Shown piece after piece: positions 1 to 64,000 of a DNA stretch of 64,000 nucleotides. Every line of letters starts with the position of its first letter. Position 1 is the stretch's first letter. The stretch spans positions 32,001 to 96,000 of the IMG/VR virus record IMGVR_UViG_3300037067_013742. One strand, given 5' to 3'. The notes below the pieces were generated by a model, which was given only the letters and a program-made list of their open reading frames with translations, was not told the DNA's origin and searched no databases. The translations under genes were made by a program, and so were the position numbers. Origin of the DNA: a virus. Its lineage: Duplodnaviria > Caudoviricetes.

Positions 1-37
1 TCACCACTATCTAGGACTATAGACCAGTTATTTCTGC

Positions 38-346
38 TCATGACTTATCTTCATCATAGTTATGAATGATTATAGTTGTATCTCCATGATGTTCTTTTGT
101 GGGGATACACCAACAAGTCTCACCGTCCCGACAATGACCTTCCCACTCGCCAATGATTTCGCTTGAGGCATAGCTCCAGGCTCTGTCCATCTGGTCTAGT
201 TCTCCGTTTTCTATTCTTTTAATAGTCCAGTGGACAAGAATAGATGAGCCAGTAATTTGGGCGACAGAACCAAACTCCTCGTGGACTTGTCGGCCGCTGG
301 TAACTACTAGCCGGGCAACCCGATCACCAATCTTGGGATCTCTCAT
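38..346 (-). CDS. hypothetical phage protein
   Basis: 102-aa ORF, tiled with overlapping neighbours on the minus strand. Confidence 0.6.
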   Translation of the reverse strand: MRDPKIGDRVARLVVTSGRQVHEEFGSVAQITGSSILVHWTIKRIENGELDQMDRAWSYASSEIIGEWEGHCRDGETCWCIPTKEHHGDTTIIIHNYDEDKS

Positions 347-591
347 AGTTCTGTCAGCCTTCTAAGCTCTACTCTACTTCTCTCAATAGTTTCTCTAAGA
401 ACTATCCATTCTGCTAGATTAAGCGTTAGAGAAGTTGGGTTTCTATCTGAGTCAAAATAAGTGATATCAATCTTATGCTTATAGATATTTAGGTGTCCCT
501 TGCTAGAATCAGAGTCGCTGGAAAGAGTGACATGGATCTCGCTATCCGGCATCTCTAGCTTTATCGTATCCAGTTCTATATGATTTTTCAT
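343..591 (-). CDS. hypothetical phage protein
   Basis: 4-nt stop/start overlaps with both neighbours. Confidence 0.6.
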   Translation of the reverse strand: MKNHIELDTIKLEMPDSEIHVTLSSDSDSSKGHLNIYKHKIDITYFDSDRNPTSLTLNLAEWIVLRETIERSRVELRRLTEL

Positions 592-968
592 GAAATTCTC
601 TTAGTAAGAGTGATCTCTTCACAGAATAATGTGCCTAATGGAGCTTCTCTTGCGAGACCGTAATTACCTACTAGCCAGAACCGCTTTAGTTCTTCTAGAG
701 AGAGGCTGTCGCCCTTATGTGCATAGACAAGATCGCTTCGCCATCTGTTTGTTGGGGCTAGTTTTGCCTCTACTTCATAGAGACTCTCGTTTTGCGGATC
801 AAAGCCAAAATTCTTAGCGTCCTCTATACTAGCGAATGCCATCAGGTAACTGCCTTCGACTTTTGGTGTCGTTGGTTTCCCGACGAAATACCTAGTTCTT
901 GCATCCCCTGTGACGATACAAGAATGCAGTTGTCTATTTGTCCTATCGAGGATTTTATAAGCCTTCAT
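588..968 (-). CDS. hypothetical protein, paralog of 3543..3923
   Basis: Shares MKxYK, KPTxPKVxG, A(F/Y)xxxEDA and PxGT(L/V)FCxEITL with 3543..3923; both 126 aa. Confidence 0.75.
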   Translation of the reverse strand: MKAYKILDRTNRQLHSCIVTGDARTRYFVGKPTTPKVEGSYLMAFASIEDAKNFGFDPQNESLYEVEAKLAPTNRWRSDLVYAHKGDSLSLEELKRFWLVGNYGLAREAPLGTLFCEEITLTKRIS

Positions 969-1480
969 TAGTCTTCATCCTTTATACTTATGCTAAATCG
1001 ATGATGGTGTAAGAAGTCTCCATTATTATCGACTTCATCTGTCGTCCATGCCTCAACACCTCCACCAGTTGGATGTTTAGCCATAAGCTGAGTAGCATCT
1101 CCCTTGAGATAAGTAATCATAAGATTAATTCTCCTAAAGATTATTAGGAGAAATTTTATTTTGGGCGGGTACTAAGGCGCTTTTCTTTATAGCTAGATAT
1201 TACCTTTAAGACGCTTATAGCTAGATTCTCTAGCATACATAGAGCTATAAAGACTAAAAGGAAGGTCATCCAGGGATGGGCAAGTATGAATACTGTCATT
1301 AGCTTTTCTTTGTCTCAAGTCTGGGGTCCTGCTTGAATTTCTTACACTTCCCATTTATTGGATAGTAACCCTCTTTACAGATAGCCCAATCAGAAGGATT
1401 GTCTTTCTGCATGCAGCAGTAATAAAGATGCTGACACTTATTACAAGGAGTTGGGGTATTCATTAGATATAGTCTACTTT

Positions 1481-1900
1481 CTAGCCTCGGCGGAAGTTTT
1501 CTCTGGGTGGAGTAAATGCCTTTATCTCGTAGTCACGTCCGCGAGGACAGATAAACATTAGGCTATCTATATCCTCCTTCTTACTAGTAAAGAAGAGTAT
1601 GCTTCTCTCTGCCCTAAGGGGCGTGATAACTAGGTGATCTATATGATAGTCATTCCAATTGCTATAGGTATAGAGGCTTTCTGCCATAGGCGCCGTAGGG
1701 TCCACGATCCAGAAGTCTACAGTAATATTTAAGTGAACTTCTTTCTCTGGAAGGATGTCTCCCATAGACCCTTCCTGAAGGATTAGGTATCCATAATCGA
1801 GGCAGATACCTAAGGTACGGGCAAGACCAAGGGGCTTGAAATCCTTTATGGAGCGGAGTTCTAGCTTTCTTACTGAATGGGGTAGATAGGATAGGCTCAT
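1481..1900 (-). CDS. hypothetical protein
   Basis: 139-aa ORF on the local coding strand. Confidence 0.55.
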   Translation of the reverse strand: MSLSYLPHSVRKLELRSIKDFKPLGLARTLGICLDYGYLILQEGSMGDILPEKEVHLNITVDFWIVDPTAPMAESLYTYSNWNDYHIDHLVITPLRAERSILFFTSKKEDIDSLMFICPRGRDYEIKAFTPPRENFRRG

Positions 1901-1902
1901 CT

Positions 1903-1959
1903 TTAATCCCTTTCTTCTGAGGCTTTGAAAGAGTAGATAGGTTTCACCGTTAGTTCTAT
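1903..1959 (-). pseudogene. rtcB: C-terminal stub of RNA ligase RtcB
   Basis: Translates IELTVKPIYSFKASEERD*, matching the bacterial RtcB C-terminus (KPIYNFKASE type). Confidence 0.55.
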
Positions 1960-2732
1960 ATTATGTGTCTAAGTCTATGCAGTCTGTTTTTAATACTTGA
2001 TTCTGTTCTATTGAGAGTAGCCGCCACATAGTTTATGGGGTAGTTAAGAACAAGATTATCTTGTTCAATAGTCCAGGCCTTTTGAGTAACTTTCTTCATA
2101 GACGAGGGTCGTTCCCATAGTCGAACTTCTTCTGCAAGCTTTTTCTTTCTAAGAATAAAAAGGCTTGCTTCTGAGTAAAGGATCTTAGCAATAGCTTGGG
2201 CTTTTTCTCTAAAGATACAAATATTATATATGTTGTCACGTTCGTTTCTGTGAATTTCAGGTTTCCGATCTGTAGTTTCTTCACAGAAGCTGAGGTAATA
2301 TTCTTTAATACTTTCGCTAGAGGTTGTTAGTGAGATAAAGGGAAGATTCTTAGAAGTTATGCCTAACGATCCGTCTCCATCAACGAGCCCTCTAATATAA
2401 TCGATAGTGACTAACTCATTTGGGGCTGGGGCAATAACATTCTTCTTACTACCATATGGAATCCAGGGCTCTATTACTTTCCTAAAATCCTTGGAACATA
2501 CAGAGAGTATCGAGGAGGTCACTTCTTTTAGGAAGTTTGTATCTCTAGTTCGTTTTCTGATAGACGCTCTGACTTTGTAATCAGCCTCTATGAAATCCTT
2601 TAATTTGTATAAGATTTCTTCGTCTTGTTCAGAGAGTTCTAAAGCAATCCTCCCCTTATGACCAGACCTACCAGACATATGTCCGTCTGAGGTAAGTAAG
2701 CCAATTAGGTACGAGAGTTCTGGTGATTCCAT
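1956..2732 (-). CDS. free-standing double-motif LAGLIDADG homing endonuclease
   Basis: Motifs YLIGLLTSDG and YIRGLVDGDG; C-terminal Myb/HTH-like tail (WT..QD..LNRTESSIKNRL). Confidence 0.9.
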   Translation of the reverse strand: MESPELSYLIGLLTSDGHMSGRSGHKGRIALELSEQDEEILYKLKDFIEADYKVRASIRKRTRDTNFLKEVTSSILSVCSKDFRKVIEPWIPYGSKKNVIAPAPNELVTIDYIRGLVDGDGSLGITSKNLPFISLTTSSESIKEYYLSFCEETTDRKPEIHRNERDNIYNICIFREKAQAIAKILYSEASLFILRKKKLAEEVRLWERPSSMKKVTQKAWTIEQDNLVLNYPINYVAATLNRTESSIKNRLHRLRHII

Positions 2733-2752
2733 AAGTGGTATTATACCACTTT
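2733..2752 (-). promoter_or_regulatory. extended -10 promoter of a leaderless gene, inside an 8-bp hairpin
   Basis: Minus strand AAGTGGTA-TAA-TACCACTT-ATG = TGgTATAAT + 7 nt + ATG, no Shine-Dalgarno. Confidence 0.65.
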
Positions 2753-2766
2753 ATTGAACCTCCAGC

Positions 2767-2799
2767 TCATGATGAGTATTTTCCAGTGTATTCAAGCAT
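2767..2799 (-). pseudogene. rtcB: N-terminal stub of RNA ligase RtcB
   Basis: Purine-rich leader then MLEYTGKYSS*, resembling the RtcB start (MLEIxGKYxxA); pairs with the C-terminal stub across the HEG. Confidence 0.5.
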
Positions 2800-2853
2800 T
2801 AATGTTCTCTCTTTTGAAAATCGCGGACTATTTATCCCCGAACGGCTAATACT

Positions 2854-3207
2854 TCAATCATTTGGTAGGAAGTACATCCATTGACCATTTGGAAGTACAC
2901 ATTCACAGCTGTCGGTTACACGTAGGCATCGTCGTACAGACTCTGGAATACAGGGAAGATGCATTTCTGCGGCGTCACGATCGCATCTTCTCTCCATTTC
3001 GGCCCGGGAGGCTGCTCTCCAGGCCTTTTGTTGAGCGCAGTCCTTAGGGGTCACATAGACGATACCGGCCAGACATAGAATAAGCCCTAACAAGGTAATA
3101 ATATGGCGAATGTGCTCGCCATCTTTGATCCAGGCTAATACACGTAAGCGCCAAGTAATTGGTGGTGGGGGCGTCGGAAATTGAGGGGTACGATAGGGGT
3201 CTACCAT
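2854..3207 (-). CDS. single-pass membrane protein with Cys-rich C-terminus
   Basis: N-terminal DPYRTP, hydrophobic helix IITLLGLILCLAGIVYV, several Cys. Confidence 0.65.
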   Translation of the reverse strand: MVDPYRTPQFPTPPPPITWRLRVLAWIKDGEHIRHIITLLGLILCLAGIVYVTPKDCAQQKAWRAASRAEMERRCDRDAAEMHLPCIPESVRRCLRVTDSCECVLPNGQWMYFLPND

Positions 3208-3240
3208 TTCTTTCTCCTTAATTTTCGCGGAGTTGTTTAC

Positions 3241-3516
3241 CTAGCTTCTTCTTAGTCCGGGCATAAGCTCTTCTCCCTTTTGGATAAGAGCTCGAATTAC
3301 TTCAACTGGAGTGCCTTCCCAATGACTGTCGGGTGGATCCTCTAGAATCTTCCCGTCGGAGGTTAGGTAGGTTGTTGCAACAAGGACGTATTCTCCCACG
3401 TCCATATTTGGGTTTGCGGATAGATCCTCTTCGTCGATGGGCTCATAGTAGTTTGCATAGATTTCATCACTACACCACCAGAGAGTCCATCCATGACCAA
3501 GGTCTTGGTGTCTCAT
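3241..3516 (-). CDS. hypothetical protein
   Basis: Start moved to MRHQDLG, which follows GGAGGG and avoids the upstream overlap. Confidence 0.55.
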   Translation of the reverse strand: MRHQDLGHGWTLWWCSDEIYANYYEPIDEEDLSANPNMDVGEYVLVATTYLTSDGKILEDPPDSHWEGTPVEVIRALIQKGEELMPGLRRS

Positions 3517-3542
3517 CCCTCCGCTCTTCTTATAGCGACCAG

Positions 3543-3923
3543 TTAGGTTACTCTTTCTAGTAGTGTTATTTCTGTACAGAAGACCGTTCCCTCTGGCCAA
3601 CCAGATTCAAGGCCGATAGGGGCTTTGCGCTTTGGATCCCAGCAATCTTCTATTGCATAGTCTAAATCTATAAAGTAGCGGCACTTAGCTACGAACTTAG
3701 CTCTAGATATCTTTGCTTCTGCACGATAGATAACTTTAGGAGCGTAGTCTCTTACGAACTGTCTTGCATCTTCAAGAGTTCTATATGCGGTTAGAAGAGT
3801 TCCTTTAACTTTGGGTTTTGTTGGGATACCGATCTGGTATCTCACTGCAACATTTGCTGGCAAAAGTCCATAGGATGAAATTAGCCGTTTGTTACGCCTA
3901 CGAACTACTTTATATACTTTCAT
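3543..3923 (-). CDS. hypothetical protein, paralog of 588..968
   Basis: Shared motifs with 588..968. Confidence 0.75.
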   Translation of the reverse strand: MKVYKVVRRRNKRLISSYGLLPANVAVRYQIGIPTKPKVKGTLLTAYRTLEDARQFVRDYAPKVIYRAEAKISRAKFVAKCRYFIDLDYAIEDCWDPKRKAPIGLESGWPEGTVFCTEITLLERVT

Positions 3924-4170
3924 CAGATTCTTCCCAATCTAGTTTAGTTTTAGACCCAGGAAATAGTCTTGAGTATTCATCCTCAGCAGTATCCATATGA
4001 TTGAGAGGATGATCATCATCCCATTCTCCAATGTCAGCAGTAGAGACATACTGTACATCTGGAGCAATACAGTGATTTGGATATCGGGTATTTTCTATCG
4101 CGTCGATAATACCGTCTCTTCCAATCCCATCGAAGTCAATTATTAGGAGTTCTACTTTGTAGGCTTTCAA
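3910..4170 (-). CDS. hypothetical phage protein
   Basis: GGAGG RBS, acidic, tiled with neighbours. Confidence 0.65.
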   Translation of the reverse strand: MKAYKVELLIIDFDGIGRDGIIDAIENTRYPNHCIAPDVQYVSTADIGEWDDDHPLNHMDTAEDEYSRLFPGSKTKLDWEESDESI

Positions 4171-4363
4171 TAGTGTCCTCCATTATCTTGATCTCTTTCC
4201 ATAGACGGCCACCACATCCATGTTCAAGTAGCTTTAGAACTACTGCTTCCGCTGTTTGAAAGGATAGGGGGCCATACATTATTTCTGTAGTTCCCTGGTA
4301 GGTCGAGCCATTGTCAAAAGACTTTGCAAAAACCGTGTATGTCTTCTCTTTAGTTTCTGTCAT
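4136..4363 (-). CDS. hypothetical protein
   Basis: ORF in the minus-strand tiling. Confidence 0.5.
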   Translation of the reverse strand: MTETKEKTYTVFAKSFDNGSTYQGTTEIMYGPLSFQTAEAVVLKLLEHGCGGRLWKEIKIMEDTIESLQSRTPNN

Positions 4364-4551
4364 TATTCTTACCTAGAACTTGAGAGGTCTAAGAGTCCAG
4401 TTACCATCTTCTAGTCTAACTAGTCTTACTCTCTCTTCTCCTAGAGAGAATGAGATCTTCCAGATAGTCTTGTCTTTTTCCGTGCGGGAGAGAGCCTCCT
4501 GCAGGGTTTCTACATTGATAATTCCAGTCTCTTCTGATCTTAGTTGAATCA

Positions 4552-4917
4552 TTACATTCTCCTAAGCTGAGATTCCCAAGCTTCACGAATAGCACTCCAG
4601 TCATCTACATAGACCTTATAGTAGAGCTGTTCATGAGGACGACAATCTACGATATCTACGACCGTAGCCTCTCTCTCTTCGAAGTCTTCCTGCTCATCTG
4701 GCTTATAGAGAACTCTATCCCCTCGCTTAAACTCGGGGGTCTCTAGATCTTCTAGGTTAGCTTCAGCGGCAAACCGTTCATGACGATCACCAACAAGCCT
4801 AACGGCATAGTTTGGCGAGACCCAATCCATAATGGTGCAGTAAACAGTCCCTTTACTAGAAATGATACTAGGGTGCTTATAGATAGCAAAGCTTCCATTT
4901 TCGCGGAGCTTGGTCAC
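4552..4917 (-). CDS. hypothetical protein with SH3/KOW-like barrels
   Basis: FKRGDRVLY...ATVVDI...YYKVYVD...WESQL pattern. Confidence 0.55.
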   Translation of the reverse strand: MTKLRENGSFAIYKHPSIISSKGTVYCTIMDWVSPNYAVRLVGDRHERFAAEANLEDLETPEFKRGDRVLYKPDEQEDFEEREATVVDIVDCRPHEQLYYKVYVDDWSAIREAWESQLRRM

Positions 4918-5011
4918 TGTATCCCCCTTCAGAGAATGTCTTTGCTTATAGAAGAAAAGCTAGGTCTGTTACAGGTTTACTTCGTTCTACTAGTCCTTTT
5001 GGGGTGAGCAA

Positions 5012-5428
5012 TCACATCATCCCTACGGCTAGTAGGATTATCCCAATAAGTAGGGTAGGTCCTCCGAGGCCAAGGGTTAGTCCGTTTCTCCAGCTCCATA
5101 TAGATGTATCTACAGATGGATCGTGAGGACCAGAATTGAGGTATTCCCAGGGGGTAATAACAAAGCAGGTAAGTGTGGAGCTAAGACCGAATCCAGTTAG
5201 AACTGCTCCCGCGATGGCTAGTCTTCGGCTTCTAACTCTTTCTCTGACAGGCCTATTCTCTAGCGGCGGGCGAACATTTCTCTGAGAAGTGGCAGGACTC
5301 CACGATCTGACTTCTATTTGTCGCGGCGAATCACTATTCCCAACACTTTCGTTATCTCTATTCTGTAGAGACTCTGCTAGTGCTGGGGAGCTAATTGTAA
5401 GTAGCATCAAGATTATTACAGTTCTCAT
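5012..5428 (-). CDS. secreted/membrane protein
   Basis: AGGAG RBS, signal peptide ending ALA, two Gly-rich hydrophobic C-terminal helices. Confidence 0.7.
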   Translation of the reverse strand: MRTVIILMLLTISSPALAESLQNRDNESVGNSDSPRQIEVRSWSPATSQRNVRPPLENRPVRERVRSRRLAIAGAVLTGFGLSSTLTCFVITPWEYLNSGPHDPSVDTSIWSWRNGLTLGLGGPTLLIGIILLAVGMM

Positions 5429-5477
5429 CTTTACTCTCCTCCTATATCTTCTAATAAGAATTCTTTTGGTCGGGGAG

Positions 5478-6116
5478 CTATATCCTCGGCGTCAGCGAGA
5501 GCATTCGCGTGAGCCGTGTGTTAGCGCGCTCGAGCGCGGCGTCCCACGCGGCGGCCCACGCGGCGTCCATCGCGGCGTCCCTCGCGGCGTCCATCGCGGC
5601 GTCCCACGCGGCGTCCATCGCGGCGTCCCACGCGGCGGCCCTCGCGGCGTCCCTCGCGGCGTCCCACGCGGCGTCCATCGTGGCGGCCCTCGCGGCGTCC
5701 CACGCGGCGTCCCACGTGGCGACCCTCGCGGCGTCCCTGATGGACTCGTCTCCGGTGCGGAGGAATCGCACGACGACCTCGGGCGGATCGGGCCACAGGG
5801 GCAGCACGTCGAGCGCGCAAAGCCTAGCGAAGTGACGCAGCGTGGCCTCTGCGTCCACCGCCCATAGCACGGTGCGCTCCGAGCAGACGATCTTATCGTC
5901 GCCCCGCACGATCTCGCCGCCGCACTCGACGCGGCAGGCGATGTTGCCCTGAGCGTAGGAAAGCGCGTCGATGGCGCGGACTGAGGCGTGGAGGCCGCTG
6001 AAGCACATCTTCAGCTTGCCTTCGTGTCGGATCGTTTCGCCGATGGTGACCACCAGGCGGCCCTTGTTGGTGAGGATGCGGTCGCCATCCTTGATGCAGA
6101 AATGCCAAGCTCTCAT
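5478..6116 (-). CDS. phage protein with (W/R/M)DAA tetrapeptide repeats
   Basis: CFSGLHAS motif and C-terminal DAAW/DAAR/DAAM repeats; GC-rich. Confidence 0.8.
   Translation of the reverse strand: MRAWHFCIKDGDRILTNKGRLVVTIGETIRHEGKLKMCFSGLHASVRAIDALSYAQGNIACRVECGGEIVRGDDKIVCSERTVLWAVDAEATLRHFARLCALDVLPLWPDPPEVVVRFLRTGDESIRDAARVATWDAAWDAARAATMDAAWDAARDAARAAAWDAAMDAAWDAAMDAARDAAMDAAWAAAWDAALERANTRLTRMLSLTPRI
5535..5737. repeat. 12-bp coding tandem repeat (CGCGGCGTCCCA and variants), about 17 units
   Basis: Directly visible; encodes the xDAA repeats. Confidence 0.9.
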
Positions 6117-6213
6117 CTACTTCTCTCCTGTCTCTGCTATGTTTTTATTTGTGGGGTAGTTACTGCAACAAGCCATAGGCTTTATTTAATGTTCTTATAG
6201 ATAATAAGAAAAA

Positions 6214-7155
6214 CTATGAACCTTCTGGTGGGGTAGGAGATTTTTCTAGGTATTCTATGGCTGATTTAAGTCTAATTGGATCATCTAGGAAGTAGCCAAG
6301 ACCAATATTACAACGAGAGCAGAGTAGTCCTCTAACAATCCCACTTTTATGGCAGTGGTCAATAGCAAGTCGTCTGTCTTCTGTTGGTACGTTTTTGCAA
6401 ATAGCACAATGTCCACCTTGCTTCAAAAGCAGTTCTTCATATGCTTCGGTGGGGAGTTTGAATTTTTTCGCTCTTTGCTGCCTCTGGCTTTTTGCTTTAA
6501 AACGTGACGGGAGGATCCCTTTATTTGTTAGGATTTTAAGATAGGTAGATGAGATACCGGTCTTATCAACAATCTCATCTACTGGAAGATTTTTAGCCCA
6601 TAGCTGTTTTACGAGTTCTATATTTTCGGGTGGAATCTCTCTTATCCTATCCTTTTTTATCTTATGTCTTCGTAGTATTAATTGTATGTATGGGATACTA
6701 AGCTTTGTAAGTTCTGCAACCTCTTTTAATGTTTTGCCTTCCGCGTACAGTTTTAAGATAGTCGGGTCTTTAACTTCTAGATATTTTCTTCTGCTACGTC
6801 TAAGACATCCACATGATTTAGCATGACCATTTATTAGGGCATCACGTCTGATCTCTTTTTCGGCGCCACAGTCACATTTACATAGCCAGTAAGTATCTTT
6901 TCTCTTGCTATCGTATCCTCCAGATATAGCTTCTAATCTTCCACTTCTCCATCCGGGATAGGGAATCCCTTTATTTGGGAATAGGCAGCCGCAAGATTTT
7001 ACGCTGTTCTTTTTGAGGTAAGTACCTTTAGCTAGGTGAGTTTTTCCGCAGTCGCATAGACATTCCCAAAGTGTTTCTTTCTCTATAGATCCATGTCTTC
7101 TAACGACTACAAGCTTTCCAAATCTTTGTCCTGTTAAGTCTGTTTGTTGGGTCAT
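6214..7155 (-). CDS. endonuclease VII-type HNH homing endonuclease with tandem CxCDCG DNA-binding domains
   Basis: DLTGQRFGKL..WECLCDCG..SCGC repeated twice, HTH, C-terminal CAIC..LAIDHCH..VRGLLCSRCNIGLG; start set at the second Met after TGtTATTAT. Confidence 0.88.
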   Translation of the reverse strand: MTQQTDLTGQRFGKLVVVRRHGSIEKETLWECLCDCGKTHLAKGTYLKKNSVKSCGCLFPNKGIPYPGWRSGRLEAISGGYDSKRKDTYWLCKCDCGAEKEIRRDALINGHAKSCGCLRRSRRKYLEVKDPTILKLYAEGKTLKEVAELTKLSIPYIQLILRRHKIKKDRIREIPPENIELVKQLWAKNLPVDEIVDKTGISSTYLKILTNKGILPSRFKAKSQRQQRAKKFKLPTEAYEELLLKQGGHCAICKNVPTEDRRLAIDHCHKSGIVRGLLCSRCNIGLGYFLDDPIRLKSAIEYLEKSPTPPEGS

Positions 7156-7337
7156 AGTAGATAATAACATGGGAGAGAGTATTTTGAGGTAGATGTAGAG
7201 AGTGGGTAGGCCATAAGTACTCCTCTCACTACTTATCCCAAACTTTTTGGTTTTCAGTCTGGACTCTAAAATACTGTAACCAATGGACTTTACAGGAAAT
7301 TCCTCTTCTCTTCTGTAGCCAATGCTTGTTATTTTTA

Positions 7338-7442
7338 ACCCCCCGGACCCCCCAAGGGGGAGGGGGTTGGCCTCGCTCGCTAACGCTCGCTCGGCCCTTC
7401 GGGCCTGGCCATCGCTCGCGTTGCTCGCTCGGCCTGCGGCCT
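7338..7442. repeat. GC-rich hairpin cluster with CGCTCGC repeats
   Basis: Four CGCTCGC copies, GGCCCTTCGGGCC hairpin, CCCCCaaGGGGG. Confidence 0.6.
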
Positions 7443-7635
7443 AAGAGTCCGAGGATTCGTTTCCCTCTTCGATCATGAAAGTGACCGTAGTGTCTAGGGA
7501 TTCTGGCTTCCCGTTGAGAAGAACGGTAGTGGGGTTTCCCTCGAAAGAAAGGCAGTCTCCGTCTTCTGCTGCCGCGCGGATTAGTTCGAAGAGGGTACAG
7601 GTGATAGTGGTTTGGGTGGTCTTCTTGATAGTCAT
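7441..7635 (-). CDS. hypothetical protein
   Basis: GGAG leader, 64 aa. Confidence 0.5.
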   Translation of the reverse strand: MTIKKTTQTTITCTLFELIRAAAEDGDCLSFEGNPTTVLLNGKPESLDTTVTFMIEEGNESSDS

Positions 7636-7881
7636 CTCTACTCTTCTCCTCTGTGGTCTTTGTTTCTACAATGATTACGGTTCTTTGACTTCTTCTTATC
7701 GGGGATGATTGAGGGTCTGTTGCGGCCGTCATAGAAACCCTCTCGTACAGCTTCTTCTCTACGAATAGACCTCTCTATGAGGTAAATCTCCTCTGCTGTG
7801 ATCTTTAGGGGTTCCATCTTAGTTACCTTATTAGAATTACAGAGAATTCTAGTATAAGTTGAGGTTCTTGACCAGTTTGTC

Positions 7882-8139
7882 TTGTCAGTGAGAAGATATG
7901 CTATCTGGAAGGATGCGTATCAAATGGTTAAGAGGAGTACTCGCCGGACTGTAAGATTGACTGGTCTTTCTGGTCGGCGGGGACCAACTAAGCTGTGGGC
8001 TTATGGTTATGGAGATTATGCTAGGCTCTTGGGGGTAAGTGCTGAATATATTAGAGTATTAGTTTCTAGGGGAGCTTTTGATCCTGGAGATTTGGAGAGT
8101 CTGTTTAGGTATTGGGTTGGCCGGCGGGAAAAGGATTAG
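7882..8139 (+). CDS. small helix-turn-helix DNA-binding protein
   Basis: YGDYARLLGVSAEYIRVLVSRG excisionase/MerR-like HTH; counter-oriented to neighbours. Confidence 0.6.
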   Translation: MSVRRYAIWKDAYQMVKRSTRRTVRLTGLSGRRGPTKLWAYGYGDYARLLGVSAEYIRVLVSRGAFDPGDLESLFRYWVGRREKD

Positions 8140-8477
8140 TGGGTCTGCTCGAAGGTGAACTTGACGGGCTCGAAATGGAACTCGGGGACGTCGATGTGGA
8201 GCCTCTGCTCCGTCTGGTACTTCTGCGCCATGTAGCCGATCCAGAAGAAGTCCACGATGGAATCCATCTGAGACTCCTGAGAAAGCTCCCTGAACGCCCT
8301 CTTGTAGGCGTTGATGACGGGGATTCCGCCCTCGTAGAAACCCTCGACGAAGGGGTTGTCCGGGTAGGTCTCGTGGAAGATGTCGTAGGCCCTTCCCAGC
8401 CCCTTGATCCCGCCGCGAAAGACTTCCATCTGCTTGGCGAAGTACATCCTGCTAAGAGTTCCGATGAGCTTCTTCAT
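8136..8477 (-). CDS. hypothetical protein (GC-rich codons)
   Basis: GAGG RBS, strong G/C at third codon positions. Confidence 0.7.
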   Translation of the reverse strand: MKKLIGTLSRMYFAKQMEVFRGGIKGLGRAYDIFHETYPDNPFVEGFYEGGIPVINAYKRAFRELSQESQMDSIVDFFWIGYMAQKYQTEQRLHIDVPEFHFEPVKFTFEQTH

Positions 8478-8667
8478 GTTCTTTCCTCTTCTCCTTGAGT
8501 GAAACGGTGATTCTTTCTACCGCGCGAAAGCCAGCCCCTGCTACCTTGTCTAGCCCCTTCTCTAGAAGTTCAGAAGAACTTTCTACTAGAGGATCCATCT
8601 TATCGACGACCTTCTCAGCGAAGTCATCGAAAAGGCAGATCAATCTGTCCAGATTGTCAGTAGACAT
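8452..8667 (-). CDS. hypothetical protein
   Basis: AGGAG RBS. Confidence 0.6.
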   Translation of the reverse strand: MSTDNLDRLICLFDDFAEKVVDKMDPLVESSSELLEKGLDKVAGAGFRAVERITVSLKEKRKEHEEAHRNS

Positions 8668-8676
8668 CTCAATCTC

Positions 8677-8952
8677 CTAGTCTCTTGGGCGGGAGAATCT
8701 ATTCTGCCCATTAGGTCCTACACAAAAGGCTCCATAGACATCTCCTGGTGTTGTTACGGCCGACCACTCCTCTCCGAACTGCTGCTGACAGACCTTATCT
8801 GCCTGCCACTCTTGCAACTTCACGAAGAGGAACCCACACCCTATGATCCCGCCGAAGATAAGAAGAACTAGAGTGATGAAGATCTTTTTGATCAATCTCC
8901 CAAAGATCTCTGCTTGAGTTAGGAAGCCCTTCATATCGGCGTTTATATGCAT
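8677..8952 (-). CDS. membrane protein
   Basis: One TM helix and a Cys pair. Confidence 0.6.
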   Translation of the reverse strand: MHINADMKGFLTQAEIFGRLIKKIFITLVLLIFGGIIGCGFLFVKLQEWQADKVCQQQFGEEWSAVTTPGDVYGAFCVGPNGQNRFSRPRD

Positions 8953-9129
8953 CTGAGAGCCTCTAGAGGTTGAGGGTTGGTAGGTTGGGCCGGTTGGAAG
9001 AAAAGTCCTTCTACGCCTTATCTATCTGCTACCGTGATGTCCTTATCGTCGGTCTTCTTCGGAGCGAGGTTGAAATACAACAGAACGAATGAGAGTATTC
9101 CGAGGAAGATGATGTAGGGCATGGGATCC

Positions 9130-9327
9130 TCAGACGCTTCCGGTGAACTTGGCGCCGATCCAGAGGATGAAGGCGAGGACGCCGATGCCCAGGTTCCAGC
9201 CGAAGTAGAGGATGCCAACCCCTACCAGGACGATGAGGAGGAGGGTGAGCAGATTCCCTCGGGCCTCCTTCTTCTCTGCGGGGGTCTTGGGGGTCTTCGT
9301 GACGGCGGCTGCGGTGCTGTCAGACAT
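9130..9327 (-). CDS. small two-TM membrane protein
   Basis: AGGAG RBS, GC-rich codons, hydrophobic hairpin. Confidence 0.65.
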   Translation of the reverse strand: MSDSTAAAVTKTPKTPAEKKEARGNLLTLLLIVLVGVGILYFGWNLGIGVLAFILWIGAKFTGSV

Positions 9328-9359
9328 GTTAGCTCCTGTTGTTAGGGCCCGTAGGCCGG

Positions 9360-9542
9360 TTACTTACTTACATCTGAATTAGGAAGAACTTCTTCTTTTA
9401 GGAGGCGGGCGAACTCATCCTCCTGATTAGCGATGTACTCGTTGTACTGAGTCTCTTCTTCGAGTGATTCGACTTCTTGGGCGATCTCTTCGTCCTCCAG
9501 GTAGTCATCGTACCAATCCTGAAGGTTCTGTTTCTTAGCCAC
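9360..9542 (-). CDS. small acidic protein
   Basis: GAGG RBS, D/E-rich. Confidence 0.6.
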   Translation of the reverse strand: MAKKQNLQDWYDDYLEDEEIAQEVESLEEETQYNEYIANQEDEFARLLKEEVLPNSDVSK

Positions 9543-9686
9543 CTAACTTACCTCACATTCCTTTCATGAGACACGGACACACTACAAAGGGCATTACTAT
9601 TAGTAGAATCATCCAGATGAACCAGTCAAGCTTATTGGGTTGGGGCCCACTAAAAAGATGGTTCTTTTCGTTGTCATCATCCATGG

Positions 9687-9866
9687 TTACGCCCAATCCT
9701 CGAAGTCGATGGCTGAGTAACCCTTGGTCTCGAGCCGCTTCCCCGCCTCCTCCCAGATATCCTCAATCTCACGATCGGACATCTGTTCTGCCATTATCTC
9801 ACGACAGCGAGCACACTCTGCCATGATGACATCATCCTTCGATCCACAGATGTGACACTTAGCCAT
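9687..9866 (-). CDS. small zinc-finger protein (not in ORF track)
   Basis: AGGAG RBS; MAKCHICG...ECARC...DFEDWA*, 59 aa. Confidence 0.6.
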   Translation of the reverse strand: MAKCHICGSKDDVIMAECARCREIMAEQMSDREIEDIWEEAGKRLETKGYSAIDFEDWA

Positions 9867-9868
9867 CG

Positions 9869-9969
9869 TTATCTCCTATAAGAGTAGATGCCCTTCTTCC
9901 AGCTCTTGAGGACCTCTTCGGCATCTTCTGCCCGGCGGAAGTAATCCGACTCCTATATTATGGACCACA
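9869..9969 (-). pseudogene. displaced 3' end of a CGPYSRES-motif gene
   Basis: CGP* then, after a 1-nt shift, ESDYFRRAEDAEEVLKSWKKGIYSYRR*, aligning with the C-terminus of 10654..10875. Confidence 0.65.
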
Positions 9970-9988
9970 TTTGTGATACTCTCTATTT

Positions 9989-10657
9989 ATGGATACTAAA
10001 GTTTGCATATCTTGTGGTCAAGATCTTCCCTTGACGGAGTACTGGTTTCAGAATAAAAGTTTAGGGAAACTTTGGGCTTCTTGTCGAAAGTGTGCTTCTT
10101 ACCATCGTGTCTATGGAGTATATCCGAATGGAGATCGGATTATTAAACCCCTTTACAAAACCTGTCGAGCTTGTGGTCTGACCTTCCCTCTAAATGCCGA
10201 ACATTTTCCCATTAATATGACGAGGGTTGATCGATATGGCCATCCGCTTGTGGTTTATCGCTCTCTTTGTAAAACGTGTCGCGCTCGTGGTCGTCGCAAG
10301 TCGAATGTTGAAGAGAGACATATGAATGCCTGGGCTCTTTTACAGAATAAGATTAGGGCTATGAAGGAATTAAGTCCTGATCTCGCTTGTTGTCGTTGTG
10401 GTTTCCAGGGCCACCCAAGTGCCTTTGATTTTCATCATCTTGACCCGGTGAAGAAGGAATCTGCGATTGCGCGACTTCTTCGTCAAAGGAGATTCCTTAC
10501 AGAGAAACAATGGACTCGAGTTCTTGCGGAATTGTTAGGATGCGTTCTTCTTTGTAGAAATTGTCACTCTGTAATTCACTGTTCTGTGCTTGAGGATGGT
10601 TCGCCAAATCCTGATTATGTCCATACCACGAAAGGGCCATTGGTCCAGTATCCCTAG
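9989..10657 (+). CDS. HNH homing endonuclease with tandem zinc ribbons
   Basis: CxxC pairs, FDFHHLDP..K, CVLLCRNCHSVIH. Confidence 0.88.
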   Translation: MDTKVCISCGQDLPLTEYWFQNKSLGKLWASCRKCASYHRVYGVYPNGDRIIKPLYKTCRACGLTFPLNAEHFPINMTRVDRYGHPLVVYRSLCKTCRARGRRKSNVEERHMNAWALLQNKIRAMKELSPDLACCRCGFQGHPSAFDFHHLDPVKKESAIARLLRQRRFLTEKQWTRVLAELLGCVLLCRNCHSVIHCSVLEDGSPNPDYVHTTKGPLVQYP

Positions 10658-10875
10658 CGAGCAGCCCACTTTCCAGAATCAAGAGCCTCTTGTGCCTCTT
10701 CCTCAGTTTTCCAGTATCGTAGGGACTCCCTTGAGTAAGGACCACAGTGATCACACCAGGTTCCGATGTAGTATCCGGCGGCAGACTGACACACCCGGAA
10801 GGGAAGGTCTTTGTCGCACTCGTCACAGTGAGCCATTGTCTTTTCCAGAGAGAGCATTGTTTCGCCGCGAAGCAT
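10654..10875 (-). CDS. small phage protein (SAAGYYIG...CGPYSRES motif)
   Basis: GGAGG RBS before 10875; CxxC pairs. Confidence 0.7.
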   Translation of the reverse strand: MLRGETMLSLEKTMAHCDECDKDLPFRVCQSAAGYYIGTWCDHCGPYSRESLRYWKTEEEAQEALDSGKWAAR

Positions 10876-10877
10876 CT

Positions 10878-11090
10878 CTACCTCCAAGCGTCGGAATCTG
10901 TTCTTACCCACAGGGCAATACCGTGCTCATCTACGTTACCCTCGAACCGCCTGATCGTGTGGGTGTCATCTACAAGAGACCTGAGAAGAACTTCAGCCGT
11001 TGTCTCTCCCCGCTCGTAGGCTAGAGTCTCATAGCCCCAGATGTTGAAGAGGAAGCGTGCGTCTTCTTCGGTTGGCGGCGAATACAACAT
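10878..11090 (-). CDS. hypothetical protein
   Basis: Tiled ORF with GGAGG upstream. Confidence 0.55.
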   Translation of the reverse strand: MLYSPPTEEDARFLFNIWGYETLAYERGETTAEVLLRSLVDDTHTIRRFEGNVDEHGIALWVRTDSDAWR

Positions 11091-11093
11091 CTC

Positions 11094-11354
11094 TCAACCC
11101 TCCACTGTGAGTAGTCTCCAGATGGAGTTGTCATAGTCCATATAGAATGGATACCAGAGGTTGTTGTGCCAGTCACCTCCGATCGAGATGATAAGGAGTC
11201 CTACTGCCACCAGGATGGAGATGTGAGCGGCCGTCCAGATCCCCTCTTCCTTGAGGAATTCTTTTACGACGGGCCACCCACCCAGATAGGTGATCTGTCC
11301 AGTGATGAGGAGTGTAATGCCGGCGACAATAAGACCCATTGCTATGTAAAGCAT
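11094..11354 (-). CDS. two-TM membrane protein
   Basis: Start moved to MLYIAMG (AAGGGG RBS; the longer ORF is poorly supported). Confidence 0.6.
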   Translation of the reverse strand: MLYIAMGLIVAGITLLITGQITYLGGWPVVKEFLKEEGIWTAAHISILVAVGLLIISIGGDWHNNLWYPFYMDYDNSIWRLLTVEG

Positions 11355-11495
11355 CTTTATCCCCTTATAAGTCCAAGAGCTATTACTGCCATTACTATCG
11401 TAAGAACTACCGTCTCTACTCCTAGAATCATTATGGCTAGAATCCAGTGAGAAATCCATCTGATTAGTGAGTAGAACATGTTGGTCCTATTGTGT

Positions 11496-11547
11496 TGGTG
11501 CTGGCGACCAGATTTGAACTGGTAAGGGTTTCCCCATAAGTTCCTAG
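11496..11547 (-). pseudogene. 3' half of a split tRNA-Leu gene
   Basis: TAGGA-ACTTA, long variable arm, ACCAG-TTCAAAT-CTGGT, CGCCAGC-ACCA. Confidence 0.8.
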
Positions 11548-11561
11548 GTCTGTCTTCGATA

Positions 11562-11649
11562 TGGTGCCGCAGCCCGGATTCGAACCGGGACGGGATTACT
11601 CCCATGAGCTTCTAAGGCTCACATGTCTCGCCAGTTCCATCACTGCGGC
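11562..11649 (-). tRNA. tRNA-Leu(TAG)
   Basis: GCCGCAG/CTGCGGC acceptor, TGAGC-CTTAGAA-GCTCA anticodon arm, long variable arm, TTCGAAT loop, encoded ACCA. Confidence 0.93.
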
Positions 11650-12133
11650 GTTTGTTTCTAGCTCCCCACGTCTCGGTTTGCTGATGGCAATTTGGACAGA
11701 GGAGTCTAAGGTTTTCTAATCTGTGGTCAGTATGAATGCCGTTCTTATGATCTACGTGGAGTCTTATCTTGTTACCTAACCAGGAATCAATCCCGCATAT
11801 CTCACAGCGTAGCATCCTGCCGATTTGGACTAGTCGTTTTAGTAGTCTCGATGGTTGATAGGAAGAGTTCTCTGAGAAGACCTCTTCATCTGGGACTGTG
11901 TTCTTTCTTACTGTTTGTCGGACGATCTCGGAGGTTTTCGCAGTCTTTCCCTTTGCCCAACCCTGACCTGTAAAGTGTTCGGTTGGTATTAGTAGGTTTC
12001 TGATCTTGCCATTTATATATCGGTAGTTTCCGCCGGTCCTTTTTAGACCAAGAGTATCTAGGACTTGTCCGATGGATGTGCAGTTTATTACTACTGGAGC
12101 TAGCACCTCGTGGGTATACTTGGATTGTCTCAT
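11612..12133 (-). CDS. HNH homing endonuclease
   Basis: CEICG..WLG..LHVDHKNG..DHRLENLRLLCPNCHQQT; its stop codon is the tRNA anticodon TAG. Confidence 0.92.
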   Translation of the reverse strand: MRQSKYTHEVLAPVVINCTSIGQVLDTLGLKRTGGNYRYINGKIRNLLIPTEHFTGQGWAKGKTAKTSEIVRQTVRKNTVPDEEVFSENSSYQPSRLLKRLVQIGRMLRCEICGIDSWLGNKIRLHVDHKNGIHTDHRLENLRLLCPNCHQQTETWGARNKRRSDGTGETCEP

Positions 12134-12163
12134 TCACTGATTATAGCATACACGCTTCGCTCC

Positions 12164-12199
12164 CTGAACTTACGTGTATGCCAATTCCACCACGCCAGC
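12164..12199 (-). pseudogene. 5' half of a split tRNA-Leu gene
   Basis: GCTGGCG-TG-GTGGAATTGGCATACAC-G-TAAGT; acceptor and anticodon strands complement the half at 11496..11547. Confidence 0.8.
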
Positions 12200-12341
12200 A
12201 GAAAGAAATGCCCTGCAGCATATCCAGGGCTTAGAGGAGGCTTTGGATCTCTTCGATTATTGTTTTTCTATTGGTTGGTAGTGCAATGAAGACCGGGATT
12301 CCTAGCTTGGAATATCTTCTAATAAGAATTTTATAGGGGTT

Positions 12342-12620
12342 TTAGCATCCGTAGATGGAGTGATACATTTCAATGAAGGGGTTAGGTGGGCAGCCTTCCT
12401 GATCCAGCAGGGTCTCCAACCTTTCCGACAGTTCGGTATGCCTGCTTACGTTCTTGGGCGTGGGGTTACATTCCTCCAGCTCGTACATTTCTCCATATGC
12501 CAAGACGGTATCTTGGTTGAATGCCCTCAGTAGGGCTTCTGGATTCTCTGGATAGAGTTCCTTAGCCAATGGGACAAGATCCATCTGATTTGCGGCGAGA
12601 TCTTTTTCTTCTGGGGTCAT
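12342..12620 (-). CDS. hypothetical protein
   Basis: GAGG RBS before MTPEEKD. Confidence 0.55.
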   Translation of the reverse strand: MTPEEKDLAANQMDLVPLAKELYPENPEALLRAFNQDTVLAYGEMYELEECNPTPKNVSRHTELSERLETLLDQEGCPPNPFIEMYHSIYGC

Positions 12621-12667
12621 CTTATTTTCCTCAGAGGTTTCCGCAGTTTTCCACTTTTGGAAGGTGG

Positions 12668-12856
12668 TCATTGCTCTAGCCCTTCCGCATATCCTCTCGC
12701 GAAAACTCCGAGAGAGACTTCTGTCTCTTCGTATGTGTCGTAGTCCCATTCTTCGGCTATTGCATTGCTTACTCCAGAGCTAACCGAGTCGAGAATCTCT
12801 TCGATTCGGTCCTGTGTTTTTTCGTCGAGTTTGACCGCGATATATAGGACTCTCAT
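12668..12856 (-). CDS. small acidic protein
   Basis: GGAG RBS. Confidence 0.55.
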   Translation of the reverse strand: MRVLYIAVKLDEKTQDRIEEILDSVSSGVSNAIAEEWDYDTYEETEVSLGVFARGYAEGLEQ

Positions 12857-12896
12857 CTGTATCTCCAGAGTTGTTTAGGTTAGTTATCTTCGAGGA

Positions 12897-13350
12897 GAGA
12901 AAGGGTGACTTCCATCTGTGCTAATGACCCAGATTTACTCGCTATAAGCGCCGTAACAGGTCTCCAACTACACTCCTATAGCGAGTTTCTCCTAGGATTC
13001 AAGCCTTACCTAGGATGGCTGGGCTGCTTAGTAGGAATCGAACCTACCTCTACGTCATCTCACCAGAATACGATAAGCAGCTTTGAGCAGAGTGTGGTAT
13101 CAGGTTCCAGGAGTTCTATTGCAATAAAGGTTACTCCCGGATTACCGAGTCCATGCCCTTGGACTCACCTGTTTGTCTTCTGCATGGGTGAATCACCAGT
13201 CTTCGGCGGGCTATCACCATTACCAGCATCAGACTAGCTATACCACTAGCTAACTACCCCATGGCGCCTTAGCGAGGTAGATTCATTTGGTGAGGGCTAC
13301 TCCTAGACTAAGTCTAGCTGCACCCAGATTAGGTGTTGCTTCGCCCTCAA
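12897..13350 (-). ncRNA. structured non-coding RNA cluster with tRNA-like elements
   Basis: Gap of about 500 nt in the minus-strand gene tiling, filled with nested stems, a potential pseudoknot and two CCA-ended units. Confidence 0.65.
13020..13081 (-). ncRNA. anticodon-less tRNA-like RNA
   Basis: GCTGCTTA/TAAGCAGC + CCA, D-like loop with GG, GTAGG-TTCGATT-CCTAC T arm, no anticodon arm. Confidence 0.7.
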
Positions 13351-13366
13351 AGACTTTCGAAAGAAC

Positions 13367-13693
13367 TCACGTCCACTGAAGAGGCACCGGCTTACCCTTC
13401 TTTCCGTAGCGATCGGTCGTCTGCTGCGATCCCCCCGAGAAGGGCTGATAGCCACCTGTCCTGACCTCCACGTCCACTCCCGCTGCGTTCTTCACCTTGG
13501 TGGTGGTGACGGGCTTGTAGACCGGATCGAGGGCCACTGGGCGCTTCCCCAGTTCACGAGTGATGGCCTGGTGGAGCTGAGGGCAGAGCTTCTTGTCTGT
13601 CCTGTCCAGAACGGCCTGGAGCTCGTCGTTGTTCAGGGTGGCGATGTGGGCGACACGTCCGGTCGGAAGGGTCACGGTCTTGTTGCTCTTCAT
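13367..13693 (-). CDS. hypothetical protein (GC-rich codons)
   Basis: AGGAG RBS, codon bias. Confidence 0.7.
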   Translation of the reverse strand: MKSNKTVTLPTGRVAHIATLNNDELQAVLDRTDKKLCPQLHQAITRELGKRPVALDPVYKPVTTTKVKNAAGVDVEVRTGGYQPFSGGSQQTTDRYGKKGKPVPLQWT

Positions 13694-13706
13694 GTTGTTC
13701 TCCTGT

Positions 13707-14018
13707 CTAGTTGAGGTCAGAACTCTCGTTCTCCATGTCTCGGGCCATTCGGATGACTTCTTCGAGCTGAGCGGCGAAAGAAATCAGAACTAGCCCTGCC
13801 GCTGCCAGGAGGGCTCTCTGATCTACCGAGAAGAGCTTCTGCTCGACGGCCATGTCGGTCTCGACCAGGTGCGTGATGCTTCTGGCGGTCTGCTTTACCT
13901 CGGCCAGGAGAAGGGCTACCGGCTCCGTTACGACCTTTGCGTCTTCTTCTCTACTCATCGTCTTCCTCCCATCGACACGGACACTGTGCGTTGTCGCACC
14001 GTTGCTTTGGACACTCAC
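13707..14018 (-). CDS. hypothetical protein
   Basis: Tiled ORF; start uncertain. Confidence 0.55.
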   Translation of the reverse strand: MSVQSNGATTHSVRVDGRKTMSREEDAKVVTEPVALLLAEVKQTARSITHLVETDMAVEQKLFSVDQRALLAAAGLVLISFAAQLEEVIRMARDMENESSDLN

Positions 14019-14101
14019 ACTGATCGAGCTCTTCTCCGCAGTTCGTACAGTACCGAGGGGGAAGCTCGTCGCATCCTACTTCTTCCCAGAGAGATTCGTC
14101 C

Positions 14102-14299
14102 CTAGGCATTCTCACCTCCTACCATTACGATAGGAGTCATCGTGACGTCGCTCTGGGGCATTGTGTGGCCGCGAAAGAGACGGAGGTTCTGAACTGGCCT
14201 GTAGAGCTCCACATGAGCATCGAACCGGCGATTGACGATCATCGCATTGCCGCGGGCGAACTCACCGATTCTCTTCTGGAACATCTCGCTGATGGTCAT
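14102..14299 (-). CDS. hypothetical protein
   Basis: AGGAGG RBS. Confidence 0.6.
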   Translation of the reverse strand: MTISEMFQKRIGEFARGNAMIVNRRFDAHVELYRPVQNLRLFRGHTMPQSDVTMTPIVMVGGENA

Positions 14300-14343
14300 G
14301 TTAGAACCTCCTGAGTTATACGGTCACTTGTTCTCGAAGAAAC

Positions 14344-14685
14344 TTATTCTGCCGGAACCTCCGAGTCGTTCAGGGAATGATAAAGACGATCCCTCAGCAA
14401 ATCTCTCAGAGTGATCTTTCCGTTGGAGCAGTCGTAGCACCGACCTCTGCTGTAGGGGCCGACGTACTCTCCCGTTCCGTGGCACTTGGGGCAGACCTCC
14501 ACGGCGATGCTCTTGGGGTCTTCGATGACCACCGAGAAGTTCTCGTCCGCCCTGACGCAGACGTACTTTCCCAGGAGCTCCGTGGGCGGCTCACCCACCA
14601 GGCGATTCTGCTTCAGGAACTCGCCGACTCTCATCTGCCACCTTGCCAGGTTGAACTTGGTCACGAGCGTTCTCTCTACCTTCAT
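14344..14685 (-). CDS. protein with DnaJ-type zinc finger
   Basis: GGAGG RBS; CPKCHGTG...CYDCSNG. Confidence 0.7.
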   Translation of the reverse strand: MKVERTLVTKFNLARWQMRVGEFLKQNRLVGEPPTELLGKYVCVRADENFSVVIEDPKSIAVEVCPKCHGTGEYVGPYSRGRCYDCSNGKITLRDLLRDRLYHSLNDSEVPAE

Positions 14686-14778
14686 GTTTGACTACCTCCA
14701 TTGAAGTTAGAAAGAATTTATGGGTGGGTTCTTTTGAACGAAGTGGTTGGCGGGCAACACACTATTCTGCTGATAAGA

Positions 14779-14991
14779 CTACTTCCTAGGATCCCAATTA
14801 GCAGGAGCTTCGGGGATATTGGCTTTAGGATGGTCATACCAGCAATTAGTTCTTGGCTTGAGTGATACGCCGGCAGGAGAGAAATGATGTGAGGCTTCAG
14901 TTCGAGGGATGTCTGACTGGAGAGACGCGAGGAGAATTGGATTAGCTTCGGGAGTGCGATAGATTCCCGTCCACCACTTACCTGGATACAT
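14779..14991 (-). CDS. hypothetical protein
   Basis: GGAGG RBS within the upstream gene. Confidence 0.5.
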   Translation of the reverse strand: MYPGKWWTGIYRTPEANPILLASLQSDIPRTEASHHFSPAGVSLKPRTNCWYDHPKANIPEAPANWDPRK

Positions 14992-15205
14992 TCTCTACCC
15001 TCCTAAGTCTTTTTCTACACCAGTAAAGTGTTTTGGTCTTCTCGAAGCCTGACTTGGTTGTCTTTACGAGAGCCGTCTGCTCTTCGTTATTTACGGAGAT
15101 GACTGTATAACCCACAAGTTCAGTTTTGTGGACATACTCTCCGGGGAGAATTTCGATAGTCTTGAGTCTTTCGATCTCTCTTCTTGTTTCTTCGGCTCGA
15201 GACAT
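14978..15205 (-). CDS. hypothetical protein
   Basis: AGGAG RBS directly after the tRNA-like CCA. Confidence 0.6.
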   Translation of the reverse strand: MSRAEETRREIERLKTIEILPGEYVHKTELVGYTVISVNNEEQTALVKTTKSGFEKTKTLYWCRKRLRRVENVSR

Positions 15206-15214
15206 TGTTTCTCC

Positions 15215-15294
15215 TGGTGCCCGGTAAGGGACTTGAACCCTTATGTAACCAGTTACCTTTTCTACCGTTTATAGGACGGAGAGGATACCCGGGC
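15215..15294 (-). tRNA. atypical tRNA-like RNA, TAT (Ile) anticodon, no canonical D arm
   Basis: GCCCGG/CCGGGC + ACCA, TAAGGG-TTCAAGT-CCCTTA T arm, CCGT-CCTATAA-ACGG arm, GTAACTGGTTAC segment between anticodon and T arms. Confidence 0.65.
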
Positions 15295-15420
15295 GTTTAT
15301 TCTTACGGTCCGAGAGAACATCATTTAGGTTTAGCCGCTTTTGAGACCCTGGCGGCGCATCATTACCTCCATGTGGTTATCTCTTTATTTCTTATACACT
15401 ATATCTAAAAGAAATTCATT

Positions 15421-16005
15421 TTAGAAGGGGCATGTGTCTTCCCGCCAGTTTGAGAAGTTGTGGCAGGAGTTGCAGGCTTCCTCGTTTGAGCCGGGATCAC
15501 AGTTGCTGCAAGATCGGATGGGAGACTCTTCCTCTCTGGGCAGAGCGGCTTCCAGAATGAGCGCTAGGGCCTGAGTAACCCGACCCTCATGGATGTGAAG
15601 GATGAGACTCTTCGCCAGCTCTCGATCGATCAGAGGGGCCTTTACGGGGGACTGATAACGTGCGTTGTCCCTCAGCTCCGCGTTCTCCCTTTCGAAGTTG
15701 CCCAGGTCTCTGGTGAGACGAGATTTAGTCTCTTCCAGGTCTTTGATATACCTCTCTCGAGCGGTTGCCTCTACGTTGGCCTCGTTCAGATTTTGCTGGA
15801 GGCTGTCGACCTTGGTTTCGAGCTCTGCCCTGTCGGGGCCGTACATCTCTGCTCGGATCTTCTCCAGGGCCTTGGTGTAGGCTGGGATATCTCCATCCCT
15901 CAAGGCGAAGACGAGGTCGTTCCCATCCTTCAGTCCGCAGTTGGTCAGTTCGCGGATCATCTTGATGGTAGAGATGGGCTGAAGGATTTTGATCTCACTG
16001 GTCAT
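15421..16005 (-). CDS. ribosomal L7/L12 CTD-like domain + coiled coil + zinc ribbon
   Basis: IKMIRELTNCGLKDGNDLV; C-terminal CSNC...CNSC; paralog of 20230..20817. Confidence 0.7.
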   Translation of the reverse strand: MTSEIKILQPISTIKMIRELTNCGLKDGNDLVFALRDGDIPAYTKALEKIRAEMYGPDRAELETKVDSLQQNLNEANVEATARERYIKDLEETKSRLTRDLGNFERENAELRDNARYQSPVKAPLIDRELAKSLILHIHEGRVTQALALILEAALPREEESPIRSCSNCDPGSNEEACNSCHNFSNWREDTCPF

Positions 16006-16041
16006 TGGAATCTCCTACTTGGTGAGGTCGATCCCCCTCAG

Positions 16042-16188
16042 TCAGTTGTCCGTGATGTCCTCGCCCTCCTCCACTGAGGGGTTGTTGACTTCGATGTTGT
16101 AGTCATACTCGGTGGTGTCGTACCACTCCTCCTCGTCGAACTCCCTCTCGTGGATGGTCTCGAAGATCTCGTCCTGCTCATCCGTCAT
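16042..16188 (-). CDS. very acidic 48-aa protein (not in ORF track)
   Basis: MTDEQDEIFETIHEREFDEEEWYDTTEYDYNIEVNNPSVEEGEDITDN; AAGGTAGG leader; GC-rich codons. Confidence 0.65.
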   Translation of the reverse strand: MTDEQDEIFETIHEREFDEEEWYDTTEYDYNIEVNNPSVEEGEDITDN

Positions 16189-16220
16189 GTGAACCTACCT
16201 TTCTCTTGATTTAGGAGAAA

Positions 16221-16430
16221 CTACTCGTTATCGAGTTCTACGGTTTCTTCTTCTTGGCACTTGCGGAGGGAGATGCTTCTTGCCGCGCCACAAGACCAAC
16301 GACACTTCTTCAGTCGTCCTTTTGTGGGACAAGATTCATCAACCCAGTTGCATATCTCTATGAAGGGACATCCTACTCCCGCGGGGATATTTCCATCTAT
16401 TAGGGAATTAGAATTCAAATGATCTTTCAT
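16221..16430 (-). CDS. small Cys-rich protein
   Basis: AGGTAGG leader; six Cys. Confidence 0.5.
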   Translation of the reverse strand: MKDHLNSNSLIDGNIPAGVGCPFIEICNWVDESCPTKGRLKKCRWSCGAARSISLRKCQEEETVELDNE

Positions 16431-16956
16431 CTACCTACCTCTTACCAGAGTGATAGTAACAGAAGGATTTCTCTGGGAGGTTTGCATCGAGCAATCGACT
16501 ATCCCCAGGAGATAGAGGACCGCGAAGATGGCTATGATGATGCCGAGAGTTTCAGTGACGCTTCTCATTTGGTGGCCTCTTTGAGTTCTACGGTCTTTCG
16601 GGCGAGACACTCATTACAGCAATAACCAGAGTGCGTTACTTCTCCTCCCATCGGCCAACAGAAAGACTTCCAACATATCTGACAAGTAAACCAAAGAGCT
16701 TTCAAGGTTTTGTTATTGTTAGACATTACACAGGAAGTAGTAAGAACTTATTCTCTTCAGTGAAGACTTGAGGCTTTTATAGAGAAAGGCTGATTGTTAT
16801 AAAGATAGATCGAAGAACCAGTCTTTATGATTATCTTATCGCGCGCCTTTTGGTAGCGCGCTCGAAGGCCAAGCGAAGCGTTAGGCTGAAGAGCAAGCTC
16901 CAAAGGCAAGCGATAGAAGCAGTCTTTCAGTCATTCTCTACAATAAATCCTTTCTA

Positions 16957-16986
16957 TATATAGGGAGTTTCAAAACATCGTGTCAA
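16957..16986 (-). promoter_or_regulatory. sigma70-type promoter
   Basis: Minus strand TTGACA-18 nt-TATATA in an intergenic gap. Confidence 0.55.
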
Positions 16987-17081
16987 GTAGATTAGGGTGA
17001 GAAACGGATTGTCGCTGTTTGCGCTTGTATCGCCGTTATGTCTTCCGGCTTTTTATTGCGTCATAGGTAAAAGTCTATCAG

Positions 17082-17441
17082 CTAGATAGATCCTTGCTGT
17101 CTGGCCTTCTGTTTCCAGGCCATATAGCGGTCGGTAGGATTCGTTGGCTCCTCTTCTACTTGTTGAGATGGGAGCTTTGGCTTGGCGATGGTGGTCCTTT
17201 CTGCAAGAAGCTTTCTTACTTCTAGAGAGAGGCGTTTTTGTACATCTGGCGGGAGAACGATTCTAACTCTACTGTCTGTCTCATGGGGAATTGCTAGGAA
17301 AACCCCATACTTCCCCCTCACTATCTTGAGCCCGCGAATCACAATGTCTCCACTGCGGATAGCCACCTGTCCTAGAGACTTCTCTCCATAAGAAAACCAC
17401 TCGATCTCGATGATTTTGGTAGAATTGGTTACTTCGTTCAT
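17082..17441 (-). CDS. SpoVG-like nucleic-acid-binding protein
   Basis: IVIRGLKIVRGKYGVFLAIP matches the SpoVG core; start reset to the Met 6 nt after TGcTATACT. Confidence 0.7.
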   Translation of the reverse strand: MNEVTNSTKIIEIEWFSYGEKSLGQVAIRSGDIVIRGLKIVRGKYGVFLAIPHETDSRVRIVLPPDVQKRLSLEVRKLLAERTTIAKPKLPSQQVEEEPTNPTDRYMAWKQKARQQGSI

Positions 17442-17651
17442 TTGCCCAGTATAGCAACTCCCCTGGCTATTTGTATTACCGTCGCTACCAGGAGCGACAG
17501 GGCCAAGTCTAGCATAAATGCGGCAGAAGACACACACCCCATTGAGCATATGGGTAGACGGATGGATATCCTCACAGATTTGGCAGATGCTCATTTCTTC
17601 TAGCTCCACGACTACAGCATACTCCAAAAAGTAGCTATCTAGATAAAGAAG

Positions 17652-17853
17652 AATAGGCAGAACCTCACCCCGTGGCCTTTGGGGGAAGCTCTGCCTATTG
17701 GTTTTGATTTTGATCCTGTATTTAGCTACGCCCAGGTCAGGCGCTAGATTTGGTCTCGCATCTCCAATTACTCCTACACACGGGTTACATGTTGGGGTGT
17801 AATTGCTTCTGCTCTACGTGGGTCTTTTGCCGGCCGGCTAACCCTTCTGCCAC
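17652..17853 (-). ncRNA. structured intergenic element ending in a terminator-like long hairpin
   Basis: CAATTAC/GTAATTG and GCGCCTG/TGGGCGT stems, then AATAGGCAGA/TCTGCCTATT followed by CTTCTTT. Confidence 0.45.
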
Positions 17854-17887
17854 TTGAATTAGAAAAAACTCTGAGTTCTACGGTGTC

Positions 17888-18127
17888 TTATCCCAGCGCC
17901 TCCAGAATCCATCGAGCTCTTGCTGAGTGAACCGTCACGAGCCCGTTGTTCATCTGCTCGTCAGAACAGGTGATGAGCTTGAGATCGTAGAGCTCTTGGA
18001 TGAAGATCCTAATCTTCTCAACTGCTGCGGGGTACATCTTCGTGGTCAGATCGAACTCCAGGTCTCCCCCGAAAACCTCAGCCTCTTCTTCGTAGCGGGC
18101 CAACACCTTGAGCATTTCCTTGAGCAT
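17888..18127 (-). CDS. hypothetical protein
   Basis: TAATG coupling with the upstream gene. Confidence 0.65.
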   Translation of the reverse strand: MLKEMLKVLARYEEEAEVFGGDLEFDLTTKMYPAAVEKIRIFIQELYDLKLITCSDEQMNNGLVTVHSARARWILEALG

Positions 18128-18339
18128 TACATTCCTCCCATCTCGTCGATGGTCTCGTCTACCAGTTTGCTGATGTATCTGAGGGCGATCTTGTCGCCGG
18201 GCTTGATTGAATCGATATCCATTCTATCCAGCGTGATCTGGATTGTGGTTAGGAGGAGCGCATAGTGTGTCAGGTCACTCCTCTTGATGGTGTAGCTATC
18301 GAGTCTATCGGACTCAACAACATCTCTTGGTCGGGTCAT
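18127..18339 (-). CDS. hypothetical protein
   Basis: AGGAGATTCCA-ATG leader. Confidence 0.65.
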   Translation of the reverse strand: MTRPRDVVESDRLDSYTIKRSDLTHYALLLTTIQITLDRMDIDSIKPGDKIALRYISKLVDETIDEMGGM

Positions 18340-18348
18340 TGGAATCTC

Positions 18349-18879
18349 CTATAGTTGGGCGACTACTTCCTGTACAGGAACGTTCATTTCCCGAGAGATT
18401 GAGAGAACTGTCATCATATCCTCGGTTCCCATCGGCTGATCACATAGGTAGGTGAGCTCCTCCTCTGTTGCCCCCATTGCCAGGAGGGAGATTCCCTTGA
18501 CCCTTGATCCTCCGATGAGCAGGGGAGCCGTCATCGTGAGGAGCATTGGGTTCCCTTCGGTGACCTTCATCAGCTGATCGATCAGGCCCTCGGGAGTGCC
18601 CTTCTGAACGACCTGACTCCAGAGGTGGCAGGCCGTAACGAGGGGCAGCATCTCCTCCCTGCTCCCTTCGAACCAGGTGGTGTCGATGCAAGCCAGAACC
18701 TGTGTCACGGTCTTGATCTGGATGTTCTCACCGACCTCGAAGATGTTGGCGACTCGGCCACCGTAGCCCAGCTCGTACTTCACCAGGCTGTTGAGAGCGT
18801 CCTGAATGCTCTTGTTGTGGCGGGGAGGCACATCACGATGAAGTTCTCCGTTGAATCTTTCGCCCCATACGCTGATCAT
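18349..18879 (-). CDS. hypothetical protein
   Basis: AGGAGATTCCA-ATG leader, GC-rich codons. Confidence 0.75.
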   Translation of the reverse strand: MISVWGERFNGELHRDVPPRHNKSIQDALNSLVKYELGYGGRVANIFEVGENIQIKTVTQVLACIDTTWFEGSREEMLPLVTACHLWSQVVQKGTPEGLIDQLMKVTEGNPMLLTMTAPLLIGGSRVKGISLLAMGATEEELTYLCDQPMGTEDMMTVLSISREMNVPVQEVVAQL

Positions 18880-18953
18880 TGGAATCTCCTTTATCGCTGA
18901 GTATTAGTAGAAACTTAGGTAGGTAGATAGGTTGGTAGTATAGGAGGGATAGT

Positions 18954-19217
18954 TCAGTTGACTCGGTGGGCGAGACCCTGCTCGTCGAATCTCCACTGAT
19001 GTGTGGATCCCTGGTTGTATCTCAGGATGTTCTCCGCGGCAGAGGCAGACCATACCCAAGTACAGGCTCTACGAACATGGAGAACTGCCGTGATTACGCG
19101 GCGACGTTCCTTTGCATATCCCTCGACTGCTGCTCTCTCTGTTTCCGCTGCGAACTGATGAACGTACATTGCGGAAGGGCCACGGCCATTTCGTCCCCAG
19201 ATTTCGTAGAGGTGCAT
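18954..19217 (-). CDS. hypothetical protein
   Basis: GGAGG RBS before MHLYEIWG. Confidence 0.55.
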   Translation of the reverse strand: MHLYEIWGRNGRGPSAMYVHQFAAETERAAVEGYAKERRRVITAVLHVRRACTWVWSASAAENILRYNQGSTHQWRFDEQGLAHRVN

Positions 19218-19251
19218 GTCAGTTCCTCCATTCGTAGCTGTTAGAAGAAAT

Positions 19252-19722
19252 TCAGGAGAGGTATTTCGCTCGGAAAGCAACCCACTCATCCCTGTTGTAG
19301 AGGTTGTAGACTGGGATGCCTGCTGCGTTGGCTGCTCGGATAGCGTATCCAGTCCCCCCGTGGTCTTTTCCATTTGAGGTCCAGCATACAACGAACTCAA
19401 TGGGCTTATTGCCATCTCTACCGAAGAGCTGTTGCATATTGCGAGCGAGGAGAGCCTGTACGTAGGGCCTCATCTTCTCGAGCTTTGCTCCCTTCTGGAG
19501 GTAATCCTTCACCTTCTCATAGCACCACTGAGGCACGTTCTTGGCGTAGAAGATCTCCTTCAGTCCTCCGGCGGCACCCTGTTCGAAGGCAGTGTCGGCT
19601 CCTTTAGCGCCACCACTTCGAAGGGTATATCCTTTCTTAGCGAGGTGAGTAGCAATCCTCTTCATGAGATTGAGGACTACCTCTGGTGTCTCTCTTGAAC
19701 CAATCCCGGCGTAATGAGGCAT
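19252..19722 (-). CDS. SLOG/DprA-like nucleotide-binding protein
   Basis: YAGIGSRETP, LRSGGAKGAD, GGTGYAIRAA...IPVYNL. Confidence 0.85.
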   Translation of the reverse strand: MPHYAGIGSRETPEVVLNLMKRIATHLAKKGYTLRSGGAKGADTAFEQGAAGGLKEIFYAKNVPQWCYEKVKDYLQKGAKLEKMRPYVQALLARNMQQLFGRDGNKPIEFVVCWTSNGKDHGGTGYAIRAANAAGIPVYNLYNRDEWVAFRAKYLS

Positions 19723-19731
19723 TACTTCCTC

Positions 19732-20172
19732 CTAGAGAACTACGATCATCCCGTTCTCTTCTCTAAGGTTATTGGCTTTGAGAGCTTTCTTCCATGGACG
19801 TTGGGAGGGACAACAATACATATAGAGCTTTGATCTCAGGATGTTGTCGCCCTTGAAGCTCTTATTGAGAACTTCTCGTACTGCTGTTCTTAGTTCGGCG
19901 GCAGATCCGGTAAAGGGCTCTGTAGTCAGTACAGTAGAGAGGGCCTTGGTTACCTCCTTTGAAGCATCCATATAGTAGGGAAGCTTGTTTTGGCGGGAGA
20001 TCTCTCCTACTGTAGAAGCAGAACGAAGTCTTGGCTTCTCAGGTTCTTTTTCTGCGGGCAATACAACTATATCTCTCTGAGAAGTAGAAGTTCTAAGAGC
20101 ATTGGCCATAGCATCCAGTACTGTGGCCATCCCCTCTCCTTCACCATCAATCTGAATAGTAACTTTTGGCAA
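19732..20172 (-). CDS. hypothetical protein
   Basis: GGAGG upstream of TTG start. Confidence 0.6.
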   Translation of the reverse strand: MPKVTIQIDGEGEGMATVLDAMANALRTSTSQRDIVVLPAEKEPEKPRLRSASTVGEISRQNKLPYYMDASKEVTKALSTVLTTEPFTGSAAELRTAVREVLNKSFKGDNILRSKLYMYCCPSQRPWKKALKANNLREENGMIVVL

Positions 20173-20229
20173 GGGAATTATATCCTCCTATAAGGACTAT
20201 AAGAGGAATTTCTAGGTAGGTAGGTTAGG

Positions 20230-20817
20230 CTACTTGTCCTCTTCCCATCTGTCGAAGTTGTCACAATCACAGCAAGGCCACTCGCTCTTGTCTTCGGCCG
20301 GGGCGTGGAGACAGTTGTAGCAGCTGTGGTTGCTGGACTTCTTCTGATCAGCCAGGAGATCAACGAGGATGTCGACGACTCGGGTGGTCTCGTGCTCCAC
20401 CAGTGCGTAGATGGCTCGCCGAACCTCCGGCTTCCAGGAGTCGTCCTGCTGCATCCCGTTGATGTCTCGGAGGAGGGAGGTGACGGTGTCCTCAGACTCC
20501 TTGAGGCGGTCCCTGAGGTTCTCGACGATGACCTTGGTTTGGGACAGCTCATAGGAGAGGCTGGAGTTCTTCTTCTCCAGCTCGGTGGTCTGCTTGCTCA
20601 GCTCCTTCTCGGGGACGCTCCTCTGGGCCGAGACGACCTCCAGGTCCTCCAGGCGGTTCCTGAAGTTGCGGGCCCAGGTCACGGGTGCCTCGGTCTCTGA
20701 GCTCGTGGGGTACTGCTCGACCAGCTCCTTGGCCTCCTTCAGTCCCAGACCGGTCAGCTGCCTGACCAATTTGATCATGGGTACTTTGACTCCGTTGCCC
20801 CAGTTGATCTCGTCCAT
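20230..20817 (-). CDS. ribosomal L7/L12 CTD-like domain + coiled coil + zinc ribbon
   Basis: KVPMIKLVRQLTGLGLKEAKELVE closely matches the bL12 CTD signature; C-terminal CYNC...CCDC. Confidence 0.8.
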   Translation of the reverse strand: MDEINWGNGVKVPMIKLVRQLTGLGLKEAKELVEQYPTSSETEAPVTWARNFRNRLEDLEVVSAQRSVPEKELSKQTTELEKKNSSLSYELSQTKVIVENLRDRLKESEDTVTSLLRDINGMQQDDSWKPEVRRAIYALVEHETTRVVDILVDLLADQKKSSNHSCYNCLHAPAEDKSEWPCCDCDNFDRWEEDK

Positions 20818-20850
20818 CGTTATCTCCCTTGTAAGTAGTAGAAGAAACTA

Positions 20851-21321
20851 CTAGTAGTAGCGCCTGAAGCCCTTGAAGGCGAACGTGGCCACCTTCTTGG
20901 TGTTCCCGTCGTCCTGGAGGGTCTCGGTCACCACCCTCTCCGAAACGGCCGCCACCACTCCATCCACCCAGGTGTCGTAGCTCTGGAGGAGGTTGACGAT
21001 CTGGAAGGTGAGGGTCATCTCGCCCTGCACCATGATGGTGATGGGGCCATCGTACTTTTGGGGGAACCTCTCCAGCTCGGCGATCACATCCCAGGCCATC
21101 TGGATGACGTCGTCTTTGGTGGCCTCGGCGGGGACGTTGGGGAAGGCGACATCCACGATCATGGCGGTGGAGTCGTCAGTGGCGTAGGTCTTGGCGGCCT
21201 CCAGCTGCTCCTTGGACCACTTGGAGGAGGGGTGGTTGGAGACGTTGATGAACAGGGGGCAATCCGCCCTGAGGAAGTTCTCAACCTGTTTTCCGACGAA
21301 CATCTCATGGTCACAACACAT
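20851..21321 (-). CDS. Csx20-like CRISPR-associated Rossmann-fold protein, candidate ring nuclease
   Basis: FINVSNHPS..W..EQ, FPNVP, VQGEMTL, SER..E, KK...F.F..FRRY. Confidence 0.6.
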   Translation of the reverse strand: MCCDHEMFVGKQVENFLRADCPLFINVSNHPSSKWSKEQLEAAKTYATDDSTAMIVDVAFPNVPAEATKDDVIQMAWDVIAELERFPQKYDGPITIMVQGEMTLTFQIVNLLQSYDTWVDGVVAAVSERVVTETLQDDGNTKKVATFAFKGFRRYY

Positions 21322-21370
21322 CTAATCCTCCAATCACGGTAAGTAGTAAGAACTCATAGCAAGAAGAGGT

Positions 21371-21583
21371 TTAGGCCAAGTCTTCCTTTGCGGCCAGATC
21401 CTCCAGTTGTTTGGCCTGGTCGGCGGCAGACATGAGAGCAACGGCAAGATCCCATGCTTCATTGGTAGTCAGATCGAGAGGAATCAGAACTCCATCCCTC
21501 TTGATGTCACAGAGGACATCCGGTCCGTCTCCCCACGTACAAGCAACAGTAATCTCGTCTGCTCGAGTTCGGATAATGGTCAT
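21371..21583 (-). CDS. hypothetical protein
   Basis: AGGAG RBS. Confidence 0.6.
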   Translation of the reverse strand: MTIIRTRADEITVACTWGDGPDVLCDIKRDGVLIPLDLTTNEAWDLAVALMSAADQAKQLEDLAAKEDLA

Positions 21584-21629
21584 CTGTATCTCCTGGTGAA
21601 CGTTAGAGGAATTCTATGGTAGGAAAGGA

Positions 21630-21655
21630 GGGCAGTTTACACTCATGCCCAGGAG
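21630..21655 (-). ncRNA. small H-type pseudoknot motif, copy 1
   Basis: CTC-CT-GGGCA-T-GAG-TGTAAAC-TGCCC, 8 nt after a stop codon. Confidence 0.65.
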
Positions 21656-21663
21656 CTTAGATC

Positions 21664-22023
21664 TTAGAGGGCCTTCCTGCACTTCTCAAATGGGCATCCA
21701 CCATTACAGTGCTTGTCGTAGAGAGCCCAGTCGATCTGTGGCAAGAAGTCTTCTGTGAGGAGGTAGTCGAAGAACTCTGGGCCGAGGTTGTCCACCATCA
21801 CCTCTATAATTTTGTGGGGTAGGTGGTCTTGGAGGATATCTCCTTCGTGCATGTCGGTGAAGTGAGCTTGGATGACGACTGGCTTGACGTGGTTTTCCCA
21901 GGTGCAGGTTGGGGCGCAACGAATGGGGGTGAGGTTTACCTCCACGATGTCTCCGCGAGGGTTCTTTCCCAACCGGCGAGACCATGTCCCCCAATAGGAG
22001 GAGAAGAAGTACGTGTTTTTCAT
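21664..22023 (-). CDS. hypothetical phage protein
   Basis: MKNTYFFSSYWGTWSR start; the longer ORF-track version shadows the upstream gene. Confidence 0.65.
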   Translation of the reverse strand: MKNTYFFSSYWGTWSRRLGKNPRGDIVEVNLTPIRCAPTCTWENHVKPVVIQAHFTDMHEGDILQDHLPHKIIEVMVDNLGPEFFDYLLTEDFLPQIDWALYDKHCNGGCPFEKCRKAL

Positions 22024-22040
22024 GGAGGATTTAGAAGAAA

Positions 22041-23603
22041 CTAGATGCGGACGAGCGAGGCCAGCATGGCGTTTAGGCTTGTCCATCCCTCGATGTAGGG
22101 CGCGGGGGTGAGGCTGATGGGCGCGTACCCGGTGGTCTTGACCACGCCCTGGCAGAGAACCTCGATGGTCCTCTTCGGCAGGACCGGGACCTCCTGGCTG
22201 TCGGAGGTGGTGACGAGGGCGGAGGGGCAGCGGGCCAGGGGGCCGACGAACCACTCCAGGTAGGAGGTGCGGGGCTTGAAGGACCCCTGGAACTCGCTGA
22301 TGGACATCCCCAGGACCCTGGCGTGCAGCTCGATCGCCACACCCTCTCCCATGCCGTCGCAGGCGGGGCAGGTCATCCCGTTGGGGAGGGTTCCCTGGCT
22401 GTCGCAGTAGGGGCACAGGACCTTCTCCTCCACGCTCTCCGTGGCCAGGAAGTCACCCTGCATCGCGGAGTGCTCCCAGATGTCTCCCTCGGCGGAGGGG
22501 GCCTTGGGGTAGGTACCGATGGCCTTGACCTTTAGGGAGCGGTGGATGTTCTGGGCCAACCACTCGGTCAGCTTGCTGGCGAAGGTCTTGGCCCTCTGCT
22601 CGTCCTTGGAGTCACCCACCACGTAGGTGAGCTTGCCCAGGCGCGAGGACCAGTCGACCTCGGGGGAGTGGATTCCCGCGGCCCTGATGGTGGCGGCGTT
22701 GAGGGCCAGGACGTACCGGGCGTAGTCCAGACCGAAGTGGCGGTACCCCTCGGGCAGGGCGGTGATGGTCTCCGAGAGTCCGTCCCGGGCCTTCATGTGG
22801 GTGTACCACCGACCCGTGTTGTGGGCGATAGCGACGGCGGACAGGTACCCGGCCTCACCGATAAGCTTGACGAGGTTCTGGACGCTCTTGGCCGTCTGGA
22901 TGCGGGAGAGCAGCTCGTCCAGGCAGACGTCCCTGAGCTCCGAGACGCGCTCCAGGTGGAGGCGGTTGGGCTCGTAGGACATCTCGGCCTTGCGACCGGC
23001 CAGCTCGTCCTCCTCGGTGAGGGGGAGGGAGCGGGCGATGTTGGCGCTGGCGGAGAACTGGGCGTCCCACCAGTCACCGTCCATCTCGGCCCCGAAGACC
23101 ACGCTCTCGTCGTCGTCGTCCCCGGAGGTGGGGGCGTCCATGAGGGCGCAGTCGTCGTACAGGCACAACTCGGCGGCACCTTGTCCCGGGGCGAGGTCGA
23201 CGGTCGGGTCCAGCCTGTCTCCGGCGCCGGGGCACCAGCCGAAGGTCTTCCGGTCGGCGTGGAAGGTCAGGGTCTCGATCACCACCTGGATGATCTCCCT
23301 GCACCGGATGGTCTCGGCCAGGACGTGGATGTCCTTGGCGTTGAGGTTCACCGAGAGCATGCTGTAGGCCTCCAGGGCGAGGTCGTGGGCCTTGAAGGTC
23401 GACACGGCCTCCATCTCCTGGATCGAGGTGAGGGTGCCGCGCAACCAGGCGTTGAGGAGCGGGAAGGTGTTGGGGACGGGGGCGAGCTCGATCTCGGGGA
23501 TGAACTCGTTGTCCTCGGAGCACAGCGTGTCGAGGTAGTTCTCGAACTGCTCGTCGGTGGCGAAGGTGTCGTTGACGTTCATGGTGGAGGTGTTGGTCGT
23601 CAT
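22041..23603 (-). CDS. large GC-rich acidic protein with DnaJ-type zinc finger
   Basis: AGAAAGG RBS before MTTNTSTM; CPYCDSQG...CPACDGMG; nearly all third positions G/C. Confidence 0.8.
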   Translation of the reverse strand: MTTNTSTMNVNDTFATDEQFENYLDTLCSEDNEFIPEIELAPVPNTFPLLNAWLRGTLTSIQEMEAVSTFKAHDLALEAYSMLSVNLNAKDIHVLAETIRCREIIQVVIETLTFHADRKTFGWCPGAGDRLDPTVDLAPGQGAAELCLYDDCALMDAPTSGDDDDESVVFGAEMDGDWWDAQFSASANIARSLPLTEEDELAGRKAEMSYEPNRLHLERVSELRDVCLDELLSRIQTAKSVQNLVKLIGEAGYLSAVAIAHNTGRWYTHMKARDGLSETITALPEGYRHFGLDYARYVLALNAATIRAAGIHSPEVDWSSRLGKLTYVVGDSKDEQRAKTFASKLTEWLAQNIHRSLKVKAIGTYPKAPSAEGDIWEHSAMQGDFLATESVEEKVLCPYCDSQGTLPNGMTCPACDGMGEGVAIELHARVLGMSISEFQGSFKPRTSYLEWFVGPLARCPSALVTTSDSQEVPVLPKRTIEVLCQGVVKTTGYAPISLTPAPYIEGWTSLNAMLASLVRI

Positions 23604-24416
23604 GTGAGAACCTTTCTGCTGGCGCTCGGCCAGCTGTGATTGGGACTCGGGAGGTGGTGCAAGCTGGGTCATCGAAGAAGGGACGAAGTCCCTGACCCAG
23701 CGCAGTCACCACCGTGTCCCCAGACTGTCTGTGCCATGCTTAGGTCGAGGCAGGCACACAACCTCGCTCCACGATTCTGATTGCTGGGCGCTTGCATCCC
23801 AGTCTGCCGTTTCGCGGGCAGATCCACCTCTACCTATGGTAGTAGGACAATCACTAATCGTTGAAGTAAAGGAAACTCATCGGGGGCTTTTTCTTTTAGG
23901 CGGGCGAACTGACAGGAATCTCAATCTGATAAGACTTCCTGTCTTAGAGCTATAGGAAAAGTATTAGTACGAGCAGTAGTATAAAATCTTACAGGTGGAG
24001 ATAGGGAGTATATATAAGGATATTAGATCATAAGAGAGTATACAGAGCGGGCACGAATTTGACCCGCCAGGGGCAAATGGAGTGCCGCTGAGGCGAGCGT
24101 TAGCAAGCCGGTGAGGCGACGTATTGATTATGATATTTAAGCTTTAGGAAGAGCACGAGGCCCCAAAGCCGAGTGCGTGCGTATGATATCTATTCTTGGC
24201 GGGGGAACAACAATCATAGCCTAGACTATTATCATTAGAGAGTATTAGTGCGTTATCAAGGTTAATAGCCAAGAATTATCAGTAGATATTCTTCTAGCGG
24301 GCAACAACAACTAATAGCCTTATCAACCTCTGGTAAGAATATCAGTAGAGTGCGTTATAGAGGGAAGAAGGAGAGAAAGCCAGCAACCAAGAGCGTGCGT
24401 GCGTAGAGAAAAGAAT

Positions 24417-24443
24417 GAGCAGTTTTCAGTCAATGCTCAGGAC
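24417..24443 (-). ncRNA. small H-type pseudoknot motif, copy 2
   Basis: GTC-CT-GAGCA-TT-GAC-TGAAAAC-TGCTC, 10 nt after a stop codon. Confidence 0.65.
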
Positions 24444-24453
24444 CTGATCAGAA

Positions 24454-24657
24454 CTACTCCTCCAGCTTCCACTCCCTGGTCTTCTCTTCCCAGATGTAGG
24501 TGTAGTACATCTGGGCCACCTCGTGCAGCACCTGGACGGTGAACATGACGTTCTCCCCGTCGTCCTCCTCCAGGATGTCCATCACGACGTACCCACCCTT
24601 GGTCTCGAAGTGGTCGAAGATCTCCTTGGTGGTCGGCATCCCGAACTGGTTCGTCAT
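24454..24657 (-). CDS. small acidic protein
   Basis: GAGG RBS before MTNQFG; GC-rich codons. Confidence 0.65.
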   Translation of the reverse strand: MTNQFGMPTTKEIFDHFETKGGYVVMDILEEDDGENVMFTVQVLHEVAQMYYTYIWEEKTREWKLEE

Positions 24658-24762
24658 AATAGCCTCTAACACTCGATATAAGCCCTCGAGTAGGGGGTTA
24701 ACGACCCGGCTCCTTGGTAAGGGAATCGCACCCTCTGTAATGCCGCCTAGGGCCCAAGGAAC

Positions 24763-24788
24763 GAGCAGTTTATCCTGTTGCTCAGCAG
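24763..24788 (-). ncRNA. small H-type pseudoknot motif, copy 3
   Basis: CTG-CT-GAGCA-A-CAG-GATAAAC-TGCTC, 7 nt after a stop codon. Confidence 0.65.
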
Positions 24789-24795
24789 CCAAGAA

Positions 24796-25209
24796 CTAGT
24801 CGCAGCTCTGACTGCAGTTCCAGGTTGTCGCCGGCTTCCCGGACGTTGCGCTGATCACATGGGAGAACTGCCAAAAGCCGTAGCCACAGGCATTGTGGTG
24901 GCAACGATCTTGGATCTGGAGAGCCCGGTCCTTGCTGATATGACCCTCAGTGCAGAACTGAACGTCGCGACCACTGTCGTCTACCCAGACCCCGTCCTCG
25001 AGCTTCCTCCAGTTTCCCGTGTCCTCGATCGCCAAGCTCTGCTGCTTCGGGTTCTTCAGCGCGGCCAACACCTCCTCAGGGCTATTTCCCGATGAGTAGA
25101 CCATCTTGTAAAACTTCGTGCTTGTCATGCCAGCAACCATAGCAATCGCTTCCGCACAGATCTCCTTGTTCGACCTTGCCATATCAAACCTCATTTGCCA
25201 GATGCTCAT
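24796..25209 (-). CDS. hypothetical protein; C-terminal domain paralogous to 26778..26999
   Basis: VWxDxSGRxVxFCxxGHI...GYGFxxFSH...SGKPATTWxCSxxCD; true start may be MARSNK. Confidence 0.75.
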   Translation of the reverse strand: MSIWQMRFDMARSNKEICAEAIAMVAGMTSTKFYKMVYSSGNSPEEVLAALKNPKQQSLAIEDTGNWRKLEDGVWVDDSGRDVQFCTEGHISKDRALQIQDRCHHNACGYGFWQFSHVISATSGKPATTWNCSQSCD

Positions 25210-25271
25210 CAGTGCAGGACTACTGGCTATACCTGCAGACTCCCTATGAGAGGGAGTTTCGCTTAAGGGGT

Positions 25272-25919
25272 TTACTTCTCGGGGAGGATGATGGCGTGGT
25301 AGGAAAGACTCTCAGCCTTCTCGGCGAGAATCTTCTTGAGGAGGTGGCGGTGACAGAATGCGCCCTTCCTGCAGTAGCAGGTAAGGACAATCACTCTGCC
25401 TTCCAGAGCGGCCTTGGTGATGATGGTTTCCCATCTGTGCTGGTGTTTGGTCCAGCTCTCCTCCATCATCTTGAGGTAGAGTTTGGTGTACTGCTCCTTG
25501 GACATCGCGCCGCCCAAGTAGCCTTCCACCATCCGCCAGGTCGGGGCGAACATCTGGAGTCCGCTCTTAACCGTGACGTTGATCACCAGCTCATCGGAGG
25601 TGGGCTTGTGGGAGATATGGGCGGTGGTAATCCGCACGGTCCCATAGTTATGGCGGGGCGACTCCCTGGACCATCCGGGCTGATCCAGGTTGTCGTACTT
25701 CTCAGACTTCTTGGCCTGCGCCATAATCTCATCCGAGAAGGGAGTCCCGTCTAGCTCTGGATACCGCTCCTCTTGCGGCTGTCCAGAGGAAGCGATCCGG
25801 ACCCACTCGCGAGCAGTAAGTTCGGAAGCCTTGACCTTGGTCCAGAACTCTGTGCTGTTCCGAACCAATTTCAGATCGATCGCCTGCCTACAGTAGTAGG
25901 CGTTGTTCTCGGTCGCCAC
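25272..25919 (-). CDS. DUF488-like domain protein
   Basis: FAPTW...Y...Y...IVLTCYC....FCHRHLL. Confidence 0.75.
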   Translation of the reverse strand: MATENNAYYCRQAIDLKLVRNSTEFWTKVKASELTAREWVRIASSGQPQEERYPELDGTPFSDEIMAQAKKSEKYDNLDQPGWSRESPRHNYGTVRITTAHISHKPTSDELVINVTVKSGLQMFAPTWRMVEGYLGGAMSKEQYTKLYLKMMEESWTKHQHRWETIITKAALEGRVIVLTCYCRKGAFCHRHLLKKILAEKAESLSYHAIILPEK

Positions 25920-26296
25920 TAGAACCTCCTCGTGTTGGCGTTCAAGGCCGCAACCATCTCCTCCTCTGAGAAGTGGTTGTAGTTCAACTCAACGTCGAAC
26001 TCATCCCACTCCCCGAGCTCTTCCTCGACCATGTCAGGGATAGTCAGAGCGACCAGGAGCTTGATCTCCAGGTCAGAGATCTCTTCCTGGTTCTCCAGCT
26101 TCTCCCACCAGTAGGGGCCGAGGGAGCTCTCGACGCGGGGGAGCTTGACCGTCCTTTCCAAGACGGTATCTCCCCAGCAATCAATCGCCTCCTCCCTGTT
26201 CTGCCACCAACGGACCAAGTAGGTGCCGATGTAGCAGAGGGCGAGGGTGGCGGCGATCACGAACAGCATCTCAACTACGATCTGCAGAGTGGTCAT
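25919..26296 (-). CDS. membrane-anchored acidic protein
   Basis: N-terminal TM helix, AAAGGA RBS. Confidence 0.7.
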   Translation of the reverse strand: MTTLQIVVEMLFVIAATLALCYIGTYLVRWWQNREEAIDCWGDTVLERTVKLPRVESSLGPYWWEKLENQEEISDLEIKLLVALTIPDMVEEELGEWDEFDVELNYNHFSEEEMVAALNANTRRF

Positions 26297-26428
26297 ATAA
26301 GACCATCCTTTCTAGGGGATTGGCTACCCCATAATCTACCTTGAGCGCCCGACACACTTCTATGTCAGGCCCTGCGGTAGCCCTCTTTTTGTCCTTAGAC
26401 AGGGCGAGGAGTTAGTTCCCTGAGAGAT

Positions 26429-26635
26429 CTAGTGGTTGGGGTACATGAACGAGGAGACGATGGCCCCGTAGGCGAGGGACTTGCCCTCCTCCCACGGAGC
26501 CGACTCCTCGATCTTGAGAACGAACTTGTCGCTGTTGCCGCCGCACATCTCAACGATCTCGCCGAGAAGACCGACATCCAGGAGATCGGCATTGAGGAGG
26601 GAGAGCGAACCGTGGATCGAGTTGTACTTGGTCAT
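26429..26635 (-). CDS. hypothetical protein
   Basis: GAAAGG RBS, GC-rich codons. Confidence 0.65.
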   Translation of the reverse strand: MTKYNSIHGSLSLLNADLLDVGLLGEIVEMCGGNSDKFVLKIEESAPWEEGKSLAYGAIVSSFMYPNH

Positions 26636-26738
26636 GTTAGACCCTTTCTTTCGGGGGACTGGTTACCCCATCAGATACCTCTACTTTGGCCTACTATAGG
26701 CTGGGGCCTAGGTTTTCGCACCCCATTATCCGTAGCTT

Positions 26739-26764
26739 GAGCAGTTTAATGTCTTGCTCAGGAC
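26739..26764 (-). ncRNA. small H-type pseudoknot motif, copy 4
   Basis: GTC-CT-GAGCA-A-GAC-ATTAAAC-TGCTC, 13 nt after a stop codon. Confidence 0.65.
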
Positions 26765-26777
26765 GTTGGGGACGCTA

Positions 26778-26999
26778 TCAGTCGCAGTTGGCGCTGCAGC
26801 ACCAGGTGGTCGCCGGCTTTCCGGACTTGTTGCTTGCCGTGTGGGAGAACTCGTAGAAGCCGTAACCGAACGCGCTGTAGTGGCAGTTATCCTGAACCTG
26901 CCTTGCCTCCTCCTCGGTAATGTGGCCCAGAACACAGAACCTCACGTTACGTCCGCTGGTGTCGATCCAGACCTTCTCGCCGATTTGATTCCATGCCAT
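26778..26999 (-). CDS. hypothetical protein, stand-alone paralog of the 24796 domain
   Basis: GAGG RBS before MAWNQIG; shared motifs. Confidence 0.75.
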   Translation of the reverse strand: MAWNQIGEKVWIDTSGRNVRFCVLGHITEEEARQVQDNCHYSAFGYGFYEFSHTASNKSGKPATTWCCSANCD

Positions 27000-27721
27000 G
27001 ATAAGACCTCTTCTTCTACGTAGAGCAGTACTACTACGGCACCATGCCATAGCAGCACATACCCTGTCCGTTGGGCCTGCCTGCGGGTATCGCGCCCACC
27101 TACCCCTAAGGGTGATCACTATGATCAGGCAGACTGATGTAGTACAGCATACTGTATAGGCCCCTGCTGTAGGGGGCACATGTAGGACTATAGTAGTACT
27201 AGTGTACACATAGACATACACTCATGTACTACCTGATGCATGGATAGATGTACTACCCATGTAAGCCTGCTTAGTGCAGGTACAGCATGACTACATGATT
27301 TAGGGATTATGTCCTATGCATATATGTACGCAGATGTAGCATATGGCACATGTACATGTAGCTGCTGTGATGCTGGTCATTCAACTTGTGCTTGTTGTAC
27401 TACTACTAGTAGTTAAACATAAGCGCATCCAACACTATAACTAAGGTAGTTATAGGCGAGATCATAGCTCATAGTACTGTTTCATTTATGCGCGCATCCC
27501 TTTCGACATCACGCATAAAGGCTTAGTACTAGTATTGCTTAGATCCAGTAGCGCATGTTCAGGTAGCTACTAGACTCAGATAAGCCAGTTTCTTATCTGA
27601 CAAGCACTCCAGACTGTTATTCACAAGTCTGGTGGTTAACCGCAACCAGAGCTACCGGAGATCAACCCGGGGGCTCCGAACGTGGCAACCATCCTGAGGA
27701 AAATCCCCAAGATACACGTCC

Positions 27722-27839
27722 AGGTACACAGAAATATTTAAGTTTAGGTTTGGTTTTTGGATTGGGCTTTTTTAAGGTACACAGAAATATTCCATTTTAG
27801 GATCTGAATCCCTATCGACTTTAGGTACACAGAAATATT
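27722..27839. repeat. three exact 17-bp direct repeats AGGTACACAGAAATATT
   Basis: At 27722, 27775 and 27823. Confidence 0.9.
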
Positions 27840-27905
27840 TGGTTTGGGGGAAATTTTCTATTTTTGGATTGGGATTAGTATTGGGAAGATTTGTGATATA
27901 AAGCT

Positions 27906-28508
27906 TTGAGGAGGGTCTTGATGGATAGTGTTCCCGTATATGCTTTTGGTAGTAGTGAACCAGTTACTCGTATTGAGACGGGAAGAGAGTGTGCTCTAAT
28001 AGATAAGTCTTATAGTAAGTTATCTCTTATAGAGAGATTGTGGTGGGCGGTTTCTGGGCGCCGGCCGAAAATAAAAAATCCTTTTGTTCCGGCAGTGACC
28101 TATAAGTTCTATAGTGGGTGTGACTATACTTTCTACCTTATCGAACATCTTCCAAAGGTTTGTGGTGAAGATCCTTCTCCGGAGTCTTACTTAGAAGCCG
28201 TTAGGGGGAAGACTGCAATTCCATTCATTTCTGGAATTAGTTTTTCTTTTAATAAGGGGAAGGGGGTTGTTGAAGGAACCATCCTCTCAATCTTGTCTAC
28301 CGAGTCTCTTACTTATCGGCTTGTAAAGGAGGGGGATTGGGATTTCGTTGGGAAGGTAGCTGATGAATATGGTGGTCTGTCTATAATGGTACTTCCTAAT
28401 TTTAGGATTAATCAGACTTCTTGGGGCATGGGCATTGATGATCTTGTTACAGAAGAGAATTTTACTTTCTCTGCTTCAGAGCCGGGCTTCCTGAAGAAGA
28501 TTCGATAA
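27906..28508 (+). CDS. divergent tail-tube-family paralog
   Basis: YSGCD, ISGIS, ADEYG, WGMGIDDLVTE align with 56850..57539 (FSGCD, IQAIS, ANEYG, WGISIDDLVSE). Confidence 0.7.
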   Translation: MRRVLMDSVPVYAFGSSEPVTRIETGRECALIDKSYSKLSLIERLWWAVSGRRPKIKNPFVPAVTYKFYSGCDYTFYLIEHLPKVCGEDPSPESYLEAVRGKTAIPFISGISFSFNKGKGVVEGTILSILSTESLTYRLVKEGDWDFVGKVADEYGGLSIMVLPNFRINQTSWGMGIDDLVTEENFTFSASEPGFLKKIR

Positions 28509-28535
28509 TTTTTCCCGCCGAAAAAAGATTTCCTA

Positions 28536-28563
28536 TTGACAACTAGGGTAGCTGAATTAAATT
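28536..28563 (+). promoter_or_regulatory. sigma70-type promoter for Hsp20
   Basis: TTGACA-16 nt-TAAATT followed by AGGAGG. Confidence 0.5.
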
Positions 28564-28595
28564 TTTCTCCAGAAAAAAGGAGGAGGTTAAAGGAT

Positions 28596-28934
28596 ATGTT
28601 TACTCTACTAGATCAACTACTAGACTATGAAGACTTTATGAGATTAGGGATGAAGAGGGCTAACTTCTCAGCTGAAGAGAGATGGGAGTTTAATAAAGAT
28701 GGAGATACTGGGGTACTAGAGATAGATCTTCCAGGAGTTAAGAAAGAGGATGTATCTCTGGAGGTGGGTGATGGCCGGCTAGAAATAAAATGGAAGAAGA
28801 AGGGGATTAATCGTAGTCGGTCATTTAAGCTCTCTCCCGAGTATGGTGAGGAAGTTACCGCCAAGATGGAAGATGGAATTCTGGAGATCAGGATGGCCTA
28901 TAGCTCTAAGAGAAAGAAGATAGAGATCGTGTGA
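28596..28934 (+). CDS. Hsp20/alpha-crystallin small heat-shock protein
   Basis: EIDLPGVKKEDV, RSFKL, AKMEDGILEI, KKIEI; ATG start after RBS. Confidence 0.9.
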   Translation: MFTLLDQLLDYEDFMRLGMKRANFSAEERWEFNKDGDTGVLEIDLPGVKKEDVSLEVGDGRLEIKWKKKGINRSRSFKLSPEYGEEVTAKMEDGILEIRMAYSSKRKKIEIV

Positions 28935-28980
28935 TATGCTGTCCCCGTAAGAGACAGATGTTCTGTCTCGGTGAGGGACA

Positions 28981-29145
28981 ATGCCAGAAATCCTGCCCGA
29001 AGCTCTTTGTTTTGATGATATCTTTCTAGTACCTAGACATTCAGACATTTCTTCTAGAGATGAGGTTGACCTTTCGGTCTCTCTTCCGAAGGGTGTTGCC
29101 CTTGGTCTCCCTATTATCTCTGCTCCTATGACTTGGTCGTTATAA
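28981..29145 (+). pseudogene. truncated 5' end of the resident IMPDH/GMP reductase gene (not in ORF track)
   Basis: GAGGG RBS; MPEILPEALCFDDIFLVPRHSDISSRDEVDLS...LPIISAPM then TWSL*. Confidence 0.85.
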
Positions 29146-29169
29146 TTGGGAGTGTGATATGTTCTTCTT

Positions 29170-30771
29170 ATGATTTTAAGAGAATACAGAAAGAAAAGAC
29201 CTAATAATGTACGTATAGATCGCTTTGCTTATGTTCAATGTGACGAATGTGGTAAAGAGTATGAAATCTTGATTTCCAATAGGAAAGCTTCACAGAAAAA
29301 GAAGCTTGGTACTTGTCATGAAGGGTTGGACTATTGCAAGCCTTGTGCTTTTAAGAAAATAGCAGCACCAAAACTTAAGGAGATACAAAAGACTCCTTCT
29401 TGGAAGGAAAAGCAGCATTTGTCACATAAAGGCCAACGTCAGTACCAATGGCGTTTAGATTATAAAGCAGGAAAAGCCTCCACCCCAAGAGGTTATATAC
29501 AAGTTCAAGACGGAAATGGTCGGCTTAGGCCAGAACACGCAATAATAGTTGAGAAGTTGATGGGAAGACTTTTGACTAAAGAGGAACGCATTCATCATAT
29601 CAACCTTGATAAAAGTGACAACAGAGTAGAGAATCTTTGGTGTTGCGTAGACCAAAAGCAACACATGTTGCTTCATGCTCAATTATACGAGATTGCGAAG
29701 GAGCTAATACAAGCAGGAGTAGTTGTATTTAAAGATGGTGTTTATAGCTTAAACACTAGCGGAACCGGTTCTATCTCGTTTGATGATTTTCTCCTTGTAC
29801 CACAGTTTAATGTTGTGAACAGTAGATTAGATACTGATTTAACTACTCGTCTTACCAAGACGAGATTTATAGATCATCCAATTTGTTCCACTAATATGTC
29901 TACTATTACGGAGCTAGAAATGATGAAAGCAATGGACCAATCTGGAAGTGTCGGCTTTCTTCACCGATTTATGTCAATCGAGAAACAGCTAGAGATTATA
30001 TATAAGGCAAAAGAACTTGGGATTCGCTATATTGTTCCATCTCTTGGGGTGAAAGAGCATGACTTTAATAATCTTTCGCTTTTCAATAAAGCTGGGATAG
30101 AAATTATTCTAATTGACGTGGCACATGCTCATTCGACAATGGCTTGTAGACTATTGGAGTATTCTAAAGAACACTTTCCAAATATTGAGGTCATTATTGG
30201 CAATATTTGCACTTCGATTGCCTGCCATGATTTTTGTAGACTTGGTGCAGGTGCTATTAGAGTGGGGATTGGAGGTGGTTCTCAGTGTCTTACTCGCTCA
30301 AATACAGGGCATGGCGTTTCAACTCTACAGTCTATAATTGACTGCTACTCAGTTTCGCGCCATTTTAACGTTCCTCTAATTGCAGACGGTGGTTTTCGAA
30401 ATAGTGGCGATATTGTGAAAGCGTTGGGATTTGGAGCCGAGGCGGTTTCTCTTGGCTGGTTATTATCTGCCTCTTCTGATACTCCTGGTGAGGTTATTAA
30501 TATTAATGGTTCTTTGTTTAAACAGTTTTACGGAATGGCTTCTAAAGAAGCACAGGTGCAATATCTAGGAAAGAGCCGAGAAGATATTTGTCCAGAAGGA
30601 AAGAGTGAGTTGATTATATATCGTGGAGATACTAAAAAAATTCTAGGTGATTTAGTAGGTGGGATAAGAAGTGGTCTTACCTATTCAGGTGCTAGAACGT
30701 TACGGGAATTTCGTGAAAAGGTAAAGGCTCGAAAGATTACTGATCAATCGAAGAGAGAAAGTAAGCTTTAA
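29170..30771 (+). CDS. HNH endonuclease fused to a complete IMP dehydrogenase/GMP reductase domain
   Basis: EH..IVE..MGRLL...E.IHHINLDKSDNRVENL; then FDDFLLVP, IDVAHAHS, GIGGGSQCLTR, IADGG, FYGMAS, GGIRSGLTYSG; no CBS pair. Confidence 0.9.
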   Translation: MILREYRKKRPNNVRIDRFAYVQCDECGKEYEILISNRKASQKKKLGTCHEGLDYCKPCAFKKIAAPKLKEIQKTPSWKEKQHLSHKGQRQYQWRLDYKAGKASTPRGYIQVQDGNGRLRPEHAIIVEKLMGRLLTKEERIHHINLDKSDNRVENLWCCVDQKQHMLLHAQLYEIAKELIQAGVVVFKDGVYSLNTSGTGSISFDDFLLVPQFNVVNSRLDTDLTTRLTKTRFIDHPICSTNMSTITELEMMKAMDQSGSVGFLHRFMSIEKQLEIIYKAKELGIRYIVPSLGVKEHDFNNLSLFNKAGIEIILIDVAHAHSTMACRLLEYSKEHFPNIEVIIGNICTSIACHDFCRLGAGAIRVGIGGGSQCLTRSNTGHGVSTLQSIIDCYSVSRHFNVPLIADGGFRNSGDIVKALGFGAEAVSLGWLLSASSDTPGEVININGSLFKQFYGMASKEAQVQYLGKSREDICPEGKSELIIYRGDTKKILGDLVGGIRSGLTYSGARTLREFREKVKARKITDQSKRESKL

Positions 30772-30772
30772 T

Positions 30773-31084
30773 ATGATCAATATGACTAAAGAAGATAGAA
30801 TTGGTCTTAATAGAAGGAATATTATCTGTGATTCTTCTGGATTAGAAGAGCTTCTTTCTGTCCCGCCAGAAAACGAAGTCATTATCAAGTTTCTTCCCTA
30901 CTTTGACGAGTATCTCTCATTGAGAACTCGTGAGATAGACCGCCCATGGTTTTCTATAATGGACTCAATTCTTAGTTTCTTTCTTGAGACTTGGGACGGA
31001 AATCCTCAGCGTAATAAAGAAAACTTTATCCTTATAGAGAAATTAGCTATAAACTTTCTCCTGGCTGTAGGAGAGGAAATCTAA
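30773..31084 (+). CDS. hypothetical protein
   Basis: Tiled ORF. Confidence 0.6.
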   Translation: MINMTKEDRIGLNRRNIICDSSGLEELLSVPPENEVIIKFLPYFDEYLSLRTREIDRPWFSIMDSILSFFLETWDGNPQRNKENFILIEKLAINFLLAVGEEI

Positions 31085-31683
31085 TGGCTTCCGAAAAAAT
31101 TGAGCAGATCATGGGATGGATTTCTGGCTATTCTCCCGCTATAAAGGAAAACGCCTTAAGGCTTCTTTTGGCTATTGAGGCAGTAGACTCAAGGGCATTT
31201 CCAGATATTCTTAGATGTGATGGTCTTCCGGTCCAGTTTGTCTGGGAGAGTGGAGAGATGGAGCTTTCGTTTGCTATAGAGCCCCTCCTTACTGATGAGC
31301 AAATGGAGCTAGTTATCTCTAGAGTCCTTTTAGATAAAGGGCTTATTCCTCCAATGGAAGAGTCTCTTATGGAAGAATGTGAACTGGATGGTGGTTCTTA
31401 TATGCCCTTAGACTATCTAGAGGAGCTTCGGCTTACGCTAAAATCGTTTATGACACCTCCTGTCTTAGAATCTATAAATAACCTTTGTAGAATTCTTAAC
31501 GCAAAGCCTGTTTCGTCTGAAGCCTATTCTGGTTTATCGCGTAGATCAGAGCATGGCTTCCAATGTAAGTATGCTTTAGCTCATCTAGATAGGTTTAAGA
31601 GAGAGAAGTTAGATAAGACAATTGCGCTTCTAGAAGAGTGTCTTCTGAAAATGAAAGAGCTTAAGTCTGAGAGATCAGACTAG
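31084..31683 (+). CDS. hypothetical protein
   Basis: GAGG RBS, TAATG coupling. Confidence 0.65.
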   Translation: MASEKIEQIMGWISGYSPAIKENALRLLLAIEAVDSRAFPDILRCDGLPVQFVWESGEMELSFAIEPLLTDEQMELVISRVLLDKGLIPPMEESLMEECELDGGSYMPLDYLEELRLTLKSFMTPPVLESINNLCRILNAKPVSSEAYSGLSRRSEHGFQCKYALAHLDRFKREKLDKTIALLEECLLKMKELKSERSD

Positions 31684-31702
31684 ATTCCTGTACAATGCTC
31701 TT

Positions 31703-32419
31703 ATGGATGAAGATAAGTCTATTGTTCCAGCTACAACAAACCTAGCTAGTCTTGAGATAGATAAGAGTAGTCTCTGTTTGTCGGCAGATGACTATTCTAC
31801 TTTGACAATGTCTCCCGCCGCACAAAAAATACTTTCTTCTATAGTGTCAGCTTCTCATGTTGGTTTAGTTTCGGCTGCACCACTTACTTGCCAAGGCCCT
31901 GGAAATTGCCCTTTTGTTACTAGATGCCCAATCTATAGGGCTGATGGTAAAGATGGGCAGTACCCTATTGGTAAGCAGTGTGTTGCAGAAGCAGCCATAA
32001 TTCAGGAGCGGTTTGTTGCCTATGCTGATGAATTAGATAGAGATGGAAAGTTAGTCAACTCTATGACATTTAGGTCCCAGGTCTCTAAGTTAGTAGAGTT
32101 AGATCTCTACGACTATCGTCTGAGTCTCATTCTTGGTGGGGCCGGGGGAACCTCGGATGGATCTCTTCTAATTGAGCAAACAATTGGAATTGATAAGGAT
32201 TCTCAAGAGGAGATAAAGCAGGTTCAAGATCATCCCGCATGGAGGATGAAGGTAAAAGTTCAACAGCAAAGGATGGAGCTTTTGGACTCCATGGGCCTTA
32301 CCGAAAGAAGGAAGGCCGCTATAGACGCAGCCCTTCATCGTAACAGTGAAGAGAACTTCCTATCTAAGTCGATAGAACTTCTTGAAAGGATCGCCAAGAT
32401 AGAGGAAGCTATGGGGTAG
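31703..32419 (+). CDS. Cys-cluster protein, possible terminase small subunit
   Basis: C....CP....CP...C..E, HPAW, helical C-terminus; upstream of terL. Confidence 0.45.
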   Translation: MDEDKSIVPATTNLASLEIDKSSLCLSADDYSTLTMSPAAQKILSSIVSASHVGLVSAAPLTCQGPGNCPFVTRCPIYRADGKDGQYPIGKQCVAEAAIIQERFVAYADELDRDGKLVNSMTFRSQVSKLVELDLYDYRLSLILGGAGGTSDGSLLIEQTIGIDKDSQEEIKQVQDHPAWRMKVKVQQQRMELLDSMGLTERRKAAIDAALHRNSEENFLSKSIELLERIAKIEEAMG

Positions 32420-32431
32420 GACCATAGCTAA

Positions 32432-35400
32432 ATGCCTTTTAAGGGTTTCCTCTTCTACGATATCGAGACTCGTCTTCCATCAGGATACGATAAACCTTTC
32501 TCTGAAAGTGCTAAGAGGGCCCATCAATTATGGGGCTTTCAGTACAAAGTAACCGGTCTCGATCCCGTTGAATCTGTTACTGAAAAGACCAGGATGCTCC
32601 TGGCCAATCCTACTAAGTTCTTATCTCGTAATAAATCTAAAGAAGCTGAGTTCTCGCTTCTAAAGAAAGTTTCTCGTAAATTTAATCCAGACCTTGTTGG
32701 GGTTGGCTGGAATAACCAATCTTTTGATGCCCCGGTTCTAGGACATTCTTTTGGAAGAGCTAAGGCTGGCGGGGCCTTTGCCAAAACCCGACAAGTAGAC
32801 CTTATGGTCGAAGCCCAAAAGGCTTTTGAAAAGATCTATGGGTTTAAGGGTGGGCGACCCTTCTCTCTTCGTGCCTTTACTAATGACTTAATAGAGGTTG
32901 TAACAGAGGGTCTATCTGTAGAAGACAAAGCCTTCTATCTTGCTAGATGGAAGATTAGTGGCGGAAAGGGAAAGATCGCCCTTCGTTCTGGTGAGGAGCT
33001 ATCTGGAGAGAACTACTGGAAGGCTTTAGGCGAAAAGGGAAAGGGAAGTGCTCTAAGAAGTGCTCATAAATATAGTATTAGAGACGTAGACATCCTTCCG
33101 TTCATAGAAGCTCATACTCGTCTTGCTCATCATGCAATAGACGGTTCTGTTGAAGTCAATATGCGGCTTCTAAAGAAGATGAAGAGGTATGAGCAGGCAG
33201 AAGCTGCCGTTAAAGCTTTCCCAGAGTTGTTCAATGGGTCTAATAAGAATGGCCCGAGAATTCAGCTTACTAGTGAAGAGACAACCGGTAAATCCTGGCT
33301 CTCTAAGTGGATGAGAGATGAGGGGAAGAGGGGAAAGCTTGGTCTTGTTACTGGAGATGTAGCGTGGATAGCTAACGATAGAAGAGTTGCTGGAAGTCGT
33401 TCGGGTATCGTCGCCGCGCAAATCAAGTACAGGGGTGAGTACCATCGTTTCGACTTAACCTCTCAGTCTGGCAAGTTGGGAATGTACCAACTTCAACAGA
33501 AGATGGCTTTGGAGATTGGAGATACTAGAGCTCTAAAGAATTTAGAGAAGAGGATTGCCCATCTTACTTACCAGACTCCCTTCTCGGCTATTAATCCCAA
33601 GATTGCCAAAGGTCCCGCTGCGAAGATAGGTACTCGTCTAGCCCGACGCTCTATCCTCTCTCCTGAACTAAGAGAGATTTTTAGTCTTGGTGGTGCAACC
33701 AGACGAGAGATGCTTGCTCCTCGTTTAGAGGGAATGCGGGCAGTAGAGATAGTTCAGAACTATCTGAAAAAGAAAGAGATTCCTCTACTTAGGACTGGAG
33801 ACGATGTAAGAAACTTCCTGGTAAGCAGGAAGATGAATGTTAGTGAAGCTACTAAAGCGGCAGAAGAAATTACCAATACTGGAAAACTTGGCTCATCTTT
33901 CCGTAAGGAGGGAATTGAGGGCGTCTATGTAGCTTCAAGAGAAAAATTAGCCTCTATGGGTTATAAGAAGCCTGGTCTAACTGGGGCTACGATAGCCGTA
34001 CATGAGGCTCTTGAGGGACAGATTAGATCTTCTGGTGGATTAGACGAGGCTTGGAAAACTGTTTCTAGTCATACTAGCCATCGAATTTATGGCGCCGAGA
34101 TGGAATTTGCGGCCATGCTCGGCCCCGATGCGGTTAGGGAGCTTTCTCTTAGAAGAGGTCGGGAGATTGCACAACTAGCTGGAAAGCTAGGGACTCCAGA
34201 GCTAAAGTCTGCTGAGAATTACCTAAGCAATCTGCCGAAGCTCTATCATCAGATCCTAACCAATCGCGGATATTCAAAAGAAGAAGTTTCTGAGTTTATC
34301 GAGCCGTTCCTACATGCTCCGATATCTGGGAAGGCTTCTTCTGTAGCCAAGGCAGCTTCTCAACCAGCAAAGTTAGGAGAGCAGGCTGCTCATACGCTAG
34401 ATGCTTTAGGTCCTGAGTCTAGACTTTTTAAGTTAAGTAAGGGTATTCCACTTGCTATCGGTACTGCTATTGGGGCGGATGTTCTTCTCTCTAAAGATAA
34501 GACTGGGCCATTTTGGGGTGGGGTTGCGGCTATTGGAGCCTTAGTGGGCTCTGGCTTCCTCGCCAAGGGGATGAGCGGCGGGAGGAGGGCTGGTCTTGCA
34601 GGTGCTGCCTACCTAGTCACCAGGCTTATTGTAGGTGGCATTGCGGGTAGTATGGACGCTGGCCATGATCCGGCAATTGAGGGTCTTAACGAAAGTGGGT
34701 TTGCGGGAACTCGTTCTCTTGAAACTGACTTTGGTTCTGGTTGGAAGGGACTAGCCAGTCAGAGACAGCTTCGTTCTATTTTTGCGGGGGATCATCACAT
34801 TAGTCTATTTGGGCCAGCCAGAGCCAGAGTGGGTTTAGCCAGTGCCCATAATTCAATTATAGAAGGTCTTCATGATAATGGCTTTAGTGCTGGTCTAAGG
34901 CATAGAACTACAGACTTTGGATCTGGATTCTCGCGGGCGGCTAGAACAGCAGTTGAAAAGCTCGGCAAGTTCTTTGGAAGAGCGAGGAGAGCAACTACTT
35001 CCAGTACAGTAAAGGCTGTCGAAACTATTATCCCTGAAGTCCCAGAGGGTTTTGCAAGAGCTCTTGATCGTACCGAAGAGGAAGCAAGCGTTATCTGGAC
35101 CAGTCCCGCTGCGCAAAGATGGTGGAACTGGAGAACTAGTCAGTCTGCTGAAAGGATAAACGAGCCAACTGAGGCCATTTTAAATGCCCTCCCTAATAAG
35201 CAGATTCCAAAGACTTTAACTCCAAGGACCTTAGGTGCTAGTGAGTCTCAAGTTATTTCCCCAGCACAAACAACTACCAAGTCTCTAGATAAGATTAGTG
35301 GTCAGTTTGCTAAAAGTCATAATCCGGAGATCATTCCTGGTACTCCCAAGAACCCGGTTTCTGGTGCGGGCGAACCAGTAAATGATGCTAAGTCATGGCT

Positions 35401-36823
35401 TAAAGCTCATAGGATGGGGGTCGGAATTACCCTTGGAGGTCTGACCGCAGCTGGATTAGTAGCTACTGGATGGAGCAGGGCTAGGGCTGATGAACACGAT
35501 TATGCTTATTCGTCTCCTCATGGAGCTTTATATCGGCGGTCACACCCTAGAGCTTTAGAAGGTTTTAGAGCTGGTGGTATGAACGAAAGTCGGAGGAGGG
35601 AATACTCTGACTTTGGTACTGGGCGTGACGCAGTTAGAGGTATAGCTCAGGCCCTTAAGGCAGTCAATGGCTCTGCTCGCAAGATTGGTAAGCGAGCTTT
35701 CCAAGAGTTTCTAGCAGAGCCAGAGTTCCAAGAAGCTCTTAGGACAGGAGAGATAATAGGGAAGCGCGGAGAGGGTGGCTTCGGCTCTGTCTACGAGATG
35801 AAGCAGGTTTATAAAGGTCATACTTTTAAGTATGCCGCAAAGGTTTACGACGACGCGTCTTCCCTAGAGGAAGAGGTTCGTTTTGCAAAAAAGCTTCAAG
35901 ACACTTATACCCCAACAATTTACGGTAAGGGGGAAACAACGACAATTGGTCGTCGGCCTGGTGATAAGCCGGGAAGTGTTGTTTTCATGGAACTTATCGA
36001 AGGCGAGACTGTTGAGCAAAAGATAGCAAAAGGTGAGCTCACTAAAAAAGCAGCCAAGAGTTTAAAGCAGGGAATGGCAGAGGCTCATAAGCAAGGGCTT
36101 GTTCACGGAGATCCCAACATCAAAAACTTTCTAGTAAACCAGTTTGACGAGACGATTATCATCGATGCTATGCCTACATCTTCTAAACTTCCGGGCTTAG
36201 GTGGAAAAACAGGTCACTACGCTAATGAAGTTGGAAGAGTGGCTGATGACTTATCAGTTGAGATGATACTTGGTCATTCGTCCGGTCAGGATATTGAGGC
36301 CTTAAAGCTTTCTACATTTGGAGCGGGGCAAGCGGTCCCTGGTATTATGCAAATGGCAAAGGACCCAAATAAATTCCATAAGTGGGCAACAGGTTTGGCA
36401 AGGGGTCAAAAGTGGGGGTCATCATTTAAAGAAGTTATGTCTCGAGTTTCTTCTCAAACAAGAGAGGCCATCAGGAGAAGTACGCCAGAAGCTTTTGATA
36501 TAGCTGAGGATATCGCCGCGAAAGAGCATTTATATAAAAAGCCAATTTCGGCAGGAGCTCCTCCAGTTTTAAAGAAGGGTGTGGGACAGGGAGATCTACC
36601 TGATTTGGCTAATCTGAAGAATGATCTCTTTATAGCAGAAAAAACCAGGGCTCAGGAGGCCAGTAACTATGCCCAAAGTGTAAACCTAAAAAGTCGAGCC
36701 AGGGAGCGATTACATCAGGCCGCAGTCGAAAGCCAACATATGAAAACTCATCGGTCTAGTCAGATGTCGCAGGGAGTTTCTCCGGTTATAGATAATAACT
36801 ATCTTGTAACTCCAAGAAGATAG
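32432..36823 (+). CDS. multidomain protein: DEDDy exonuclease-like + hydrophobic segments + protein kinase-like
   Basis: YDIET / NNQSFD / YSIRD; GEGGFGSVY, YAAK, MELIEG, HGDPNIKN; three DFG(S/T)G repeats. Confidence 0.75.
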   Translation: MPFKGFLFYDIETRLPSGYDKPFSESAKRAHQLWGFQYKVTGLDPVESVTEKTRMLLANPTKFLSRNKSKEAEFSLLKKVSRKFNPDLVGVGWNNQSFDAPVLGHSFGRAKAGGAFAKTRQVDLMVEAQKAFEKIYGFKGGRPFSLRAFTNDLIEVVTEGLSVEDKAFYLARWKISGGKGKIALRSGEELSGENYWKALGEKGKGSALRSAHKYSIRDVDILPFIEAHTRLAHHAIDGSVEVNMRLLKKMKRYEQAEAAVKAFPELFNGSNKNGPRIQLTSEETTGKSWLSKWMRDEGKRGKLGLVTGDVAWIANDRRVAGSRSGIVAAQIKYRGEYHRFDLTSQSGKLGMYQLQQKMALEIGDTRALKNLEKRIAHLTYQTPFSAINPKIAKGPAAKIGTRLARRSILSPELREIFSLGGATRREMLAPRLEGMRAVEIVQNYLKKKEIPLLRTGDDVRNFLVSRKMNVSEATKAAEEITNTGKLGSSFRKEGIEGVYVASREKLASMGYKKPGLTGATIAVHEALEGQIRSSGGLDEAWKTVSSHTSHRIYGAEMEFAAMLGPDAVRELSLRRGREIAQLAGKLGTPELKSAENYLSNLPKLYHQILTNRGYSKEEVSEFIEPFLHAPISGKASSVAKAASQPAKLGEQAAHTLDALGPESRLFKLSKGIPLAIGTAIGADVLLSKDKTGPFWGGVAAIGALVGSGFLAKGMSGGRRAGLAGAAYLVTRLIVGGIAGSMDAGHDPAIEGLNESGFAGTRSLETDFGSGWKGLASQRQLRSIFAGDHHISLFGPARARVGLASAHNSIIEGLHDNGFSAGLRHRTTDFGSGFSRAARTAVEKLGKFFGRARRATTSSTVKAVETIIPEVPEGFARALDRTEEEASVIWTSPAAQRWWNWRTSQSAERINEPTEAILNALPNKQIPKTLTPRTLGASESQVISPAQTTTKSLDKISGQFAKSHNPEIIPGTPKNPVSGAGEPVNDAKSWLKAHRMGVGITLGGLTAAGLVATGWSRARADEHDYAYSSPHGALYRRSHPRALEGFRAGGMNESRRREYSDFGTGRDAVRGIAQALKAVNGSARKIGKRAFQEFLAEPEFQEALRTGEIIGKRGEGGFGSVYEMKQVYKGHTFKYAAKVYDDASSLEEEVRFAKKLQDTYTPTIYGKGETTTIGRRPGDKPGSVVFMELIEGETVEQKIAKGELTKKAAKSLKQGMAEAHKQGLVHGDPNIKNFLVNQFDETIIIDAMPTSSKLPGLGGKTGHYANEVGRVADDLSVEMILGHSSGQDIEALKLSTFGAGQAVPGIMQMAKDPNKFHKWATGLARGQKWGSSFKEVMSRVSSQTREAIRRSTPEAFDIAEDIAAKEHLYKKPISAGAPPVLKKGVGQGDLPDLANLKNDLFIAEKTRAQEASNYAQSVNLKSRARERLHQAAVESQHMKTHRSSQMSQGVSPVIDNNYLVTPRR

Positions 36824-36881
36824 TCTTAACTAGCCTTGATACAATTATTTATATATCCTATACATAGTACGGAGAATTTGA

Positions 36882-37589
36882 ATGGCCTCAGCTAAAGCAG
36901 TTAAAGGAATAGGAACAAGGGTACTTGATTGGGCCGCGGGAAAAGTCGGTCCTCTTGTTGATAAGTATAAAGGAGCTTCTCCAGGATCGTTAGCTTTGGG
37001 AGTAGCTCGTGGAGCTCTGGGGTTCGCTGTTTCTCATCCGGCAGCTATGATGGCCGGAGCTGGAGCTATTGGTGGATATGCAACAACTGGAAACGCCGCT
37101 GGGGGCTTTGCTGGTGCCGGGATTGGCTATCTAAGTGGAAGAAAAGGTTGGGGGAAAAACGATTCTTCTTTTGCAAGGAGGATGGCTAGAGAGTCAGTTT
37201 ATTCAGCTCAGTTAGCAGTTGCCTCTCCAGAAGGTAGGAAATGGATGAGAGGGGGTGTCGCCGCTACTAGGAAGGCACACCCAAAAATAAGTAGAGGAGA
37301 AGCATTCAAGCGATTTGCCACATCACAAGGACGAGCAACCGGGGTTGACGTTGGTAGACAGTGGTCCATTCAACAAGCCGGCCACGTTAAGGGCTGGAGC
37401 CGAGGGCTTAAGATGGCTACGGTAGCTGGGGTTGCTGGTATTGCTGCTGGTGGAACCAAGATGGCTTGGGGTATTGGAACGGACGTTTTTGGTAGCCGTA
37501 AAACTGGTAATTCTTATGGAGCCGAGCGTACCAGTGGCTACGGAGCCTCTTTTAGCGGGATGGGTAATGGGATTGTTGGTGGGTACTGA
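36882..37589 (+). CDS. Gly/Ala-rich basic protein, possible internal virion protein
   Basis: Glycine-zipper-like segments; GGAG RBS. Confidence 0.55.
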   Translation: MASAKAVKGIGTRVLDWAAGKVGPLVDKYKGASPGSLALGVARGALGFAVSHPAAMMAGAGAIGGYATTGNAAGGFAGAGIGYLSGRKGWGKNDSSFARRMARESVYSAQLAVASPEGRKWMRGGVAATRKAHPKISRGEAFKRFATSQGRATGVDVGRQWSIQQAGHVKGWSRGLKMATVAGVAGIAAGGTKMAWGIGTDVFGSRKTGNSYGAERTSGYGASFSGMGNGIVGGY

Positions 37590-38437
37590 TGACTGAACCA
37601 GTTATGCCGGCCGGAGTTAGTGCTGAAGAAGCTGCTGCCGCCCAGAATTGGGAGGCTATTCGTGGAAGAATTGGTAACTGGGGAGATAGTGTAGGTCGTA
37701 AGGCCTTTGGAATGAAGGGGGACGTTACTTGGGGGCAGCACTTTTCCAATGCGGCTATGCAGAGCCGACTTGTTGAAGCCGGTTATCTTACGAAGCCCGG
37801 TAGATTTGGTGTAACGAGAGCTCTTGCTAAAGGAGCCGGTCAGGGCTGGCTAAGTGCCTTCTTCCCTGTGTCTCCTCCTATTCCTGCTGGAGGAGCAAAA
37901 GCGGGGAGCAAGATCTTATCTGCACTTCCAAAGGCGTTAAGAGCTCCGGTGGGTATGGTTGGTCGAACTGCCTTAAAGTGGCTTGGGCCAGTTATAACGA
38001 CCTATCGACTTGCTACCGAAACAAAGGGGCTTGGAACTATAGGAAAGATAGATAAGTCCGCTCGGATCTTAGGAGAGGAGGGAGCTTGGGCTGCTGGCGC
38101 TGGCATTGGCGCTGTTTTGGGTTCTGTCGTTCCGGGTATTGGGACTATTGGGGGTATGATTGTGGGCGCTGGTATTGGTTACGTCGGTTCCAAGGCCTGG
38201 AACTTTGGTCTTGACGTAGCAGAGGCTCCAATCCGTATGGCAGCGAGAGGGTGGAATGCTCTTGAGGCCAAAGGTCGTCAAGCAAAGAGGTTAGAGTTAG
38301 GCGGGAGAGTATCTTTAGGAAATACTACTAGTGCTGCTGCAACAATGAGGCAGAGGGCTATTGGAGAGATCTATCGTTCTGGTATTAACCAAAGAAGTAT
38401 TCTTGGCAGAGAAGCTTCTTACATGCATACTCGATAG
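37589..38437 (+). CDS. Gly/Ala-rich protein, possible internal virion/ejection protein
   Basis: GAVLGSVVPGIGTIGGMIVG zipper; TGATG coupling. Confidence 0.55.
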   Translation: MTEPVMPAGVSAEEAAAAQNWEAIRGRIGNWGDSVGRKAFGMKGDVTWGQHFSNAAMQSRLVEAGYLTKPGRFGVTRALAKGAGQGWLSAFFPVSPPIPAGGAKAGSKILSALPKALRAPVGMVGRTALKWLGPVITTYRLATETKGLGTIGKIDKSARILGEEGAWAAGAGIGAVLGSVVPGIGTIGGMIVGAGIGYVGSKAWNFGLDVAEAPIRMAARGWNALEAKGRQAKRLELGGRVSLGNTTSAAATMRQRAIGEIYRSGINQRSILGREASYMHTR

Positions 38438-38493
38438 TACATCAACCTACATCATTCCTATCGTAACTACAGTGGTGTGATACACTTTCTCTT

Positions 38494-41400
38494 ATGAGTA
38501 CAGATGCTTCGACTATTTTTTCTGGGCGCATAGGAATTCCAAAGAACTTACATCCAGCTTGTGAAGCCTGTATTGCTAATGCAAGAGAGAAATATACTGG
38601 CTTTATGTCGGACGAGGGTACTTATCACAAAGACGGTTTTGCGGTAAATTGTCCCTATATCCCCCACGACGAAAAGTATTTTCCTGATAAGTTTAAATCT
38701 CAAATGTCTCCAGAAGAATGGGCACTAATGAACAGCCTTAAATCTCCTCTATTATGGGGAGAGGCTAATCTAGTAGACCCAGATAATGGAAAGCCTTGGA
38801 AGGCTTGGGATTATCAGAGGGCTCCTCTTCTTTGTGCAAGTCCTAGAAAATGTTATAGATTTGGTAGGAGAACTGGTAAATGTAGGACCCGAGATTCCGA
38901 TATAACTCTTGCTGATGGGTCAATCAACAAGATGGGAGATTTAGTAGGTCATACATTTTCGGTATGGTCTATAGATCCTAATACTTTTAAATATACGAAA
39001 GTGGCTGCAACGGCTTTTGAGAACGGGGATCAACCTTGTGTTAGGGTTGGAACAAAGTATGGTCATATAATCGAATGTACTCGAAATCACCCTTTTCTAA
39101 CTTGTGATGGTTGGGTTTCTGTAGAAACTGGCTTATCTATAGGCAATAGAATTGCGACACCAATTACAAACCCAAACATTGGGAGTGAGGTGTTTGATAA
39201 AAGGTTACTTTCTCTTCTTGGATATCTTCTTGGAGACGGCAGTTTTTATGATGGATCTAGTTTGGATGTTAGATTTACGGTTTCTATAGAAAGAGAGGAT
39301 GTTCTACAGCATTTTTTGTCTCTACTAAATGGAACATATCGTATTAACAAAAAAGTTCATAATAATTGTAATTGTATAGCTCTTCATATGGATAATGATA
39401 TTGTGTCTATTATCCAAGAGCTTGGGCTTAGGGGGAAAAACTCTCACACCAAATTTATTCCCCCTTTTGTCTTCAAACTTAATTCGGAATGTATTGTAGA
39501 GTTTTTACGACCATTATTTACAACAGATGGGTGGTCGGACAATAGAGGGAATATCGGATACTGCTCAGCATCAAAAGAGTTGGCCACTGGTGTTAAACGA
39601 CTTCTTTCAAGATTGGGAATCGTTTCATCTATAAGGATTAAAACTATAAAGAGTGGAAGGTATTCTGGAAACGAGTATTATACTGTAGACATATGTAACT
39701 ATTCTGAAACAAAAAAGTTCGAGGAGATTATTGGTCTTAAGTATAAGGGCTATAAATATTCTACTTCTTCAGATAGAAATTCTTATAACTCTCAGCTACG
39801 ATCAATGCCAAAAGAGTTTTCGTTTAAGTTTGCGAAGAAGTTAAGAAGGGTTGTCAACACTGTAAAACAACGGAATTCTTTTGGTTATATTAGAGAAGAC
39901 CATGCCGTTGGAAGAGAAGTTCTCACTAAATGGGCAGAAGATCGCCCGGAATATTTTAAAGATGAGCTAACGCTTCTTAATTCTGATCTCTATTGGGATG
40001 AGATTGTTTTTATTGAGGATATAGGAATAGTCCCTACAGTTGGATTAAGCGTTCCAGGAACAGAAAATTACGTAAGTGATGTGGTAGAGCATAACAGCAC
40101 GATCCTTGCCGTAGAGATTCTTTGGTATCTTTTTACTTCTGGTGGGGGAAGGCTACGCGATCCCGATACTGGTCGTGTTCGTCAAAATCTAACGGTAATG
40201 TTATTAGCTCCACAAAAGGTTCACGTAGATAATATCTTCCAGAGAATTAGAGCCTTCTTGACTCTATCTCCAAAGCTTTCTAATAACGTAGCCGCTTCTC
40301 GTCGTGGTTCCCCTCAATATATAGGTTTAAAGACTAAGGATGGTGGAGATGGAAATGGTGTTTCTGGCTTTGCTTCTGGAGATGCTTCTGGTAGTAAGGG
40401 ACTGTCTGGTCGTGGTCAGGACGCTGACTTAATCGTTCTGGACGAAGGAGCGTTCGTATCAGAAGACGTTATGATGAACGTCATTAACCCCATTCTTTAT
40501 ACTCGGCCAACTACATCGTTTATCGTCTCTTCAACTCCTTCTGGTATTTCGGGCGACTATTTCGAAAAGGTTTGTACTCGCAGACCAGACTTTGTAGAGT
40601 TCTATGTTCCCGCCTCGATGAGACCTGACTGGGATAAGGTTAAAGATCAAGTAAGAAAGGACTTCGGTTCTTCTCAAGATGAGTGGAATAAAGAGGTTAT
40701 GGCGGAGTTCTCTCCTGCTGGTATTGGTGTTTATAGAGACGACTTAGTAAAGCTCGCCCAGTCTGACTATGCTTATGGAGATATGCATCGTCATGACGGA
40801 TATATCTATACTTTTGGTATCGATTGGAATAAAGAGCATGGAACTGAGATTGCTGTAGTTGCAACAGCACGTTCTGCTCCTCACGTTTCGTGGACTGCCT
40901 TTACAGAAAACATTCCTAAGGAAGAGTTTACTACTCCTGCTGGCATACAGAGAGTTGTAGAGCTTAATAGGATTTGGCGACCTATGTGGATCTACGCCGA
41001 TGAAGGTGGTGGAGATGGCGCGGCAATGCTTCGTCATCACGGCCGAATGAGCGTTGGCAAGAACCCAATAGACGCCGTCCTTAAGGACATTGTTAAGTCC
41101 TACGATTTTGGATCTAAGCTTGAGATTATTGAGGCTGACGGGACAATGGTTAAATATCCGGCTAAACCCTTTATGGTGGAAAACTCCGTGAAGAAGTTTG
41201 AGCTTGGTGAGTTTAAATATCCTCGTGGTGACTTGCTTCTAACTAAGCAGTTGAATAATTATGTTGTTGATCGGCGTACCCCAGCCGGGATTCCCGTATA
41301 TGCTGTCAAGGAAAAGAAGTGGGGCGATCATAAGTTGGATGCTGTTAACCTTGCTCTTATTGCAGTTAGGTTAGAACTTCCGTCCTTTACTCAAGGGTCA

Positions 41401-41637
41401 GTTGGTTCGATGGGTACTCCAGTTATTTATATCCCAACCGAGCAGGCAAAGAGTGAGCGGGCTATCCTCCCAATGTCTGTCCCAAACAGAAGACTTCCAG
41501 ATTCTTCTATACGATCAGATCCAACCTATGGTAAAAAGGTTGTGGTCCGTTATTGGGGTACGGAACCTAATGAGGCTATTGCAGAAGCTCGGGCGGGTCG
41601 GCGTAATCAACCTCGCGGCAGACGGTTTGGAAGGTAA
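38494..41637 (+). CDS. terL: terminase large subunit with intein
   Basis: Q motif WDYQ, Walker A GRRTGK|S, Walker B LIVLDEG, SSTP, nuclease GIDW and DHKLDA. Confidence 0.93.
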   Translation: MSTDASTIFSGRIGIPKNLHPACEACIANAREKYTGFMSDEGTYHKDGFAVNCPYIPHDEKYFPDKFKSQMSPEEWALMNSLKSPLLWGEANLVDPDNGKPWKAWDYQRAPLLCASPRKCYRFGRRTGKCRTRDSDITLADGSINKMGDLVGHTFSVWSIDPNTFKYTKVAATAFENGDQPCVRVGTKYGHIIECTRNHPFLTCDGWVSVETGLSIGNRIATPITNPNIGSEVFDKRLLSLLGYLLGDGSFYDGSSLDVRFTVSIEREDVLQHFLSLLNGTYRINKKVHNNCNCIALHMDNDIVSIIQELGLRGKNSHTKFIPPFVFKLNSECIVEFLRPLFTTDGWSDNRGNIGYCSASKELATGVKRLLSRLGIVSSIRIKTIKSGRYSGNEYYTVDICNYSETKKFEEIIGLKYKGYKYSTSSDRNSYNSQLRSMPKEFSFKFAKKLRRVVNTVKQRNSFGYIREDHAVGREVLTKWAEDRPEYFKDELTLLNSDLYWDEIVFIEDIGIVPTVGLSVPGTENYVSDVVEHNSTILAVEILWYLFTSGGGRLRDPDTGRVRQNLTVMLLAPQKVHVDNIFQRIRAFLTLSPKLSNNVAASRRGSPQYIGLKTKDGGDGNGVSGFASGDASGSKGLSGRGQDADLIVLDEGAFVSEDVMMNVINPILYTRPTTSFIVSSTPSGISGDYFEKVCTRRPDFVEFYVPASMRPDWDKVKDQVRKDFGSSQDEWNKEVMAEFSPAGIGVYRDDLVKLAQSDYAYGDMHRHDGYIYTFGIDWNKEHGTEIAVVATARSAPHVSWTAFTENIPKEEFTTPAGIQRVVELNRIWRPMWIYADEGGGDGAAMLRHHGRMSVGKNPIDAVLKDIVKSYDFGSKLEIIEADGTMVKYPAKPFMVENSVKKFELGEFKYPRGDLLLTKQLNNYVVDRRTPAGIPVYAVKEKKWGDHKLDAVNLALIAVRLELPSFTQGSVGSMGTPVIYIPTEQAKSERAILPMSVPNRRLPDSSIRSDPTYGKKVVVRYWGTEPNEAIAEARAGRRNQPRGRRFGR
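38881..40095 (+). mobile_element. intein with LAGLIDADG endonuclease in the TerL Walker A motif (405 aa)
   Basis: GK|CRTRDS, TRNHPF, LLGYLLGDG, FLRPLFTTDG, VVEHN|S. Confidence 0.92.
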
Positions 41638-41639
41638 GG

Positions 41640-42095
41640 ATGCTTAGTTTATATCGAGAAGTATCAGCTGGAACTTATGTCTCTTATAAAGAATATGGAG
41701 TAGAAGACGGTCTTCTTCCTATCGTTACTACTCATGACGGCGTTCTTGGTGAGGTTGTAGAGACAAAGATCTATGTACGGAATGATGATGTCGATGAGTT
41801 TTATACGGATATAACTGTAGTCCCGATATGCTTGACCTCACCTGATGAGGTTGATGGCGTCACTAGTGGTCATGGAATGAAGCTTCGTACAGGTAAGACT
41901 CGGCCAACCGAGGCGGAATGGGAGGCTACGGATTATGCAAATACGATATCTCTAGACGATATAGGAGCCTCTGGCGCTGGCGACGCAAATACCTATCTAC
42001 CAGTTTGGTATCGGGTTGAATGTCCAGCTGGGGCTTCGGCAGACAATAAAGAAAATGTTGTTCTTCGTATTTACTCTACAGCTCATCCGGTATAG
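41640..42095 (+). CDS. putative virion structural protein
   Basis: Beta-rich, between terL and portal. Confidence 0.55.
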   Translation: MLSLYREVSAGTYVSYKEYGVEDGLLPIVTTHDGVLGEVVETKIYVRNDDVDEFYTDITVVPICLTSPDEVDGVTSGHGMKLRTGKTRPTEAEWEATDYANTISLDDIGASGAGDANTYLPVWYRVECPAGASADNKENVVLRIYSTAHPV

Positions 42096-42097
42096 TC

Positions 42098-42502
42098 ATG
42101 CCAGAAAATATACCCTCAAAGAACCTTTCTCAAGATAGCATTGATCTTCTTCGTGGAGCTCCGGAGATCTCATATATAGAGCCAGAGCAGATATATCAAG
42201 CTCCTCCGCTCGACATTAGTGTCCCGACTACTACAATCAATCAAAGAGATCGTCTCAACGATATTGTTGATAGCGTTGATGTTTTACTAAAGCGTATAAG
42301 TTCTTTGAAGAGTGAACTAGATACGAGGTGCAAGAAGTTTAGCGCCTCTGCATCTGGAAGCAAAGGCTCTCCTTTATATCAGGCGATGTTTCGCGTCTTT
42401 AACGAGAAGACGGAGACTGTAACTTATGACCATTATAAGAGGGCTTTAGATATCCGCAAGACACTTGCCGAAGAAGATGCGAAGGAGCTTAAAGCTAAAT
42501 GA
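42098..42502 (+). CDS. hypothetical protein
   Basis: Tiled ORF. Confidence 0.6.
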   Translation: MPENIPSKNLSQDSIDLLRGAPEISYIEPEQIYQAPPLDISVPTTTINQRDRLNDIVDSVDVLLKRISSLKSELDTRCKKFSASASGSKGSPLYQAMFRVFNEKTETVTYDHYKRALDIRKTLAEEDAKELKAK

Positions 42503-42795
42503 CCTTTTTTAATCTGAACCTGGATCGATATAGGGCCTGGACGATCCAGCAGCTCTACTATCTTCTATATCCTTATATAAAGGATGACTTTATGGGTCGG
42601 CAAGATTGTCAGGCTGTACATACTCTAGGCAATATGATCGCTGGAGACGCTACAGTAGCCCACGTCACTTTTAGTGGCGGGGACGATACTCTCGCCAATA
42701 TAAAAGAGCGGGAGTATGAGCTTCTCGCAGAAGAGGGCGGAGTCACTCTATCTACTGCTCAGGAAACTGGCGAGACTACTGGATTTAGAGAGTAA
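42499..42795 (+). CDS. hypothetical protein
   Basis: ATGA overlap, AGGAG RBS. Confidence 0.6.
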   Translation: MTFFNLNLDRYRAWTIQQLYYLLYPYIKDDFMGRQDCQAVHTLGNMIAGDATVAHVTFSGGDDTLANIKEREYELLAEEGGVTLSTAQETGETTGFRE

Positions 42796-42797
42796 TA

Positions 42798-44453
42798 ATG
42801 GGACTTAGGGATAAAAATCCTTTAATCGATTCAGATCTAGAACTTATCATCACTACCTTTGAAAAGGCGATGATAAAGAGTCGTGATTCTGATAGCGTCC
42901 TGGTTCCTTTTAGACGTCATCTAAATGTTATGGAGGCCCTTCCTACCTCTATCAAGAAGTCAATCAATGATGTCCCAAATCCAGCGAGTGGAGTCGAGCA
43001 GTCTAACGTGGCAATGGCGCCAGCTCCAGATAGTATTATCACCCCTGAGGGAGCGGCTAGCGTTGACTCTGAGTCAAAAGAAGACTCTGAAGATGATGCC
43101 GAGTGGAAAGAAAAAGTTAAGGAGTTACTCGAAGACTGTATCCCCTGTGACTTCAGAAGTTTAACCTCTCTGGATGCCGAGTTCTTTAGTGGGATCGCCG
43201 ATAAGTGGGAGTCCGCTATTGATAAAGCTGGTGAGAGCCTAGATTCGCTAGAGGGTATCTTAGATGGATACAAAGATAAGTTTACCGGTTTGGTGGACCA
43301 GGCTGATGAATTAGTTGATGATATCAAGGCTATAGGGGAGGGTACTACTGAAGAGGGTAAGACCATTTCGGGAGATATAGTTAGTCCCCTCCAAAATATC
43401 TGTGAGATTGGAAATAGTCTAAAAGGTCAGTGCATCCCAGATATAAAGAAAATGATCTTTATGATGGAGATGTTCCTTACTGATATGGAGAACCAGTTCT
43501 CTCTAGACTTAGGTATTGCTGACAGCTTCCTAACTTCTCTATTATCTCCGTTATTTAACGAGATGGTTGGAAATCTCGATATTATTGATGAGCTTGCCCT
43601 GGGTCCAATCAGGTGTGTTCTTAATAGTATCGAACAACAGATTATGCGTGGGGGAGAAGTTGCCGCGCAGGGCTTTGAGTCAGCTACTAATGTTGCCGAA
43701 TCTAGAAATGTCGTAGGGCGGGTTGCAACGAGACGCTCTCAGGAAGACTCCAACTCGATCTTTAATAGTCAGGCAAATCAGACTCCCGCTCGAAGTACTC
43801 GGATGACAAGAGCTGAAGAGCTTGCAGAAAGAGCACAAGCCGAGCAATCAGCCTTAAGACAAAGAGCAGAACGACAAGCTCAACGTGGGAGCGAAAGAAT
43901 TAACAGCGCCTTTGATCGAATGCGTGAGGCTACGACGTTTTTAGATCGGTTTAAGCGTTGTCTACAAACTGCCTTTGACTATCTGGAAGATAAAAAGGAT
44001 TGGTTGATAAATCTTCTAGAAGAACTTGTTTCTACTGGTGACGAGCAGTTTAGCAATAACCTCTCTTTCGCACAGAATAAAAAGGACCTTCTAGAGAACA
44101 TTGCTATCATGAAAGCTCTTGTCGATGCGGCTAAAGCTGGTGGCTTTTCTTGTGGGCCAGAAACTGACTCAATGACTGAGAGTGAGCTTGAGGTCTTCTT
44201 TACGATGTACCAACATCCCTCGGAGTCTTTGGATATATCTGTAATTAATGGTAACATCGTCGTCAGAAGGAATCCAGATGGGCAAAGTGGCTCTGATGGT
44301 AACACTGTGACTACCGGAGCTAGTAGCTCAGGCGCTTCTGGACTTGGAAATATTGTTGTCCAAAGACCGATTTCTTCTTGTTTGAAGAAGGTTACTGCTG
44401 AAGAGGCCGATCAGGTACAGCAGTGGATCGCACAGCTCGAACAGGAAGGCTAG
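42798..44453 (+). CDS. acidic helical protein, putative structural
   Basis: 551-aa ORF with coiled coils, directly before portal. Confidence 0.6.
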   Translation: MGLRDKNPLIDSDLELIITTFEKAMIKSRDSDSVLVPFRRHLNVMEALPTSIKKSINDVPNPASGVEQSNVAMAPAPDSIITPEGAASVDSESKEDSEDDAEWKEKVKELLEDCIPCDFRSLTSLDAEFFSGIADKWESAIDKAGESLDSLEGILDGYKDKFTGLVDQADELVDDIKAIGEGTTEEGKTISGDIVSPLQNICEIGNSLKGQCIPDIKKMIFMMEMFLTDMENQFSLDLGIADSFLTSLLSPLFNEMVGNLDIIDELALGPIRCVLNSIEQQIMRGGEVAAQGFESATNVAESRNVVGRVATRRSQEDSNSIFNSQANQTPARSTRMTRAEELAERAQAEQSALRQRAERQAQRGSERINSAFDRMREATTFLDRFKRCLQTAFDYLEDKKDWLINLLEELVSTGDEQFSNNLSFAQNKKDLLENIAIMKALVDAAKAGGFSCGPETDSMTESELEVFFTMYQHPSESLDISVINGNIVVRRNPDGQSGSDGNTVTTGASSSGASGLGNIVVQRPISSCLKKVTAEEADQVQQWIAQLEQEG

Positions 44454-44458
44454 AGCAG

Positions 44459-46585
44459 ATGAGTTGGTTTAGTCGATTTGTTCAGTGGATGTTTAGGCCT
44501 ACCCCTGTTGTCCTAAGTCGGCAAAGTGAGATAACTATTGTAGACCCACCTCTTCTTCCGAGAAAGGCTCAAGATGCAGAGCCTGTTCGTAAGGCTCCTG
44601 TTCCGGGAACTTTAAAAAACCCACGGCCAGAAGAGGTTGTTAAGTCTAGAGGCCTTTCATACTTTACAGTTGAGACTGGTCAGTCTGAGTGGGTCTATCC
44701 TCAGTATGATCATCTGGAAGTTGAAGTAATCTATGACATTGAGTCTTATGCTGCGCGAGCAACAAGGGCAAAGTTAGCCCTCTTCTTAAAAGAGGGATTT
44801 GAGTTTGTAGCTCGTGATGATAAGCGGGCTGATTATATTAGAGCAAGAATCTCTCAGATGGAGAGGGCAACTTGTATCCCATTTGATTTGTTACTATTTC
44901 AGGTGTGCCGTGATCTTATTGTTCACTCTAATGCTTATTGGGTGAAGGTTCGTAAGGAAAGCGCGTCTGGCGGGCGTACAAGGAAACTTGGGAAGAAGGA
45001 AATTAAACCAGTTGCTGGTTACTTTCCACTTCCTCCAGAAACAATGGTTCCACTTGTAGATACATCTAATACTATTGTTTCTTGGAAACAAGTAATTGGC
45101 GATTCGGAAAGAATCTTCTCAACCGACGATATTGTTCACTTTTATACTAATCGTAAGGTTGGTTACCCATTAGGCGTTCCCTCTATCTGGCCGGCAATAG
45201 ATGACATTCGTGCTCTACGAAGTCTTGAAGCAAACTTAGATGTTCTTGTTCATAAACACCTCTTTCCAGTCTTCCTCTGGAAGGTTGGAACCGAAACTCG
45301 GCCGGCTCAGACATATGCTGACGGAACTACAGAGATTTCCGAAATCCAAAGTCGTGTTGCAGAAATGCCAACAGAGGGATCACTTGTAGTATCTGAGCGC
45401 ATAACTGTTGACTCTATTGGCGCAGAGAATAAAGCACTACGAGTTGAATTCTATCTAAAGCATTACGTAGAGAGACTACTTGCTGGTCTCGATGTATCTT
45501 CTATTGACGTTGGAATTGGAGACTCGTCAAGTAGATCTACGGCCCAGACCCTCTCTAGAAATCTTATGGACGTTGTAAAACTTAATCAGATTACAATCGA
45601 ACGGTTTATGGAGAGTGTAATCGCAGAACTACTTCTTGAGTCTACGTTCTCTGAGAAGACAATCTTTGATGCTGATAATCTTGTCCATCTCAAATTCCAA
45701 GAGATTGATAAGGAGGCAAAGCTAGCCAACGGCAATTACCTTATGGATATCTTCATTAAGAATGGAATTACTCATTCTGAAATGAGGGTTGGTATGGGCC
45801 GAGATCCATTAACTCCAGAAGAGGAGATGGATCTTGCCTGGAATAAATGGGATCGAGAGAAGGCTCTTATTACGGCTGGCGACGAAACTCTTGTTTATAA
45901 ATCTGCCCCAACTACGACTGGCCCTACGTCTACAAAGAAGCCGTCTGGCGCGGTTGGTAACAAGAACAGGCCAAAGAACCAGCATGGTACCAGGAAGTCT
46001 CCTAAGTTAAATAGAGACTCTTTTGTTGCGGGGAATAACCCAGATAGTAACCCAATTCTATATTGGTATAACGCTATAAGAGATGAGCTACAGATTAGGT
46101 GGGCCGCAGATAATCGTCTCGACTTGGTTAAGGCTGAAGTAGATATTCGGGCAACCTTTGCTCTTGCCGTAAAGGACATGAATGAAATCCTCCATCGGAT
46201 TATCAGGGAAGAGTATCGAGACCCAGAAACTATCTATGGCATTTATAAGATGGCGGATTCTCGAGTAGAGAGCTATGTAGCTAAGTTGGAGAGAGATCTA
46301 ATTTCTCAGCTAAAGACTAGCTCTTATAGCCCCAACGTTATATTTGAATCTCTTAAGTTCAGAGCTGTACTTATCGGCGAAACCGAGAGGCAATGGGCTC
46401 GTAATGCAGCTTCTCTAAGATGGCTTCGAAAGTTTAAGGTTGACATAGAGATTGTTGGCAGTGATACAATGTGCGATGTATGCAGGTCCAAATTGACCAC
46501 CATTAGGGCGGATGATAGACTCGAAGAAGTTGAGATTCCACCATTTCACCCGCTTTGTGGATGTGGACTAAAGGTTGTTCAGTAG
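44459..46585 (+). CDS. portal protein with C-terminal MuF-like head morphogenesis domain
   Basis: DLIVHSNAYW, DDIVHF..GYPLGVP, GIT..EMR..MGRDP; C-terminal CDVC...PPFHPLCGC. Confidence 0.85.
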   Translation: MSWFSRFVQWMFRPTPVVLSRQSEITIVDPPLLPRKAQDAEPVRKAPVPGTLKNPRPEEVVKSRGLSYFTVETGQSEWVYPQYDHLEVEVIYDIESYAARATRAKLALFLKEGFEFVARDDKRADYIRARISQMERATCIPFDLLLFQVCRDLIVHSNAYWVKVRKESASGGRTRKLGKKEIKPVAGYFPLPPETMVPLVDTSNTIVSWKQVIGDSERIFSTDDIVHFYTNRKVGYPLGVPSIWPAIDDIRALRSLEANLDVLVHKHLFPVFLWKVGTETRPAQTYADGTTEISEIQSRVAEMPTEGSLVVSERITVDSIGAENKALRVEFYLKHYVERLLAGLDVSSIDVGIGDSSSRSTAQTLSRNLMDVVKLNQITIERFMESVIAELLLESTFSEKTIFDADNLVHLKFQEIDKEAKLANGNYLMDIFIKNGITHSEMRVGMGRDPLTPEEEMDLAWNKWDREKALITAGDETLVYKSAPTTTGPTSTKKPSGAVGNKNRPKNQHGTRKSPKLNRDSFVAGNNPDSNPILYWYNAIRDELQIRWAADNRLDLVKAEVDIRATFALAVKDMNEILHRIIREEYRDPETIYGIYKMADSRVESYVAKLERDLISQLKTSSYSPNVIFESLKFRAVLIGETERQWARNAASLRWLRKFKVDIEIVGSDTMCDVCRSKLTTIRADDRLEEVEIPPFHPLCGCGLKVVQ

Positions 46586-46594
46586 GAAGGCGAT

Positions 46595-48262
46595 ATGACT
46601 TTTAACATTAATGAGCTTAAAGACTTCTTCCTCTTTTCGCCTTCCGCGGGGAGAGCTGGTGGTCAGAGTGCAGATCCTAATGCCCGCCAAATGTCCCTTA
46701 CTGGTAAAGGCCTAAAGGTAACTCTTCGGGCCTCTCATGCTGGTATGAGGAATCGCAACTGGACCATGTATGCTCCAGACGGTATGCGCAATAGTTGTCA
46801 TACCTGGGTTTACCCATATCAGAAGCCAGTTCAAGTTCATCATGACGATATGGCCGATCCAATCGGTCGTATCATTGGAGCAAGATACGCCCCCTTCGAA
46901 GCATCTGCTAACCTATCTCAAGATATGGTAACGGCAATGCGTCTTTTTGACGCAGCGAAGTCAGATACAGATATCGTAGATGCCGCAAACCTTCTGGACG
47001 AAGCCGGGGTTCTTGATGGAGAAGACTGGAAGGGCGTTGGAGAGCTACTATTCGATACGGTTATTATGGATGCCGATGCTGCTCAGAAAGTCCTAGATGG
47101 AAGATATCTGACTGTTTCTGTTTCCCAGCATCCAAAGAAGGCCCTATGCTCGATCTGTCATCAGGACTGGGTTGAAAAGGGTCAGTGTAAGCACGAGCGT
47201 GGAGAGGTAGACGAAGAAACCGGCAAGCGGATGTTCTTGATCGTTGGCGACACTCGTGGTACAGAAGTTTCATTTATCAATCATCCCGCTGACGAGTTTG
47301 CTGGGCCTTCAGAAATAAGGCCTATTAGCATTGATCAGCAGGCTGAGGGAGCAGAGCCTCTTAAGGACTTTGTAATTAAGACAGAGGCATTTGTTTCTTT
47401 AGAGCTCTTTGATGCTGAGGAGATTCATACTATGAAGGTAGACGATGTGGCTCCAGTCATCGAACCAACACCAGTTGTAGAGCCGGTGATTGAGCCGGTA
47501 GTCGTAGAGCCTGTTATTACAGAGTCTGTTAAAGAGGAGCCTGTTATTACAGAGCCAGACAAGCCACTAGACCAGACTGTTGCTGAAGCAATGAAGCTTT
47601 TATTTACAGACAGTAAGTTTACTGACGAAGATCTTCTTAGAGAGCATGCTGAGATTGAGAAGGTTCTTGCAGAACGAAATGTTAAGATTGATCACCCTTG
47701 CTCTACCTGTTCCGAGAAGGATGCTCAACTTAAGGACCTGGCTGTTCTTCCAGAAAAGGTTCGTGATCTAGAGGGCACTCTTCGTATTGTTCGTTCAGAG
47801 TGGCAAGAGGTTGTAGCGAGTCAGAAGGTTATGACTGATCTTAATGCCGACACTCTTGTCGAGCTAGAAACTACTCTGAAGAAATACGTAAAGCTTGCAG
47901 AACTAATTCTGGACAAAGACTCTAAGGAAGAGGAGATTGACTCCAAGGTTGAGGCTCTCTCTCTTGATTCTCTCCGTAAGTCTCTTGCAGAAACTGATCT
48001 TACAGAGGCAATTTCATTCATTCGGAGTGGTTTAGTTAGGAAACCAGAAGAAAAGATTACGATTTCTGATGCCGCTCCGGTTGAAATTAAGCCTCTTCCA
48101 ACTGTAGAAGATGCAACTTTAGAGTATGCAAAGCAGCTCGTAAATACTCGTAAACGTTCTGGATTCAGTGCGGCGAATGAATATCTTGGGCAGCTAAAGC
48201 GGAGGGGAAAGTTAGAAAAAGACTTCTCTCTTGCCAAGGCCGAAGAACTTGTGGCAAAATGA
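46595..48262 (+). CDS. prohead protease with scaffold-like C-terminus
   Basis: HHD..DPIGRI, DGRYLTVSV, CSIC..CKH, EVSFINHPAD; coiled-coil tail. Confidence 0.8.
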   Translation: MTFNINELKDFFLFSPSAGRAGGQSADPNARQMSLTGKGLKVTLRASHAGMRNRNWTMYAPDGMRNSCHTWVYPYQKPVQVHHDDMADPIGRIIGARYAPFEASANLSQDMVTAMRLFDAAKSDTDIVDAANLLDEAGVLDGEDWKGVGELLFDTVIMDADAAQKVLDGRYLTVSVSQHPKKALCSICHQDWVEKGQCKHERGEVDEETGKRMFLIVGDTRGTEVSFINHPADEFAGPSEIRPISIDQQAEGAEPLKDFVIKTEAFVSLELFDAEEIHTMKVDDVAPVIEPTPVVEPVIEPVVVEPVITESVKEEPVITEPDKPLDQTVAEAMKLLFTDSKFTDEDLLREHAEIEKVLAERNVKIDHPCSTCSEKDAQLKDLAVLPEKVRDLEGTLRIVRSEWQEVVASQKVMTDLNADTLVELETTLKKYVKLAELILDKDSKEEEIDSKVEALSLDSLRKSLAETDLTEAISFIRSGLVRKPEEKITISDAAPVEIKPLPTVEDATLEYAKQLVNTRKRSGFSAANEYLGQLKRRGKLEKDFSLAKAEELVAK

Positions 48263-48282
48263 TTAAGCAAGGAGCGAATTAG

Positions 48283-49674
48283 ATGGCTACTCGGATGTAC
48301 GAAGCAAACTTCAAGCAGTGGGATCATTCCGGTAACGTGGTCCCAGAAGTTGAGCACTCGGAAAGTCAGTATCCCAGTGCAGAGCTAAAGCCGGCTGCTT
48401 GGCTGCCAGTCCAGAGATACGACAAGAAGAATGAGTCTTATGCCGTTATCAATGCTGGTAAAGTCATTGCGGTTGATCGTGAAGGTCGGGTAGTCCCGGC
48501 TGGTCTTCGCAAGGCCTTTGAGGTTGGTGGTGGTACTACAGTACTTACCTATACTGCAACCGACTCAACTGAAGGTGTTATTGACCTTGCCACCGGGTCG
48601 ACCGTAGCTGCTGCTGGCTCAACCTATACCCAGGCTCAGCTAACGGCTGCTCTGAAGACTCGTAACCTAATTCGCTCGACTGAGTATGCCTGTGACTTCA
48701 TCAGTCGCCCGGTTGGTTACGCTCCTTACTCTTTCTGGAAATGGTGTGGTGGTGATGGCTACAACCCCGCTCAGTTCGTGCAGCACAACTACTGCCTCCA
48801 GACTCAGGTAGCTGCTGGTTGTGATAAGGTCCTCCAGATCCCCCACCTACCAGCAGTAGAGACTGCTGAGGTAATGGGCGACGGCGGCGCGATCAGTGAT
48901 ATCGCTATCGTCTTTGGTGGTGGCGGTCCGTCAGCAGTTGCCTGGAAGAGCGCAACTGGTATTCACGCTACCCTAAAGTACGCAAGCCTTGTTGCTGCTA
49001 CTGATAACGTAATTGCCTACGTCTTTGGTGAGTATCCAGTTGCCAAGAATATCTCCTGGACAACTCCGATTACCGACTCAGCTAGCAACCTAGCTTCGAT
49101 GACCGAGGTAAACTCAATCGCCGATGTCATTGCTGGTGGTAGCTCGTACTACTACATCGATTACGAAGCCGGTGTTATGTTCCTCTATGAGGCTGGCGGC
49201 AACGCCGTCCCAGCAGCTTGGACTAACGGCGCAACGACTATCACCTACTACAGCTACGAGAACGTAGCAACGGGCAGTGCCAACTACGCAACCGTAATTG
49301 GTGATATCAACGTTGGTGACTTTGTTACCTTTAACGCCACTTCAGACTACATCAAGTGGGTTCCCGATATCGGTACCTGCTCTGGTAATGCTGGTGATGT
49401 CTATGCTGGCGATCCTGATTATCCGGGTGGTGTTGCAGCTACCATTTCGGCTCAGCTTGAGGCCTTCACTAGGGACTCTGTAATGCAGGTTATCGGTCAG
49501 GTTGTCGCAGTTTGGACCTGGCCGCGCAGCGCACTAGATAAGGTTGCTACTCAGTATACGCAGCTGTCAGTGATGGAGCGTATGCCAGGTACGGCAACTC
49601 TAGGCATGACAGATGCCCTCAGTCAGAGCGGCTCTGCTAACAAGATGGTAATTATCAACTTCTGCGCACGTTAA
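48283..49674 (+). CDS. capsid decoration/minor capsid protein
   Basis: Between protease and MCP, Ala/Gly/Thr-rich, strong codon bias. Confidence 0.65.
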   Translation: MATRMYEANFKQWDHSGNVVPEVEHSESQYPSAELKPAAWLPVQRYDKKNESYAVINAGKVIAVDREGRVVPAGLRKAFEVGGGTTVLTYTATDSTEGVIDLATGSTVAAAGSTYTQAQLTAALKTRNLIRSTEYACDFISRPVGYAPYSFWKWCGGDGYNPAQFVQHNYCLQTQVAAGCDKVLQIPHLPAVETAEVMGDGGAISDIAIVFGGGGPSAVAWKSATGIHATLKYASLVAATDNVIAYVFGEYPVAKNISWTTPITDSASNLASMTEVNSIADVIAGGSSYYYIDYEAGVMFLYEAGGNAVPAAWTNGATTITYYSYENVATGSANYATVIGDINVGDFVTFNATSDYIKWVPDIGTCSGNAGDVYAGDPDYPGGVAATISAQLEAFTRDSVMQVIGQVVAVWTWPRSALDKVATQYTQLSVMERMPGTATLGMTDALSQSGSANKMVIINFCAR

Positions 49675-49698
49675 AGAAGGGCAGCGGAGGAAAGTAAA

Positions 49699-50994
49699 AT
49701 GTCCGGTAGATTCCAAGATTTCGATCACTTCAACTCGGTACTCCAGTCTAGGGGTTTGGACCTTTCCGACCGCGATAAGAATGGAATACCTAAGAAGGTC
49801 TCTCTAAGAGACTGGCTAGATGCGGGCAAGGAACAGCTAAAAGAGGTTATTGGCTCTGGAGTTAAGCTTCAGGACACAATCTCTACTCCTGACATTACTC
49901 CTTGGCTACCTCAGGTAATCGAGCGTAATGTTATGGAGGCGGTTGAGCCCCTTCTCGTCCTAACCTCTCTCTTTGAGAAGATGAGCTACGAGCCAGGGCA
50001 GATTCTAGAGTTCCCTGCTGTCGGCGCAGTAAGTGCTGCTGATATCGCAGAGCTAGAGTCTTATCCACTCGTTCGTCTGCAGGAGAGTGGAGCTACTGTT
50101 ACGGCAAAGACCGGTAAGAGTGGTATCGCTTTTGAGATCTCGGAAGAGGCTCAGATGCGGTCAAAGTACGACCTTATTGGGATGCACACTCGCGCTTGTG
50201 GCCGGGCCCTTGCTCGGCACAAGGAAGTTAAGGCTGCCAACTTCCTGCTCAACATGGGCGTTGTTGCCTTTGACAACCGGACTCCAACTAGCTCAATGTT
50301 TGGTGTAACAACCGGACGTGGGTTTGATGGTACTGCAAACGGGTCAATGATTCTTGATAACCTGTTTGATACCTTCTCTCTCGTTATGGCTCAGGGTTTC
50401 ATGCCCAATACCCTAATCATGAACCCCATGACTTATGTCATGTTCCTTAAGGATGAGGTTCTAAGGGCAATCACTCTAGCTGGTGGTAATCAGGTTTGGT
50501 ATGCCTCATGGCGTGGCACTCCAGTTCGCCTTGGTCCCGGATCAAGAACTGGCGTATCTGGTGGTCGGGCGATTGTTCCTGGTAGCGCAGCTTCAGGCGA
50601 GACAGCCACAGCCACAAGGGACTATCCTCAGGATGTTGATAGTGCTCCTATCCTTCCTGGCCGTTGGCCCTTCCCGCTTCGCATCGTTGTGTCGCCGTTT
50701 ATCCCGTTCGACGCGCCGACCAAGCGGACCGACATCATCGTATGTGATGGTAGCGAGCTCGGCTTCTACATTGAGGAGCACGGAGTAAAGGTTCAGGAGT
50801 GGCAGGACCTAGCAATTGATTCGACTAAGTACAAGCTCAAGGAGCGTTATTGCTTCCACGTAGCAAATGAGGGTCTTGCTATTGCCGTTATGAAGAACGT
50901 AAGAGTTGTACCGAACGAGATTAACCTGCCTGCTCAGGTTACCCATGCCGTAAGCGGCTCGCTCCAGCCTATCCCTGCAACTACCCCAGTCTGA
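49699..50994 (+). CDS. major capsid protein
   Basis: HK97-like pattern: E-loop, KSG..FEISEE, LIMNP, KLKERY; position in module. Confidence 0.88.
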   Translation: MSGRFQDFDHFNSVLQSRGLDLSDRDKNGIPKKVSLRDWLDAGKEQLKEVIGSGVKLQDTISTPDITPWLPQVIERNVMEAVEPLLVLTSLFEKMSYEPGQILEFPAVGAVSAADIAELESYPLVRLQESGATVTAKTGKSGIAFEISEEAQMRSKYDLIGMHTRACGRALARHKEVKAANFLLNMGVVAFDNRTPTSSMFGVTTGRGFDGTANGSMILDNLFDTFSLVMAQGFMPNTLIMNPMTYVMFLKDEVLRAITLAGGNQVWYASWRGTPVRLGPGSRTGVSGGRAIVPGSAASGETATATRDYPQDVDSAPILPGRWPFPLRIVVSPFIPFDAPTKRTDIIVCDGSELGFYIEEHGVKVQEWQDLAIDSTKYKLKERYCFHVANEGLAIAVMKNVRVVPNEINLPAQVTHAVSGSLQPIPATTPV

Positions 50995-51047
50995 TAGTCC
51001 TTAGATAGTCTTCCAAATGTGTTAGTATTCCTCTAGTCAGGAGGAAT

Positions 51048-51749
51048 ATGGGCACTATCTCTATCCAGCTAAGAAAGACAAAATTTGCTCCATGGGGCAT
51101 TCTTCGAGACTCTATCGTTCGCGGAAACAGAGTCCCTCTTCCAATTATTTGGCTTACCGAAGATGAACCGTTTAAGCAGATTGAAGAAGAGGACTTATAT
51201 GAGTCGGAGATACAGAAGATTCTGATGTCTGCTCAGTTAGGGACAATTGAGGTTAGTGGTATTTATGTCCCGCCGCCAATTCTTCCAACTGTAGTTGCTC
51301 CGGTGGTAGATGAAGTAAGTCGGGAGCAAATGGTCTTTGACGTTACCTCCCTTATTAAGAGGGAAGACGAATTAAGAGAACAAGATGCGATAGAGCGGAG
51401 AGAACGTCTCCAGAGATCAATAAAGAGTAAAGTGGCCGACTATCCAGAAGTCGAGACTTTTTTAAATAGGCATGCGTCTACTGTAAAAAAGGCACTTAAA
51501 GAGCTAGCCACTAAAGAGGCGCCCATTACTTTCTTTTCTGCCTGTAAGAGTGCTGAAGAAGCCGGGAAAAATAGACCCGGAGTTCTATTATTGATTGTAG
51601 AGATTCTCCGTAGGAAGATTGCGGCTGTGGGAGTCGATACTGCTTTCGATAGAGGCAGTGGACGATCAACCCTAGCCGATGCTTATTACACAATGATTGA
51701 AGAGGAGGAGGATGAGGAGGAAGTACCTCCTTGTATCCCTTCCGTCTAG
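51048..51749 (+). CDS. hypothetical protein
   Basis: GGAGG RBS. Confidence 0.65.
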   Translation: MGTISIQLRKTKFAPWGILRDSIVRGNRVPLPIIWLTEDEPFKQIEEEDLYESEIQKILMSAQLGTIEVSGIYVPPPILPTVVAPVVDEVSREQMVFDVTSLIKREDELREQDAIERRERLQRSIKSKVADYPEVETFLNRHASTVKKALKELATKEAPITFFSACKSAEEAGKNRPGVLLLIVEILRRKIAAVGVDTAFDRGSGRSTLADAYYTMIEEEEDEEEVPPCIPSV

Positions 51750-51801
51750 TCGTACCCATTCTTGTCTTTACCCACCCTCTCTTTCACTGTAAAATCTAGC
51801 T

Positions 51802-53556
51802 ATGGCAGCTCCAACCATAGTTTCTACAGTTCCAACTTCTGGGGCTGTTAGCGTTCCCGTAAATGTCGAGATAGAAGTAATCTTCGATCAAGAGATTGAT
51901 TTATATCGTCTTCGTAATGGTGGAATCATTCTAGAAGGCCCAGACCAAAGTAAGAGCATTGGTCCCGCTTTCATAGAGATGATGCCCCCTAACACCGACG
52001 AGGACGATCTCTTAACTTCTCCTGGATATAAAGGAATCGTTGGAGTTGATTACGAATTTAAACGGGTAGATGGTTCTGGGGCTGAGGTTAGTTATTACGA
52101 TTATGGCGATACCTCTGGGGCTGGTGGGATTTATAGAACTAAGGTAGTTCTCACGCCTACTAAACCACTGGCCCCACTAACTGAATATACCGTTTTTGTT
52201 GTTGGCGACGAAGATACAACTGATGCCTATGATTTTGGTCTTTCTACCAGAACGATATTCGATCCAAGGAAGGGCGCGAATTTTGGCAATGGCGAAGTTG
52301 TATTTTATGGAAGTTATTCTGGATCTATAAGACAACAATTCTTTATTGAAATTACAGTTGCCGGGACTGCCGGAACTGCTGAGTATGAGTGGTGGACTTC
52401 GACTGATACAGTTCGGCTATCCGCTATCTCTACTATTGGATACAGACTTCTTAGTGATGGCGTCAAGATAAAGTTCTTGCAAGGTCTCAACTTTGCGGTA
52501 GGTGATACTTTCTCTGTTTGGTGTGACGTCCCCGTATTTATGAATGGGTCGTCCAAGTTCTCGTTTACAACCTCAAATCAATCTCCGACCACTCTTCCAG
52601 TTCCTTCAACTTCTTTAATTGGGGGGACGGGGACCGGGACAACAACCTCTACTTTTGAAGTATCTTCTAGTAATCCATCTGATAGACAATCTATGGTTCC
52701 CTATGCCTCAACTTCATATAGCGTAACTTTTAGCGGGGATATAGATGCTTCTACAATTACAGATAGCTCTGTCACACTAGAGGGTCATCCAGCAGATGAC
52801 TCTATAAGCGGGGTTAATTATACTGCGACTATCCTAAAGACCTTGTCTGTTTCTGGTGCTATTCTGACGATAACTCCAACTCCAATAGGTCAAGTCTATG
52901 CTAATAACGTTGTTCTAATTACCTTAGATTCTAGTATTGCCGATACAAGTGGAACTACATTAGGCGCAGATTACACCTACTTTTTCGGGACAACACTAAC
53001 CCCATTTTATGCAGGTATAAGGCAGGTTCTCCTGAGGCTTGGTTCCGCAGGCAACTATTTTCCCGAAGAGACAATTGCCTTTGCTATATGGGAAGCAAGT
53101 AGACTAGCAACAGCTTATACCCCAAGCGCAGTTCTTAATTCAACTGTCTTTACAGAAGCTAGGAGACAGTTTGTAATTTGCTATGCGGCCTGGATTTTAA
53201 TCACATCGGGAGCTGGTGGTACTGGTGGCTCGGTTAGAAAACGTCTTGGCGATTTTGACGTAAGCCGAAGTGAATCTTCTATTGGCGGATTAGATGACGC
53301 CCTAAAGGATTGTTGGGAGCGTTATCTTGAAATGCTTGAGGGCGGTGGAGATATTCATGGTCTTGAGGCTTCTCGTCCAGTAAATGTAGTCAAGGGAGAT
53401 ATGTCTTACGACGAACCTCACTACGGACGCTTATGGGAGATTCCATCTGCCCCAATTGCCAATGCTAGGGTTCTCTATACAGACCACCGTCGTTGGGTCA
53501 GAAGTAATATGACTCGTGGTGGTTATTGGTGGAAGTTTGGGAATAGTGATGACTAG
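51802..53556 (+). CDS. Ig-like domain head-tail adaptor protein
   Basis: PTIVSTVP..GA..VPVN..IEVIFDQ and a second Ig repeat; C-terminal KRLGDFDVS adaptor-like motif. Confidence 0.7.
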   Translation: MAAPTIVSTVPTSGAVSVPVNVEIEVIFDQEIDLYRLRNGGIILEGPDQSKSIGPAFIEMMPPNTDEDDLLTSPGYKGIVGVDYEFKRVDGSGAEVSYYDYGDTSGAGGIYRTKVVLTPTKPLAPLTEYTVFVVGDEDTTDAYDFGLSTRTIFDPRKGANFGNGEVVFYGSYSGSIRQQFFIEITVAGTAGTAEYEWWTSTDTVRLSAISTIGYRLLSDGVKIKFLQGLNFAVGDTFSVWCDVPVFMNGSSKFSFTTSNQSPTTLPVPSTSLIGGTGTGTTTSTFEVSSSNPSDRQSMVPYASTSYSVTFSGDIDASTITDSSVTLEGHPADDSISGVNYTATILKTLSVSGAILTITPTPIGQVYANNVVLITLDSSIADTSGTTLGADYTYFFGTTLTPFYAGIRQVLLRLGSAGNYFPEETIAFAIWEASRLATAYTPSAVLNSTVFTEARRQFVICYAAWILITSGAGGTGGSVRKRLGDFDVSRSESSIGGLDDALKDCWERYLEMLEGGGDIHGLEASRPVNVVKGDMSYDEPHYGRLWEIPSAPIANARVLYTDHRRWVRSNMTRGGYWWKFGNSDD

Positions 53557-54160
53557 TTCTTGGAGGACGTTGTTCCCTAATACGGTTGCGGAGTCTGCGC
53601 TATCGGTTGTTTCGGCGACTTCTTCCGTTGGGGCTATTGACTTAAGGTCGGAATTTACCTCCTTAATTATGGGTTCTTCGGATGATATTCCTATTGGGCG
53701 GACCCTAATTCTTAGAAGGATGAGACGAGACTCTTCCGATGCAAGGGTTCCTTGTCTCTGCTTGGATGAGACGTATCACGAACCGGATATTGATTTTCCC
53801 TGTTCAAGTTGTCAGGGAGCTGGGTATTTATGGGACGAAGAAATTATTTATGGTTATCGGCAGGTAGCTGCGGCAACAAGTGGAAGTAATGCGGCGGTTA
53901 ACTTTGACAAATCTGAGGTTGGATCCTTGTATGTCCCGGCTACAAAATTCTACTTCTTATATGACGCGAACTTAAAACGGGAAGATATTATTGTAGATAT
54001 TGAACTTGATGTAGATGGAGCCCCAGTTCTTCCATATAATCGTATTGGTTTTCAAGAGGTTAACTTGGTTAGGTCTATGCGTTCAGATAATGGAAGAATA
54101 GAATTTTGGGTTTGCGATACGCAAAGAACTGGCCCTAAGACTCATGGGTATCAAATCTAA
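53549..54160 (+). CDS. putative head closure/neck protein
   Basis: CxC...CxxCxGxG, RSDNGRIEFW; position. Confidence 0.6.
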   Translation: MTSSWRTLFPNTVAESALSVVSATSSVGAIDLRSEFTSLIMGSSDDIPIGRTLILRRMRRDSSDARVPCLCLDETYHEPDIDFPCSSCQGAGYLWDEEIIYGYRQVAAATSGSNAAVNFDKSEVGSLYVPATKFYFLYDANLKREDIIVDIELDVDGAPVLPYNRIGFQEVNLVRSMRSDNGRIEFWVCDTQRTGPKTHGYQI

Positions 54161-54909
54161 TGACTGGATTAGTTGGCGAGAGTCTTATACGACAAGACCT
54201 AGAGACAGAATTAGCCGGACGACTTACCGCTAGCACGAGAAGAGATCTACTAGAAGGTGGGCAAGTTCTTCGTCTTGAGGATATTGCTCAGCCAACCGAT
54301 AGATCAAAGACTATAACAGTCAAAACTCTAATGGAGTTTTATGATTTGTTTCGTAAGGTTATGGAGGCTGCACGGATTCAAGACGGCTTTGAACATGAGA
54401 TTAGATTCTCTAAGGAGTTTCCTCCCGTTGAGGGTGAGCTTCCTTGCTTTACAGGGTCTTTAATAAGGAGAGAACCATATAGCGTAAATGGTCGTAAGGA
54501 ATTAGCAGCTAGGTTTATGGAGGAGATTGAAGACCCAGACTTCCCCGGTGATGTTATAGAGCGTTACCAAAGGAGGCAGACAAACACTGTTCGTATAACC
54601 GTTTGGGCCAAAACAAGTAAGGTTGCAGACGAACTAGCAGAATGGATTGAAGATAAGTTCTATGAGAATCTTTGGATCTTTCAATGGTGTGGATTATCTC
54701 ATCCAATTATTTGGCTTGGTCGTGAGAGTGACCGAGAAGAAACAGTCCGAAACCAGAAAATGTATGCAGCTCCATTAACCTTCCAGGTAATAACTGCGAA
54801 GATAACACAGCGGAGAAGTACGGCACTTCGTAACGTTGCCGTAAGGATTGGGCTCTTAATTGACGATAATATAAGGGATAGGATTGAGTCAGACCTTCAA
54901 AATCCTTGA
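54160..54909 (+). CDS. putative tail terminator/neck protein
   Basis: Directly before the sheath; ITVWAKT...ADELAEWIE. Confidence 0.6.
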   Translation: MTGLVGESLIRQDLETELAGRLTASTRRDLLEGGQVLRLEDIAQPTDRSKTITVKTLMEFYDLFRKVMEAARIQDGFEHEIRFSKEFPPVEGELPCFTGSLIRREPYSVNGRKELAARFMEEIEDPDFPGDVIERYQRRQTNTVRITVWAKTSKVADELAEWIEDKFYENLWIFQWCGLSHPIIWLGRESDREETVRNQKMYAAPLTFQVITAKITQRRSTALRNVAVRIGLLIDDNIRDRIESDLQNP

Positions 54910-54961
54910 CGCTGAACCGTTTTACACGGTACCATTACTTGGTACCAAGTGAGGAGCTTTA

Positions 54962-56842
54962 ATGAGCACTGGAAACGTTGAAGTCCAAAACCTTCCTGGC
55001 ATCATTGCAGGAATGGTAGAGAGTGGGTTGGGAGTTGAGCCTTACGTAAGAGGTCCCAAAACTCTCGTTCTTGGTGTTGCAGCCCAGGGCCAATCAGCTT
55101 GGCCATATACGGTTACCACATCTTCTATCGCTGCCTCGGAATTTGGCTCTGAGGGAACTCTAACTAGAGGTATGTACGAAGCTCGTCAGGGCGGTGCGGA
55201 GAACGTTGTTCTTTATAGAATGGGTTCTACTTCTGCCAAGCTTATGCACGTAGGCGATGCAACTGGCGCAGCTGGGTATACCATTGAGACTGCAACACGC
55301 GACGACACTGCTGGCGCGTCATATACCATTTACTACGACGATACCAGTGACAGAATTGTTGTTTGGAGTGCAGAGACTGGTCTTGTCGTTTATGATAACG
55401 ACGCAACAGATCCAGTAGACCTTCTAGAGGTTTACGTTAGTGGGCATCGTGCCGCTGCTGGTGGTCCTGATATCGCTGGTCCCTCTGCTGGTTTTGCTCT
55501 TGAAGATGTTGTGGGTCTGGGTCACGCTGGGGCTTCTTATACAGCTGGTACCGATGGCTCTAACCCATCAAGGATGGAGCTCTTCCAGTATCTCTACAAG
55601 GCTTATGACGAGCTAGCCGCTCAAGATTTTGACTATGTCATCCCTATGGATGTTTACCTAGACGATCAGAATATCGTTGATGGTGATGCTTTTGGGGCTA
55701 CCTATCTGGCAAGCATCATAAGTGGTGGAACTTATCCAACCCCGGGCTCTTCAGATGATATTCTCGGAAAGGTTTTTGTCGAGGAATATCACGGTCAGTA
55801 TTATTTCTTCTGGGACCTAGATGGCGACGGTGTTGCTGAGCTTTACCCTAATGGGATTGGCTCTTGCGTTTCTGGAGCAGTAAAGATTTCTGGTGATGTA
55901 ATATCTGCGGCTGACTTCCATGAGGTTAACTTTGGATATCAGCTCGCAAGATTCTGCCACAAGATGTCAGTAGATAACAACTTCGTCCTTGGCGTTGTTG
56001 GCTGTCAGCCACCAGCATCAAATAGCCTAGAAGATATTTCTGCTTGGGTTGGTAAGAAGCCAACCTATACGACCTCGTCTGTTGGCGTGCAGACCATTGC
56101 TCATTTTGTAGACAACGGTACTGGTCTACTTGGCAATAAGTTTATGGCTGGTCAGTATGGGTTCCGTGGCTCTCTTGCTTATGGCGGAATCATCCTTACC
56201 GACACAGAGTTCCTAGATGGCATAGAACTGACCGATACAAATGGCTTCGCCATTGATATTGGTCGGTATATTTCTACCGTCTGCTCTTTCGTCCGTCTCT
56301 TTAACTCTTTCGACCTAAGTGGTCGGGGTTACGTTGTTACAGCCGCGCCAACCTATCTAGCTTATGTTTCATCTCTAGATGAGCAGCAGGCTCCTACAAA
56401 TAAGGTAATGCGAGGCGTTCAGAAGGTTGTAAACCTTAGCCAGCGTTATTGCGACTCACTAGCTGGTTGTGGTTACGTTTCCCTCTTTGAGAAGCCAAAG
56501 GGTCTAACGTGGTCTGATGCTCCTACTTCAGCAAGACCGACTTCTGACTTTAGGCGTCTGGTTACGATGAGGATCGTAAAGAGGGCAGTCAAGGCAGTAA
56601 GAGATGCCGGCGATCCTTTCATCGGTAACTCGTGGAACCCTGCTAAGAAGCAGGCTATGGAAAATGCAATTGGTCAGAAGCTAGACAAGCTGGTGCAGGG
56701 CGGATATATAGTAAGGCATCAGATTGCGCTTCGGCAGACTGCGGTACAAAAGGTTCTTGGGAAGCTCGATGTGGATCTGATGATTGTGCCGAGTTGGGAA
56801 CTTAGGCGAATCACGCTTACCGTAACTCTGCAGCCGCAATAA
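54962..56842 (+). CDS. tail sheath protein
   Basis: EFGSEGTL, PTNK, RLVTMRIV, FIG, IVPSWELRRI. Confidence 0.9.
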   Translation: MSTGNVEVQNLPGIIAGMVESGLGVEPYVRGPKTLVLGVAAQGQSAWPYTVTTSSIAASEFGSEGTLTRGMYEARQGGAENVVLYRMGSTSAKLMHVGDATGAAGYTIETATRDDTAGASYTIYYDDTSDRIVVWSAETGLVVYDNDATDPVDLLEVYVSGHRAAAGGPDIAGPSAGFALEDVVGLGHAGASYTAGTDGSNPSRMELFQYLYKAYDELAAQDFDYVIPMDVYLDDQNIVDGDAFGATYLASIISGGTYPTPGSSDDILGKVFVEEYHGQYYFFWDLDGDGVAELYPNGIGSCVSGAVKISGDVISAADFHEVNFGYQLARFCHKMSVDNNFVLGVVGCQPPASNSLEDISAWVGKKPTYTTSSVGVQTIAHFVDNGTGLLGNKFMAGQYGFRGSLAYGGIILTDTEFLDGIELTDTNGFAIDIGRYISTVCSFVRLFNSFDLSGRGYVVTAAPTYLAYVSSLDEQQAPTNKVMRGVQKVVNLSQRYCDSLAGCGYVSLFEKPKGLTWSDAPTSARPTSDFRRLVTMRIVKRAVKAVRDAGDPFIGNSWNPAKKQAMENAIGQKLDKLVQGGYIVRHQIALRQTAVQKVLGKLDVDLMIVPSWELRRITLTVTLQPQ

Positions 56843-56849
56843 GGAGTGA

Positions 56850-57539
56850 TTGATGGCACGTTCACCAGTTCAGTCTGAGTACGCAGCCTCGTACACAACC
56901 TTCTCTGGTTGTGATATTAAGGCCATCTTTGCCAACGTAACAATTGGCGAGATTCAAGCTATCTCGGTTCAGGTTACTAGGGAGAAAGCCGGCATTTATA
57001 CTATGGGTTCTCCTAACCCTCGTTCTTTCTCAAGAGGCAAGCGTGGTATTGCCGGCTCTATGATCTTTATTCAGTTTGATAGAGATACGATTCTATCTTA
57101 CCTATCAGAGCTGAAGTTCCAAGGAGACATCGAGGAGCTAAGAGCCGACAGTGTAGATGACACGACTTCTCTAGAGTGGCAGATTAGAGCAGCGAGCGAA
57201 CGGGGTAATAGCGTTACAGCTGCAACTCCTCTTGGTGGTGAGCCTGGTGGTGTTCAGCAGGAGCTAGACCTTACTTCAGTTGATAGTGACCAGGAAGTAA
57301 TGTCGGCCTTCTACGCTGATCAGATTCCGCCATTCGATATCACGCTAACTGGCGCTAATGAGTATGGCGATCTTGCCAAGATGGCAATCTTTGGTGTTGA
57401 GTTCCTCAATGAAGGTTGGGGCATTTCAATTGACGACCTAGTCTCTGAGAAGCAGTATACCTATCTCTGTCGCAACGTCTCGTGGTGGCAGTGGGTTAGG
57501 AACGACAACATTGATCGTCTCCGCAGAATCTCTTCATAA
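56850..57539 (+). CDS. tail tube protein
   Basis: Follows the sheath; FSGCDI, RGKRGIAGS, DQIPPFDI, ANEYG, SIDD. Confidence 0.8.
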   Translation: MMARSPVQSEYAASYTTFSGCDIKAIFANVTIGEIQAISVQVTREKAGIYTMGSPNPRSFSRGKRGIAGSMIFIQFDRDTILSYLSELKFQGDIEELRADSVDDTTSLEWQIRAASERGNSVTAATPLGGEPGGVQQELDLTSVDSDQEVMSAFYADQIPPFDITLTGANEYGDLAKMAIFGVEFLNEGWGISIDDLVSEKQYTYLCRNVSWWQWVRNDNIDRLRRISS

Positions 57540-57580
57540 TCTAGTTTGACCTTTCCTTCTTTCCTACCTATTATCTCTGT

Positions 57581-58705
57581 ATGACGAATGAAGGAGACCA
57601 GGTAAGAGATATCCTTGACACGTATATCTTTACTAATTCTAGTAGAGAAGCTCTACCCGCAAACCAAGATCGAGATGTTGATGCTTTAGTTAATGGTCTT
57701 ACTGGTGGAGGGAGAGGTTCGCAGCATACGAGTGAGGGCCTTTTAGGGATGTATGCTTATTCTGGGGCAGACATTAAGCTGGTAGTTCATCTTCCTCCCG
57801 ATGCAAATGGTGAGAGTAATAGCACTCAGCTTCGAGAGGCTCAAGAGCAGCTAACAGTAGCCCAGCGGGCGCTAGAGAGAGCCCAGGCGACAGATTCAAC
57901 TCCATTACGAACAACTCTAGAGGGACTAAGCGCAGATGCGGAGGCAAGACGCGTAATAATACAAGGTATGGATCCCTCTGATCCAACCCTTGCAACAGAA
58001 GAGGCCGAGCTTGAAGCTGTTGAGGCTCGCTATCGTGATATTAGGGCCCAGTATCAAGCGGCTCAGAGAGATGAGCAGTCTCGAGCCGAACTGGAAGCTG
58101 AGGTAAATACTTTATCCGCAAGTGTCCAAGCTCTTCAAGAGGATGGTCATGCAAACGCCCTATCTTCTAGAACTAAAGTATTAGCCGAGATATCTACCCT
58201 CTCAGTTTCTATCTTTAGAGAGAAGAGTCCAGTTCGTCCATTAGGTACGACTTACGTAAGGTCCTATTGTCGAGGTCCGCGCACCATAAGTGGATCTATG
58301 GTCGTTGCGGTCTTTGATAAGCATATGTTCCATGAGTTCTTTGAGACGGCATCATATAGATCTACTGGCGTTGGAGACTGGGATAGATTTACTTACTCTT
58401 CTTTTATTACTGATCAGTTACCACCGCTAGATATATCAGTTTGCTTTGCTAACGAGTATGGAAACTTCTCTTGGATGGGTCTTCTAGGGGTAGAGTTTGT
58501 TAGTGAGGGTATGACAATGTCCATTGAGGATCTCTTCGTTGAAGGAGTTCATCAGTGGGTCGCTCGTGATATAGACTTATTAAGAAATGTTGGTCGGAGA
58601 GGCTATCGTCCCAATGTTGGAGTTGGACAGAATCTCACGGGTACTAGTATCTTAAGAGAAGCGTTTGCTCAACGGTTTATTGGGCGAAATAATCCGTTTA
58701 TTTAG
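57581..58705 (+). CDS. tail-tube paralog with coiled-coil insertion
   Basis: YSGADI, RGPRTISGS, DQLPPLDI, ANEYG, SIED. Confidence 0.75.
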   Translation: MTNEGDQVRDILDTYIFTNSSREALPANQDRDVDALVNGLTGGGRGSQHTSEGLLGMYAYSGADIKLVVHLPPDANGESNSTQLREAQEQLTVAQRALERAQATDSTPLRTTLEGLSADAEARRVIIQGMDPSDPTLATEEAELEAVEARYRDIRAQYQAAQRDEQSRAELEAEVNTLSASVQALQEDGHANALSSRTKVLAEISTLSVSIFREKSPVRPLGTTYVRSYCRGPRTISGSMVVAVFDKHMFHEFFETASYRSTGVGDWDRFTYSSFITDQLPPLDISVCFANEYGNFSWMGLLGVEFVSEGMTMSIEDLFVEGVHQWVARDIDLLRNVGRRGYRPNVGVGQNLTGTSILREAFAQRFIGRNNPFI

Positions 58706-58713
58706 GGAGTTAT

Positions 58714-61074
58714 ATGGCTATCGACTTCCCACCCCAAATGGGCAGAATCATTTACGAATACGACTATTTTTGTATGGCAAAAGATACCCCTATCTTGTGT
58801 AGGGGGCAAGATGGTCAGATATCATTAAAACCAGTTCAAGAGATATCTCACGGGGATATGGTTGTCTCTATAAATAAGGAGACTAGTAAGCAAGAGTGGA
58901 AGAGCGTAAGGCTTCATATTAAAGAGACCAATGATTCTATGCTTTCCATTAGGGCGAAGACTCAATTTATTGTTTCTAAAGACCATAAAATGATTCTGCC
59001 AGACCTCTCAGAGGAGAGCGCGGGTAATTTAGAGCGCGGTACTTATCTTCTAGGGGTCTCGAAAATTGAGCTCCCGTCAGATACTGAGCGGCTCGATCTT
59101 TTGAGTTCTATTGGCCCACCTCCCGAATGGGTTGTCGTAGATGAAAACTCTCTTTCTTATCTAAGAAAGAGGGGAAGAGGTAAGGGAAAGCTTTGTATTG
59201 AGGGGAAGATAGATCGCTATACACATCTAACTTATGACTTCGGTCTTTTCCTGGGTCTCTATCTTGCTGAAGGTTCTTGTTTTAAGAATACGACGATCTT
59301 TTCTTTAAGCGAGCACGAACCAGAGCTTTCTAGTTTAATTGAGTTGCTTTCCGAAAAGTGTTTTGGGCTAAGGGCTTTAACAAAAGTTTTTTCGCAATAC
59401 ACAAGGCGTACAGTTTTTATTCATAATAAAATGTTTTCTTACTTGTGGAGGTCTTTAATACCAGGAGATTGTTACTCTAAGAGTCTTCCAGCCTGGGCCT
59501 TTTCTGCGCCAGAAGATTTTAAACTTGGGGTAATTCAAGGATGGTTGCTTGGAGACGGTTCTGTTAGTGATAGGACTGTTTTTGGGAAAACGACAAGTCG
59601 GTTACTTGCTTATGGGATTCATACCCTTGCTCTTTCTCTAGGAATTGAATCTTCCATTTCTCAAGAGAAGAGAGTATTTATTTTAACTTTTTCTACAGCA
59701 CAAAACATTAAGAGGCTTTGTTTAGAAAAGACGGTTTGGAAACATACTCAAAGAGTAGAGGAGATTATCTCTAATGGGTGGGATAACTCCGGAGAATATT
59801 TCAGAGAGAAGTTTTCCCGATTTTATAAATCGGGCATTTCTAAAGATGAGTTTATAAAAGCTTCTCATATCTCAGAGCAGAGAATAAGACGTGAGTTTGG
59901 TTCTTGGGCAGGCTTTTTATACGAGATGGGGGCTGGTGGCTCTGCTCTTAAATGTAGAGGACTAACCAAAGATCAAATCTTAGAGATTGCGCACGAATGG
60001 CTAAAGGGCAACACATTCTCGATTCTTGCTTGGGATAGTGATCCAAGTGCTCCTTCTCAAAGAGCTATTCGGAAGTATTTTTCTGGGGTGGAAGATTTTC
60101 TAGAGCAGGCAAAGGGCTTTATAAAGGCAGAAGTTGCTGAAAACAGCAACAGTCTTATTCCTAAAAAGATAACAAGGTGTGAAGAGGTTAAATATGAAGA
60201 AGATTTTGTTTATGATCTAGAGGTTAAGGACAATCATAACTTCCTTATAGGGGGTGTGGTTTCACATAATTCTGGTAGTCAAGTTATGGTCTATTTTAGT
60301 GATGTTCTAGTAGATGATATCTGTCGTATTGCTTGGGGCGTAACACAGAACAGGCAGCCGATTTATGGGTATGCCTCTCAATACTTTGCTGCATTAGCAG
60401 CTGGGGTTGTAATTGGTGGTGGCTCTTTTTGGATAGCATTTAAAGAAGCTGCTTATATCCCAGCTATTCTAAATTATATTGGCTCTAGGCTAACTGGTGG
60501 AGAAGACGACATTTATCCATCTCCAGCAATACGGCCGTCGAATGCTCAAAGGGTTACGGCAAACCTTGTTGGTAGTGCCCAGATTTTTGAGGGCACATTT
60601 GGAGAGGGTGGAGTAAGGCAATCTGGTTCGATTACTAGGGCTAATATAGAAACAACCCTTAATGCAAATAACCAGAACCCAGATGATGCTGAAACGCAAG
60701 CTAGGCTAATGCAATACGCGGCCAATATAGCCGCTCTTCCTGATCGGGAATTTGAAGATATGGCTGAGTTCTTTGAAGATGCTGTTTGGTATGGGGGTGG
60801 TTCTAACGCAGAGGGGATGGGAAGAAGAGAAGCCGCAAGTGGCAACTGGACTGGAGGAGCTGACGAGAATTCTCTAATGCTTCATAGGCGGGCAGATCAA
60901 TATCCTCCATTTGACATAATCATAGCTTTCGGTGATATAAATAATGCTGCTTCAAATCATACTGTGGTTAGGCTTAACGATGTTACTATTACTGACACAA
61001 AGTTTGTGGGAATAGAAACCTCTGGAGACCCAATCGCTGTACAGTATGATTTCATTTTCAGAAACCATATGTAG
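58714..61074 (+). CDS. tail-tube/baseplate-hub paralog with intein
   Basis: Spliced extein YDYF|SGSQV, PIYGY, DQYPPFDI. Confidence 0.8.
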   Translation: MAIDFPPQMGRIIYEYDYFCMAKDTPILCRGQDGQISLKPVQEISHGDMVVSINKETSKQEWKSVRLHIKETNDSMLSIRAKTQFIVSKDHKMILPDLSEESAGNLERGTYLLGVSKIELPSDTERLDLLSSIGPPPEWVVVDENSLSYLRKRGRGKGKLCIEGKIDRYTHLTYDFGLFLGLYLAEGSCFKNTTIFSLSEHEPELSSLIELLSEKCFGLRALTKVFSQYTRRTVFIHNKMFSYLWRSLIPGDCYSKSLPAWAFSAPEDFKLGVIQGWLLGDGSVSDRTVFGKTTSRLLAYGIHTLALSLGIESSISQEKRVFILTFSTAQNIKRLCLEKTVWKHTQRVEEIISNGWDNSGEYFREKFSRFYKSGISKDEFIKASHISEQRIRREFGSWAGFLYEMGAGGSALKCRGLTKDQILEIAHEWLKGNTFSILAWDSDPSAPSQRAIRKYFSGVEDFLEQAKGFIKAEVAENSNSLIPKKITRCEEVKYEEDFVYDLEVKDNHNFLIGGVVSHNSGSQVMVYFSDVLVDDICRIAWGVTQNRQPIYGYASQYFAALAAGVVIGGGSFWIAFKEAAYIPAILNYIGSRLTGGEDDIYPSPAIRPSNAQRVTANLVGSAQIFEGTFGEGGVRQSGSITRANIETTLNANNQNPDDAETQARLMQYAANIAALPDREFEDMAEFFEDAVWYGGGSNAEGMGRREAASGNWTGGADENSLMLHRRADQYPPFDIIIAFGDINNAASNHTVVRLNDVTITDTKFVGIETSGDPIAVQYDFIFRNHM
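58771..60270 (+). mobile_element. intein with LAGLIDADG endonuclease (500 aa)
   Basis: F|CMAKDT, SKDHK, FLGLYLAEG, IQGWLLGDG, VYDLEVKDNHNFL..VVSHN|S. Confidence 0.92.
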
Positions 61075-61110
61075 TGTGTGCTATAGTCTAGCCTTAGGAG
61101 ATTAAGACAA

Positions 61111-61689
61111 ATGGGTGAGTTTGGAACTATCGATGGCGAGCGTGATATTCCGATGGACGACGAAGCTCTAAAGGATATGCTTTCACGTCGGCCTGGATCT
61201 TCTGTAGAGATCGAGAGAGAGGCTCCTCCAGAAATGCCCGTGATCCCTTCTCAGGGAAAGGCAAAGGCCGTAACCCTCCCCCAAGAGAACGAGGGTCCAG
61301 ATAAGGAAATGAAGTCAACAATGCGACTTCCGCCAGAGGATGTTCGTAAGAGACTTAAGGCTAAGTATGGTGAGCTGAAGGTTGTACCAATTCCATATCT
61401 TTCTGGGGATGACGGAGTTCAGTGCTTCGTTATGAAGACTCTTATGCGGAGTGAGTGGCGTGCTGCAGAAGAGTTCGCGGCTAAGACAGCAGAGAGCAAG
61501 CCTGGCGTATCTCCACAAGAGATTCTTGAGGAGAAGGTTGTAGCTAGGGCTATCGTATGGCCTGAATTTCCAGAGAGTGAGTTTCCAGCTCAGCCGGCCG
61601 GTCTAATTACAACCCTATTTGGTATTGCTCAGCAGATGGCCTGCTTCTTTAACCCAGAAGCAATTATGCAGCTTACCTTCTCTCTGTAG
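61111..61689 (+). CDS. putative tail assembly chaperone
   Basis: AGGAG RBS; between tube genes and the tape-measure-like gene. Confidence 0.55.
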   Translation: MGEFGTIDGERDIPMDDEALKDMLSRRPGSSVEIEREAPPEMPVIPSQGKAKAVTLPQENEGPDKEMKSTMRLPPEDVRKRLKAKYGELKVVPIPYLSGDDGVQCFVMKTLMRSEWRAAEEFAAKTAESKPGVSPQEILEEKVVARAIVWPEFPESEFPAQPAGLITTLFGIAQQMACFFNPEAIMQLTFSL

Positions 61690-61694
61690 GCTTT

Positions 61695-62372
61695 ATGGAC
61701 CTTGTCGAGCTTAAGAAAAAGTATCGGCAAATATTCTTCCTAAAGCTTGCCGGAACTCAGATAACCTTTCGTCTTCCAACCTGGCGAGAGCACGATATTT
61801 ATGAAAAGGTATTCACCTTTTCTAAAGAGCCAAGGGGTCAGATTGAGGACAAGCTTTTTCGAGAGCTATGTCTCGATCCTATTCTCGTAGATGAGATGAA
61901 TAATCTTCCGGCCGGTATCGTTCCAACGGTCGTTGGGGTTGCCATTCTTCTTTCAGGCAACAACCTCTCAGATCAAGATAAGATAGACAGACTTAATACT
62001 GATCTAGAACTCATAAGAAATGGCGTTAACTCTAATCCATATGAATTTCTTATCATTACAATATGTAAAGCTTTTCCTAGCTTTAAGCCTTCTGAAGTAG
62101 AAGATCTTTCTTATTGGGAAGTTCTTCGGCTATCCGCTATGGCTGAGCAGGTTTTGGCTTTAGAAACACCAATCAAGTTTGTTACAGATAAGAAGCCCAA
62201 GAGTCTTACCGATAAGCTTTTTGAAGATGCCGCGGCAGCAGAAAAGGCCGATTCCGTAGAACGTCCAAAACCAGATAGGCAGCAGGATGCTCGTCGTCCA
62301 GTAACTCCCGAGCAAGTAAGACAAGCTGAGATGATAAGAAGGATTCAGGAAAAGAATCGTAGTGGCCGATAA
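61695..62372 (+). CDS. putative tail assembly chaperone 2
   Basis: LKKKY..., PAGI..T shared with the previous ORF; PSEVEDL. Confidence 0.55.
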   Translation: MDLVELKKKYRQIFFLKLAGTQITFRLPTWREHDIYEKVFTFSKEPRGQIEDKLFRELCLDPILVDEMNNLPAGIVPTVVGVAILLSGNNLSDQDKIDRLNTDLELIRNGVNSNPYEFLIITICKAFPSFKPSEVEDLSYWEVLRLSAMAEQVLALETPIKFVTDKKPKSLTDKLFEDAAAAEKADSVERPKPDRQQDARRPVTPEQVRQAEMIRRIQEKNRSGR

Positions 62373-62397
62373 CTCTCTCCTATAGTATCCTGACCTT

Positions 62398-64000
62398 GTG
62401 GCATATTCCCGCGAAGAATTTAATAGCTATGTAGAAAATGACCTCACCCAAAAGAAGAGTCGTTTTCCCTGGGGTCCAGCTTTAGGTATTGGTATTCCAG
62501 TTGGTGGCTTTCTCATTGGTTCAATGAGAACCAAGTCCGGGGGAAGGGTTTGGGACCACTTCTATAAAGGCCTACAGCACCTTGAAGGTGCTATGCCTAT
62601 GGGCTTTGCGGCAACCTTCCATGGCTCTGAGTTTATGTCTCCCCTGGCCGCGCCGAAATCTTTTCATCTCTCTCCAGAAGATCACCCAGAGCTCTTTAAA
62701 AGTAAGAAGTTTCGCTATTACCTTTCTGAGGTAACTGGCAAAAGAGTTAGCGAACTTAAAAAGCTTGGGGTTTTCGAGAAAGGAGTTAGTTGGAATCAAG
62801 GGTCTGGATACCTTGGAGATCTTAGTGTTACTGGTGGCCCGACTATTGGGACAAACGTCGCCGCCTTATCTACCGGACCAAGACGTAAAGGAACCGCTCT
62901 TGAATGGTTTGCTAGAGTTTCTGGACTAGATGACGCTTCCTTCTTTACTAACCTAGACGAGAAGAAGGGGCTTCGTCCAGCCTGGATGCCTGCTGGTGCT
63001 GGTGGATCAAAAGGAAAACTAGCAGGTAGATACGCAAACTCGGTCTTCTCATGGGCAATGGGAAGAATGAACCTCTTGCTTACATCTCCATTTGACCTGG
63101 AGGTAATGCAAGAGTTTGTTAGTAAGGTTCCACTTCTTCGAAAGCTAAATCTTGGTGTTAAGCCTGGTACTGGCGCCCAAATGTTGTGGCGCTATACCAA
63201 GAAGGCTGGCGTTGCTCTTGGTGCTTATCATCTTCTTAAGTACGGTGACTATCTAGCTAGAGAGCACGGAACTCCTGCTGCTGTTGCTGTTGGAGCTGCA
63301 GTAGGTGCTGGCGCTGGGCTAGCAATAGGTCTCAGAGCAGCTAAAGGAAGGCCCGGACGTTATGCCTTAATCGGGGCTGGAGTTGGAGCTGCATTAGGTT
63401 TAGGCCCCTTCCGTCATGGTCCAATAAGTGGTCTAGCCGAGCTTTATGCTGGAGTACAAACAAACCGAGCCGGGGTTTCTACTGGACTTGGTTTTAGTGA
63501 GGGGAAAAGAAAGACAGAAGATTATTTCCCCGGACTAACCAAACCAACAACTCTAGTTGGAATGGCCGCGATGGGATTAGTTCTAGGAGGTGCCTGGAAC
63601 TGGTCTCAGAAGATGACTCTAGTCAAAGAGTTATCTGGTAAAGGAATTCCTCCAGGTAGTGGTGGGGCTCCAGGAAAAGGCGCTGTTAAAGGCGTCTACG
63701 AGCTTGCTGATAAGCAGATAGCAGATAAGGCAGAGGCAATCCATGATTCCCTAAAAGCCATTGCTGATAAGCAAAAGGGAGTCTCTAAGATAGTTACCCA
63801 GATTCGCCAGAGAATGGCTGGGACTCGGAAGGGTAAAGAGTTTAGTGCTGCTGGCGCTGGCAAATACGCGGCCGTTGGAGCTGGCATATATACAGCTGCA
63901 GCTGTTGTAGGGAGCGCTGTTGCTGGTGATTATGCTGGTGCTGCTTTGCAGACAGTTGCAAGCGTTGGGGCTGCGGTTGCTTATGCTAAGAAGGGTCCTA
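62398..64000 (+). CDS. tape-measure-like protein, partial (runs off the window)
   Basis: GTG start; open Gly/Ala-rich frame with hydrophobic segments up to the window end. Confidence 0.65.
   Translation, partial: MAYSREEFNSYVENDLTQKKSRFPWGPALGIGIPVGGFLIGSMRTKSGGRVWDHFYKGLQHLEGAMPMGFAATFHGSEFMSPLAAPKSFHLSPEDHPELFKSKKFRYYLSEVTGKRVSELKKLGVFEKGVSWNQGSGYLGDLSVTGGPTIGTNVAALSTGPRRKGTALEWFARVSGLDDASFFTNLDEKKGLRPAWMPAGAGGSKGKLAGRYANSVFSWAMGRMNLLLTSPFDLEVMQEFVSKVPLLRKLNLGVKPGTGAQMLWRYTKKAGVALGAYHLLKYGDYLAREHGTPAAVAVGAAVGAGAGLAIGLRAAKGRPGRYALIGAGVGAALGLGPFRHGPISGLAELYAGVQTNRAGVSTGLGFSEGKRKTEDYFPGLTKPTTLVGMAAMGLVLGGAWNWSQKMTLVKELSGKGIPPGSGGAPGKGAVKGVYELADKQIADKAEAIHDSLKAIADKQKGVSKIVTQIRQRMAGTRKGKEFSAAGAGKYAAVGAGIYTAAAVVGSAVAGDYAGAALQTVASVGAAVAYAKKGP

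What the first reader, a model, noticed from the sequence alone, without database searches (positions are those of the whole stretch)
1903..30771. Recurrent 'cut-and-replace' homing endonuclease cassettes that carry a diverged copy of the gene they break
Seen: four HEGs sit at breakpoints in resident genes whose stubs are still readable. In three cases a diverged intact equivalent lies next to or is fused with the nuclease: tRNA-Leu (11.5-12.2 kb), IMPDH/GMPR (29.0-30.8 kb) and the CGPYSRES gene (9.9-10.9 kb). In the fourth (rtcB, 1.9-2.8 kb) the gene body is simply gone. None shows intron or intein splicing features. Known: free-standing phage HEGs spread by intronless homing, and variant target alleles resist cleavage. 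Inference: these are splicing-free selfish elements that avoid the cost of insertion by supplying a cleavage-resistant replacement, applied here to both an RNA gene and protein genes in one genome.
Basis: partly seen in the sequence, partly recalled or inferred. Interest (0 to 1): 0.88.

Follow-up and report, generated by a model that had tools for sequence, protein, structure and literature searches.

The report
Homing nucleases that overwrite phage genes
In a 229-kb phage, three selfish nuclease genes each sit beside a leftover piece of a native gene (a tRNA-Leu, a GMP-reductase-like gene, a small zinc-ribbon gene) and a complete but very different copy of it, a footprint of nuclease-driven gene replacement known from fungal mitochondria but rarely seen in phages.

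Summary
(1) A tRNA-Leu(UAG) is cut in its anticodon loop. Its two halves flank a 619-nt insert made of an HNH gene plus a different, complete tRNA-Leu(UAG). (2) A 54-codon GMP-reductase/IMPDH N-terminal stub precedes an in-frame HNH-GMPR fusion ORF, and stub and fusion belong to different subtypes of the family. (3) An HNH gene separates an intact 'CGPYSRES' gene from a displaced, diverged 3' end. (4) A LAGLIDADG gene sits between short rtcB-like end remnants; its closest relatives lie in a group I intron of rtcB in Bacillus phages. No intron ribozyme or intein domain was found at any site.

No nuclease-free relative of this phage was found. However, the tRNA-linked HNH family lies in tRNA clusters in 9 of 11 other phage lineages checked. 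In Felix-O1-like phages the homologous HNH is flanked by an 11-nt stub of one tRNA-Leu(UAG) allele and a complete foreign allele, and a nuclease-free sister phage carries the stub allele intact.

Best reading: double-strand-break repair copied the nuclease gene plus the neighbouring donor allele. This is a phage counterpart of fungal mitochondrial 'mobile ORF plus duplicated C-terminus' hybrids. Cleavage resistance of the replacement copies is untested. Other first-stage notes on this genome describe the same sites.

The parts
12168..12199 (-). 5' half of the resident tRNA-Leu(UAG): acceptor 5' strand, D arm, 5' strand of the anticodon stem
   Evidence: Joined to 11548-11496 it is called tRNA-Leu(tag), 85 nt; sequence
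12134..12167 (-). 34-nt leader of the insert, with TG-C-TATAAT just upstream of the HNH start codon
   Evidence: Read from the sequence. The paralog at genome 10217-10951 has TGTGCTATACT at the same place. The simple promoter scan did not list it
11612..12133 (-). HNH homing endonuclease gene (173 aa); its last 38 nt overlap the 5' part of the complete tRNA-Leu and its stop codon is the tRNA's anticodon
   Evidence: Pfam HNH E 7e-5; phrog_10822 E 3e-46; homologs sit in phage tRNA clusters
11562..11649 (-). complete tRNA-Leu(UAG), the 'replacement' copy
   Evidence: ARAGORN; Rfam tRNA 51.3 bits; 69% identical to the joined halves
11496..11548 (-). 3' half of the resident tRNA-Leu(UAG): anticodon loop (CCTAGGA), 3' strand of the anticodon stem, long variable arm, T arm, acceptor 3' strand, CCA
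10654..10911 (-). intact small zinc-ribbon gene of the 'CGPYSRES' family, with a rare variant C-terminus (ESLRYWKT...)
   Evidence: 38 metagenomic relatives; alignment
9989..10657 (+). HNH endonuclease gene (222 aa), convergent with the intact gene and overlapping it by 4 nt
   Evidence: phrog_2255 E 1.6e-25; distant relatives in T5-like tRNA clusters
9869..9977 (-). displaced native 3' end of a CGPYSRES-family gene (..H-K-CGP, frameshift and stop, then ESDYFRRAEDAEEVLKSWKKG..); it still holds the AGGAG ahead of the next gene (ATG at 9866)
   Evidence: DNA collinearity; family alignment; shuffle p = 0.011; sequence
28981..29145 (+). N-terminal stub (54 codons) of a GMP-reductase/IMPDH-family gene; it ends right after the invariant Met of the PI.S..M|DTVTE motif, then TWSL and a stop
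   Evidence: Pfam IMPDH positions 1-43, E 1e-7; NCBIfam; motif table
29170..30771 (+). one ORF of 533 codons: HNH_3 endonuclease (about aa 1-198) fused in frame to a complete CBS-less GMPR/IMPDH-family enzyme (aa 202-532); no start codon lies ahead of the enzyme part
   Evidence: Pfam; PHROGs; NCBIfam below every equivalog cut-off; DNA around 29650-29800
1956..2732 (-). LAGLIDADG endonuclease gene (258 aa, two LAGLIDADG motifs plus a C-terminal HTH-like part)
   Evidence: Pfam LAGLIDADG_3 E 6e-12; phrog_4645; 44% identical over its full length to the ORF inside the rtcB group I intron of Bacillus phages
2701..2799 (-). rtcB-like N-terminal remnants: MLEYTGKYSS-stop, then in the same frame AGGSIKWYNTTYGITRTLVPN
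   Evidence: local tblastn E 0.86; weak
1903..1968 (-). rtcB-like extreme C-terminal remnant (..ELTVKPIYSFKASEERD-stop), with no start codon
   Evidence: best local tblastn match, E 0.07, to the last 10 residues of Goe17 RtcB

Best explanation
These are footprints of nuclease-driven gene replacement. A free-standing homing endonuclease gene (HEG) lives next to a gene whose other alleles it cuts at a highly conserved stretch. When it meets a phage with too little flanking homology, the break is repaired by copying the HEG together with the neighbouring donor allele. At least one junction forms without homology, right at the break. The result is a displaced fragment of the native gene, the HEG, and a complete foreign copy that keeps the function.

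- tRNA-Leu site: both junctions are non-homologous, so both halves of the native tRNA remain.
- GMPR site: the upstream junction is at the break, so an N-terminal stub remains and the rest of the native gene is gone.
- CGPYSRES site: the downstream junction is at the break, so a 3' stub remains.
- rtcB site: a different outcome. The HEG family is intron-borne elsewhere, and here it has outlived its host gene.

Shown: the anatomy; the intact nuclease domains; the absence of ribozyme and intein signals; the foreignness of the intact copies; and the recurrent HNH to tRNA-Leu(UAG) linkage, including a nuclease-free sister phage that carries the stub allele. Inferred: that each nuclease cuts at the break, that the replacement copies resist cutting, and the repair pathway.
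For: - Geometry. The complete tRNA is nested between two halves that pair perfectly. Stubs abut the HEGs at all sites.
- Breaks fall in the most conserved stretches, as HEG targets usually do. They fall directly after the Met that is invariant in 115/115 relatives of PI.S..M|DTVTE, inside CGPYSRES, the best-conserved block of that family, and in the tRNA anticodon loop.
- The intact copies are of another lineage. The GMPR stub is nearer the 'PM' subtype (0.45 against 0.36 mean identity). The fusion is nearer the 'NM' subtype (0.49 against 0.38), and its 20 nearest relatives are 'NM' in both the N- and C-terminal thirds. The tRNA copies are 69% identical. The CGPYSRES stub has the common C-terminus and the intact gene a rare variant.
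- Linkage of this HNH family to tRNA genes. A 33%-identical paralog at genome 10217-10951 also runs into a downstream tRNA-Leu. Relatives abut tRNA-Leu(UAG) in Atu_ph07, phiPsa347 and mistaenkt, and lie among tRNA genes in 9 of 11 lineages checked.
- Sister system. The HNH is present in about 10 of 254 Felix-O1-like records. In those checked it lies between an 11-nt stub of tRNA-Leu(UAG) allele B and a complete allele A (44/79 identical). Nuclease-free SUSP1, with flanks 97.2% and 99.7% identical to mistaenkt, has allele B intact.
- No intron or intein signals were found.
- Precedents. One-sided, illegitimate break repair in T4 intron homing (review PMC2988022, citing Parker et al. 1999). Fungal mitochondrial hybrids made of a mobile endonuclease ORF plus a foreign duplicated C-terminus, with the native C-terminus left downstream (PMC3630166, citing Paquin et al. 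1994).
Against: - No nuclease-free relative of this phage was found, so none of the three stubs is shown to be continuous with an intact native allele here.
- No cleavage data exist for any of the four nucleases.
- The GMPR-linked HNH matches only positions 11-165 of its 221-position PHROG profile and is fused to the enzyme, so it may be a decaying nuclease.
- No other HNH-GMPR pair or fusion was found. The nearest relative of the intact CGPYSRES variant has no HEG beside it.
- Allele A of the Felix-O1-like tRNA also occurs without the HEG, in Sf17, so the linkage is not absolute.
- The break positions differ between systems: tRNA position 11/12 there, the anticodon loop here.
Confidence: 0.68

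Rival explanations
1. General phage mosaicism. The stubs are scars of ordinary illegitimate recombination at module borders. The nuclease genes merely sit at such borders or arrived later, and did not make the breaks.
For: Nuclease genes are reported to occupy boundaries of genetic exchange between phages (PMC10448857). No cleavage data exist here. The genome is crowded with selfish elements: 11 LAGLIDADG matches (several inside long intein-like ORFs) and 6 distinct HNH loci, so chance proximity is not negligible.
Against: At three independent sites the nuclease gene lies exactly between the stub and the intact copy, and each break falls in the most conserved block of the gene. The same stub-HNH-foreign tRNA-Leu(UAG) layout recurs in Felix-O1-like phages.
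Confidence: 0.15
2. Tandem paralogs followed by decay. The phage once had two neighbouring diverged copies of each gene. A nuclease gene landed in or beside one copy, which then eroded by deletion.
For: Phage tRNA clusters do hold several tRNA-Leu genes side by side. The stub and the intact copy are deeply diverged, as old paralogs would be.
Against: The complete tRNA lies inside the split one, which tandem copies cannot give. The stubs show no decay in the tRNA stems, and the GMPR stub has no frameshift. SUSP1 and skuden carry a single tRNA-Leu(UAG) at the homologous site.
Confidence: 0.07
3. The interrupted genes still work, through an unrecognised splicing or processing route (divergent intron, split tRNA, or trans-acting halves). 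On this view the 'stubs' are exons or functional halves.
For: The tRNA halves keep every stem pair. The nearest relatives of the LAGLIDADG gene are inside a true group I intron. The genome also holds inteins.
Against: No ribozyme was found at E<=10. The tRNA 'intron' would be almost wholly ORF plus a complete tRNA. The split tRNA has C where the near-universal U33 should be. The GMPR fusion already holds a full enzyme, so an exon 1 would be redundant. There is a stop and a frameshift inside the CGPYSRES stub. No intact rtcB ligase is present.
Confidence: 0.04
4. Assembly artefact: two co-occurring strains with different alleles were stitched into one contig.
For: The record is a metagenome assembly.
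Against: Independent assemblies from other samples, with contig names that point to more than one assembler, give the same junctions at 99.9-100% identity. Stub and intact copies are far too diverged (36% aa, 69% nt) to be confused by an assembler.
Confidence: 0.02

Closest known systems
Fungal mitochondrial mobile endonuclease ORFs (mORFs) that create hybrid genes: Allomyces macrogynus atp6; Glomus atp6, atp9, cox2, nad3 (PMC3630166; Paquin et al. 1994 as cited there)
   Same: An endonuclease ORF is inserted together with a foreign, diverged copy of the gene part downstream of the insertion point. The native part is left behind as an untranslated duplicate. The ORF is often in phase with the host gene, as in the HNH-GMPR fusion. 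The native part matches nuclease-free relatives, as seen here for the Felix-O1-like tRNA.
   Different: Those are organelle genomes with LAGLIDADG or GIY-YIG ORFs, and only C-terminal parts are carried. Here the host is a phage and the nucleases are HNH. The carried pieces are a whole tRNA, a whole enzyme gene downstream of the nuclease, and a 3' end.
Intronless homing and marker exclusion by free-standing T4 endonucleases (SegF, SegG, SegE, MobE), with co-conversion of flanking DNA (PMC2988022)
   Same: A free-standing nuclease gene beside its target gene. The break lies in a conserved gene, and the donor's flanking allele is copied along with the nuclease gene.
   Different: In the T-even phages both flanks recombine by homology, so no stubs are left and the alleles are close. 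Here the alleles are deeply diverged and native fragments remain.
[quoted passage not shown]
   Same: It explains junctions formed at the break without homology, and the invasion of ectopic or diverged sites.
   Different: That was a laboratory system with an intron. The natural products described here were not reported there.
T4/T6 SegB, a GIY-YIG homing endonuclease in the tRNA gene cluster (PMC2330249; PMC13096335)
   Same: A homing nuclease embedded among phage tRNA genes that drives inheritance or amplification of neighbouring tRNA genes. A statistical association of the nuclease family with tRNA genes has been published.
   Different: SegB belongs to a different nuclease family (GIY-YIG, not HNH). 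No split tRNA with a nested replacement was reported.
Group I intron with a LAGLIDADG ORF in rtcB of Bacillus Bastillevirinae phages (Goe17, BSP36; found here)
   Same: The LAGLIDADG protein is 42-44% identical over its full length, and the host gene is rtcB.
   Different: There rtcB exons and a ribozyme (Rfam 68 bits) are present. In the window there is no ribozyme, and only about 30 N-terminal and 15 C-terminal rtcB-like codons remain.

Membership tests
Free-standing homing endonuclease genes (intronless homing) | An intact site-specific nuclease domain (HNH, LAGLIDADG, GIY-YIG) | tested here: met
   Pfam and PHROGs hits for all four ORFs. HNH motif residues and two LAGLIDADG motifs can be read in the translations.
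Free-standing homing endonuclease genes (intronless homing) | Not embedded in a self-splicing intron or an intein | tested here: met
   No group I/II intron at E<=10. No Hint/intein domain in these ORFs. Each ORF has its own start codon, and stops separate it from the stub.
Free-standing homing endonuclease genes (intronless homing) | Presence/absence polymorphism at a fixed site among related genomes | tested here: inconclusive
   No relative of this phage was found. The feature is met for the homologous HNH in Felix-O1-like phages: about 10 of 254 records.
Free-standing homing endonuclease genes (intronless homing) | Cleaves the nuclease-free allele but not its own genome's allele | not testable with these tools
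   This needs purified protein and substrates.
mORF-type hybrid genes (endonuclease ORF plus carried-over gene part) | A duplicated gene part: the inserted copy in use, the native copy displaced beside the ORF | tested here: met
   tRNA-Leu, GMPR, CGPYSRES gene.
mORF-type hybrid genes (endonuclease ORF plus carried-over gene part) | The inserted copy is phylogenetically foreign, and the native copy matches nuclease-free relatives | tested here: inconclusive
   Foreignness is supported. A match of the stubs to nuclease-free relatives could be shown only in the Felix-O1-like sister system.
Group I intron-encoded homing endonuclease | A ribozyme core flanking the ORF, inside an otherwise continuous host gene | tested here: not met
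   No Intron_gpI match in the window. The same search finds the intron in Goe17 at 68.3 bits.
Intein with a nested endonuclease | Hint splicing blocks in frame with the exteins | tested here: not met
   Pfam Intein_splicing is absent from the four ORFs, though it is found in other ORFs of the window. Stop codons lie between each stub and its nuclease.
GMP reductase / IMP dehydrogenase (PF00478) | A full-length catalytic TIM-barrel domain | tested here: met
   Pfam positions 2-343 of 345, E 7e-84. The protein scores below every NCBIfam equivalog cut-off, so the exact activity is open.
RtcB RNA ligase (PF01139) | A recognisable RtcB domain | tested here: not met
   No match in the whole genome at E<=10. 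Only short end-like remnants are present.

The most novel reading that the evidence does not exclude
The HNH family of phrog_10822 and a tRNA-Leu(UAG) gene form a self-contained, promoter-bearing mobile cassette that overwrites resident tRNA-Leu(UAG) genes across unrelated phage groups. The swap is kept because the incoming tRNA differs in its anticodon arm and so escapes host tRNA-cutting defences. On this view a selfish nuclease doubles as a delivery vehicle for counter-defence tRNA alleles.
Probability: 0.12. Interest if true: 0.75.

Novelty: new variant of a known kind. Interest (0 to 1): 0.6.

Why it matters
Homing in phages is usually inferred from clean presence/absence patterns. Here the native fragments were left in place, so the break position, the extent of the copied tract and the foreign origin of the new allele can be read directly from one genome.

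The finding shows three things:
- Nuclease-driven replacement acts on an RNA gene as well as on protein genes.
- It can move whole genes between phages that share little homology.
- It can also destroy a gene, as at rtcB.

The link between one HNH family and tRNA-Leu(UAG), seen in at least four unrelated phage groups, gives a testable system in culturable Felix-O1-like coliphages. It parallels the recently published SegB-tRNA association (PMC13096335).

Tried and rejected
- Relatives of this phage were sought with flanking proteins and the capsid protein in IMG/VR and with DNA patterns for the intact or half tRNA. The only find was a 6.7-kb capsid contig at 96.6% identity.
- The single metagenome scan returned one unrelated AT-rich contig. 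Its tRNA-Leu(UAG) shares the stub's anticodon stem and variable arm. This helps to type the stub but is not a relative.
- Exact-protein look-ups found only the same arrangement in other samples. Two look-ups failed because the called start codons differ.
- A phmmer search of the GMPR stub against 1.8 billion representatives gave at best 60% identity. Short hits that looked like similar stubs elsewhere turned out to be a low-coverage contig and a frameshifted bacterial IMPDH.
- A chimera scan of the GMPR fusion found no switch of subtype along the gene.
- Relatives of the GMPR-linked HNH: none by word search, and only distant ones in cultured phages.
- The closest relative of the intact CGPYSRES variant has no nuclease neighbour. 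The family has no match in cultured phages.
- The tRNA alignment did not tie either the stub or the complete copy to the tRNAs beside HNH homologs.
- The promoter scan did not flag the TG-n-TATAAT boxes.
- No structure or complex prediction was run. None would have changed the reading.

Full report
CONTEXT. The window is bases 32001-96000 of a 229-kb virus record rated complete. Its capsid, tail-like and large intein-bearing ORFs mark it as a tailed phage. The genome has 29 tRNA genes, 27 of them in one cluster far from the window. It is crowded with selfish elements: 11 LAGLIDADG matches, several of them inside long intein-like ORFs, and six HNH loci. No cultured phage resembles it at DNA level.

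SITE 1, tRNA-Leu (11.5-12.2 kb, minus strand). One complete tRNA-Leu(UAG) lies at 11649-11562. Upstream, 12199-12168 reads as the acceptor 5' strand, D arm and 5' strand of the anticodon stem of another class II tRNA. Downstream, 11548-11496 supplies an anticodon loop (CCTAGGA), the matching stem strand, a long variable arm, the T arm, the matching acceptor strand and CCA. Joined, the two pieces are called tRNA-Leu(UAG), 85 nt, with every stem pair intact. The only oddity is C where U33 is expected.

The 619 nt between the halves hold three things: a 34-nt leader with TG-C-TATAAT, a 173-codon HNH ORF (Pfam HNH; phrog_10822 E 3e-46), and the complete tRNA. The ORF runs 38 nt into the tRNA and stops on its anticodon, TAG. 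The complete tRNA and the joined halves are 69% identical. An unrelated metagenomic tRNA-Leu(UAG) has the same anticodon stem and variable arm as the stub, which confirms the stub's type.

SITE 2, small zinc-ribbon gene (9.9-10.9 kb). The intact gene (10911-10654, minus strand) ends ..CDHCGPYSRESLRYWKTEEEAQEALDSGKWAAR. A 222-codon HNH gene (phrog_2255 E 2e-25) converges on it from 9989 to 10657. Eleven bases beyond the HNH start codon, on the minus strand, the DNA repeats ATCAC..TGTGGTCC..AGGAGTC in the same order as the intact gene. It then encodes ESDYFRRAEDAEEVLKSWKKG.. up to a stop at 9869.

The family has 38 metagenomic relatives. In their alignment CGPYSRES is the best-conserved block. 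The stub follows the common C-terminal pattern (ES-[DGN]Y[FY]..), while the intact gene carries a rarer, one-residue-longer variant. The stub still provides the AGGAG ahead of the next gene, whose ATG is at 9866. That may explain why the stub has been kept.

SITE 3, GMPR/IMPDH-family gene (29.0-30.8 kb). A 54-codon ORF matches the first 43 positions of Pfam IMPDH (E 1e-7). Twenty-four bases on, a 533-codon ORF combines an HNH_3 nuclease (about aa 1-198) with a complete CBS-less enzyme (profile positions 2-343, E 7e-84). No ATG, GTG or TTG lies in frame ahead of the enzyme part, so it is most likely made as a fusion.

The stub is 36% identical to the fusion's own N-terminus. It breaks off directly after the Met that is invariant in 115 of 115 relatives, within PI.S..M|DTVTE. 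The stub is of the 'PM' subtype, and the fusion is of the 'NM(S)T(I)' subtype. The fusion's nearest relatives are of that subtype in both its N-terminal and C-terminal thirds, so there is no sign that the fusion is a chimera with the native gene. Nothing closer than 51% identity (fusion) or 60% identity (stub) exists in the large protein collections.

SITE 4, rtcB (1.9-2.8 kb). A 258-codon LAGLIDADG ORF (2732-1956, minus strand) is preceded by MLEYTGKYSS-stop and, in the same frame..TTYGITRTLVPN. It is followed by ..VKPIYSFKAS.. and a stop. Its closest relatives, 42-44% identical over the full length, lie in Bacillus Bastillevirinae phages between two rtcB pieces. In Goe17 that gap holds a group I intron (Rfam 68.3 bits).

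Goe17 RtcB begins MIEVQGKYN.., contains TTMTITDKVVPN, and ends ..IKPVYNFKAN. The best local tblastn match in the window region is to those last ten residues, directly downstream of the nuclease gene (E 0.07 in 2.1 kb). The remnants are short. The Pfam RtcB model finds nothing in the genome, and no ribozyme remains. I read this as a nuclease gene that has outlived both its host gene and its intron. It is not a replacement cassette.

SPLICING AND ARTEFACT. No intron family reaches E<=10 near any site. The four ORFs lack intein blocks, although the same Pfam scan finds such blocks in other ORFs of the window. Contigs from other samples carry the same junctions at 99.9-100% identity, so mis-assembly is unlikely.

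THE NUCLEASE FAMILY AT SITE 1 ELSEWHERE. A 33%-identical paralog in this genome's tRNA cluster (genome 10217-10951) has the same layout. It carries a TG-n-TATAcT box, and its ORF runs 51 nt into a downstream tRNA-Leu(GAG). In cultured and uncultured phages the family sits among tRNA genes in 9 of 11 lineages looked at. A tRNA-Leu(UAG) is its immediate neighbour in Agrobacterium phage Atu_ph07, Pseudomonas phage phiPsa347 and Escherichia phage mistaenkt.

In Felix-O1-like phages the gene is present in about 10 of 254 records at one site. Nuclease-bearing mistaenkt and Michonne read: shared upstream DNA, then the first 11 nt of tRNA-Leu(UAG) 'allele B' (GGGAGATTGAC, which also serves as the ribosome-binding site of the HNH gene), then the HNH ORF, then a complete 'allele A'. 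Nuclease-free SUSP1 has flanks 97.2% and 99.7% identical to mistaenkt, and it carries intact allele B, as does skuden. Alleles A and B share 44 of 79 positions.

Allele A also occurs without the nuclease gene, in Sf17, so the linkage can be broken.

MECHANISM. The simplest account is break repair that copies the nuclease gene plus the adjacent donor allele, with one or both junctions formed at the break without homology. One-sided, illegitimate repair of this kind was shown for T4 intron homing (PMC2988022, citing Parker et al. 1999). Co-conversion of flanking alleles is the basis of marker exclusion by free-standing T4 nucleases (PMC2988022).

The products match the hybrid genes of fungal mitochondria in form. 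There, a mobile endonuclease ORF brings a foreign C-terminal gene part and leaves the native one downstream (PMC3630166). A nuclease tied to phage tRNA genes has a precedent in SegB (PMC2330249; PMC13096335).

Three things are new here: the setting (a phage), the cargo (a whole tRNA nested inside the tRNA it replaces, and a whole enzyme gene fused to the nuclease), and three such scars in one genome.

LIMITS. No nuclease-free relative of this phage was found. No cleavage data exist. The GMPR-linked and CGPYSRES-linked nucleases have no independent evidence of linkage to their cargo.

Noticed in passing
window 25196-25264 (-): Rfam Hammerhead_II ribozyme match, 43.2 bits (gathering score 37), E 8e-6, in a GC-rich early-gene region.
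   Followed up: no
G000:C1:10217-10951 (-), outside the window: A paralog (33% identity) of the tRNA-linked HNH lies between tRNA-Leu(CAG) and tRNA-Leu(GAG) in the main tRNA cluster. Its ORF also runs into the downstream tRNA and is preceded by TGTGCTATACT.
   Followed up: partly
G000:C1:10025-11069 and 205081-205153, outside the window: The four tRNA-Leu genes of the cluster are only 75-77 nt long (short variable arm). ARAGORN also calls a tRNA with anticodon UUA, which would read the UAA stop codon.
   Followed up: no
window 38494-41637 and 58714-61074 (+): Two large ORFs each carry an intein splicing domain with a nested LAGLIDADG domain (Pfam).
   Followed up: no
L012 (Bacillus phage Goe17) 1727-4052; L011 (BSP36): rtcB is interrupted after GTLGGG by a group I intron (Rfam 68.3 bits) that carries a LAGLIDADG ORF. 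The records annotate the pieces as separate genes.
   Followed up: partly
L021 (mistaenkt) 688-1231; L028 (Michonne) 439-982; L030 (SUSP1); L031 (skuden); L029 (Sf17): In Felix-O1-like phages the HNH gene sits between an 11-nt stub of tRNA-Leu(UAG) allele B and a complete allele A. The stub doubles as the HNH ribosome-binding site. Two very different tRNA-Leu(UAG) alleles segregate at this one locus.
   Followed up: yes
window 5400-6000 and 22000-23600: Sharp GC-rich islands (0.65-0.73) against a background of 0.40-0.50.
   Followed up: no
window 10654-10911 (-): The 'CGPYSRES' protein belongs to a family of 68-75-aa zinc-ribbon proteins with about 38 metagenomic members. It has no Pfam, PHROG or NCBIfam model and no match in cultured phages.
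   Followed up: partly
L002 (IMGVR_UViG_3300029288_003015): A 6.7-kb contig covering the capsid region is 96.6% identical to the window. A slightly diverged strain therefore exists and might differ at the nuclease sites.
   Followed up: no

Follow-up and report, generated by a model that had tools for sequence, protein, structure and literature searches.

Layout of the split tRNA-Leu locus

We analyzed a 64,000-nt stretch of viral DNA (the window), which corresponds to bases 32001-96000 of a 229,064-bp IMG/VR record with 45% GC. On the minus strand of the window, a tRNA-Leu(UAG) gene is present as two separated halves. The 5' half (12199-12167) begins with G1 at 12199 and contains the acceptor strand GCTGGCG, the D arm and the anticodon-stem strand TAAGT, which runs to 12168 and is followed by one loop base, T32, at 12167. 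The 3' half (11547-11496) supplies the remainder of the loop (CTAGGA), the strand ACTTA, the variable arm, the T arm, the acceptor strand CGCCAGC, A73 and CCA. Between the halves lies a 619-nt insert (12166-11548) made up of a predicted promoter, a gene for an HNH homing endonuclease of 173 amino acids (12133-11612), a second, complete tRNA-Leu(UAG) with an encoded CCA (11649-11562), and a 14-nt spacer (11561-11548) that forms the right end of the insert and leads from the inner CCA to the remnant of the outer anticodon loop. All of these features lie on the minus strand. Apart from the ORF and the inner tRNA, the insert contains just 33 nt on the left, which carry the promoter motif TGCTATAAT, and the 14 nt on the right.

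A first-pass annotation, made from the sequence alone, had described a split tRNA holding an HNH gene and an inner tRNA-Leu(TAG), and this arrangement stands. Its end point for the 5' half, 12164, takes in three bases of the insert and moves to 12167. It had also listed the contents of the insert correctly, as a promoter, the HNH ORF and a divergent tRNA-Leu, while its size of about 615 nt becomes 619 nt. The ENA holds a contig from a separate assembly that is 100% identical over 4.7 kb spanning the locus, so the layout is not an artifact of one assembly pipeline.

The 14-nt spacer showed no homology to the C-terminal domain encoded after the tRNA in two related loci, L002 and L004, and alignment of the sequence ahead of the HNH start codon from five relatives revealed no shared left border of the cassette. 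There is no sign of an integrase: the ORFs adjoining the cassette have no PHROG match, and a repeat search did not find the tRNA 3' end directly repeated at the borders. An 8-nt direct repeat, ATCGAAGA (12257-12250 and 11560-11553), was discarded as a candidate because a repeat of this kind is expected by chance in the region.

The surroundings hold several features of their own. Abutting the first base of the outer tRNA, positions 12200-12229 (minus strand) contain a GC-rich 6-bp hairpin, GCCCTG...CAGGGC, followed by ATTTCTTTCT. This hairpin is terminator-like in form, yet it scores no better than shuffled sequences (z = -0.06). Two other endonuclease genes are found nearby, a LAGLIDADG gene at 1956-2732 (minus strand; Pfam E = 6e-12) and, on the opposite strand, an HNH gene of another family, phrog_2255, at 9989-10657 (plus strand). 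In the ORFs flanking the LAGLIDADG gene, Pfam detected nothing resembling RtcB.

The outer halves form a tRNA-Leu(UAG) when joined

The outer halves pair at 7 of 7 positions in the acceptor stem (the 5' strand with 11506-11500), at 5 of 5 in the anticodon stem (with 11541-11537) and at 5 of 5 in the T stem, in agreement with the perfect acceptor and anticodon stems described in the first-pass annotation. Scoring the joined halves, a check proposed there, gave a clear answer. With the insert removed, 12199-12167 joined to 11547-11496 is called by ARAGORN as an 85-nt class II tRNA-Leu(tag). The reconstituted loop is TCTAGGA. Its C33 and the anticodon TAG directly after it both come from the 3' half; a U at position 33 is near-universal in tRNA anticodon loops.

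An intact counterpart is found on two metagenome contigs, L091 and L092. Their tRNA-Leu(tag), with the loop TTTAGAA, is identical to the outer halves at positions 8-32 and in the ACTTA strand. The outer halves are thus homologous to an intact tRNA-Leu(tag), and this places the break after T32. A scan of the whole genome for split tRNAs returned the outer pair and one other candidate, and the outer pair was the sole split tRNA of its size. The gene is not contiguous, since a cloverleaf forms only once 619 nt have been removed, and the loop then has C33.

Judged by sequence, the outer halves are what is left of a genuine tRNA-Leu(UAG) gene that was once intact. We infer that this gene is now dead, because it is split, lacks a ribozyme and carries C33. 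For a dead gene it is oddly well kept, with every stem perfect, which would point either to a recent event or to selection on the halves.

The inner tRNA is the only tRNA-Leu(UAG) left to the genome

When given the native sequence, ARAGORN calls the inner tRNA-Leu(tag) alone. This tRNA matches the Rfam tRNA model over its full length (51.3 bits against a cut-off of 29; E = 7e-10) and has the expected cloverleaf features, namely U8, G18 and G19, U33, the T-loop TTCGAAT, A73 and CCA. Compared with the joined outer tRNA, it is identical at 61 of 88 aligned positions (69%), and where the acceptor, anticodon and T stems differ, the changes are paired. The inner and outer tRNAs resemble a pair of alleles from a single tRNA-Leu(UAG) lineage.

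The inner gene is the only tRNA-Leu(UAG) in the genome, and CTA makes up 24.7% of the genome's leucine codons, second in frequency among them; loss of its function would therefore probably be costly. The first-pass annotation had reasoned that this isoacceptor is probably needed because the AT-rich genes often use CTA. The frequency of CTA holds, and a need of the phage for this isoacceptor is plausible, but "AT-rich" is inexact for a genome with 45% GC.

Four other tRNAs with leucine anticodons (caa, taa, gag and cag) lie at 10025-11069 of the viral genome. They are 75-77 nt long and have short variable arms, unlike both tRNA-Leu(UAG) copies in the window, which belong to the long-arm class II. 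The same mixture occurs at several of the loci that we examined.

The HNH gene ends in the inner anticodon

The HNH ORF matches the Pfam HNH profile at 23.4 bits (cut-off 21.4) and the PHROG family phrog_10822 with an E value of 3e-46. The ORF overlaps the inner tRNA by its final 38 nt and terminates at TAG (11614-11612), the anticodon of that tRNA, exactly as the first-pass annotation had read it. Recoding of stop codons was considered as the cause of this ORF end and rejected, as the standard code gives 87% coverage of the genome by ORFs of at least 100 amino acids.

All 25 invariant columns of the family are kept in the protein, among them H126, D128, H129, N141, C110, C113, C146, C149 and H150. 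A beta-beta-alpha-metal motif with the catalytic His and Asn and the CxxC...CxxC zinc ligands is present. The AlphaFold model has a mean pLDDT of 88. A Foldseek search with this model returned only weak matches, to the HNH domains of McrA and Cap5, and a PDB sequence search with the family profile gave no match. From its invariant residues and the confident model, the enzyme looks active.

A predicted promoter and a hairpin precede the HNH gene

The motif TGCTATAAT (12148-12140, minus strand) is a perfect extended -10 element that stands 6 nt before the HNH ATG. A good -35 is absent, and a simple consensus scan missed this predicted promoter because of the poor -35. The pattern TGnTATA[AC]T has 12 matches in the genome, and half of these (6/12) have an ATG exactly 6-7 nt downstream, at window positions 2748, 12148 and 17456 (minus strand) and at genome positions 10967, 154860 and 168483. 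Three of the six genes with this promoter spacing encode homing endonucleases: the HNH gene described here, a second HNH copy and the LAGLIDADG gene. The homologue on L099 has the same promoter geometry before its HNH start. A promoter 6 nt ahead of the ATG predicts a leaderless HNH mRNA, and these sites suggest a class of leaderless transcripts in the phage.

The first-pass annotation had also noted a 9-bp inverted repeat that pairs the old D arm with the HNH promoter. This repeat is real. Its perfect arms, GCATACACG at 12181-12173 and CGTGTATGC at 12154-12146, form a hairpin (12181-12146, minus strand) that extends to 12 pairs when wobbles are counted. The fold has an energy of -23.6 kcal/mol (z = -3.1) and was matched by 1 of 200 shuffles. 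In read-through transcripts, the AUG would be internal and without a ribosome-binding site, and the old D arm would be predicted to fold onto the promoter region. In T4-type endonuclease genes, a hairpin and an internal promoter together provide control (PMC2988022). Control of this kind may also apply to the HNH cassette.

HNH genes of this family are generally bound to tRNA-Leu genes

We found 907 homologues of the HNH protein. To count links with tRNAs, we used 80 unique IMG/VR loci out of more than 594 matching contigs. A tRNA on the same strand starts within 110 nt of the HNH CPNCH motif at 32 of these 80 loci, compared to a background of 9% per window of equal size. Most of the linked tRNAs are tRNA-Leu (20 of 32), ten of which have the anticodon tag. 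The HNH stop codon lies inside the tRNA at 19 loci, and in several further long-form members the tRNA begins where the C-terminal extension ends. Homologues in bacterial MAGs also adjoin tRNA-Leu(tag). The link between this HNH family and tRNA genes that the first-pass annotation had put forward for checking is thus borne out, in bacterial homologues as well. We conclude that HNH genes of phrog_10822 are generally bound to tRNA-Leu genes.

The viral genome contains a second phrog_10822 copy outside the window, at 10217-10951 (minus strand; L094:1255-1989). It encodes 244 amino acids, is 36% identical to the HNH of the cassette and has a C-terminal zinc-ribbon/HTH domain. Its ORF ends in tRNA-Leu(gag), and a promoter, TGTGCTATACT, is found 7 nt before its ATG.

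We placed the HNH proteins on a tree from a quick search, in which support near the window's clade is weak. The window HNH clusters with those of L099, L002, L003 and L004 (support 92, not starred), every one of which has a tRNA-Leu(tag), and the same is true of all five nearest HNHs on the tree. The inner tRNAs of these nearest relatives vary widely and include both short and long variable arms. At many loci, the adjoining tRNA may therefore be resident rather than cargo.

Some relatives are read through the tRNA gene. In L004 (2965-3777) and L002 (2908-3783), which carry P0037, the HNH ORF continues in frame through the entire tRNA-Leu(tag) into a zinc-ribbon and helix-turn-helix domain, and P0038 is alike. 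In relatives without the tRNA (P0017 and the genome's second copy), the HNH is fused directly to the zinc-ribbon/HTH domain. The tRNA gene in P0037 thus amounts to an in-frame linker insert of ~28 codons.

Intron-borne, free-standing and nested layouts

The family's loci show three layouts. In the first, the HNH gene is carried by a group I intron of tRNA-Leu(UAA) inserted at site 34|35. Intron_gpI is matched at L025 (50.2 bits) and at L070 (31.7 bits), and L061 and L085 are similar. Junctions of the L025 type read CTT|...G|AAAA. The intron-borne HNHs form one clade (SH-aLRT 96) that stands apart from the window's clade. In the intron-borne ORF at L061:1994-2537, TGA stands in frame where the family has conserved Trp residues, as would be the case in a host or phage that uses code 4.

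In the second layout, a free-standing HNH gene lies directly upstream of a tRNA and overlaps it.

The third layout is nested, as in the window. The outer halves in L004 are 957 nt apart, with tag both inside and outside, and L014 has taa inside and taa outside with an insertion at 32|33. L050 is a probable case, in which ARAGORN misses the inner tRNA and just the acceptor strand is left of the outer 3' part. On the HNH tree, the nested cases occupy scattered positions (4 changes for 4 rows), and their outer tRNAs are unrelated; we read this as repeated origin of the nesting. A further set of loci, L005/L009, L045, L047, L058 and L099, has just the 5' half of a tRNA, upstream of the HNH gene.

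We also looked for an intron at the window locus itself. A narrow Rfam search of 11300-12400 (E <= 10) gave no match to group I or other introns; a search of the same type is what detected Intron_gpI in L025 and L070. No junction at the locus produces a canonical loop, as position 33 is always C and the U and G splice-site bases misfit.

Origin of the nested arrangement

The likely explanation of this locus, in our judgment, is that an intron-less homing cassette interrupts a tRNA gene and brings along its substitute, with the outer gene left dead. The nuclease would cut cassette-free tRNA-Leu genes near the anticodon loop, the site held by its intron-borne relatives. Repair of the break would then copy the nuclease gene together with its tRNA; the HNH gene overlaps the 5' part of this tRNA, so the two are physically inseparable. 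The inner allele, with its different stem sequences, would escape cutting and would take over the reading of CUA and CUG. The HNH would be expressed from its own extended -10 as a leaderless mRNA, and cleavage by RNase P at the 5' end of the tRNA would strip that mRNA of its stop codon, so that output of the nuclease may be tied to, and limited by, maturation of the tRNA. An upstream 5' half and a downstream tRNA would provide homology flanking the break, which would explain the layout with a 5' half only. At the window locus, the right junction would not have formed within the tRNA. A whole second tRNA and 14 nt would have been inserted instead, and the old 3' half would have survived. That the insertion occurred at the anticodon loop is suggested by the topology of the locus and by analogy.

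Searches for a cassette-free relative covered several sources. None was matched among phage GenBank records. Exact patterns of 24-31 nt, taken from either outer half, the intact outer anticodon arm and the inner anticodon arm, did not occur in IMG/VR or in species genomes, and the 135-aa upstream neighbor has no relative in IMG/VR. A scan of metagenome contigs gave no cassette-free relative of this phage and returned just L091 and L092, a different phage-like pair.

We weighed three other explanations. The locus could be the product of a passive rearrangement, through illegitimate recombination or duplication in tRNA genes, with the HNH (for example, a general or packaging nuclease) as a bystander that did not cut. 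Phage tRNA arrays are prone to recombination and rich in tRNA fragments, and the loci with a 5' half only (L005, L045, L047, L058 and L099) could also come from deletions. We nonetheless think this unlikely. In most split cases, the outer 5' part breaks off within the anticodon arm or loop, although in L058 it extends through the entire anticodon arm, and the HNH gene is always directly behind the break. Moreover, the tRNA-Leu association greatly exceeds background and reaches bacterial chromosomes, and the same family has members that are classic homing enzymes carried by introns at this loop. Those enzymes raise the alternative that the insert is a decayed group I intron, in which an HNH-bearing intron like those of L025 and L070 lost its ribozyme and a tRNA gene took the ribozyme's place. 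The family does occur in tRNA-Leu(UAA) group I introns, where the order of 5' exon, HNH ORF, structured RNA and 3' exon is the same. Several observations make such a history very unlikely: the intron-borne HNHs have their own clade (SH-aLRT 96) away from that of the window; their introns sit at 34|35 with U and G splice bases, whereas the window break follows position 32 and offers no such junction; and there is no trace of an intron core, with just 33 and 14 nt outside the ORF and the tRNA.

The remaining alternative, to which we give the least credence, holds that the outer tRNA works. In this view, the inner tRNA would be a protein-free "intron handle" that RNase P and 3' trimming enzymes excise, after which the outer halves would either be religated by a host ligase or function as a base-paired split tRNA. 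The state of the outer stems speaks for this, as they are perfect here (12 stem pairs) and nearly so in L004 and L014, and in the read-through RNA the minimum-energy fold pairs the two outer acceptor strands. If correct, it would amount to bacterial or phage tRNA splicing with a tRNA standing in for the ribozyme. However, a search of the genome found neither RtcB nor an Rnl2-type ligase, and cuts at the ends of the inner tRNA would leave the 5' half with ~480 nt of mRNA still attached and the 3' half with 14 nt, rather than a 7-nt loop. Position 33 is a C, the cassette promoter lies downstream of the 5' half, and in L050 and L045 the outer 3' part has been largely or wholly lost.

Relation to known mobile elements

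The homing cassette that we favor has parallels in several known systems. SegB, encoded in the tRNA gene cluster of T4, recognizes a conserved tRNA-gene element, cleaves within tRNA genes and is inherited with neighboring tRNA genes (PMC2330249). It resembles the HNH gene in being a free-standing nuclease gene among phage tRNA genes (PMC2330249). SegB, however, is a GIY-YIG enzyme whose gene lies between intact tRNA genes without overlap or nesting, whereas here an HNH gene ends in an anticodon and sits inside a broken tRNA gene, its presumed target. In phage Aeh1, the intron-less HNH gene mobE splits nrdA, and the protein pieces reassemble into an active enzyme (PMC2988022). Both cases involve an intron-less HNH gene that splits a conserved and functionally important gene, but a split tRNA cannot reassemble in this way, and function is kept here by a complete second copy beside the nuclease gene. 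Another HNH gene, all8564, is conserved upstream of long cyanobacterial tRNA arrays and has been proposed to aid their horizontal spread (PMC8421152). The likeness, compared by description, is an HNH gene kept beside tRNA genes; all8564 differs in that no tRNA overlap, split tRNA or same-anticodon replacement is described for it (PMC8421152).

Group I introns in tRNA loops, of the cyanobacterial tRNA-Leu(UAA) type and as in L025, L070, L061 and L085, share with the window the HNH family, the tRNA-Leu class, the loop and the order of elements. They differ by their ribozyme core and splice-site features, and the window has a tRNA gene in the ribozyme's place. Integrative elements that target tRNA genes carry the tRNA 3' end in their attP and so restore the gene. 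Like the cassette, such an element enters a tRNA gene and brings sequence that keeps the tRNA working. In contrast to them, the cassette has no integrase and no 3'-end repeat, carries a whole divergent tRNA and breaks its target in the anticodon loop, and its presumed engine is the nuclease together with host repair.

A full-text literature search found no description of a nuclease gene that interrupts a tRNA gene and is fused to a copy of that tRNA with the same anticodon. Homing endonuclease genes are thought to persist in conserved genes by means of self-splicing introns or inteins, or else to lie between genes. The cassette and its recurrences would represent a third route, in which the nuclease gene is joined to its own divergent version of the target and the resident gene can be broken at no cost to the host. 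Because one HNH family uses one site, the anticodon loop of tRNA-Leu, with either a ribozyme or a spare tRNA, the trade-off between the two can be compared directly. The cassette also offers a mechanism for the turnover of tRNA genes and their spread among phages and, apparently, bacteria, and it would explain orphan tRNA halves in phage tRNA arrays. For annotation, it is a warning that tRNA halves and ORFs that enter or cross tRNA genes can be real.

Additional tRNA-related elements

The viral genome encodes a suppressor-type tRNA at 205081-205153, whose anticodon, TTA, would read UAA codons; recoding of any stop codon is not apparent from ORF coverage. At 12136-12371 of the genome (minus strand; L094:3174-3409), a 236-nt element has tRNA-like acceptor and T arms that are separated by ~150 nt. 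The intron mode of ARAGORN labels this element Gly(acc), and in Rfam it shows only a weak match to the 3' end of tmRNA. A full-length tmRNA match (Rfam, 66 bits) was found on another viral contig, at L070:815-1352, where it lies beside tRNAs and the intron-bearing tRNA-Leu.

Follow-up and report, generated by a model that had tools for sequence, protein, structure and literature searches.

A divergent Csx20 family protein of an uncultured jumbo phage is a candidate ring nuclease acting against type III CRISPR signalling

The window analysed here is a 64,000-nucleotide stretch of viral DNA comprising bases 32001-96000 of a 229,064-bp IMG/VR virus record. At its centre of interest lies a short minus-strand gene encoding a 156-residue protein, referred to as P0001, which is accompanied by a Shine-Dalgarno sequence, an orphan gene, a short RNA-like element and two slots whose content differs in a related phage, represented by a 3.4-kb contig (L028; JGI 3300029288). 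These features are as follows.

20851-21321, minus strand: csx20-like gene, 156 aa (P0001), called from its open reading frame, Csx20 profiles, invariant residues and an AlphaFold2 model
21326-21331, minus strand: Shine-Dalgarno sequence GGAGGA, seen in the sequence itself, 4 nt before the ATG (21321)
21371-21583, minus strand: orphan 70-aa gene directly upstream of csx20, syntenic in L028
21630-21652, minus strand: short covarying element bordering the 70-aa/csx20 unit on its upstream side, found at the same place in L028 (1386-1408)
21664-22023, minus strand: 119-aa gene, absent from L028, that fills another variable slot on the upstream side of the 70-aa/csx20 unit
20230-20817, minus strand: 195-aa bL12-CTD-like/coiled-coil/Cys-rich gene in a variable slot just downstream of csx20, recognised by comparison with L028

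The gene picked out by an earlier sequence-only reading proved to be a real 156-aa minus-strand frame preceded by a GGAGGA Shine-Dalgarno sequence, and its N-terminus is unchanged in the L028 copy, which is 95% identical at the amino-acid level. Two overlapping plus-strand ORFs (20993-21187 and 21058-21342) were treated as by-products of the GC3-rich minus-strand gene. The protein consists of a 22-residue N-terminal extension, modelled with low confidence, followed by the core Csx20 domain (residues 23-156). The motifs listed in that reading are all present, namely NHPSSKWSKEQ (29-39), FPNVP (60-64), VQGE (98-101), SERVVTE (127-133) and FAFKGFRRY (147-155); only the spacing given as SER..E had to be corrected to SER...E, with three residues in between.

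Profile searches placed P0001 in the Csx20 family. The PADLOC Csx20 model (PDLC01397) was matched along its entire length (profile positions 1-114 of 114) at E 2.3e-22, and the Csx20 end of the PADLOC CARF_HEPN_CSX20 fusion model matched at E 1.5e-15, while the mixed Csx15/20 model of the same collection gave a weaker match (E 6e-11, as against E 2e-22 for the Csx20 model). The NCBIfam model CAS_Csx20 (NF040559) recognised the protein at E 2e-8 with 34.6 bits, below the 70-bit equivalog cut-off of that model; P0001 is thus a Csx20 family member on a divergent branch and not an equivalog of the archaeal-type Csx20 underlying NF040559. An exhaustive HMMER search returned 1437 homologue representatives at E<=1e-3 and 327 at E<=1e-10, most of them stand-alone proteins of 115-140 aa that align from P0001 residue 23 onward. 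The precomputed annotation on these homologues is the newer Pfam family PF27247 ('MJ1673'), and the finding that P0001 matched no family at E<=1 in our local Pfam release is not evidence against membership, because that release predates PF27247. Among the PHROGs only sub-threshold matches were obtained.

[quoted passage not shown] All eight invariant residues (N26, H30, W35, Q39, G100, E101, R129 and F149) are kept, as are all twelve residues in columns conserved at 90% or more (F24, N29, A43, D57, F60, P61, E133, G139, K143, F147, F152 and R153). The motifs of P0001 are the Csx20 family consensus and no chance resemblance, and we regard it as nearly certain that the protein belongs to this family.

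The source of the gene is an uncultured jumbo tailed phage, because the 229-kb record carries large terminase, portal and major head genes, whose products are remote relatives (26-31% identity) of their counterparts in Bacillus phage 0305phi8-36, Moorella phage MTATph1 and Acinetobacter phage ME3. The record is rated 100% complete (CheckV; IMG/VR record), and its description as phage DNA from the letters alone was correct. Neither Cas10 nor a CRISPR array was found anywhere in the 229-kb record; the gene therefore stands alone, outside any type III CRISPR-Cas locus, in line with the claim of a stand-alone gene with no cas genes nearby, and the absence of such a locus beside csx20 is expected for a viral copy. 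From its position only, in a minus-strand arm of small genes that diverges from the structural module, we infer that csx20 lies in the early region. At the start of the plus-strand arm (29170-30771, plus strand), a single gene joins an HNH endonuclease domain to an IMPDH/GMPR-like dehydrogenase (phrog_19902 and phrog_9582).

Comparison with L028 revealed how the gene is embedded. Both phages share the order 543-aa gene, 70-aa gene, csx20 and then a 146-aa gene, and the flanks differ: the downstream slot, which in the window phage holds the 195-aa gene, is occupied in L028 by an AAA_33 kinase-like gene, and the 119-aa gene is placed between the 543-aa and 70-aa genes in the window phage. From this synteny with differing flanks, the 70-aa/csx20 pair appears to be a fixed unit between two variable slots. 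The 543-aa neighbour received no PDB or Pfam assignment. The 70-aa protein, for which homologues were sought among 5.8 billion proteins as a test for an anti-CRISPR-associated (Aca) regulator, had the L028 copy as its only homologue and showed no detectable HTH or RHH domain, only sub-threshold matches (HTH_PafC, E 0.04); with no detectable DNA-binding domain and a homologue in L028 only, the gene cannot be called an Aca.

Several other genes of the arm deserve mention. The 195-aa gene at 20230-20817 (minus strand) and a gene at 15421-16005 (minus strand) are paralogues (25% identity, E 4e-8), both combining an N-terminal segment that resembles the C-terminal domain of ribosomal bL12 (Pfam E 3e-11; PDB bL12 E 2e-5) with a coiled coil and a C-terminus rich in Cys. 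The gene at 19252-19722 (minus strand), two genes beyond csx20 on its downstream side, encodes a DprA-like/SLOG-type Rossmann protein of 156 aa (phrog_768, E 1e-41; its Pfam match to DNA_processg_A, E 9e-6, falls below the cut-off). A DUF488-N3a gene ('active DUF488-N3 subclade') occurs a few kb from csx20 both in the window (25272-25919, minus strand) and in L005 (5133-5810), the locus of the homologue P0013, which suggests that these two elements have more than csx20 in common.

The surroundings of csx20 raise the question of whether it was captured but takes no part in counter-defence, being either neutral or of internal use to the phage, for instance a nucleotide-binding regulator or a decaying passenger. 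There are no cas genes, no Aca was detected, the neighbouring genes are orphans, and the gene sits between two variable slots, all of which would suit such a role. Against it stand an intact frame, a strong Shine-Dalgarno sequence and the retention of every invariant family residue. Further, the csx20 copies of the two phages are 95% identical, dN/dS for csx20 is 0.35 (15 substitutions only) and both its dN and its dS are the lowest of the four shared genes, and members of the Csx20 family turn up on 8 or more further IMG/VR contigs. We therefore consider a neutral or purely internal role very improbable.

The element at the upstream edge of the unit consists of CTGRGCA, a further 6-7 nt and AAACTGCYC, and has two stems that covary. 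The 229-kb genome contains exactly four copies, each placed right behind a stop codon within the early arm; the other three are listed here.

24417-24440, minus strand: copy of the short covarying element
24763-24785, minus strand: copy of the short covarying element
26739-26761, minus strand: copy of the short covarying element

The element matched no Rfam family, and the minimum free energy of the local region was no better than that of shuffles. A distinct RNA in the same arm, at 25196-25264 (minus strand) between two early genes, is a type II hammerhead ribozyme (Rfam RF02276, 43.2 bits against a gathering threshold of 37, E 2.3e-6, full-length model). Scans for sigma-70 promoters and terminators did not exceed shuffles, and a repeat search around csx20 yielded nothing notable. 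The 10-mer TACTACTTAC, which flanks csx20 on both sides, was considered as a general promoter motif and rejected, with 5 matches in the window against 3.5 expected.

The gene was described from the letters as GC-rich, and this holds: its GC content is 0.60 and its GC3 is 0.90 versus a phage gene mean of 0.44 (sd 0.11), a z of 4.2 that ranks second among 303 ORFs. High GC3 is common to several other minus-strand genes at 13-27 kb, and the interspersed genes and spacers are without it, so that the region 13300-27300 (minus strand) forms a mosaic of genes with GC3 of 0.75-0.94 among AT-rich genes and spacers. Examples of genes with high GC3 are listed below.

20230-20817, minus strand: GC3-rich, the 195-aa gene
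20851-21321, minus strand: GC3-rich, csx20
22041-23672, minus strand: GC3-rich
24454-26296, minus strand: GC3-rich
5478-6116, minus strand: GC3-rich

The same mosaic pattern is kept in L028 and in the more distant L005. GC3 is 0.89 in the L028 copy of csx20 and 0.87 in the L005 copy (P0013, 56% identical), and in csx20 homologues on other viral contigs GC3 matches the surroundings. In our reading, the high GC3 has been maintained within a small csx20 clade and is not the scar of a very recent capture, because at 56% protein identity synonymous sites had ample time to drift. Its cause could be either that early genes have adapted their codons to a GC-rich host or that the genes stem from a common GC-rich donor pool.

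A phylogeny of the family (88 rows, 129 columns) was mostly unresolved, and the viral copies in it were scattered and clustered no more than shuffles. No donor can be named, because the nearest non-phage-like relatives of P0001 are at most 56% identical and the tree lacks resolution; that P0001 is a captured host off-switch is nevertheless plausible. P0001, its 95% twin and P0013 share an N-terminal extension bearing Cys/His residues and GC3 of 0.87-0.90 in AT-richer genomes, and in P0001 and the 95% twin the gene is joined by the orphan 70-aa partner preceded by the covarying RNA-like element. These traits could be taken to mean that the three form a distinct phage Csx20 subclade which, together with the 70-aa gene and the element, makes up a self-contained, specially regulated counter-defence cassette, an idea we offer as speculative and think unlikely to be right.

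Ten long homologues were retrieved with P0001 as query. In eight of them a Csx20 domain forms the C-terminal part of a Csx1/Csm6 (CARF-HEPN) protein, and another joins TIR to Csx20 (549 aa). The Csx1/Csm6-Csx20 fusions tie the family to cyclic-oligoadenylate signalling, and we take them to resemble the known self-limiting Csx1-Crn2 fusions. Tandem Csx20-Csx20 proteins of 293-304 aa and the 549-aa TIR-Csx20 protein are found among P0012, P0014 and P0040, and on a cellular contig (L006, 1-10882) a tandem Csx20-Csx20 gene adjoins Helicase_C, MZB, NERD/UvrD_C and Vsr genes. A CRISPR array lies within 10 kb of the homologue at 4 of 11 cellular loci (named MAGs) and was found at none of the 8 IMG/VR loci that carry a homologue. 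At six of the latter (L008, L009, L010, L011, L013 and L014) the immediate neighbours of csx20 matched no Pfam family, and the sole PHROG match among them was to a family of unknown function. On a metagenomic contig (L003, 1142-9072), the homologue P0008 comes after genes for a NUDIX/AAA protein of 1098 aa, a member of the Sequestin family (PF21825) and two MYG1_exonuc proteins; from its predicted content this group may represent a nucleotide-signal counter-defence cluster.

To characterise the fold, P0001 was modelled with AlphaFold2 from an alignment. The model (mean pLDDT 89.5, pTM 0.81) has an alternating order of strands and helices, an insert of roughly 7 residues after helix 1 and, in the 22-residue N-terminal extension, a pLDDT of only 52-63. 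The sequence-only reading had put forward a structural comparison with Csx20 and Crn1. Foldseek against the PDB returned nothing at E<=1e-3, the best match being 3TM-SAVED at 1.2e-3, and searches of PDB sequences with P0001 and with the family profile gave no match and no Csx20 structure. The VIA structure search, which is independent of Foldseek, placed the SAVED domain of Cap5 on top (Z 7.4-7.7, rmsd 3.0-3.2, 110-112 residues aligned), with further matches to SAVED-CHAT (Z 7.7), the CARF domain of Csm6 (Z 6.7), the viral SAVED ring nuclease 9r8s (Z 6.1-6.4) and the Crn1 ring nuclease Sso2081 (Z 5.5, rmsd 3.3, 107 aligned); Cap14, Cap4, Cad1, Csx1-Crn2, SSO1393, Cami1 and CalpL are also in the list. 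In a second VIA search, SAVED or CARF cyclic-oligonucleotide-binding domains made up about 36 of the 50 top entries. Overall these matches have Z of 5-7.7 and rmsd of about 3 Å over 100-117 aligned residues; as every structural Z is below 8, a range that can reflect a common arrangement, each match alone is weak and supports the fold class only. Taken at that level, the model supports a CARF/SAVED-like Rossmann domain, in keeping with the 5-stranded sheet and flanking helices that characterise the family, and the enrichment agrees with the derived CARF-like Rossmann fold published for Csx20 (PMC12409355). The proposal of a Csx20-like, small Rossmann/CARF-like protein is consequently borne out by the profile matches, the conserved residues, the predicted fold and the predicted dimer described below.

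The closest solved folds, the CBASS SAVED sensors Cap5, Cap4 and Cap14, invite the thought that P0001 degrades cA3 or other CBASS-type cyclic oligonucleotides and thereby serves in anti-CBASS or dual anti-defence. SAVED matches do not indicate the ligand, however, because SAVED and CARF share one fold. A TIR-Csx20 fusion exists, but Csx1/Csm6 proteins of type III systems predominate by far among the fusion partners. Likewise, although a cellular Csx20 degraded cA3, this happened only at high enzyme and was complete at 10 uM enzyme, whereas at 100-fold substrate excess Csx20 was cA4-specific (PMC12409355). A role directed at CBASS nucleotides is in our opinion unlikely.

We next consider the oligomeric state, for which the prediction of a P0001 homodimer gave an ipSAE of 0.64, whereas the highest-scoring of three controls stayed at 0.00. 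When the ipSAE mark was calibrated, 20 of 30 proteins with structures solved as pairs attained it, as did 1 of 23 solved as single chains; these counts hold only roughly here, as the dimer prediction used a custom alignment. At least 96% of contacts agreed between runs, and partner pLDDT was at least 81. The predicted interface comprises residues 65-73, 99-110, 124-128 and 150-156 and overlaps the QGE, SER and FRRY motifs, and an interface running through conserved motifs is what would be expected of a composite ligand site on a two-fold axis such as that of CARF proteins. Independently, single-chain proteins with two Csx20 domains in tandem occur in nature, and both halves of one of them (P0012) are 42% identical to P0001. 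Based on these models, P0001 most likely forms a homodimer with its conserved face at the two-fold axis.

What such a dimer might do can be approached through its characterised relatives. A cellular Csx20 fully degrades cA4 to small linear products and leaves cA6 uncut (PMC12409355). Csx20 has been found in 4 of 28,114 phage genomes of the Millard database (Hoikkala et al. 2025, PMC12409355), and csx20 homologues were reported from anti-defence operons/acr loci of mobile genetic elements under the RHH regulator Aca14, where csx20 was called a likely cas gene co-opted for counter-defence (2026 NAR paper, PMC13551039). The idea of phage Csx20 as type III counter-defence is thus already published (PMC12409355, PMC13551039). 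From the published cA4 cleavage by Csx20 (PMC12409355) together with the viral cas-less context, we hypothesize that P0001 is probably a ring nuclease that acts on cA4 as a dimer and that the phage produces to dampen type III CRISPR signalling. The two-fold face of the homodimer would bind cA4 through N26/N29-H30, W35, Q39, Q99-G100-E101, S127-E128-R129 and F152-R153, and the enzyme would cut it to linear A2>P in a metal-independent reaction, as a cellular Csx20 has been shown to do. Produced during infection, P0001 would remove the cA4 produced by host Cas10 and so keep the effectors (Csx1/Csm6, Can/Card, Cam1 and others) off, thereby acting as a type III anti-CRISPR. The family, the conserved residues, the fold class, the predicted dimer, the viral cas-less context and the conservation in a related phage were established here. 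From sequence and by analogy we infer cA4 binding and cleavage by P0001, its early expression and its effect on immunity; the conserved residues of P0001 do not by themselves establish that its active site is intact, as experiments have yet to assign catalytic residues in Csx20.

An alternative to turnover would be sequestration, in which P0001 binds cyclic oligoadenylate and holds it, or acts as a very slow nuclease in the manner of Csx15. Phage sponges are a common anti-defence strategy, and the homologue P0008 adjoins a Sequestin-family gene. Csx15, a CARF-like relative, sponges cA4 well and cleaves it only very slowly as a ring nuclease, but the same study argued that type III systems make too much cyclic oligoadenylate for sponging to work and that Csx15 is absent from phages (PMC13148439). 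P0001, moreover, is by its profile scores a Csx20 and not a Csx15, and cA4 is fully degraded by Csx20 in vitro (PMC12409355). We judge a sponge to be quite unlikely and retain the ring nuclease as the preferred reading.

Comparison with known systems delimits what P0001 would add. It shares with CRISPR-associated Csx20 (NF040559; PF27247) the sequence family, the motif series, the CARF-like Rossmann fold class and the predicted dimer, and differs in being phage-encoded without cas genes, divergent, and equipped with the 22-aa N-terminal extension and the insert of about 7 residues. As in the csx20-aca14 operons of Pasteurella multocida (PMC13551039), csx20 is carried by a mobile element, but unlike in those operons no RHH or HTH Aca was detected next to the P0001 gene. 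From both the csx20-aca14 genes and the four Millard phage Csx20, P0001 is set apart as a different lineage, in an uncultured jumbo phage, because tblastn against 50,697 cultured-phage records gave no match either with P0001 or with a more central member of the family (P0003). AcrIII-1/Crn2 (DUF1874) resembles the proposed role of P0001 in being a small dimeric viral enzyme that destroys cA4 against type III CRISPR, yet its fold and family are unrelated, and P0001 has no DUF1874 match (Pfam, E<=1). Crn1 (Sso2081) and AcrIII-2 (9r8s) have the CARF/SAVED-type fold in common with P0001, at the Z scores given above, and the ring-nuclease activity is theirs; they belong to different families with no detectable sequence similarity to P0001.

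Since no Csx20 was found in the PDB by sequence search, a well-behaved viral Csx20 could serve to obtain the first Csx20 structure and to compare viral with cellular kinetics. If active, P0001 extends the viral Csx20 ring nucleases to a jumbo-phage lineage and supports repeated phage co-option of CRISPR 'off-switch' enzymes of several unrelated folds, namely AcrIII-1/Crn2, AcrIII-2, Crn4b and Csx20, for the silencing of cyclic-oligoadenylate signalling.

Follow-up and report, generated by a model that had tools for sequence, protein, structure and literature searches.

How a phage genome comes to carry the first fifty codons of a conserved metabolic gene, followed in the same reading frame by an HNH nuclease joined to a second and whole enzyme of the same family, is the question raised by a locus in the window, the 64,000 nt stretch analysed here from the 229-kb genome of an uncultured phage, called a jumbo phage. 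On the current view, a homing endonuclease gene persists only if it moves on in time to escape decay. If a nuclease came with a fused replacement of the gene it destroys, its reading frame would be linked to something useful, which could prolong its residence and drive xenologous gene replacement between phages. Sequences exist for the occupied allele, for the intact one and for a diverged second lineage, so that the idea can be put to a direct test.

Layout of the locus and its intact allele

The features are collected in Table 1. The stub ORF (28981-29145, 54 aa; GAGGG 5 nt upstream of its ATG) ends in PIISAPM followed by four unrelated codons (TWSL) and TAA, and its residues 8-51 match positions 1-43 of the 345-position Pfam IMPDH model (E 9.6e-8). 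The fusion ORF (29170-30771, 533 aa) begins exactly 24 nt past the stub ORF. Both lie in one reading frame, with two different stops between them, TAA at 29143 and TGA at 29155, that rule out read-through from stub to fusion. The ORFs are as the sequence-only reading described them, and the HMM check places IMPDH in both. In the leader, GGGAG (29148-29152) is found 6 nt from the ATG of a 4-codon mini-ORF and 17 nt from the fusion ATG; the mini-ORF (ATG 29159, TGA 29171-29173) overlaps the fusion start as ATGA, from which we infer translational coupling. A scan for promoters and terminators gave nothing above shuffles.

Table 1. Features of the replaced locus, in window coordinates
Feature	Position	Strand	Remarks
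Hsp20-family gene, left flank	28536..28934	+	Pfam HSP20 E 8.6e-7; also on intact-allele contigs
Stub, codons 1-50 of resident IMPDH/GMPR-family gene	28981..29130	+	last codon is the SAPM ATG
Incoming cassette, 1640 bp	29131..30770	+	homology to L010 absent across 736-1620
Cassette leader	29131..29169	+	TWSL codons and TAA, GGGAG, mini-ORF; direct sequence reading
HNH endonuclease half, residues 1-200	29170..29769	+	zinc ribbon and I-HmuI-like HNH core
Enzyme half, residues 201-533	29770..30771	+	complete CBS-less IMPDH/GMPR-family TIM barrel, STNMST clade
103-aa ORF, right flank	30773..31084	+	also on intact-allele contig

Two contigs, L010 and L065, carry an uninterrupted 346-aa resident gene (P0121) with the same Hsp20 and downstream genes on either side. 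Nucleotide identity to L010 is 91.5% over window 28534-29130 (L010 139-735) and 91.3% over window 30771-30999 (L010 1621-1849). At the left junction homology breaks exactly after the SAPM ATG (29130), within the motif PIISAPMDT of this conserved gene; all 12 of the victim-clade members checked have PI(I/L)S(A/S)PMD. At the right junction homology is back at 30771, 2 nt ahead of the ATG of the next gene. Since homology stops and resumes at these two points, 885 bp of the resident gene (codons 51-345) have been swapped for the cassette, whose GC content is 38.7% as against 46.1% for the displaced segment. The proposal that the resident gene was truncated at SAPM and replaced is thus strongly supported, the intact allele giving both junctions at nucleotide resolution. 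The junction region is conserved at the DNA level also, a 23-mer across it having an exact match in an unrelated and otherwise unalignable phage gene. Nearby, window and L010 differ by a further 742-bp indel.

Codons 1-50 of the stub encode a peptide with 100% amino-acid identity to residues 1-50 of P0121. In a single pairwise comparison with L010 the stub is 2.7% diverged, its four nucleotide differences all being synonymous, and its last 111 nt are identical; no such tract is seen to the right of the cassette. The flanking genes show 8-9% nucleotide divergence from L010 (about 8.3% for the Hsp20 gene). The low divergence of the stub next to the junction suggests either a recent event or co-conversion.

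Among co-occurring related phages with flanks 91% identical, the cassette is present or absent at one and the same site, L010 and L065 being intact and the window and L001-L003 occupied; both alleles occur in a single ENA assembly, ERZ27247363, as L065 (intact) and L001 (fusion). ENA ERZ27247363, ENA ERZ27247358 and Logan SRR8542065 each contain an independent assembly of the fusion locus that is 99.9-100% identical in DNA, and Logan SRR18595300 has an identical fusion protein with the same neighbors, including the stub. Since the fusion allele with its identical arrangement is found in four other assemblies, an assembly or sequencing artefact at the join is ruled out.

A number of other origins can likewise be set aside. 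Tandem duplication of the N-terminus is ruled out by the stub being 32% identical to the fusion's own N-terminus and 100% identical to P0121. An intein is ruled out because Pfam finds no Intein_splicing or Hint match in the fusion, although the same search detects these domains in the terminase of the window and in P0086, and because the HNH part precedes the whole enzyme. A group I or group II intron is excluded by a scan of 28000-31500 with Rfam, in which no intron model matched at E of 1 or below, and by the HNH part leading into a whole second enzyme rather than exon 2. The in-frame nuclease-enzyme fusion without an intein, as originally proposed, is supported by the lack of a Hint domain and of a group I intron. 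The cassette ends without terminal direct or inverted repeats, which rules out a transposon-like element; a 10-nt repeat, GTGTGATATG, at 28929 and 29152 is within chance expectation.

The endonuclease and enzyme halves of the fusion

The N-terminal 200 aa are predicted to be a complete and ordinary HNH endonuclease of the free-standing phage type. HNH_3 (PF13392) is matched at residues 123-163 with 29.3 bits (cut-off 24.8), and PHROG 19902, "HNH endonuclease", covers residues 21-196 (E 1.1e-16). Free-standing relatives number in the thousands, are about 190-300 aa long, and align over about residues 16-195. Among 31 of them the zinc-ribbon cysteines C24, C27, C56 and C59 are invariant or nearly so; H142, H143, N155 and H169 are invariant and N151 and H165 nearly so, all six of these core residues being kept in the window protein and in P0122, the corresponding protein of the second lineage described below. 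The AF2 model of this half has a pLDDT of 85.9 overall and 96-98 over residues 120-190. The best structural match of the HNH core in the PDB is I-HmuI (Z 7.0, rmsd 2.5 Å over 71 residues); other HNH nucleases rank below it, the next PDB row trailing by more than 2 Z units. Foldseek against the PDB gave nothing significant for the HNH model.

The enzyme half is of foreign origin. Residues 202-532 of the fusion match positions 2-343 of 345 of Pfam IMPDH (PF00478) with E 6.6e-84, the catalytic loop GIGGGSQCLTR is present from residue 366, and 58 of 61 strongly conserved columns are kept. Identity to the displaced resident enzyme is 35%, and a quick tree places the two in different major clades (SH-aLRT 98-99). 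P0002, the closest enzyme without a fusion, clusters with the window fusion in the quick tree with weak support (SH-aLRT 87), and no HNH remnant was found upstream of it; an N-terminal extension of P0058 (581 aa) was ruled out as a nuclease. The fusion enzyme falls short of the NCBIfam equivalog cut-offs, scoring 251 bits with TIGR01302 (cut-off 481.5) and 208.6 bits with the GMP reductase model PRK05096 (cut-off 397); we take it to be GMPR-like in look, with a short flap without the Arg-Tyr dyad and no CBS domain. The suggestion that its altered motif is the target of immunity is not supported in that form. STNMSTITE, within PICSTNMSTI, is the consensus of the fusion enzyme's own clade, i.e. 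the normal motif of another enzyme clade and no private change; any immunity would stem from the status of the incoming gene as a 35%-identical xenologue rather than from a motif altered for the purpose.

No in-frame ATG, GTG or TTG is found between M166 and the start of the enzyme in the window, or in the matching stretch of the second lineage. Without a start codon of its own, the enzyme half would be translated only by ribosomes that have come through the nuclease, and thus any frameshift or premature stop there would remove the enzyme too. Release of the enzyme by proteolysis, or its synthesis from non-canonical internal initiation, the fusion then reflecting a mere lost stop codon, might be argued from Shine-Dalgarno-like sequences within the HNH tail (AAGGAG at 29698, GGAG at 29715) and from the gene caller's placing of the second protein's start inside its HNH gene. 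However, against two separate proteins stand the missing start codons and the uninterrupted frame of both lineages, with a single gap across the junction, and we regard this explanation as most improbable.

A second fusion lineage and a putative homing mechanism

Among 1.84 billion representatives, the best match of the HNH part is P0122 on contig L011, which is 49% identical to the window fusion and collinear with it across HNH and enzyme with one gap; the HNH core is 59% and the enzyme 48% identical between the two. The context of L011 is non-syntenic with the window. The fused architecture is kept in this second phage together with a stump of its own: the fusion is preceded by 42 aa of an unrelated IMPDH-family N-terminal enzyme. 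This stump scores 20.4 bits with a custom clade-specific HMM, a search in which none of about 11,000 scored shuffles reached at least 8 bits, and BLASTP also finds it; it is not reported by Pfam. Tandem duplication of the N-terminus is ruled out in L011 also. The L011 HNH gene has lost its 5' end and zinc ribbon and retained the core, and the stump stops about 10-17 codons short of the SAPM position. One later deletion, in which the first ~54 HNH codons were lost too, may account for this, the alternative being an independent junction. Recurrence at the target gene in an unrelated genome thus comes to one further case, its junction altered by deletion, and a search for the L011 empty site found none.

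The fusion is rare, since only two lineages are found in protein collections of 5.8 billion and 1.84 billion, IMG/VR and the JGI metagenomes. In IMG/VR the junction alignment picked up 47 HNH loci, 0 of them with an IMPDH domain nearby, and scans with the two downstream proteins and the L011 neighbor gave nothing useful; a JGI metagenome scan returned the L012 contig again and nothing else. A word-indexed search of the junction region (100-215) returned the query alone, missing P0122. Against GenBank phages, blastn of 27000-33000 gave nothing useful, and tblastn against phages found only unfused enzymes at no more than 35% identity.

We consider it probable that the cassette is a selfish homing-type element, in which an I-HmuI-like HNH endonuclease fused to its own IMPDH/GMPR-family enzyme has invaded a resident homologue. 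Its nuclease activity, target site, homing and mobility, like the enzyme activity of the fusion protein, are presumed from sequence. During co-infection, phages without the cassette would have their resident gene broken by the nuclease, in or close to the stretch that encodes PIISAPMDT. The cassette-bearing genome would then serve as repair template, with the 5' part of the resident gene as left arm and the downstream gene as right arm, so that the victim's 3' 885 bp would be lost and the HNH-enzyme ORF put in place. The cassette enzyme, coming from another clade (35% identity, STNMST motif), would not be a target and would restore the lost function. With nuclease and enzyme in one frame, the decay and loss that homing endonuclease genes usually undergo would be slowed. 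The earlier suggestion that fusion makes the endonuclease gene hard to lose is plausible and now better founded, given an enzyme without its own start and the collinear L011 fusion with its HNH core kept. Free-standing homing endonucleases often cut away from their insertion point, and the SAPM junction need therefore not be the cut site.

An alternative is that the nuclease was uninvolved and that one or two illegitimate or short-homology recombinations between unrelated phages replaced the gene passively. Phage genomes are mosaics, the 742-bp indel lies nearby, no donor is at hand and the right side shows no co-conversion gradient, which speaks for such exchange. It does not, however, readily explain why in a non-syntenic phage, too, the HNH-enzyme unit lies beside a stump, this time of another resident homologue, since recurrent gene-targeted insertion is a prediction of a nuclease-driven process and not of random recombination. 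The left junction moreover falls in the N-terminal motif that is best conserved across the family, and the constraint on the HNH core is as strong as that on the enzyme. Passive replacement is thus rather unlikely.

A second alternative, which we judge distinctly unlikely, is that the HNH domain has been domesticated, has ceased to be a homing device or to be that alone, and serves the phage, e.g. as a weapon against co-infecting carriers of SAPM-type genes, or as a DNA/nucleotide-salvage nuclease physically coupled to a purine-interconversion enzyme. In its favor are the higher conservation of the HNH core than of the enzyme, the persistence of the fusion through about 50% sequence divergence, the retention of the core in L011 after loss of the zinc ribbon, and the coexistence of both alleles in one community. 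Constraint on the HNH domain would, however, also be expected if its folding were needed for fusion solubility; the N-terminal half resembles ordinary free-standing-type phage endonucleases, and no sign of a functional link between nuclease and enzyme chemistry is seen. The proposal also overlaps the homing reading rather than opposing it.

A more specific form of the homing reading can be advanced tentatively: the cassette could be a "cut-and-rescue" element, i.e. a homing endonuclease that destroys a resident metabolic gene and carries a resistant xenologue fused to itself, so that the host genome could not disable the nuclease frame by a frameshift or stop and still keep the enzyme. If true, cut-and-rescue would spare a homing endonuclease the rounds of invasion, decay and loss that such genes usually go through, and engineered toxin-antidote (cleave-and-rescue) gene drives would have an analogue in nature. 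For annotation the locus is a caution: multidomain "HNH-IMPDH" proteins with adjacent small IMPDH-like ORFs are probably scars of mobile elements and not novel enzymes.

Comparison with known elements

The locus would be a viral natural counterpart both to synthetic cleave-and-rescue drives and to the mORF hybrids of fungal mitochondria, which are its closest analogue. mORFs with a foreign piece of the target gene are known from atp6 of Allomyces macrogynus and from atp6, atp9, cox2 and nad3 of Glomus sp. (PMC3630166). As in the cassette, a divergent copy of part of the target gene moves together with the endonuclease ORF and functionally replaces the native part; the displaced native part is left as an unexpressed remnant that is almost the same in sequence as the intact gene in a close relative, and the endonuclease and host reading frames can be in phase (PMC3630166). 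mORFs differ in being mitochondrial and of the GIY-YIG or LAGLIDADG type rather than HNH and phage-borne, and in replacing only the C-terminus with the native remnant downstream, whereas the remnant here is N-terminal and upstream. The phage cassette also brings in a whole enzyme gene, translationally fused behind the nuclease.

Free-standing phage homing endonucleases that target a conserved gene next to their own reportedly include T4 Seg and Mob, Aeh1 MobE, which splits nrdA, and cyanophage F-CphI at psbA. These resemble the cassette as nuclease genes without intron or intein that lie in or beside a conserved metabolic gene, vary in presence among related phages and are found at the boundary of a recombination tract; unlike the cassette, they are separate ORFs that spread with flanking DNA of the same allele. 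To our knowledge, none of these nucleases carries a whole xenologous replacement of its target gene in fusion, and none leaves part of the victim behind as a stump. In ICP1 phages also, nuclease genes are found at recombination boundaries (PMC10448857). A literature search found no paper pairing "homing endonuclease" with "GMP reductase".

I-HmuI, the intron-encoded HNH nicking homing endonuclease of the Bacillus phage SPO1 (PDB 1U3E), shares the HNH_3 family with the fusion at 16% identity. I-HmuI has C-terminal DNA-binding modules, whereas the fusion has an N-terminal zinc ribbon and no intron and runs on into the enzyme. A different mobile element exploits a conserved motif of the same phage enzyme family in P0086, where the catalytic loop is interrupted by an intein (GIGGG|C...HN|SVCATR). 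An intein of this type splices out and leaves the host protein intact; in the cassette there is no splicing, the nuclease remains joined to the enzyme, and the resident gene does not survive.

Replacement of the resident gene

The 54-codon stub and the HNH-enzyme ORF that starts 24 nt past it had been interpreted in the sequence-only reading as a resident IMPDH/GMPR gene truncated at SAPM and replaced by an in-frame nuclease-enzyme fusion. Both ORFs are as described and both match the Pfam IMPDH/GMPR model in the HMM check proposed with that reading, the stub over model positions 1-43 (E 9.6e-8) and the fusion over a complete domain (E 6.6e-84). The stub ends in ...PIISAPM followed by four unrelated codons and TAA, and TAA and TGA lie between stub and fusion although the two share one frame. 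Truncation and replacement are established by an intact allele with the same flanks. Used as query against longer proteins only, the stub returned a single protein, the 346-aa P0121, whose residues 1-50 are identical to the stub and then run on (...SAPMDTVTNG...) into a complete enzyme. Its contig, L010 (JGI 3300029288), has the window's flanks, Hsp20 upstream and a 103-aa ORF downstream; homology stops exactly past the ATG codon of SAPM and restarts 2 nt ahead of the downstream gene's start codon. From these junction positions it follows that 885 bp (resident codons 51-345) were exchanged for 1640 bp, a short leader plus the HNH-enzyme ORF.

Features of the fusion locus and of related sequences
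Feature	Sequence	Positions	Strand	Remarks
Stub	window	28981-29145		ribosome-binding site GAGGG
Mini-ORF leader	window	29148-29173		GGGAG, 6 nt, ATG TTC TTC TTA TGA
Fusion ORF	window	29170-30771		533 codons; Pfam HNH_3 at residues 123-163, IMPDH/GMPR at 202-532
Left homology arm	window; L010	28534-29130; 139-735		91.5% DNA identity
Right homology arm	window; L010	30771-30999; 1621-1849		91.3% DNA identity
Segment missing from L010/L065	window	27792-28533		includes 200-aa ORF of unknown function (27906-28508)
Tract left of that segment	window	27651-27791		141 nt, 100% identical to L065
Large terminase with intein	window	38494-41637	+	1047 aa; PHROG 2 terminase; Intein_splicing 137-534, LAGLIDADG_3 332-414 (Pfam)
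P0122 neighbours	L011			upstream: intein-bearing RecA, DUF7227; downstream: PHP gene
RecA with intein/LAGLIDADG insert; interrupted DNA polymerase III alpha gene	L011	4912-7002 and 12566-17282
SAPM-type enzyme gene of unrelated phage (IMG/VR)	L063; L064	1209-2258; 2670-3719		349 aa

Since L065, which is 100% identical to L010 and spans the junction, and the fusion-bearing L001 come from the same ENA assembly (ERZ27247363), intact and fusion alleles coexist within one community. Of the 150 nt of the stub, 4 differ from L010; all four changes are synonymous and none lies in the 111 nt adjoining the junction, versus 8-9% divergence in Hsp20 and the downstream ORF. This single comparison would be consistent with a recent exchange as well as with co-conversion. 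A second presence/absence difference is the segment at 27792-28533, bordered on the left by an identical tract where divergence elsewhere is ~9%.

The fusion allele was recovered at 99.9-100% DNA identity in three further assemblies (L001-L003) and, as an identical protein among the same genes, in a fourth (SRR18595300), and a sequencing join as the origin of the fusion is thereby excluded. The stop of a 4-codon mini-ORF overlaps the fusion start codon as ATGA. The fusion's own ATG lacks a well-spaced ribosome-binding site, and its translation may therefore depend on coupling to the mini-ORF.

The nuclease half and a second lineage

Residues 1-200 of the fusion make up a complete endonuclease like those that phages encode free-standing: residues 21-196 match PHROG 19902, the alignments of many 190-300-aa relatives span about residues 16 to 195, and the conserved zinc-ribbon cysteines and HNH-motif His/Asn residues are all present. 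In the PDB the predicted model of this half (pLDDT 85.9) is matched best by I-HmuI (Z 7.0, rmsd 2.5 A, 71 residues).

The best match of the HNH half in a set of 1.84 billion cluster representatives is P0122 (432 aa), in which HNH_3 is again followed by a complete IMPDH/GMPR domain. P0122 is 49% identical to the window fusion over 428 residues with one gap (HNH core 59%, enzyme 48%) and its gene lies in a neighbourhood unlike the window's, on the 93-kb phage contig L011. Directly upstream, in another frame, lies an N-terminal piece from one more member of the IMPDH family (...YNYDDVALVPQFGTVSSRFNGEIDLSI...). This stump, a short piece that goes unreported by the general Pfam model, scores 20.4 bits against the clade HMM, whereas ~11,000 scored shuffles all gave 7.9 bits or less, and by BLASTP it aligns to many family members, starting at their residue 1. 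What directly follows it is the HNH zinc ribbon from its second half on (DCKPCGYK...), so that in L011 the nuclease gene is being eroded at its 5' end, with the HNH core and the fusion frame still kept. A single deletion that took away the stump end, the leader and some 54 codons at the start of the HNH part would yield this arrangement from a window-like one. The HNH-enzyme element is rare, since no further fusion was found in a 5.8-billion-protein index, IMG/VR or JGI metagenomes. The L011 genome is heavily colonised by homing elements, and LAGLIDADG ORFs lie within its DNA polymerase III alpha gene, which is seemingly in pieces.

Probable nuclease-driven invasion, with chance recombination as the alternative

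A gene-targeted, nuclease-driven invasion of the resident gene appears on balance the likelier cause of the replacement, and chance recombination is less favoured, because the nuclease-enzyme unit recurs beside a resident-homologue stump in two unrelated genomic contexts, because the left junction falls in the most conserved N-terminal motif, an exact 23-mer of whose coding DNA recurs in a phage gene that does not align otherwise, and because the nuclease is complete, with a core conserved above the enzyme. Under nuclease-driven invasion, a right junction at the gene boundary would be expected from repair with a donor sharing only the downstream gene, and in later rounds of homing into intact alleles the stub would act as the left homology arm. 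Free-standing endonucleases often cut at a distance from the insertion point, and the actual cut may thus lie outside SAPM; we infer that the cassette cleaves, where it does so, that it is mobile and that its enzyme is active. That the nuclease frame is tied through fusion to a useful function, as suggested earlier, gains support from the lack of an enzyme-half start codon in both lineages; in the window sequence the enzyme half has no in-frame ATG/GTG/TTG of its own after M166.

The SAPM-type gene of L063/L064, which follows a thioredoxin-like ORF, has only a 36-nt stretch in common with L010 (89%), including the exact 23-mer over the PIISAPMD codons.

The closest described analogues of the phage cassette are mobile endonuclease ORFs of fungal mitochondria, which bring along a foreign C-terminal segment of atp6, atp9, cox2 or nad3. 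Some of them share the host gene's reading frame, and the displaced native segment persists as a remnant nearly identical to a close relative's intact gene (PMC3630166). Free-standing phage endonucleases occur at boundaries of genetic exchange (PMC10448857); no published case was found of such an endonuclease being fused to a complete substitute for its target, nor any paper dealing with homing endonucleases and GMP reductase together. The window locus provides unusually clean natural before-and-after alleles of a putative selfish element.

The incoming enzyme and its genome setting

Of 61 strongly conserved columns the enzyme half retains 58, along with the catalytic Cys loop. With 35% identity to the displaced enzyme, and placed by a quick maximum-likelihood tree in another major clade (SH-aLRT 98-99), it is foreign to the resident lineage. 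Replacement and fusion stand from the sequence-only reading, but its altered motif as immune target does not: PICSTNMSTITE is the consensus of the incoming enzyme's own clade and hence no tailored change, the resident gene's clade having PI(I/L)S(A/S)PMDT at the equivalent motif. Immunity of the cassette to its own nuclease, if any, would be due to the enzyme gene being a distant xenologue. Every NCBIfam equivalog score for assignment as IMPDH or GMPR is under its cut-off, so that the enzyme is assignable to neither; its short flap and lack of a CBS domain would fit GMPR. P0086, a 631-aa enzyme of the same (STNMST) clade on another phage contig, has an intein within the catalytic loop (GIGGG/C...HN/SVCATR), so that mobile elements of at least two kinds have entered this enzyme family, each at a different conserved motif.

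The 229,064-bp IMG/VR record, of which the window covers bases 32001-96000, is rated complete by CheckV, and genes near the stub and fusion are phage-like (Hsp20, a 1463-aa polyvalent protein, large terminase); blastn with window 27000-33000 found no close relative among GenBank phages. This phage has a further mobile element in an essential gene, namely the terminase intein with its LAGLIDADG endonuclease domain. At window about 27100-27900, GC content falls from ~57% to ~40% and gene orientation changes from minus to plus strand; the 680 bp in between have no ORF reaching 100 aa and probably serve as a divergent promoter region separating two modules.
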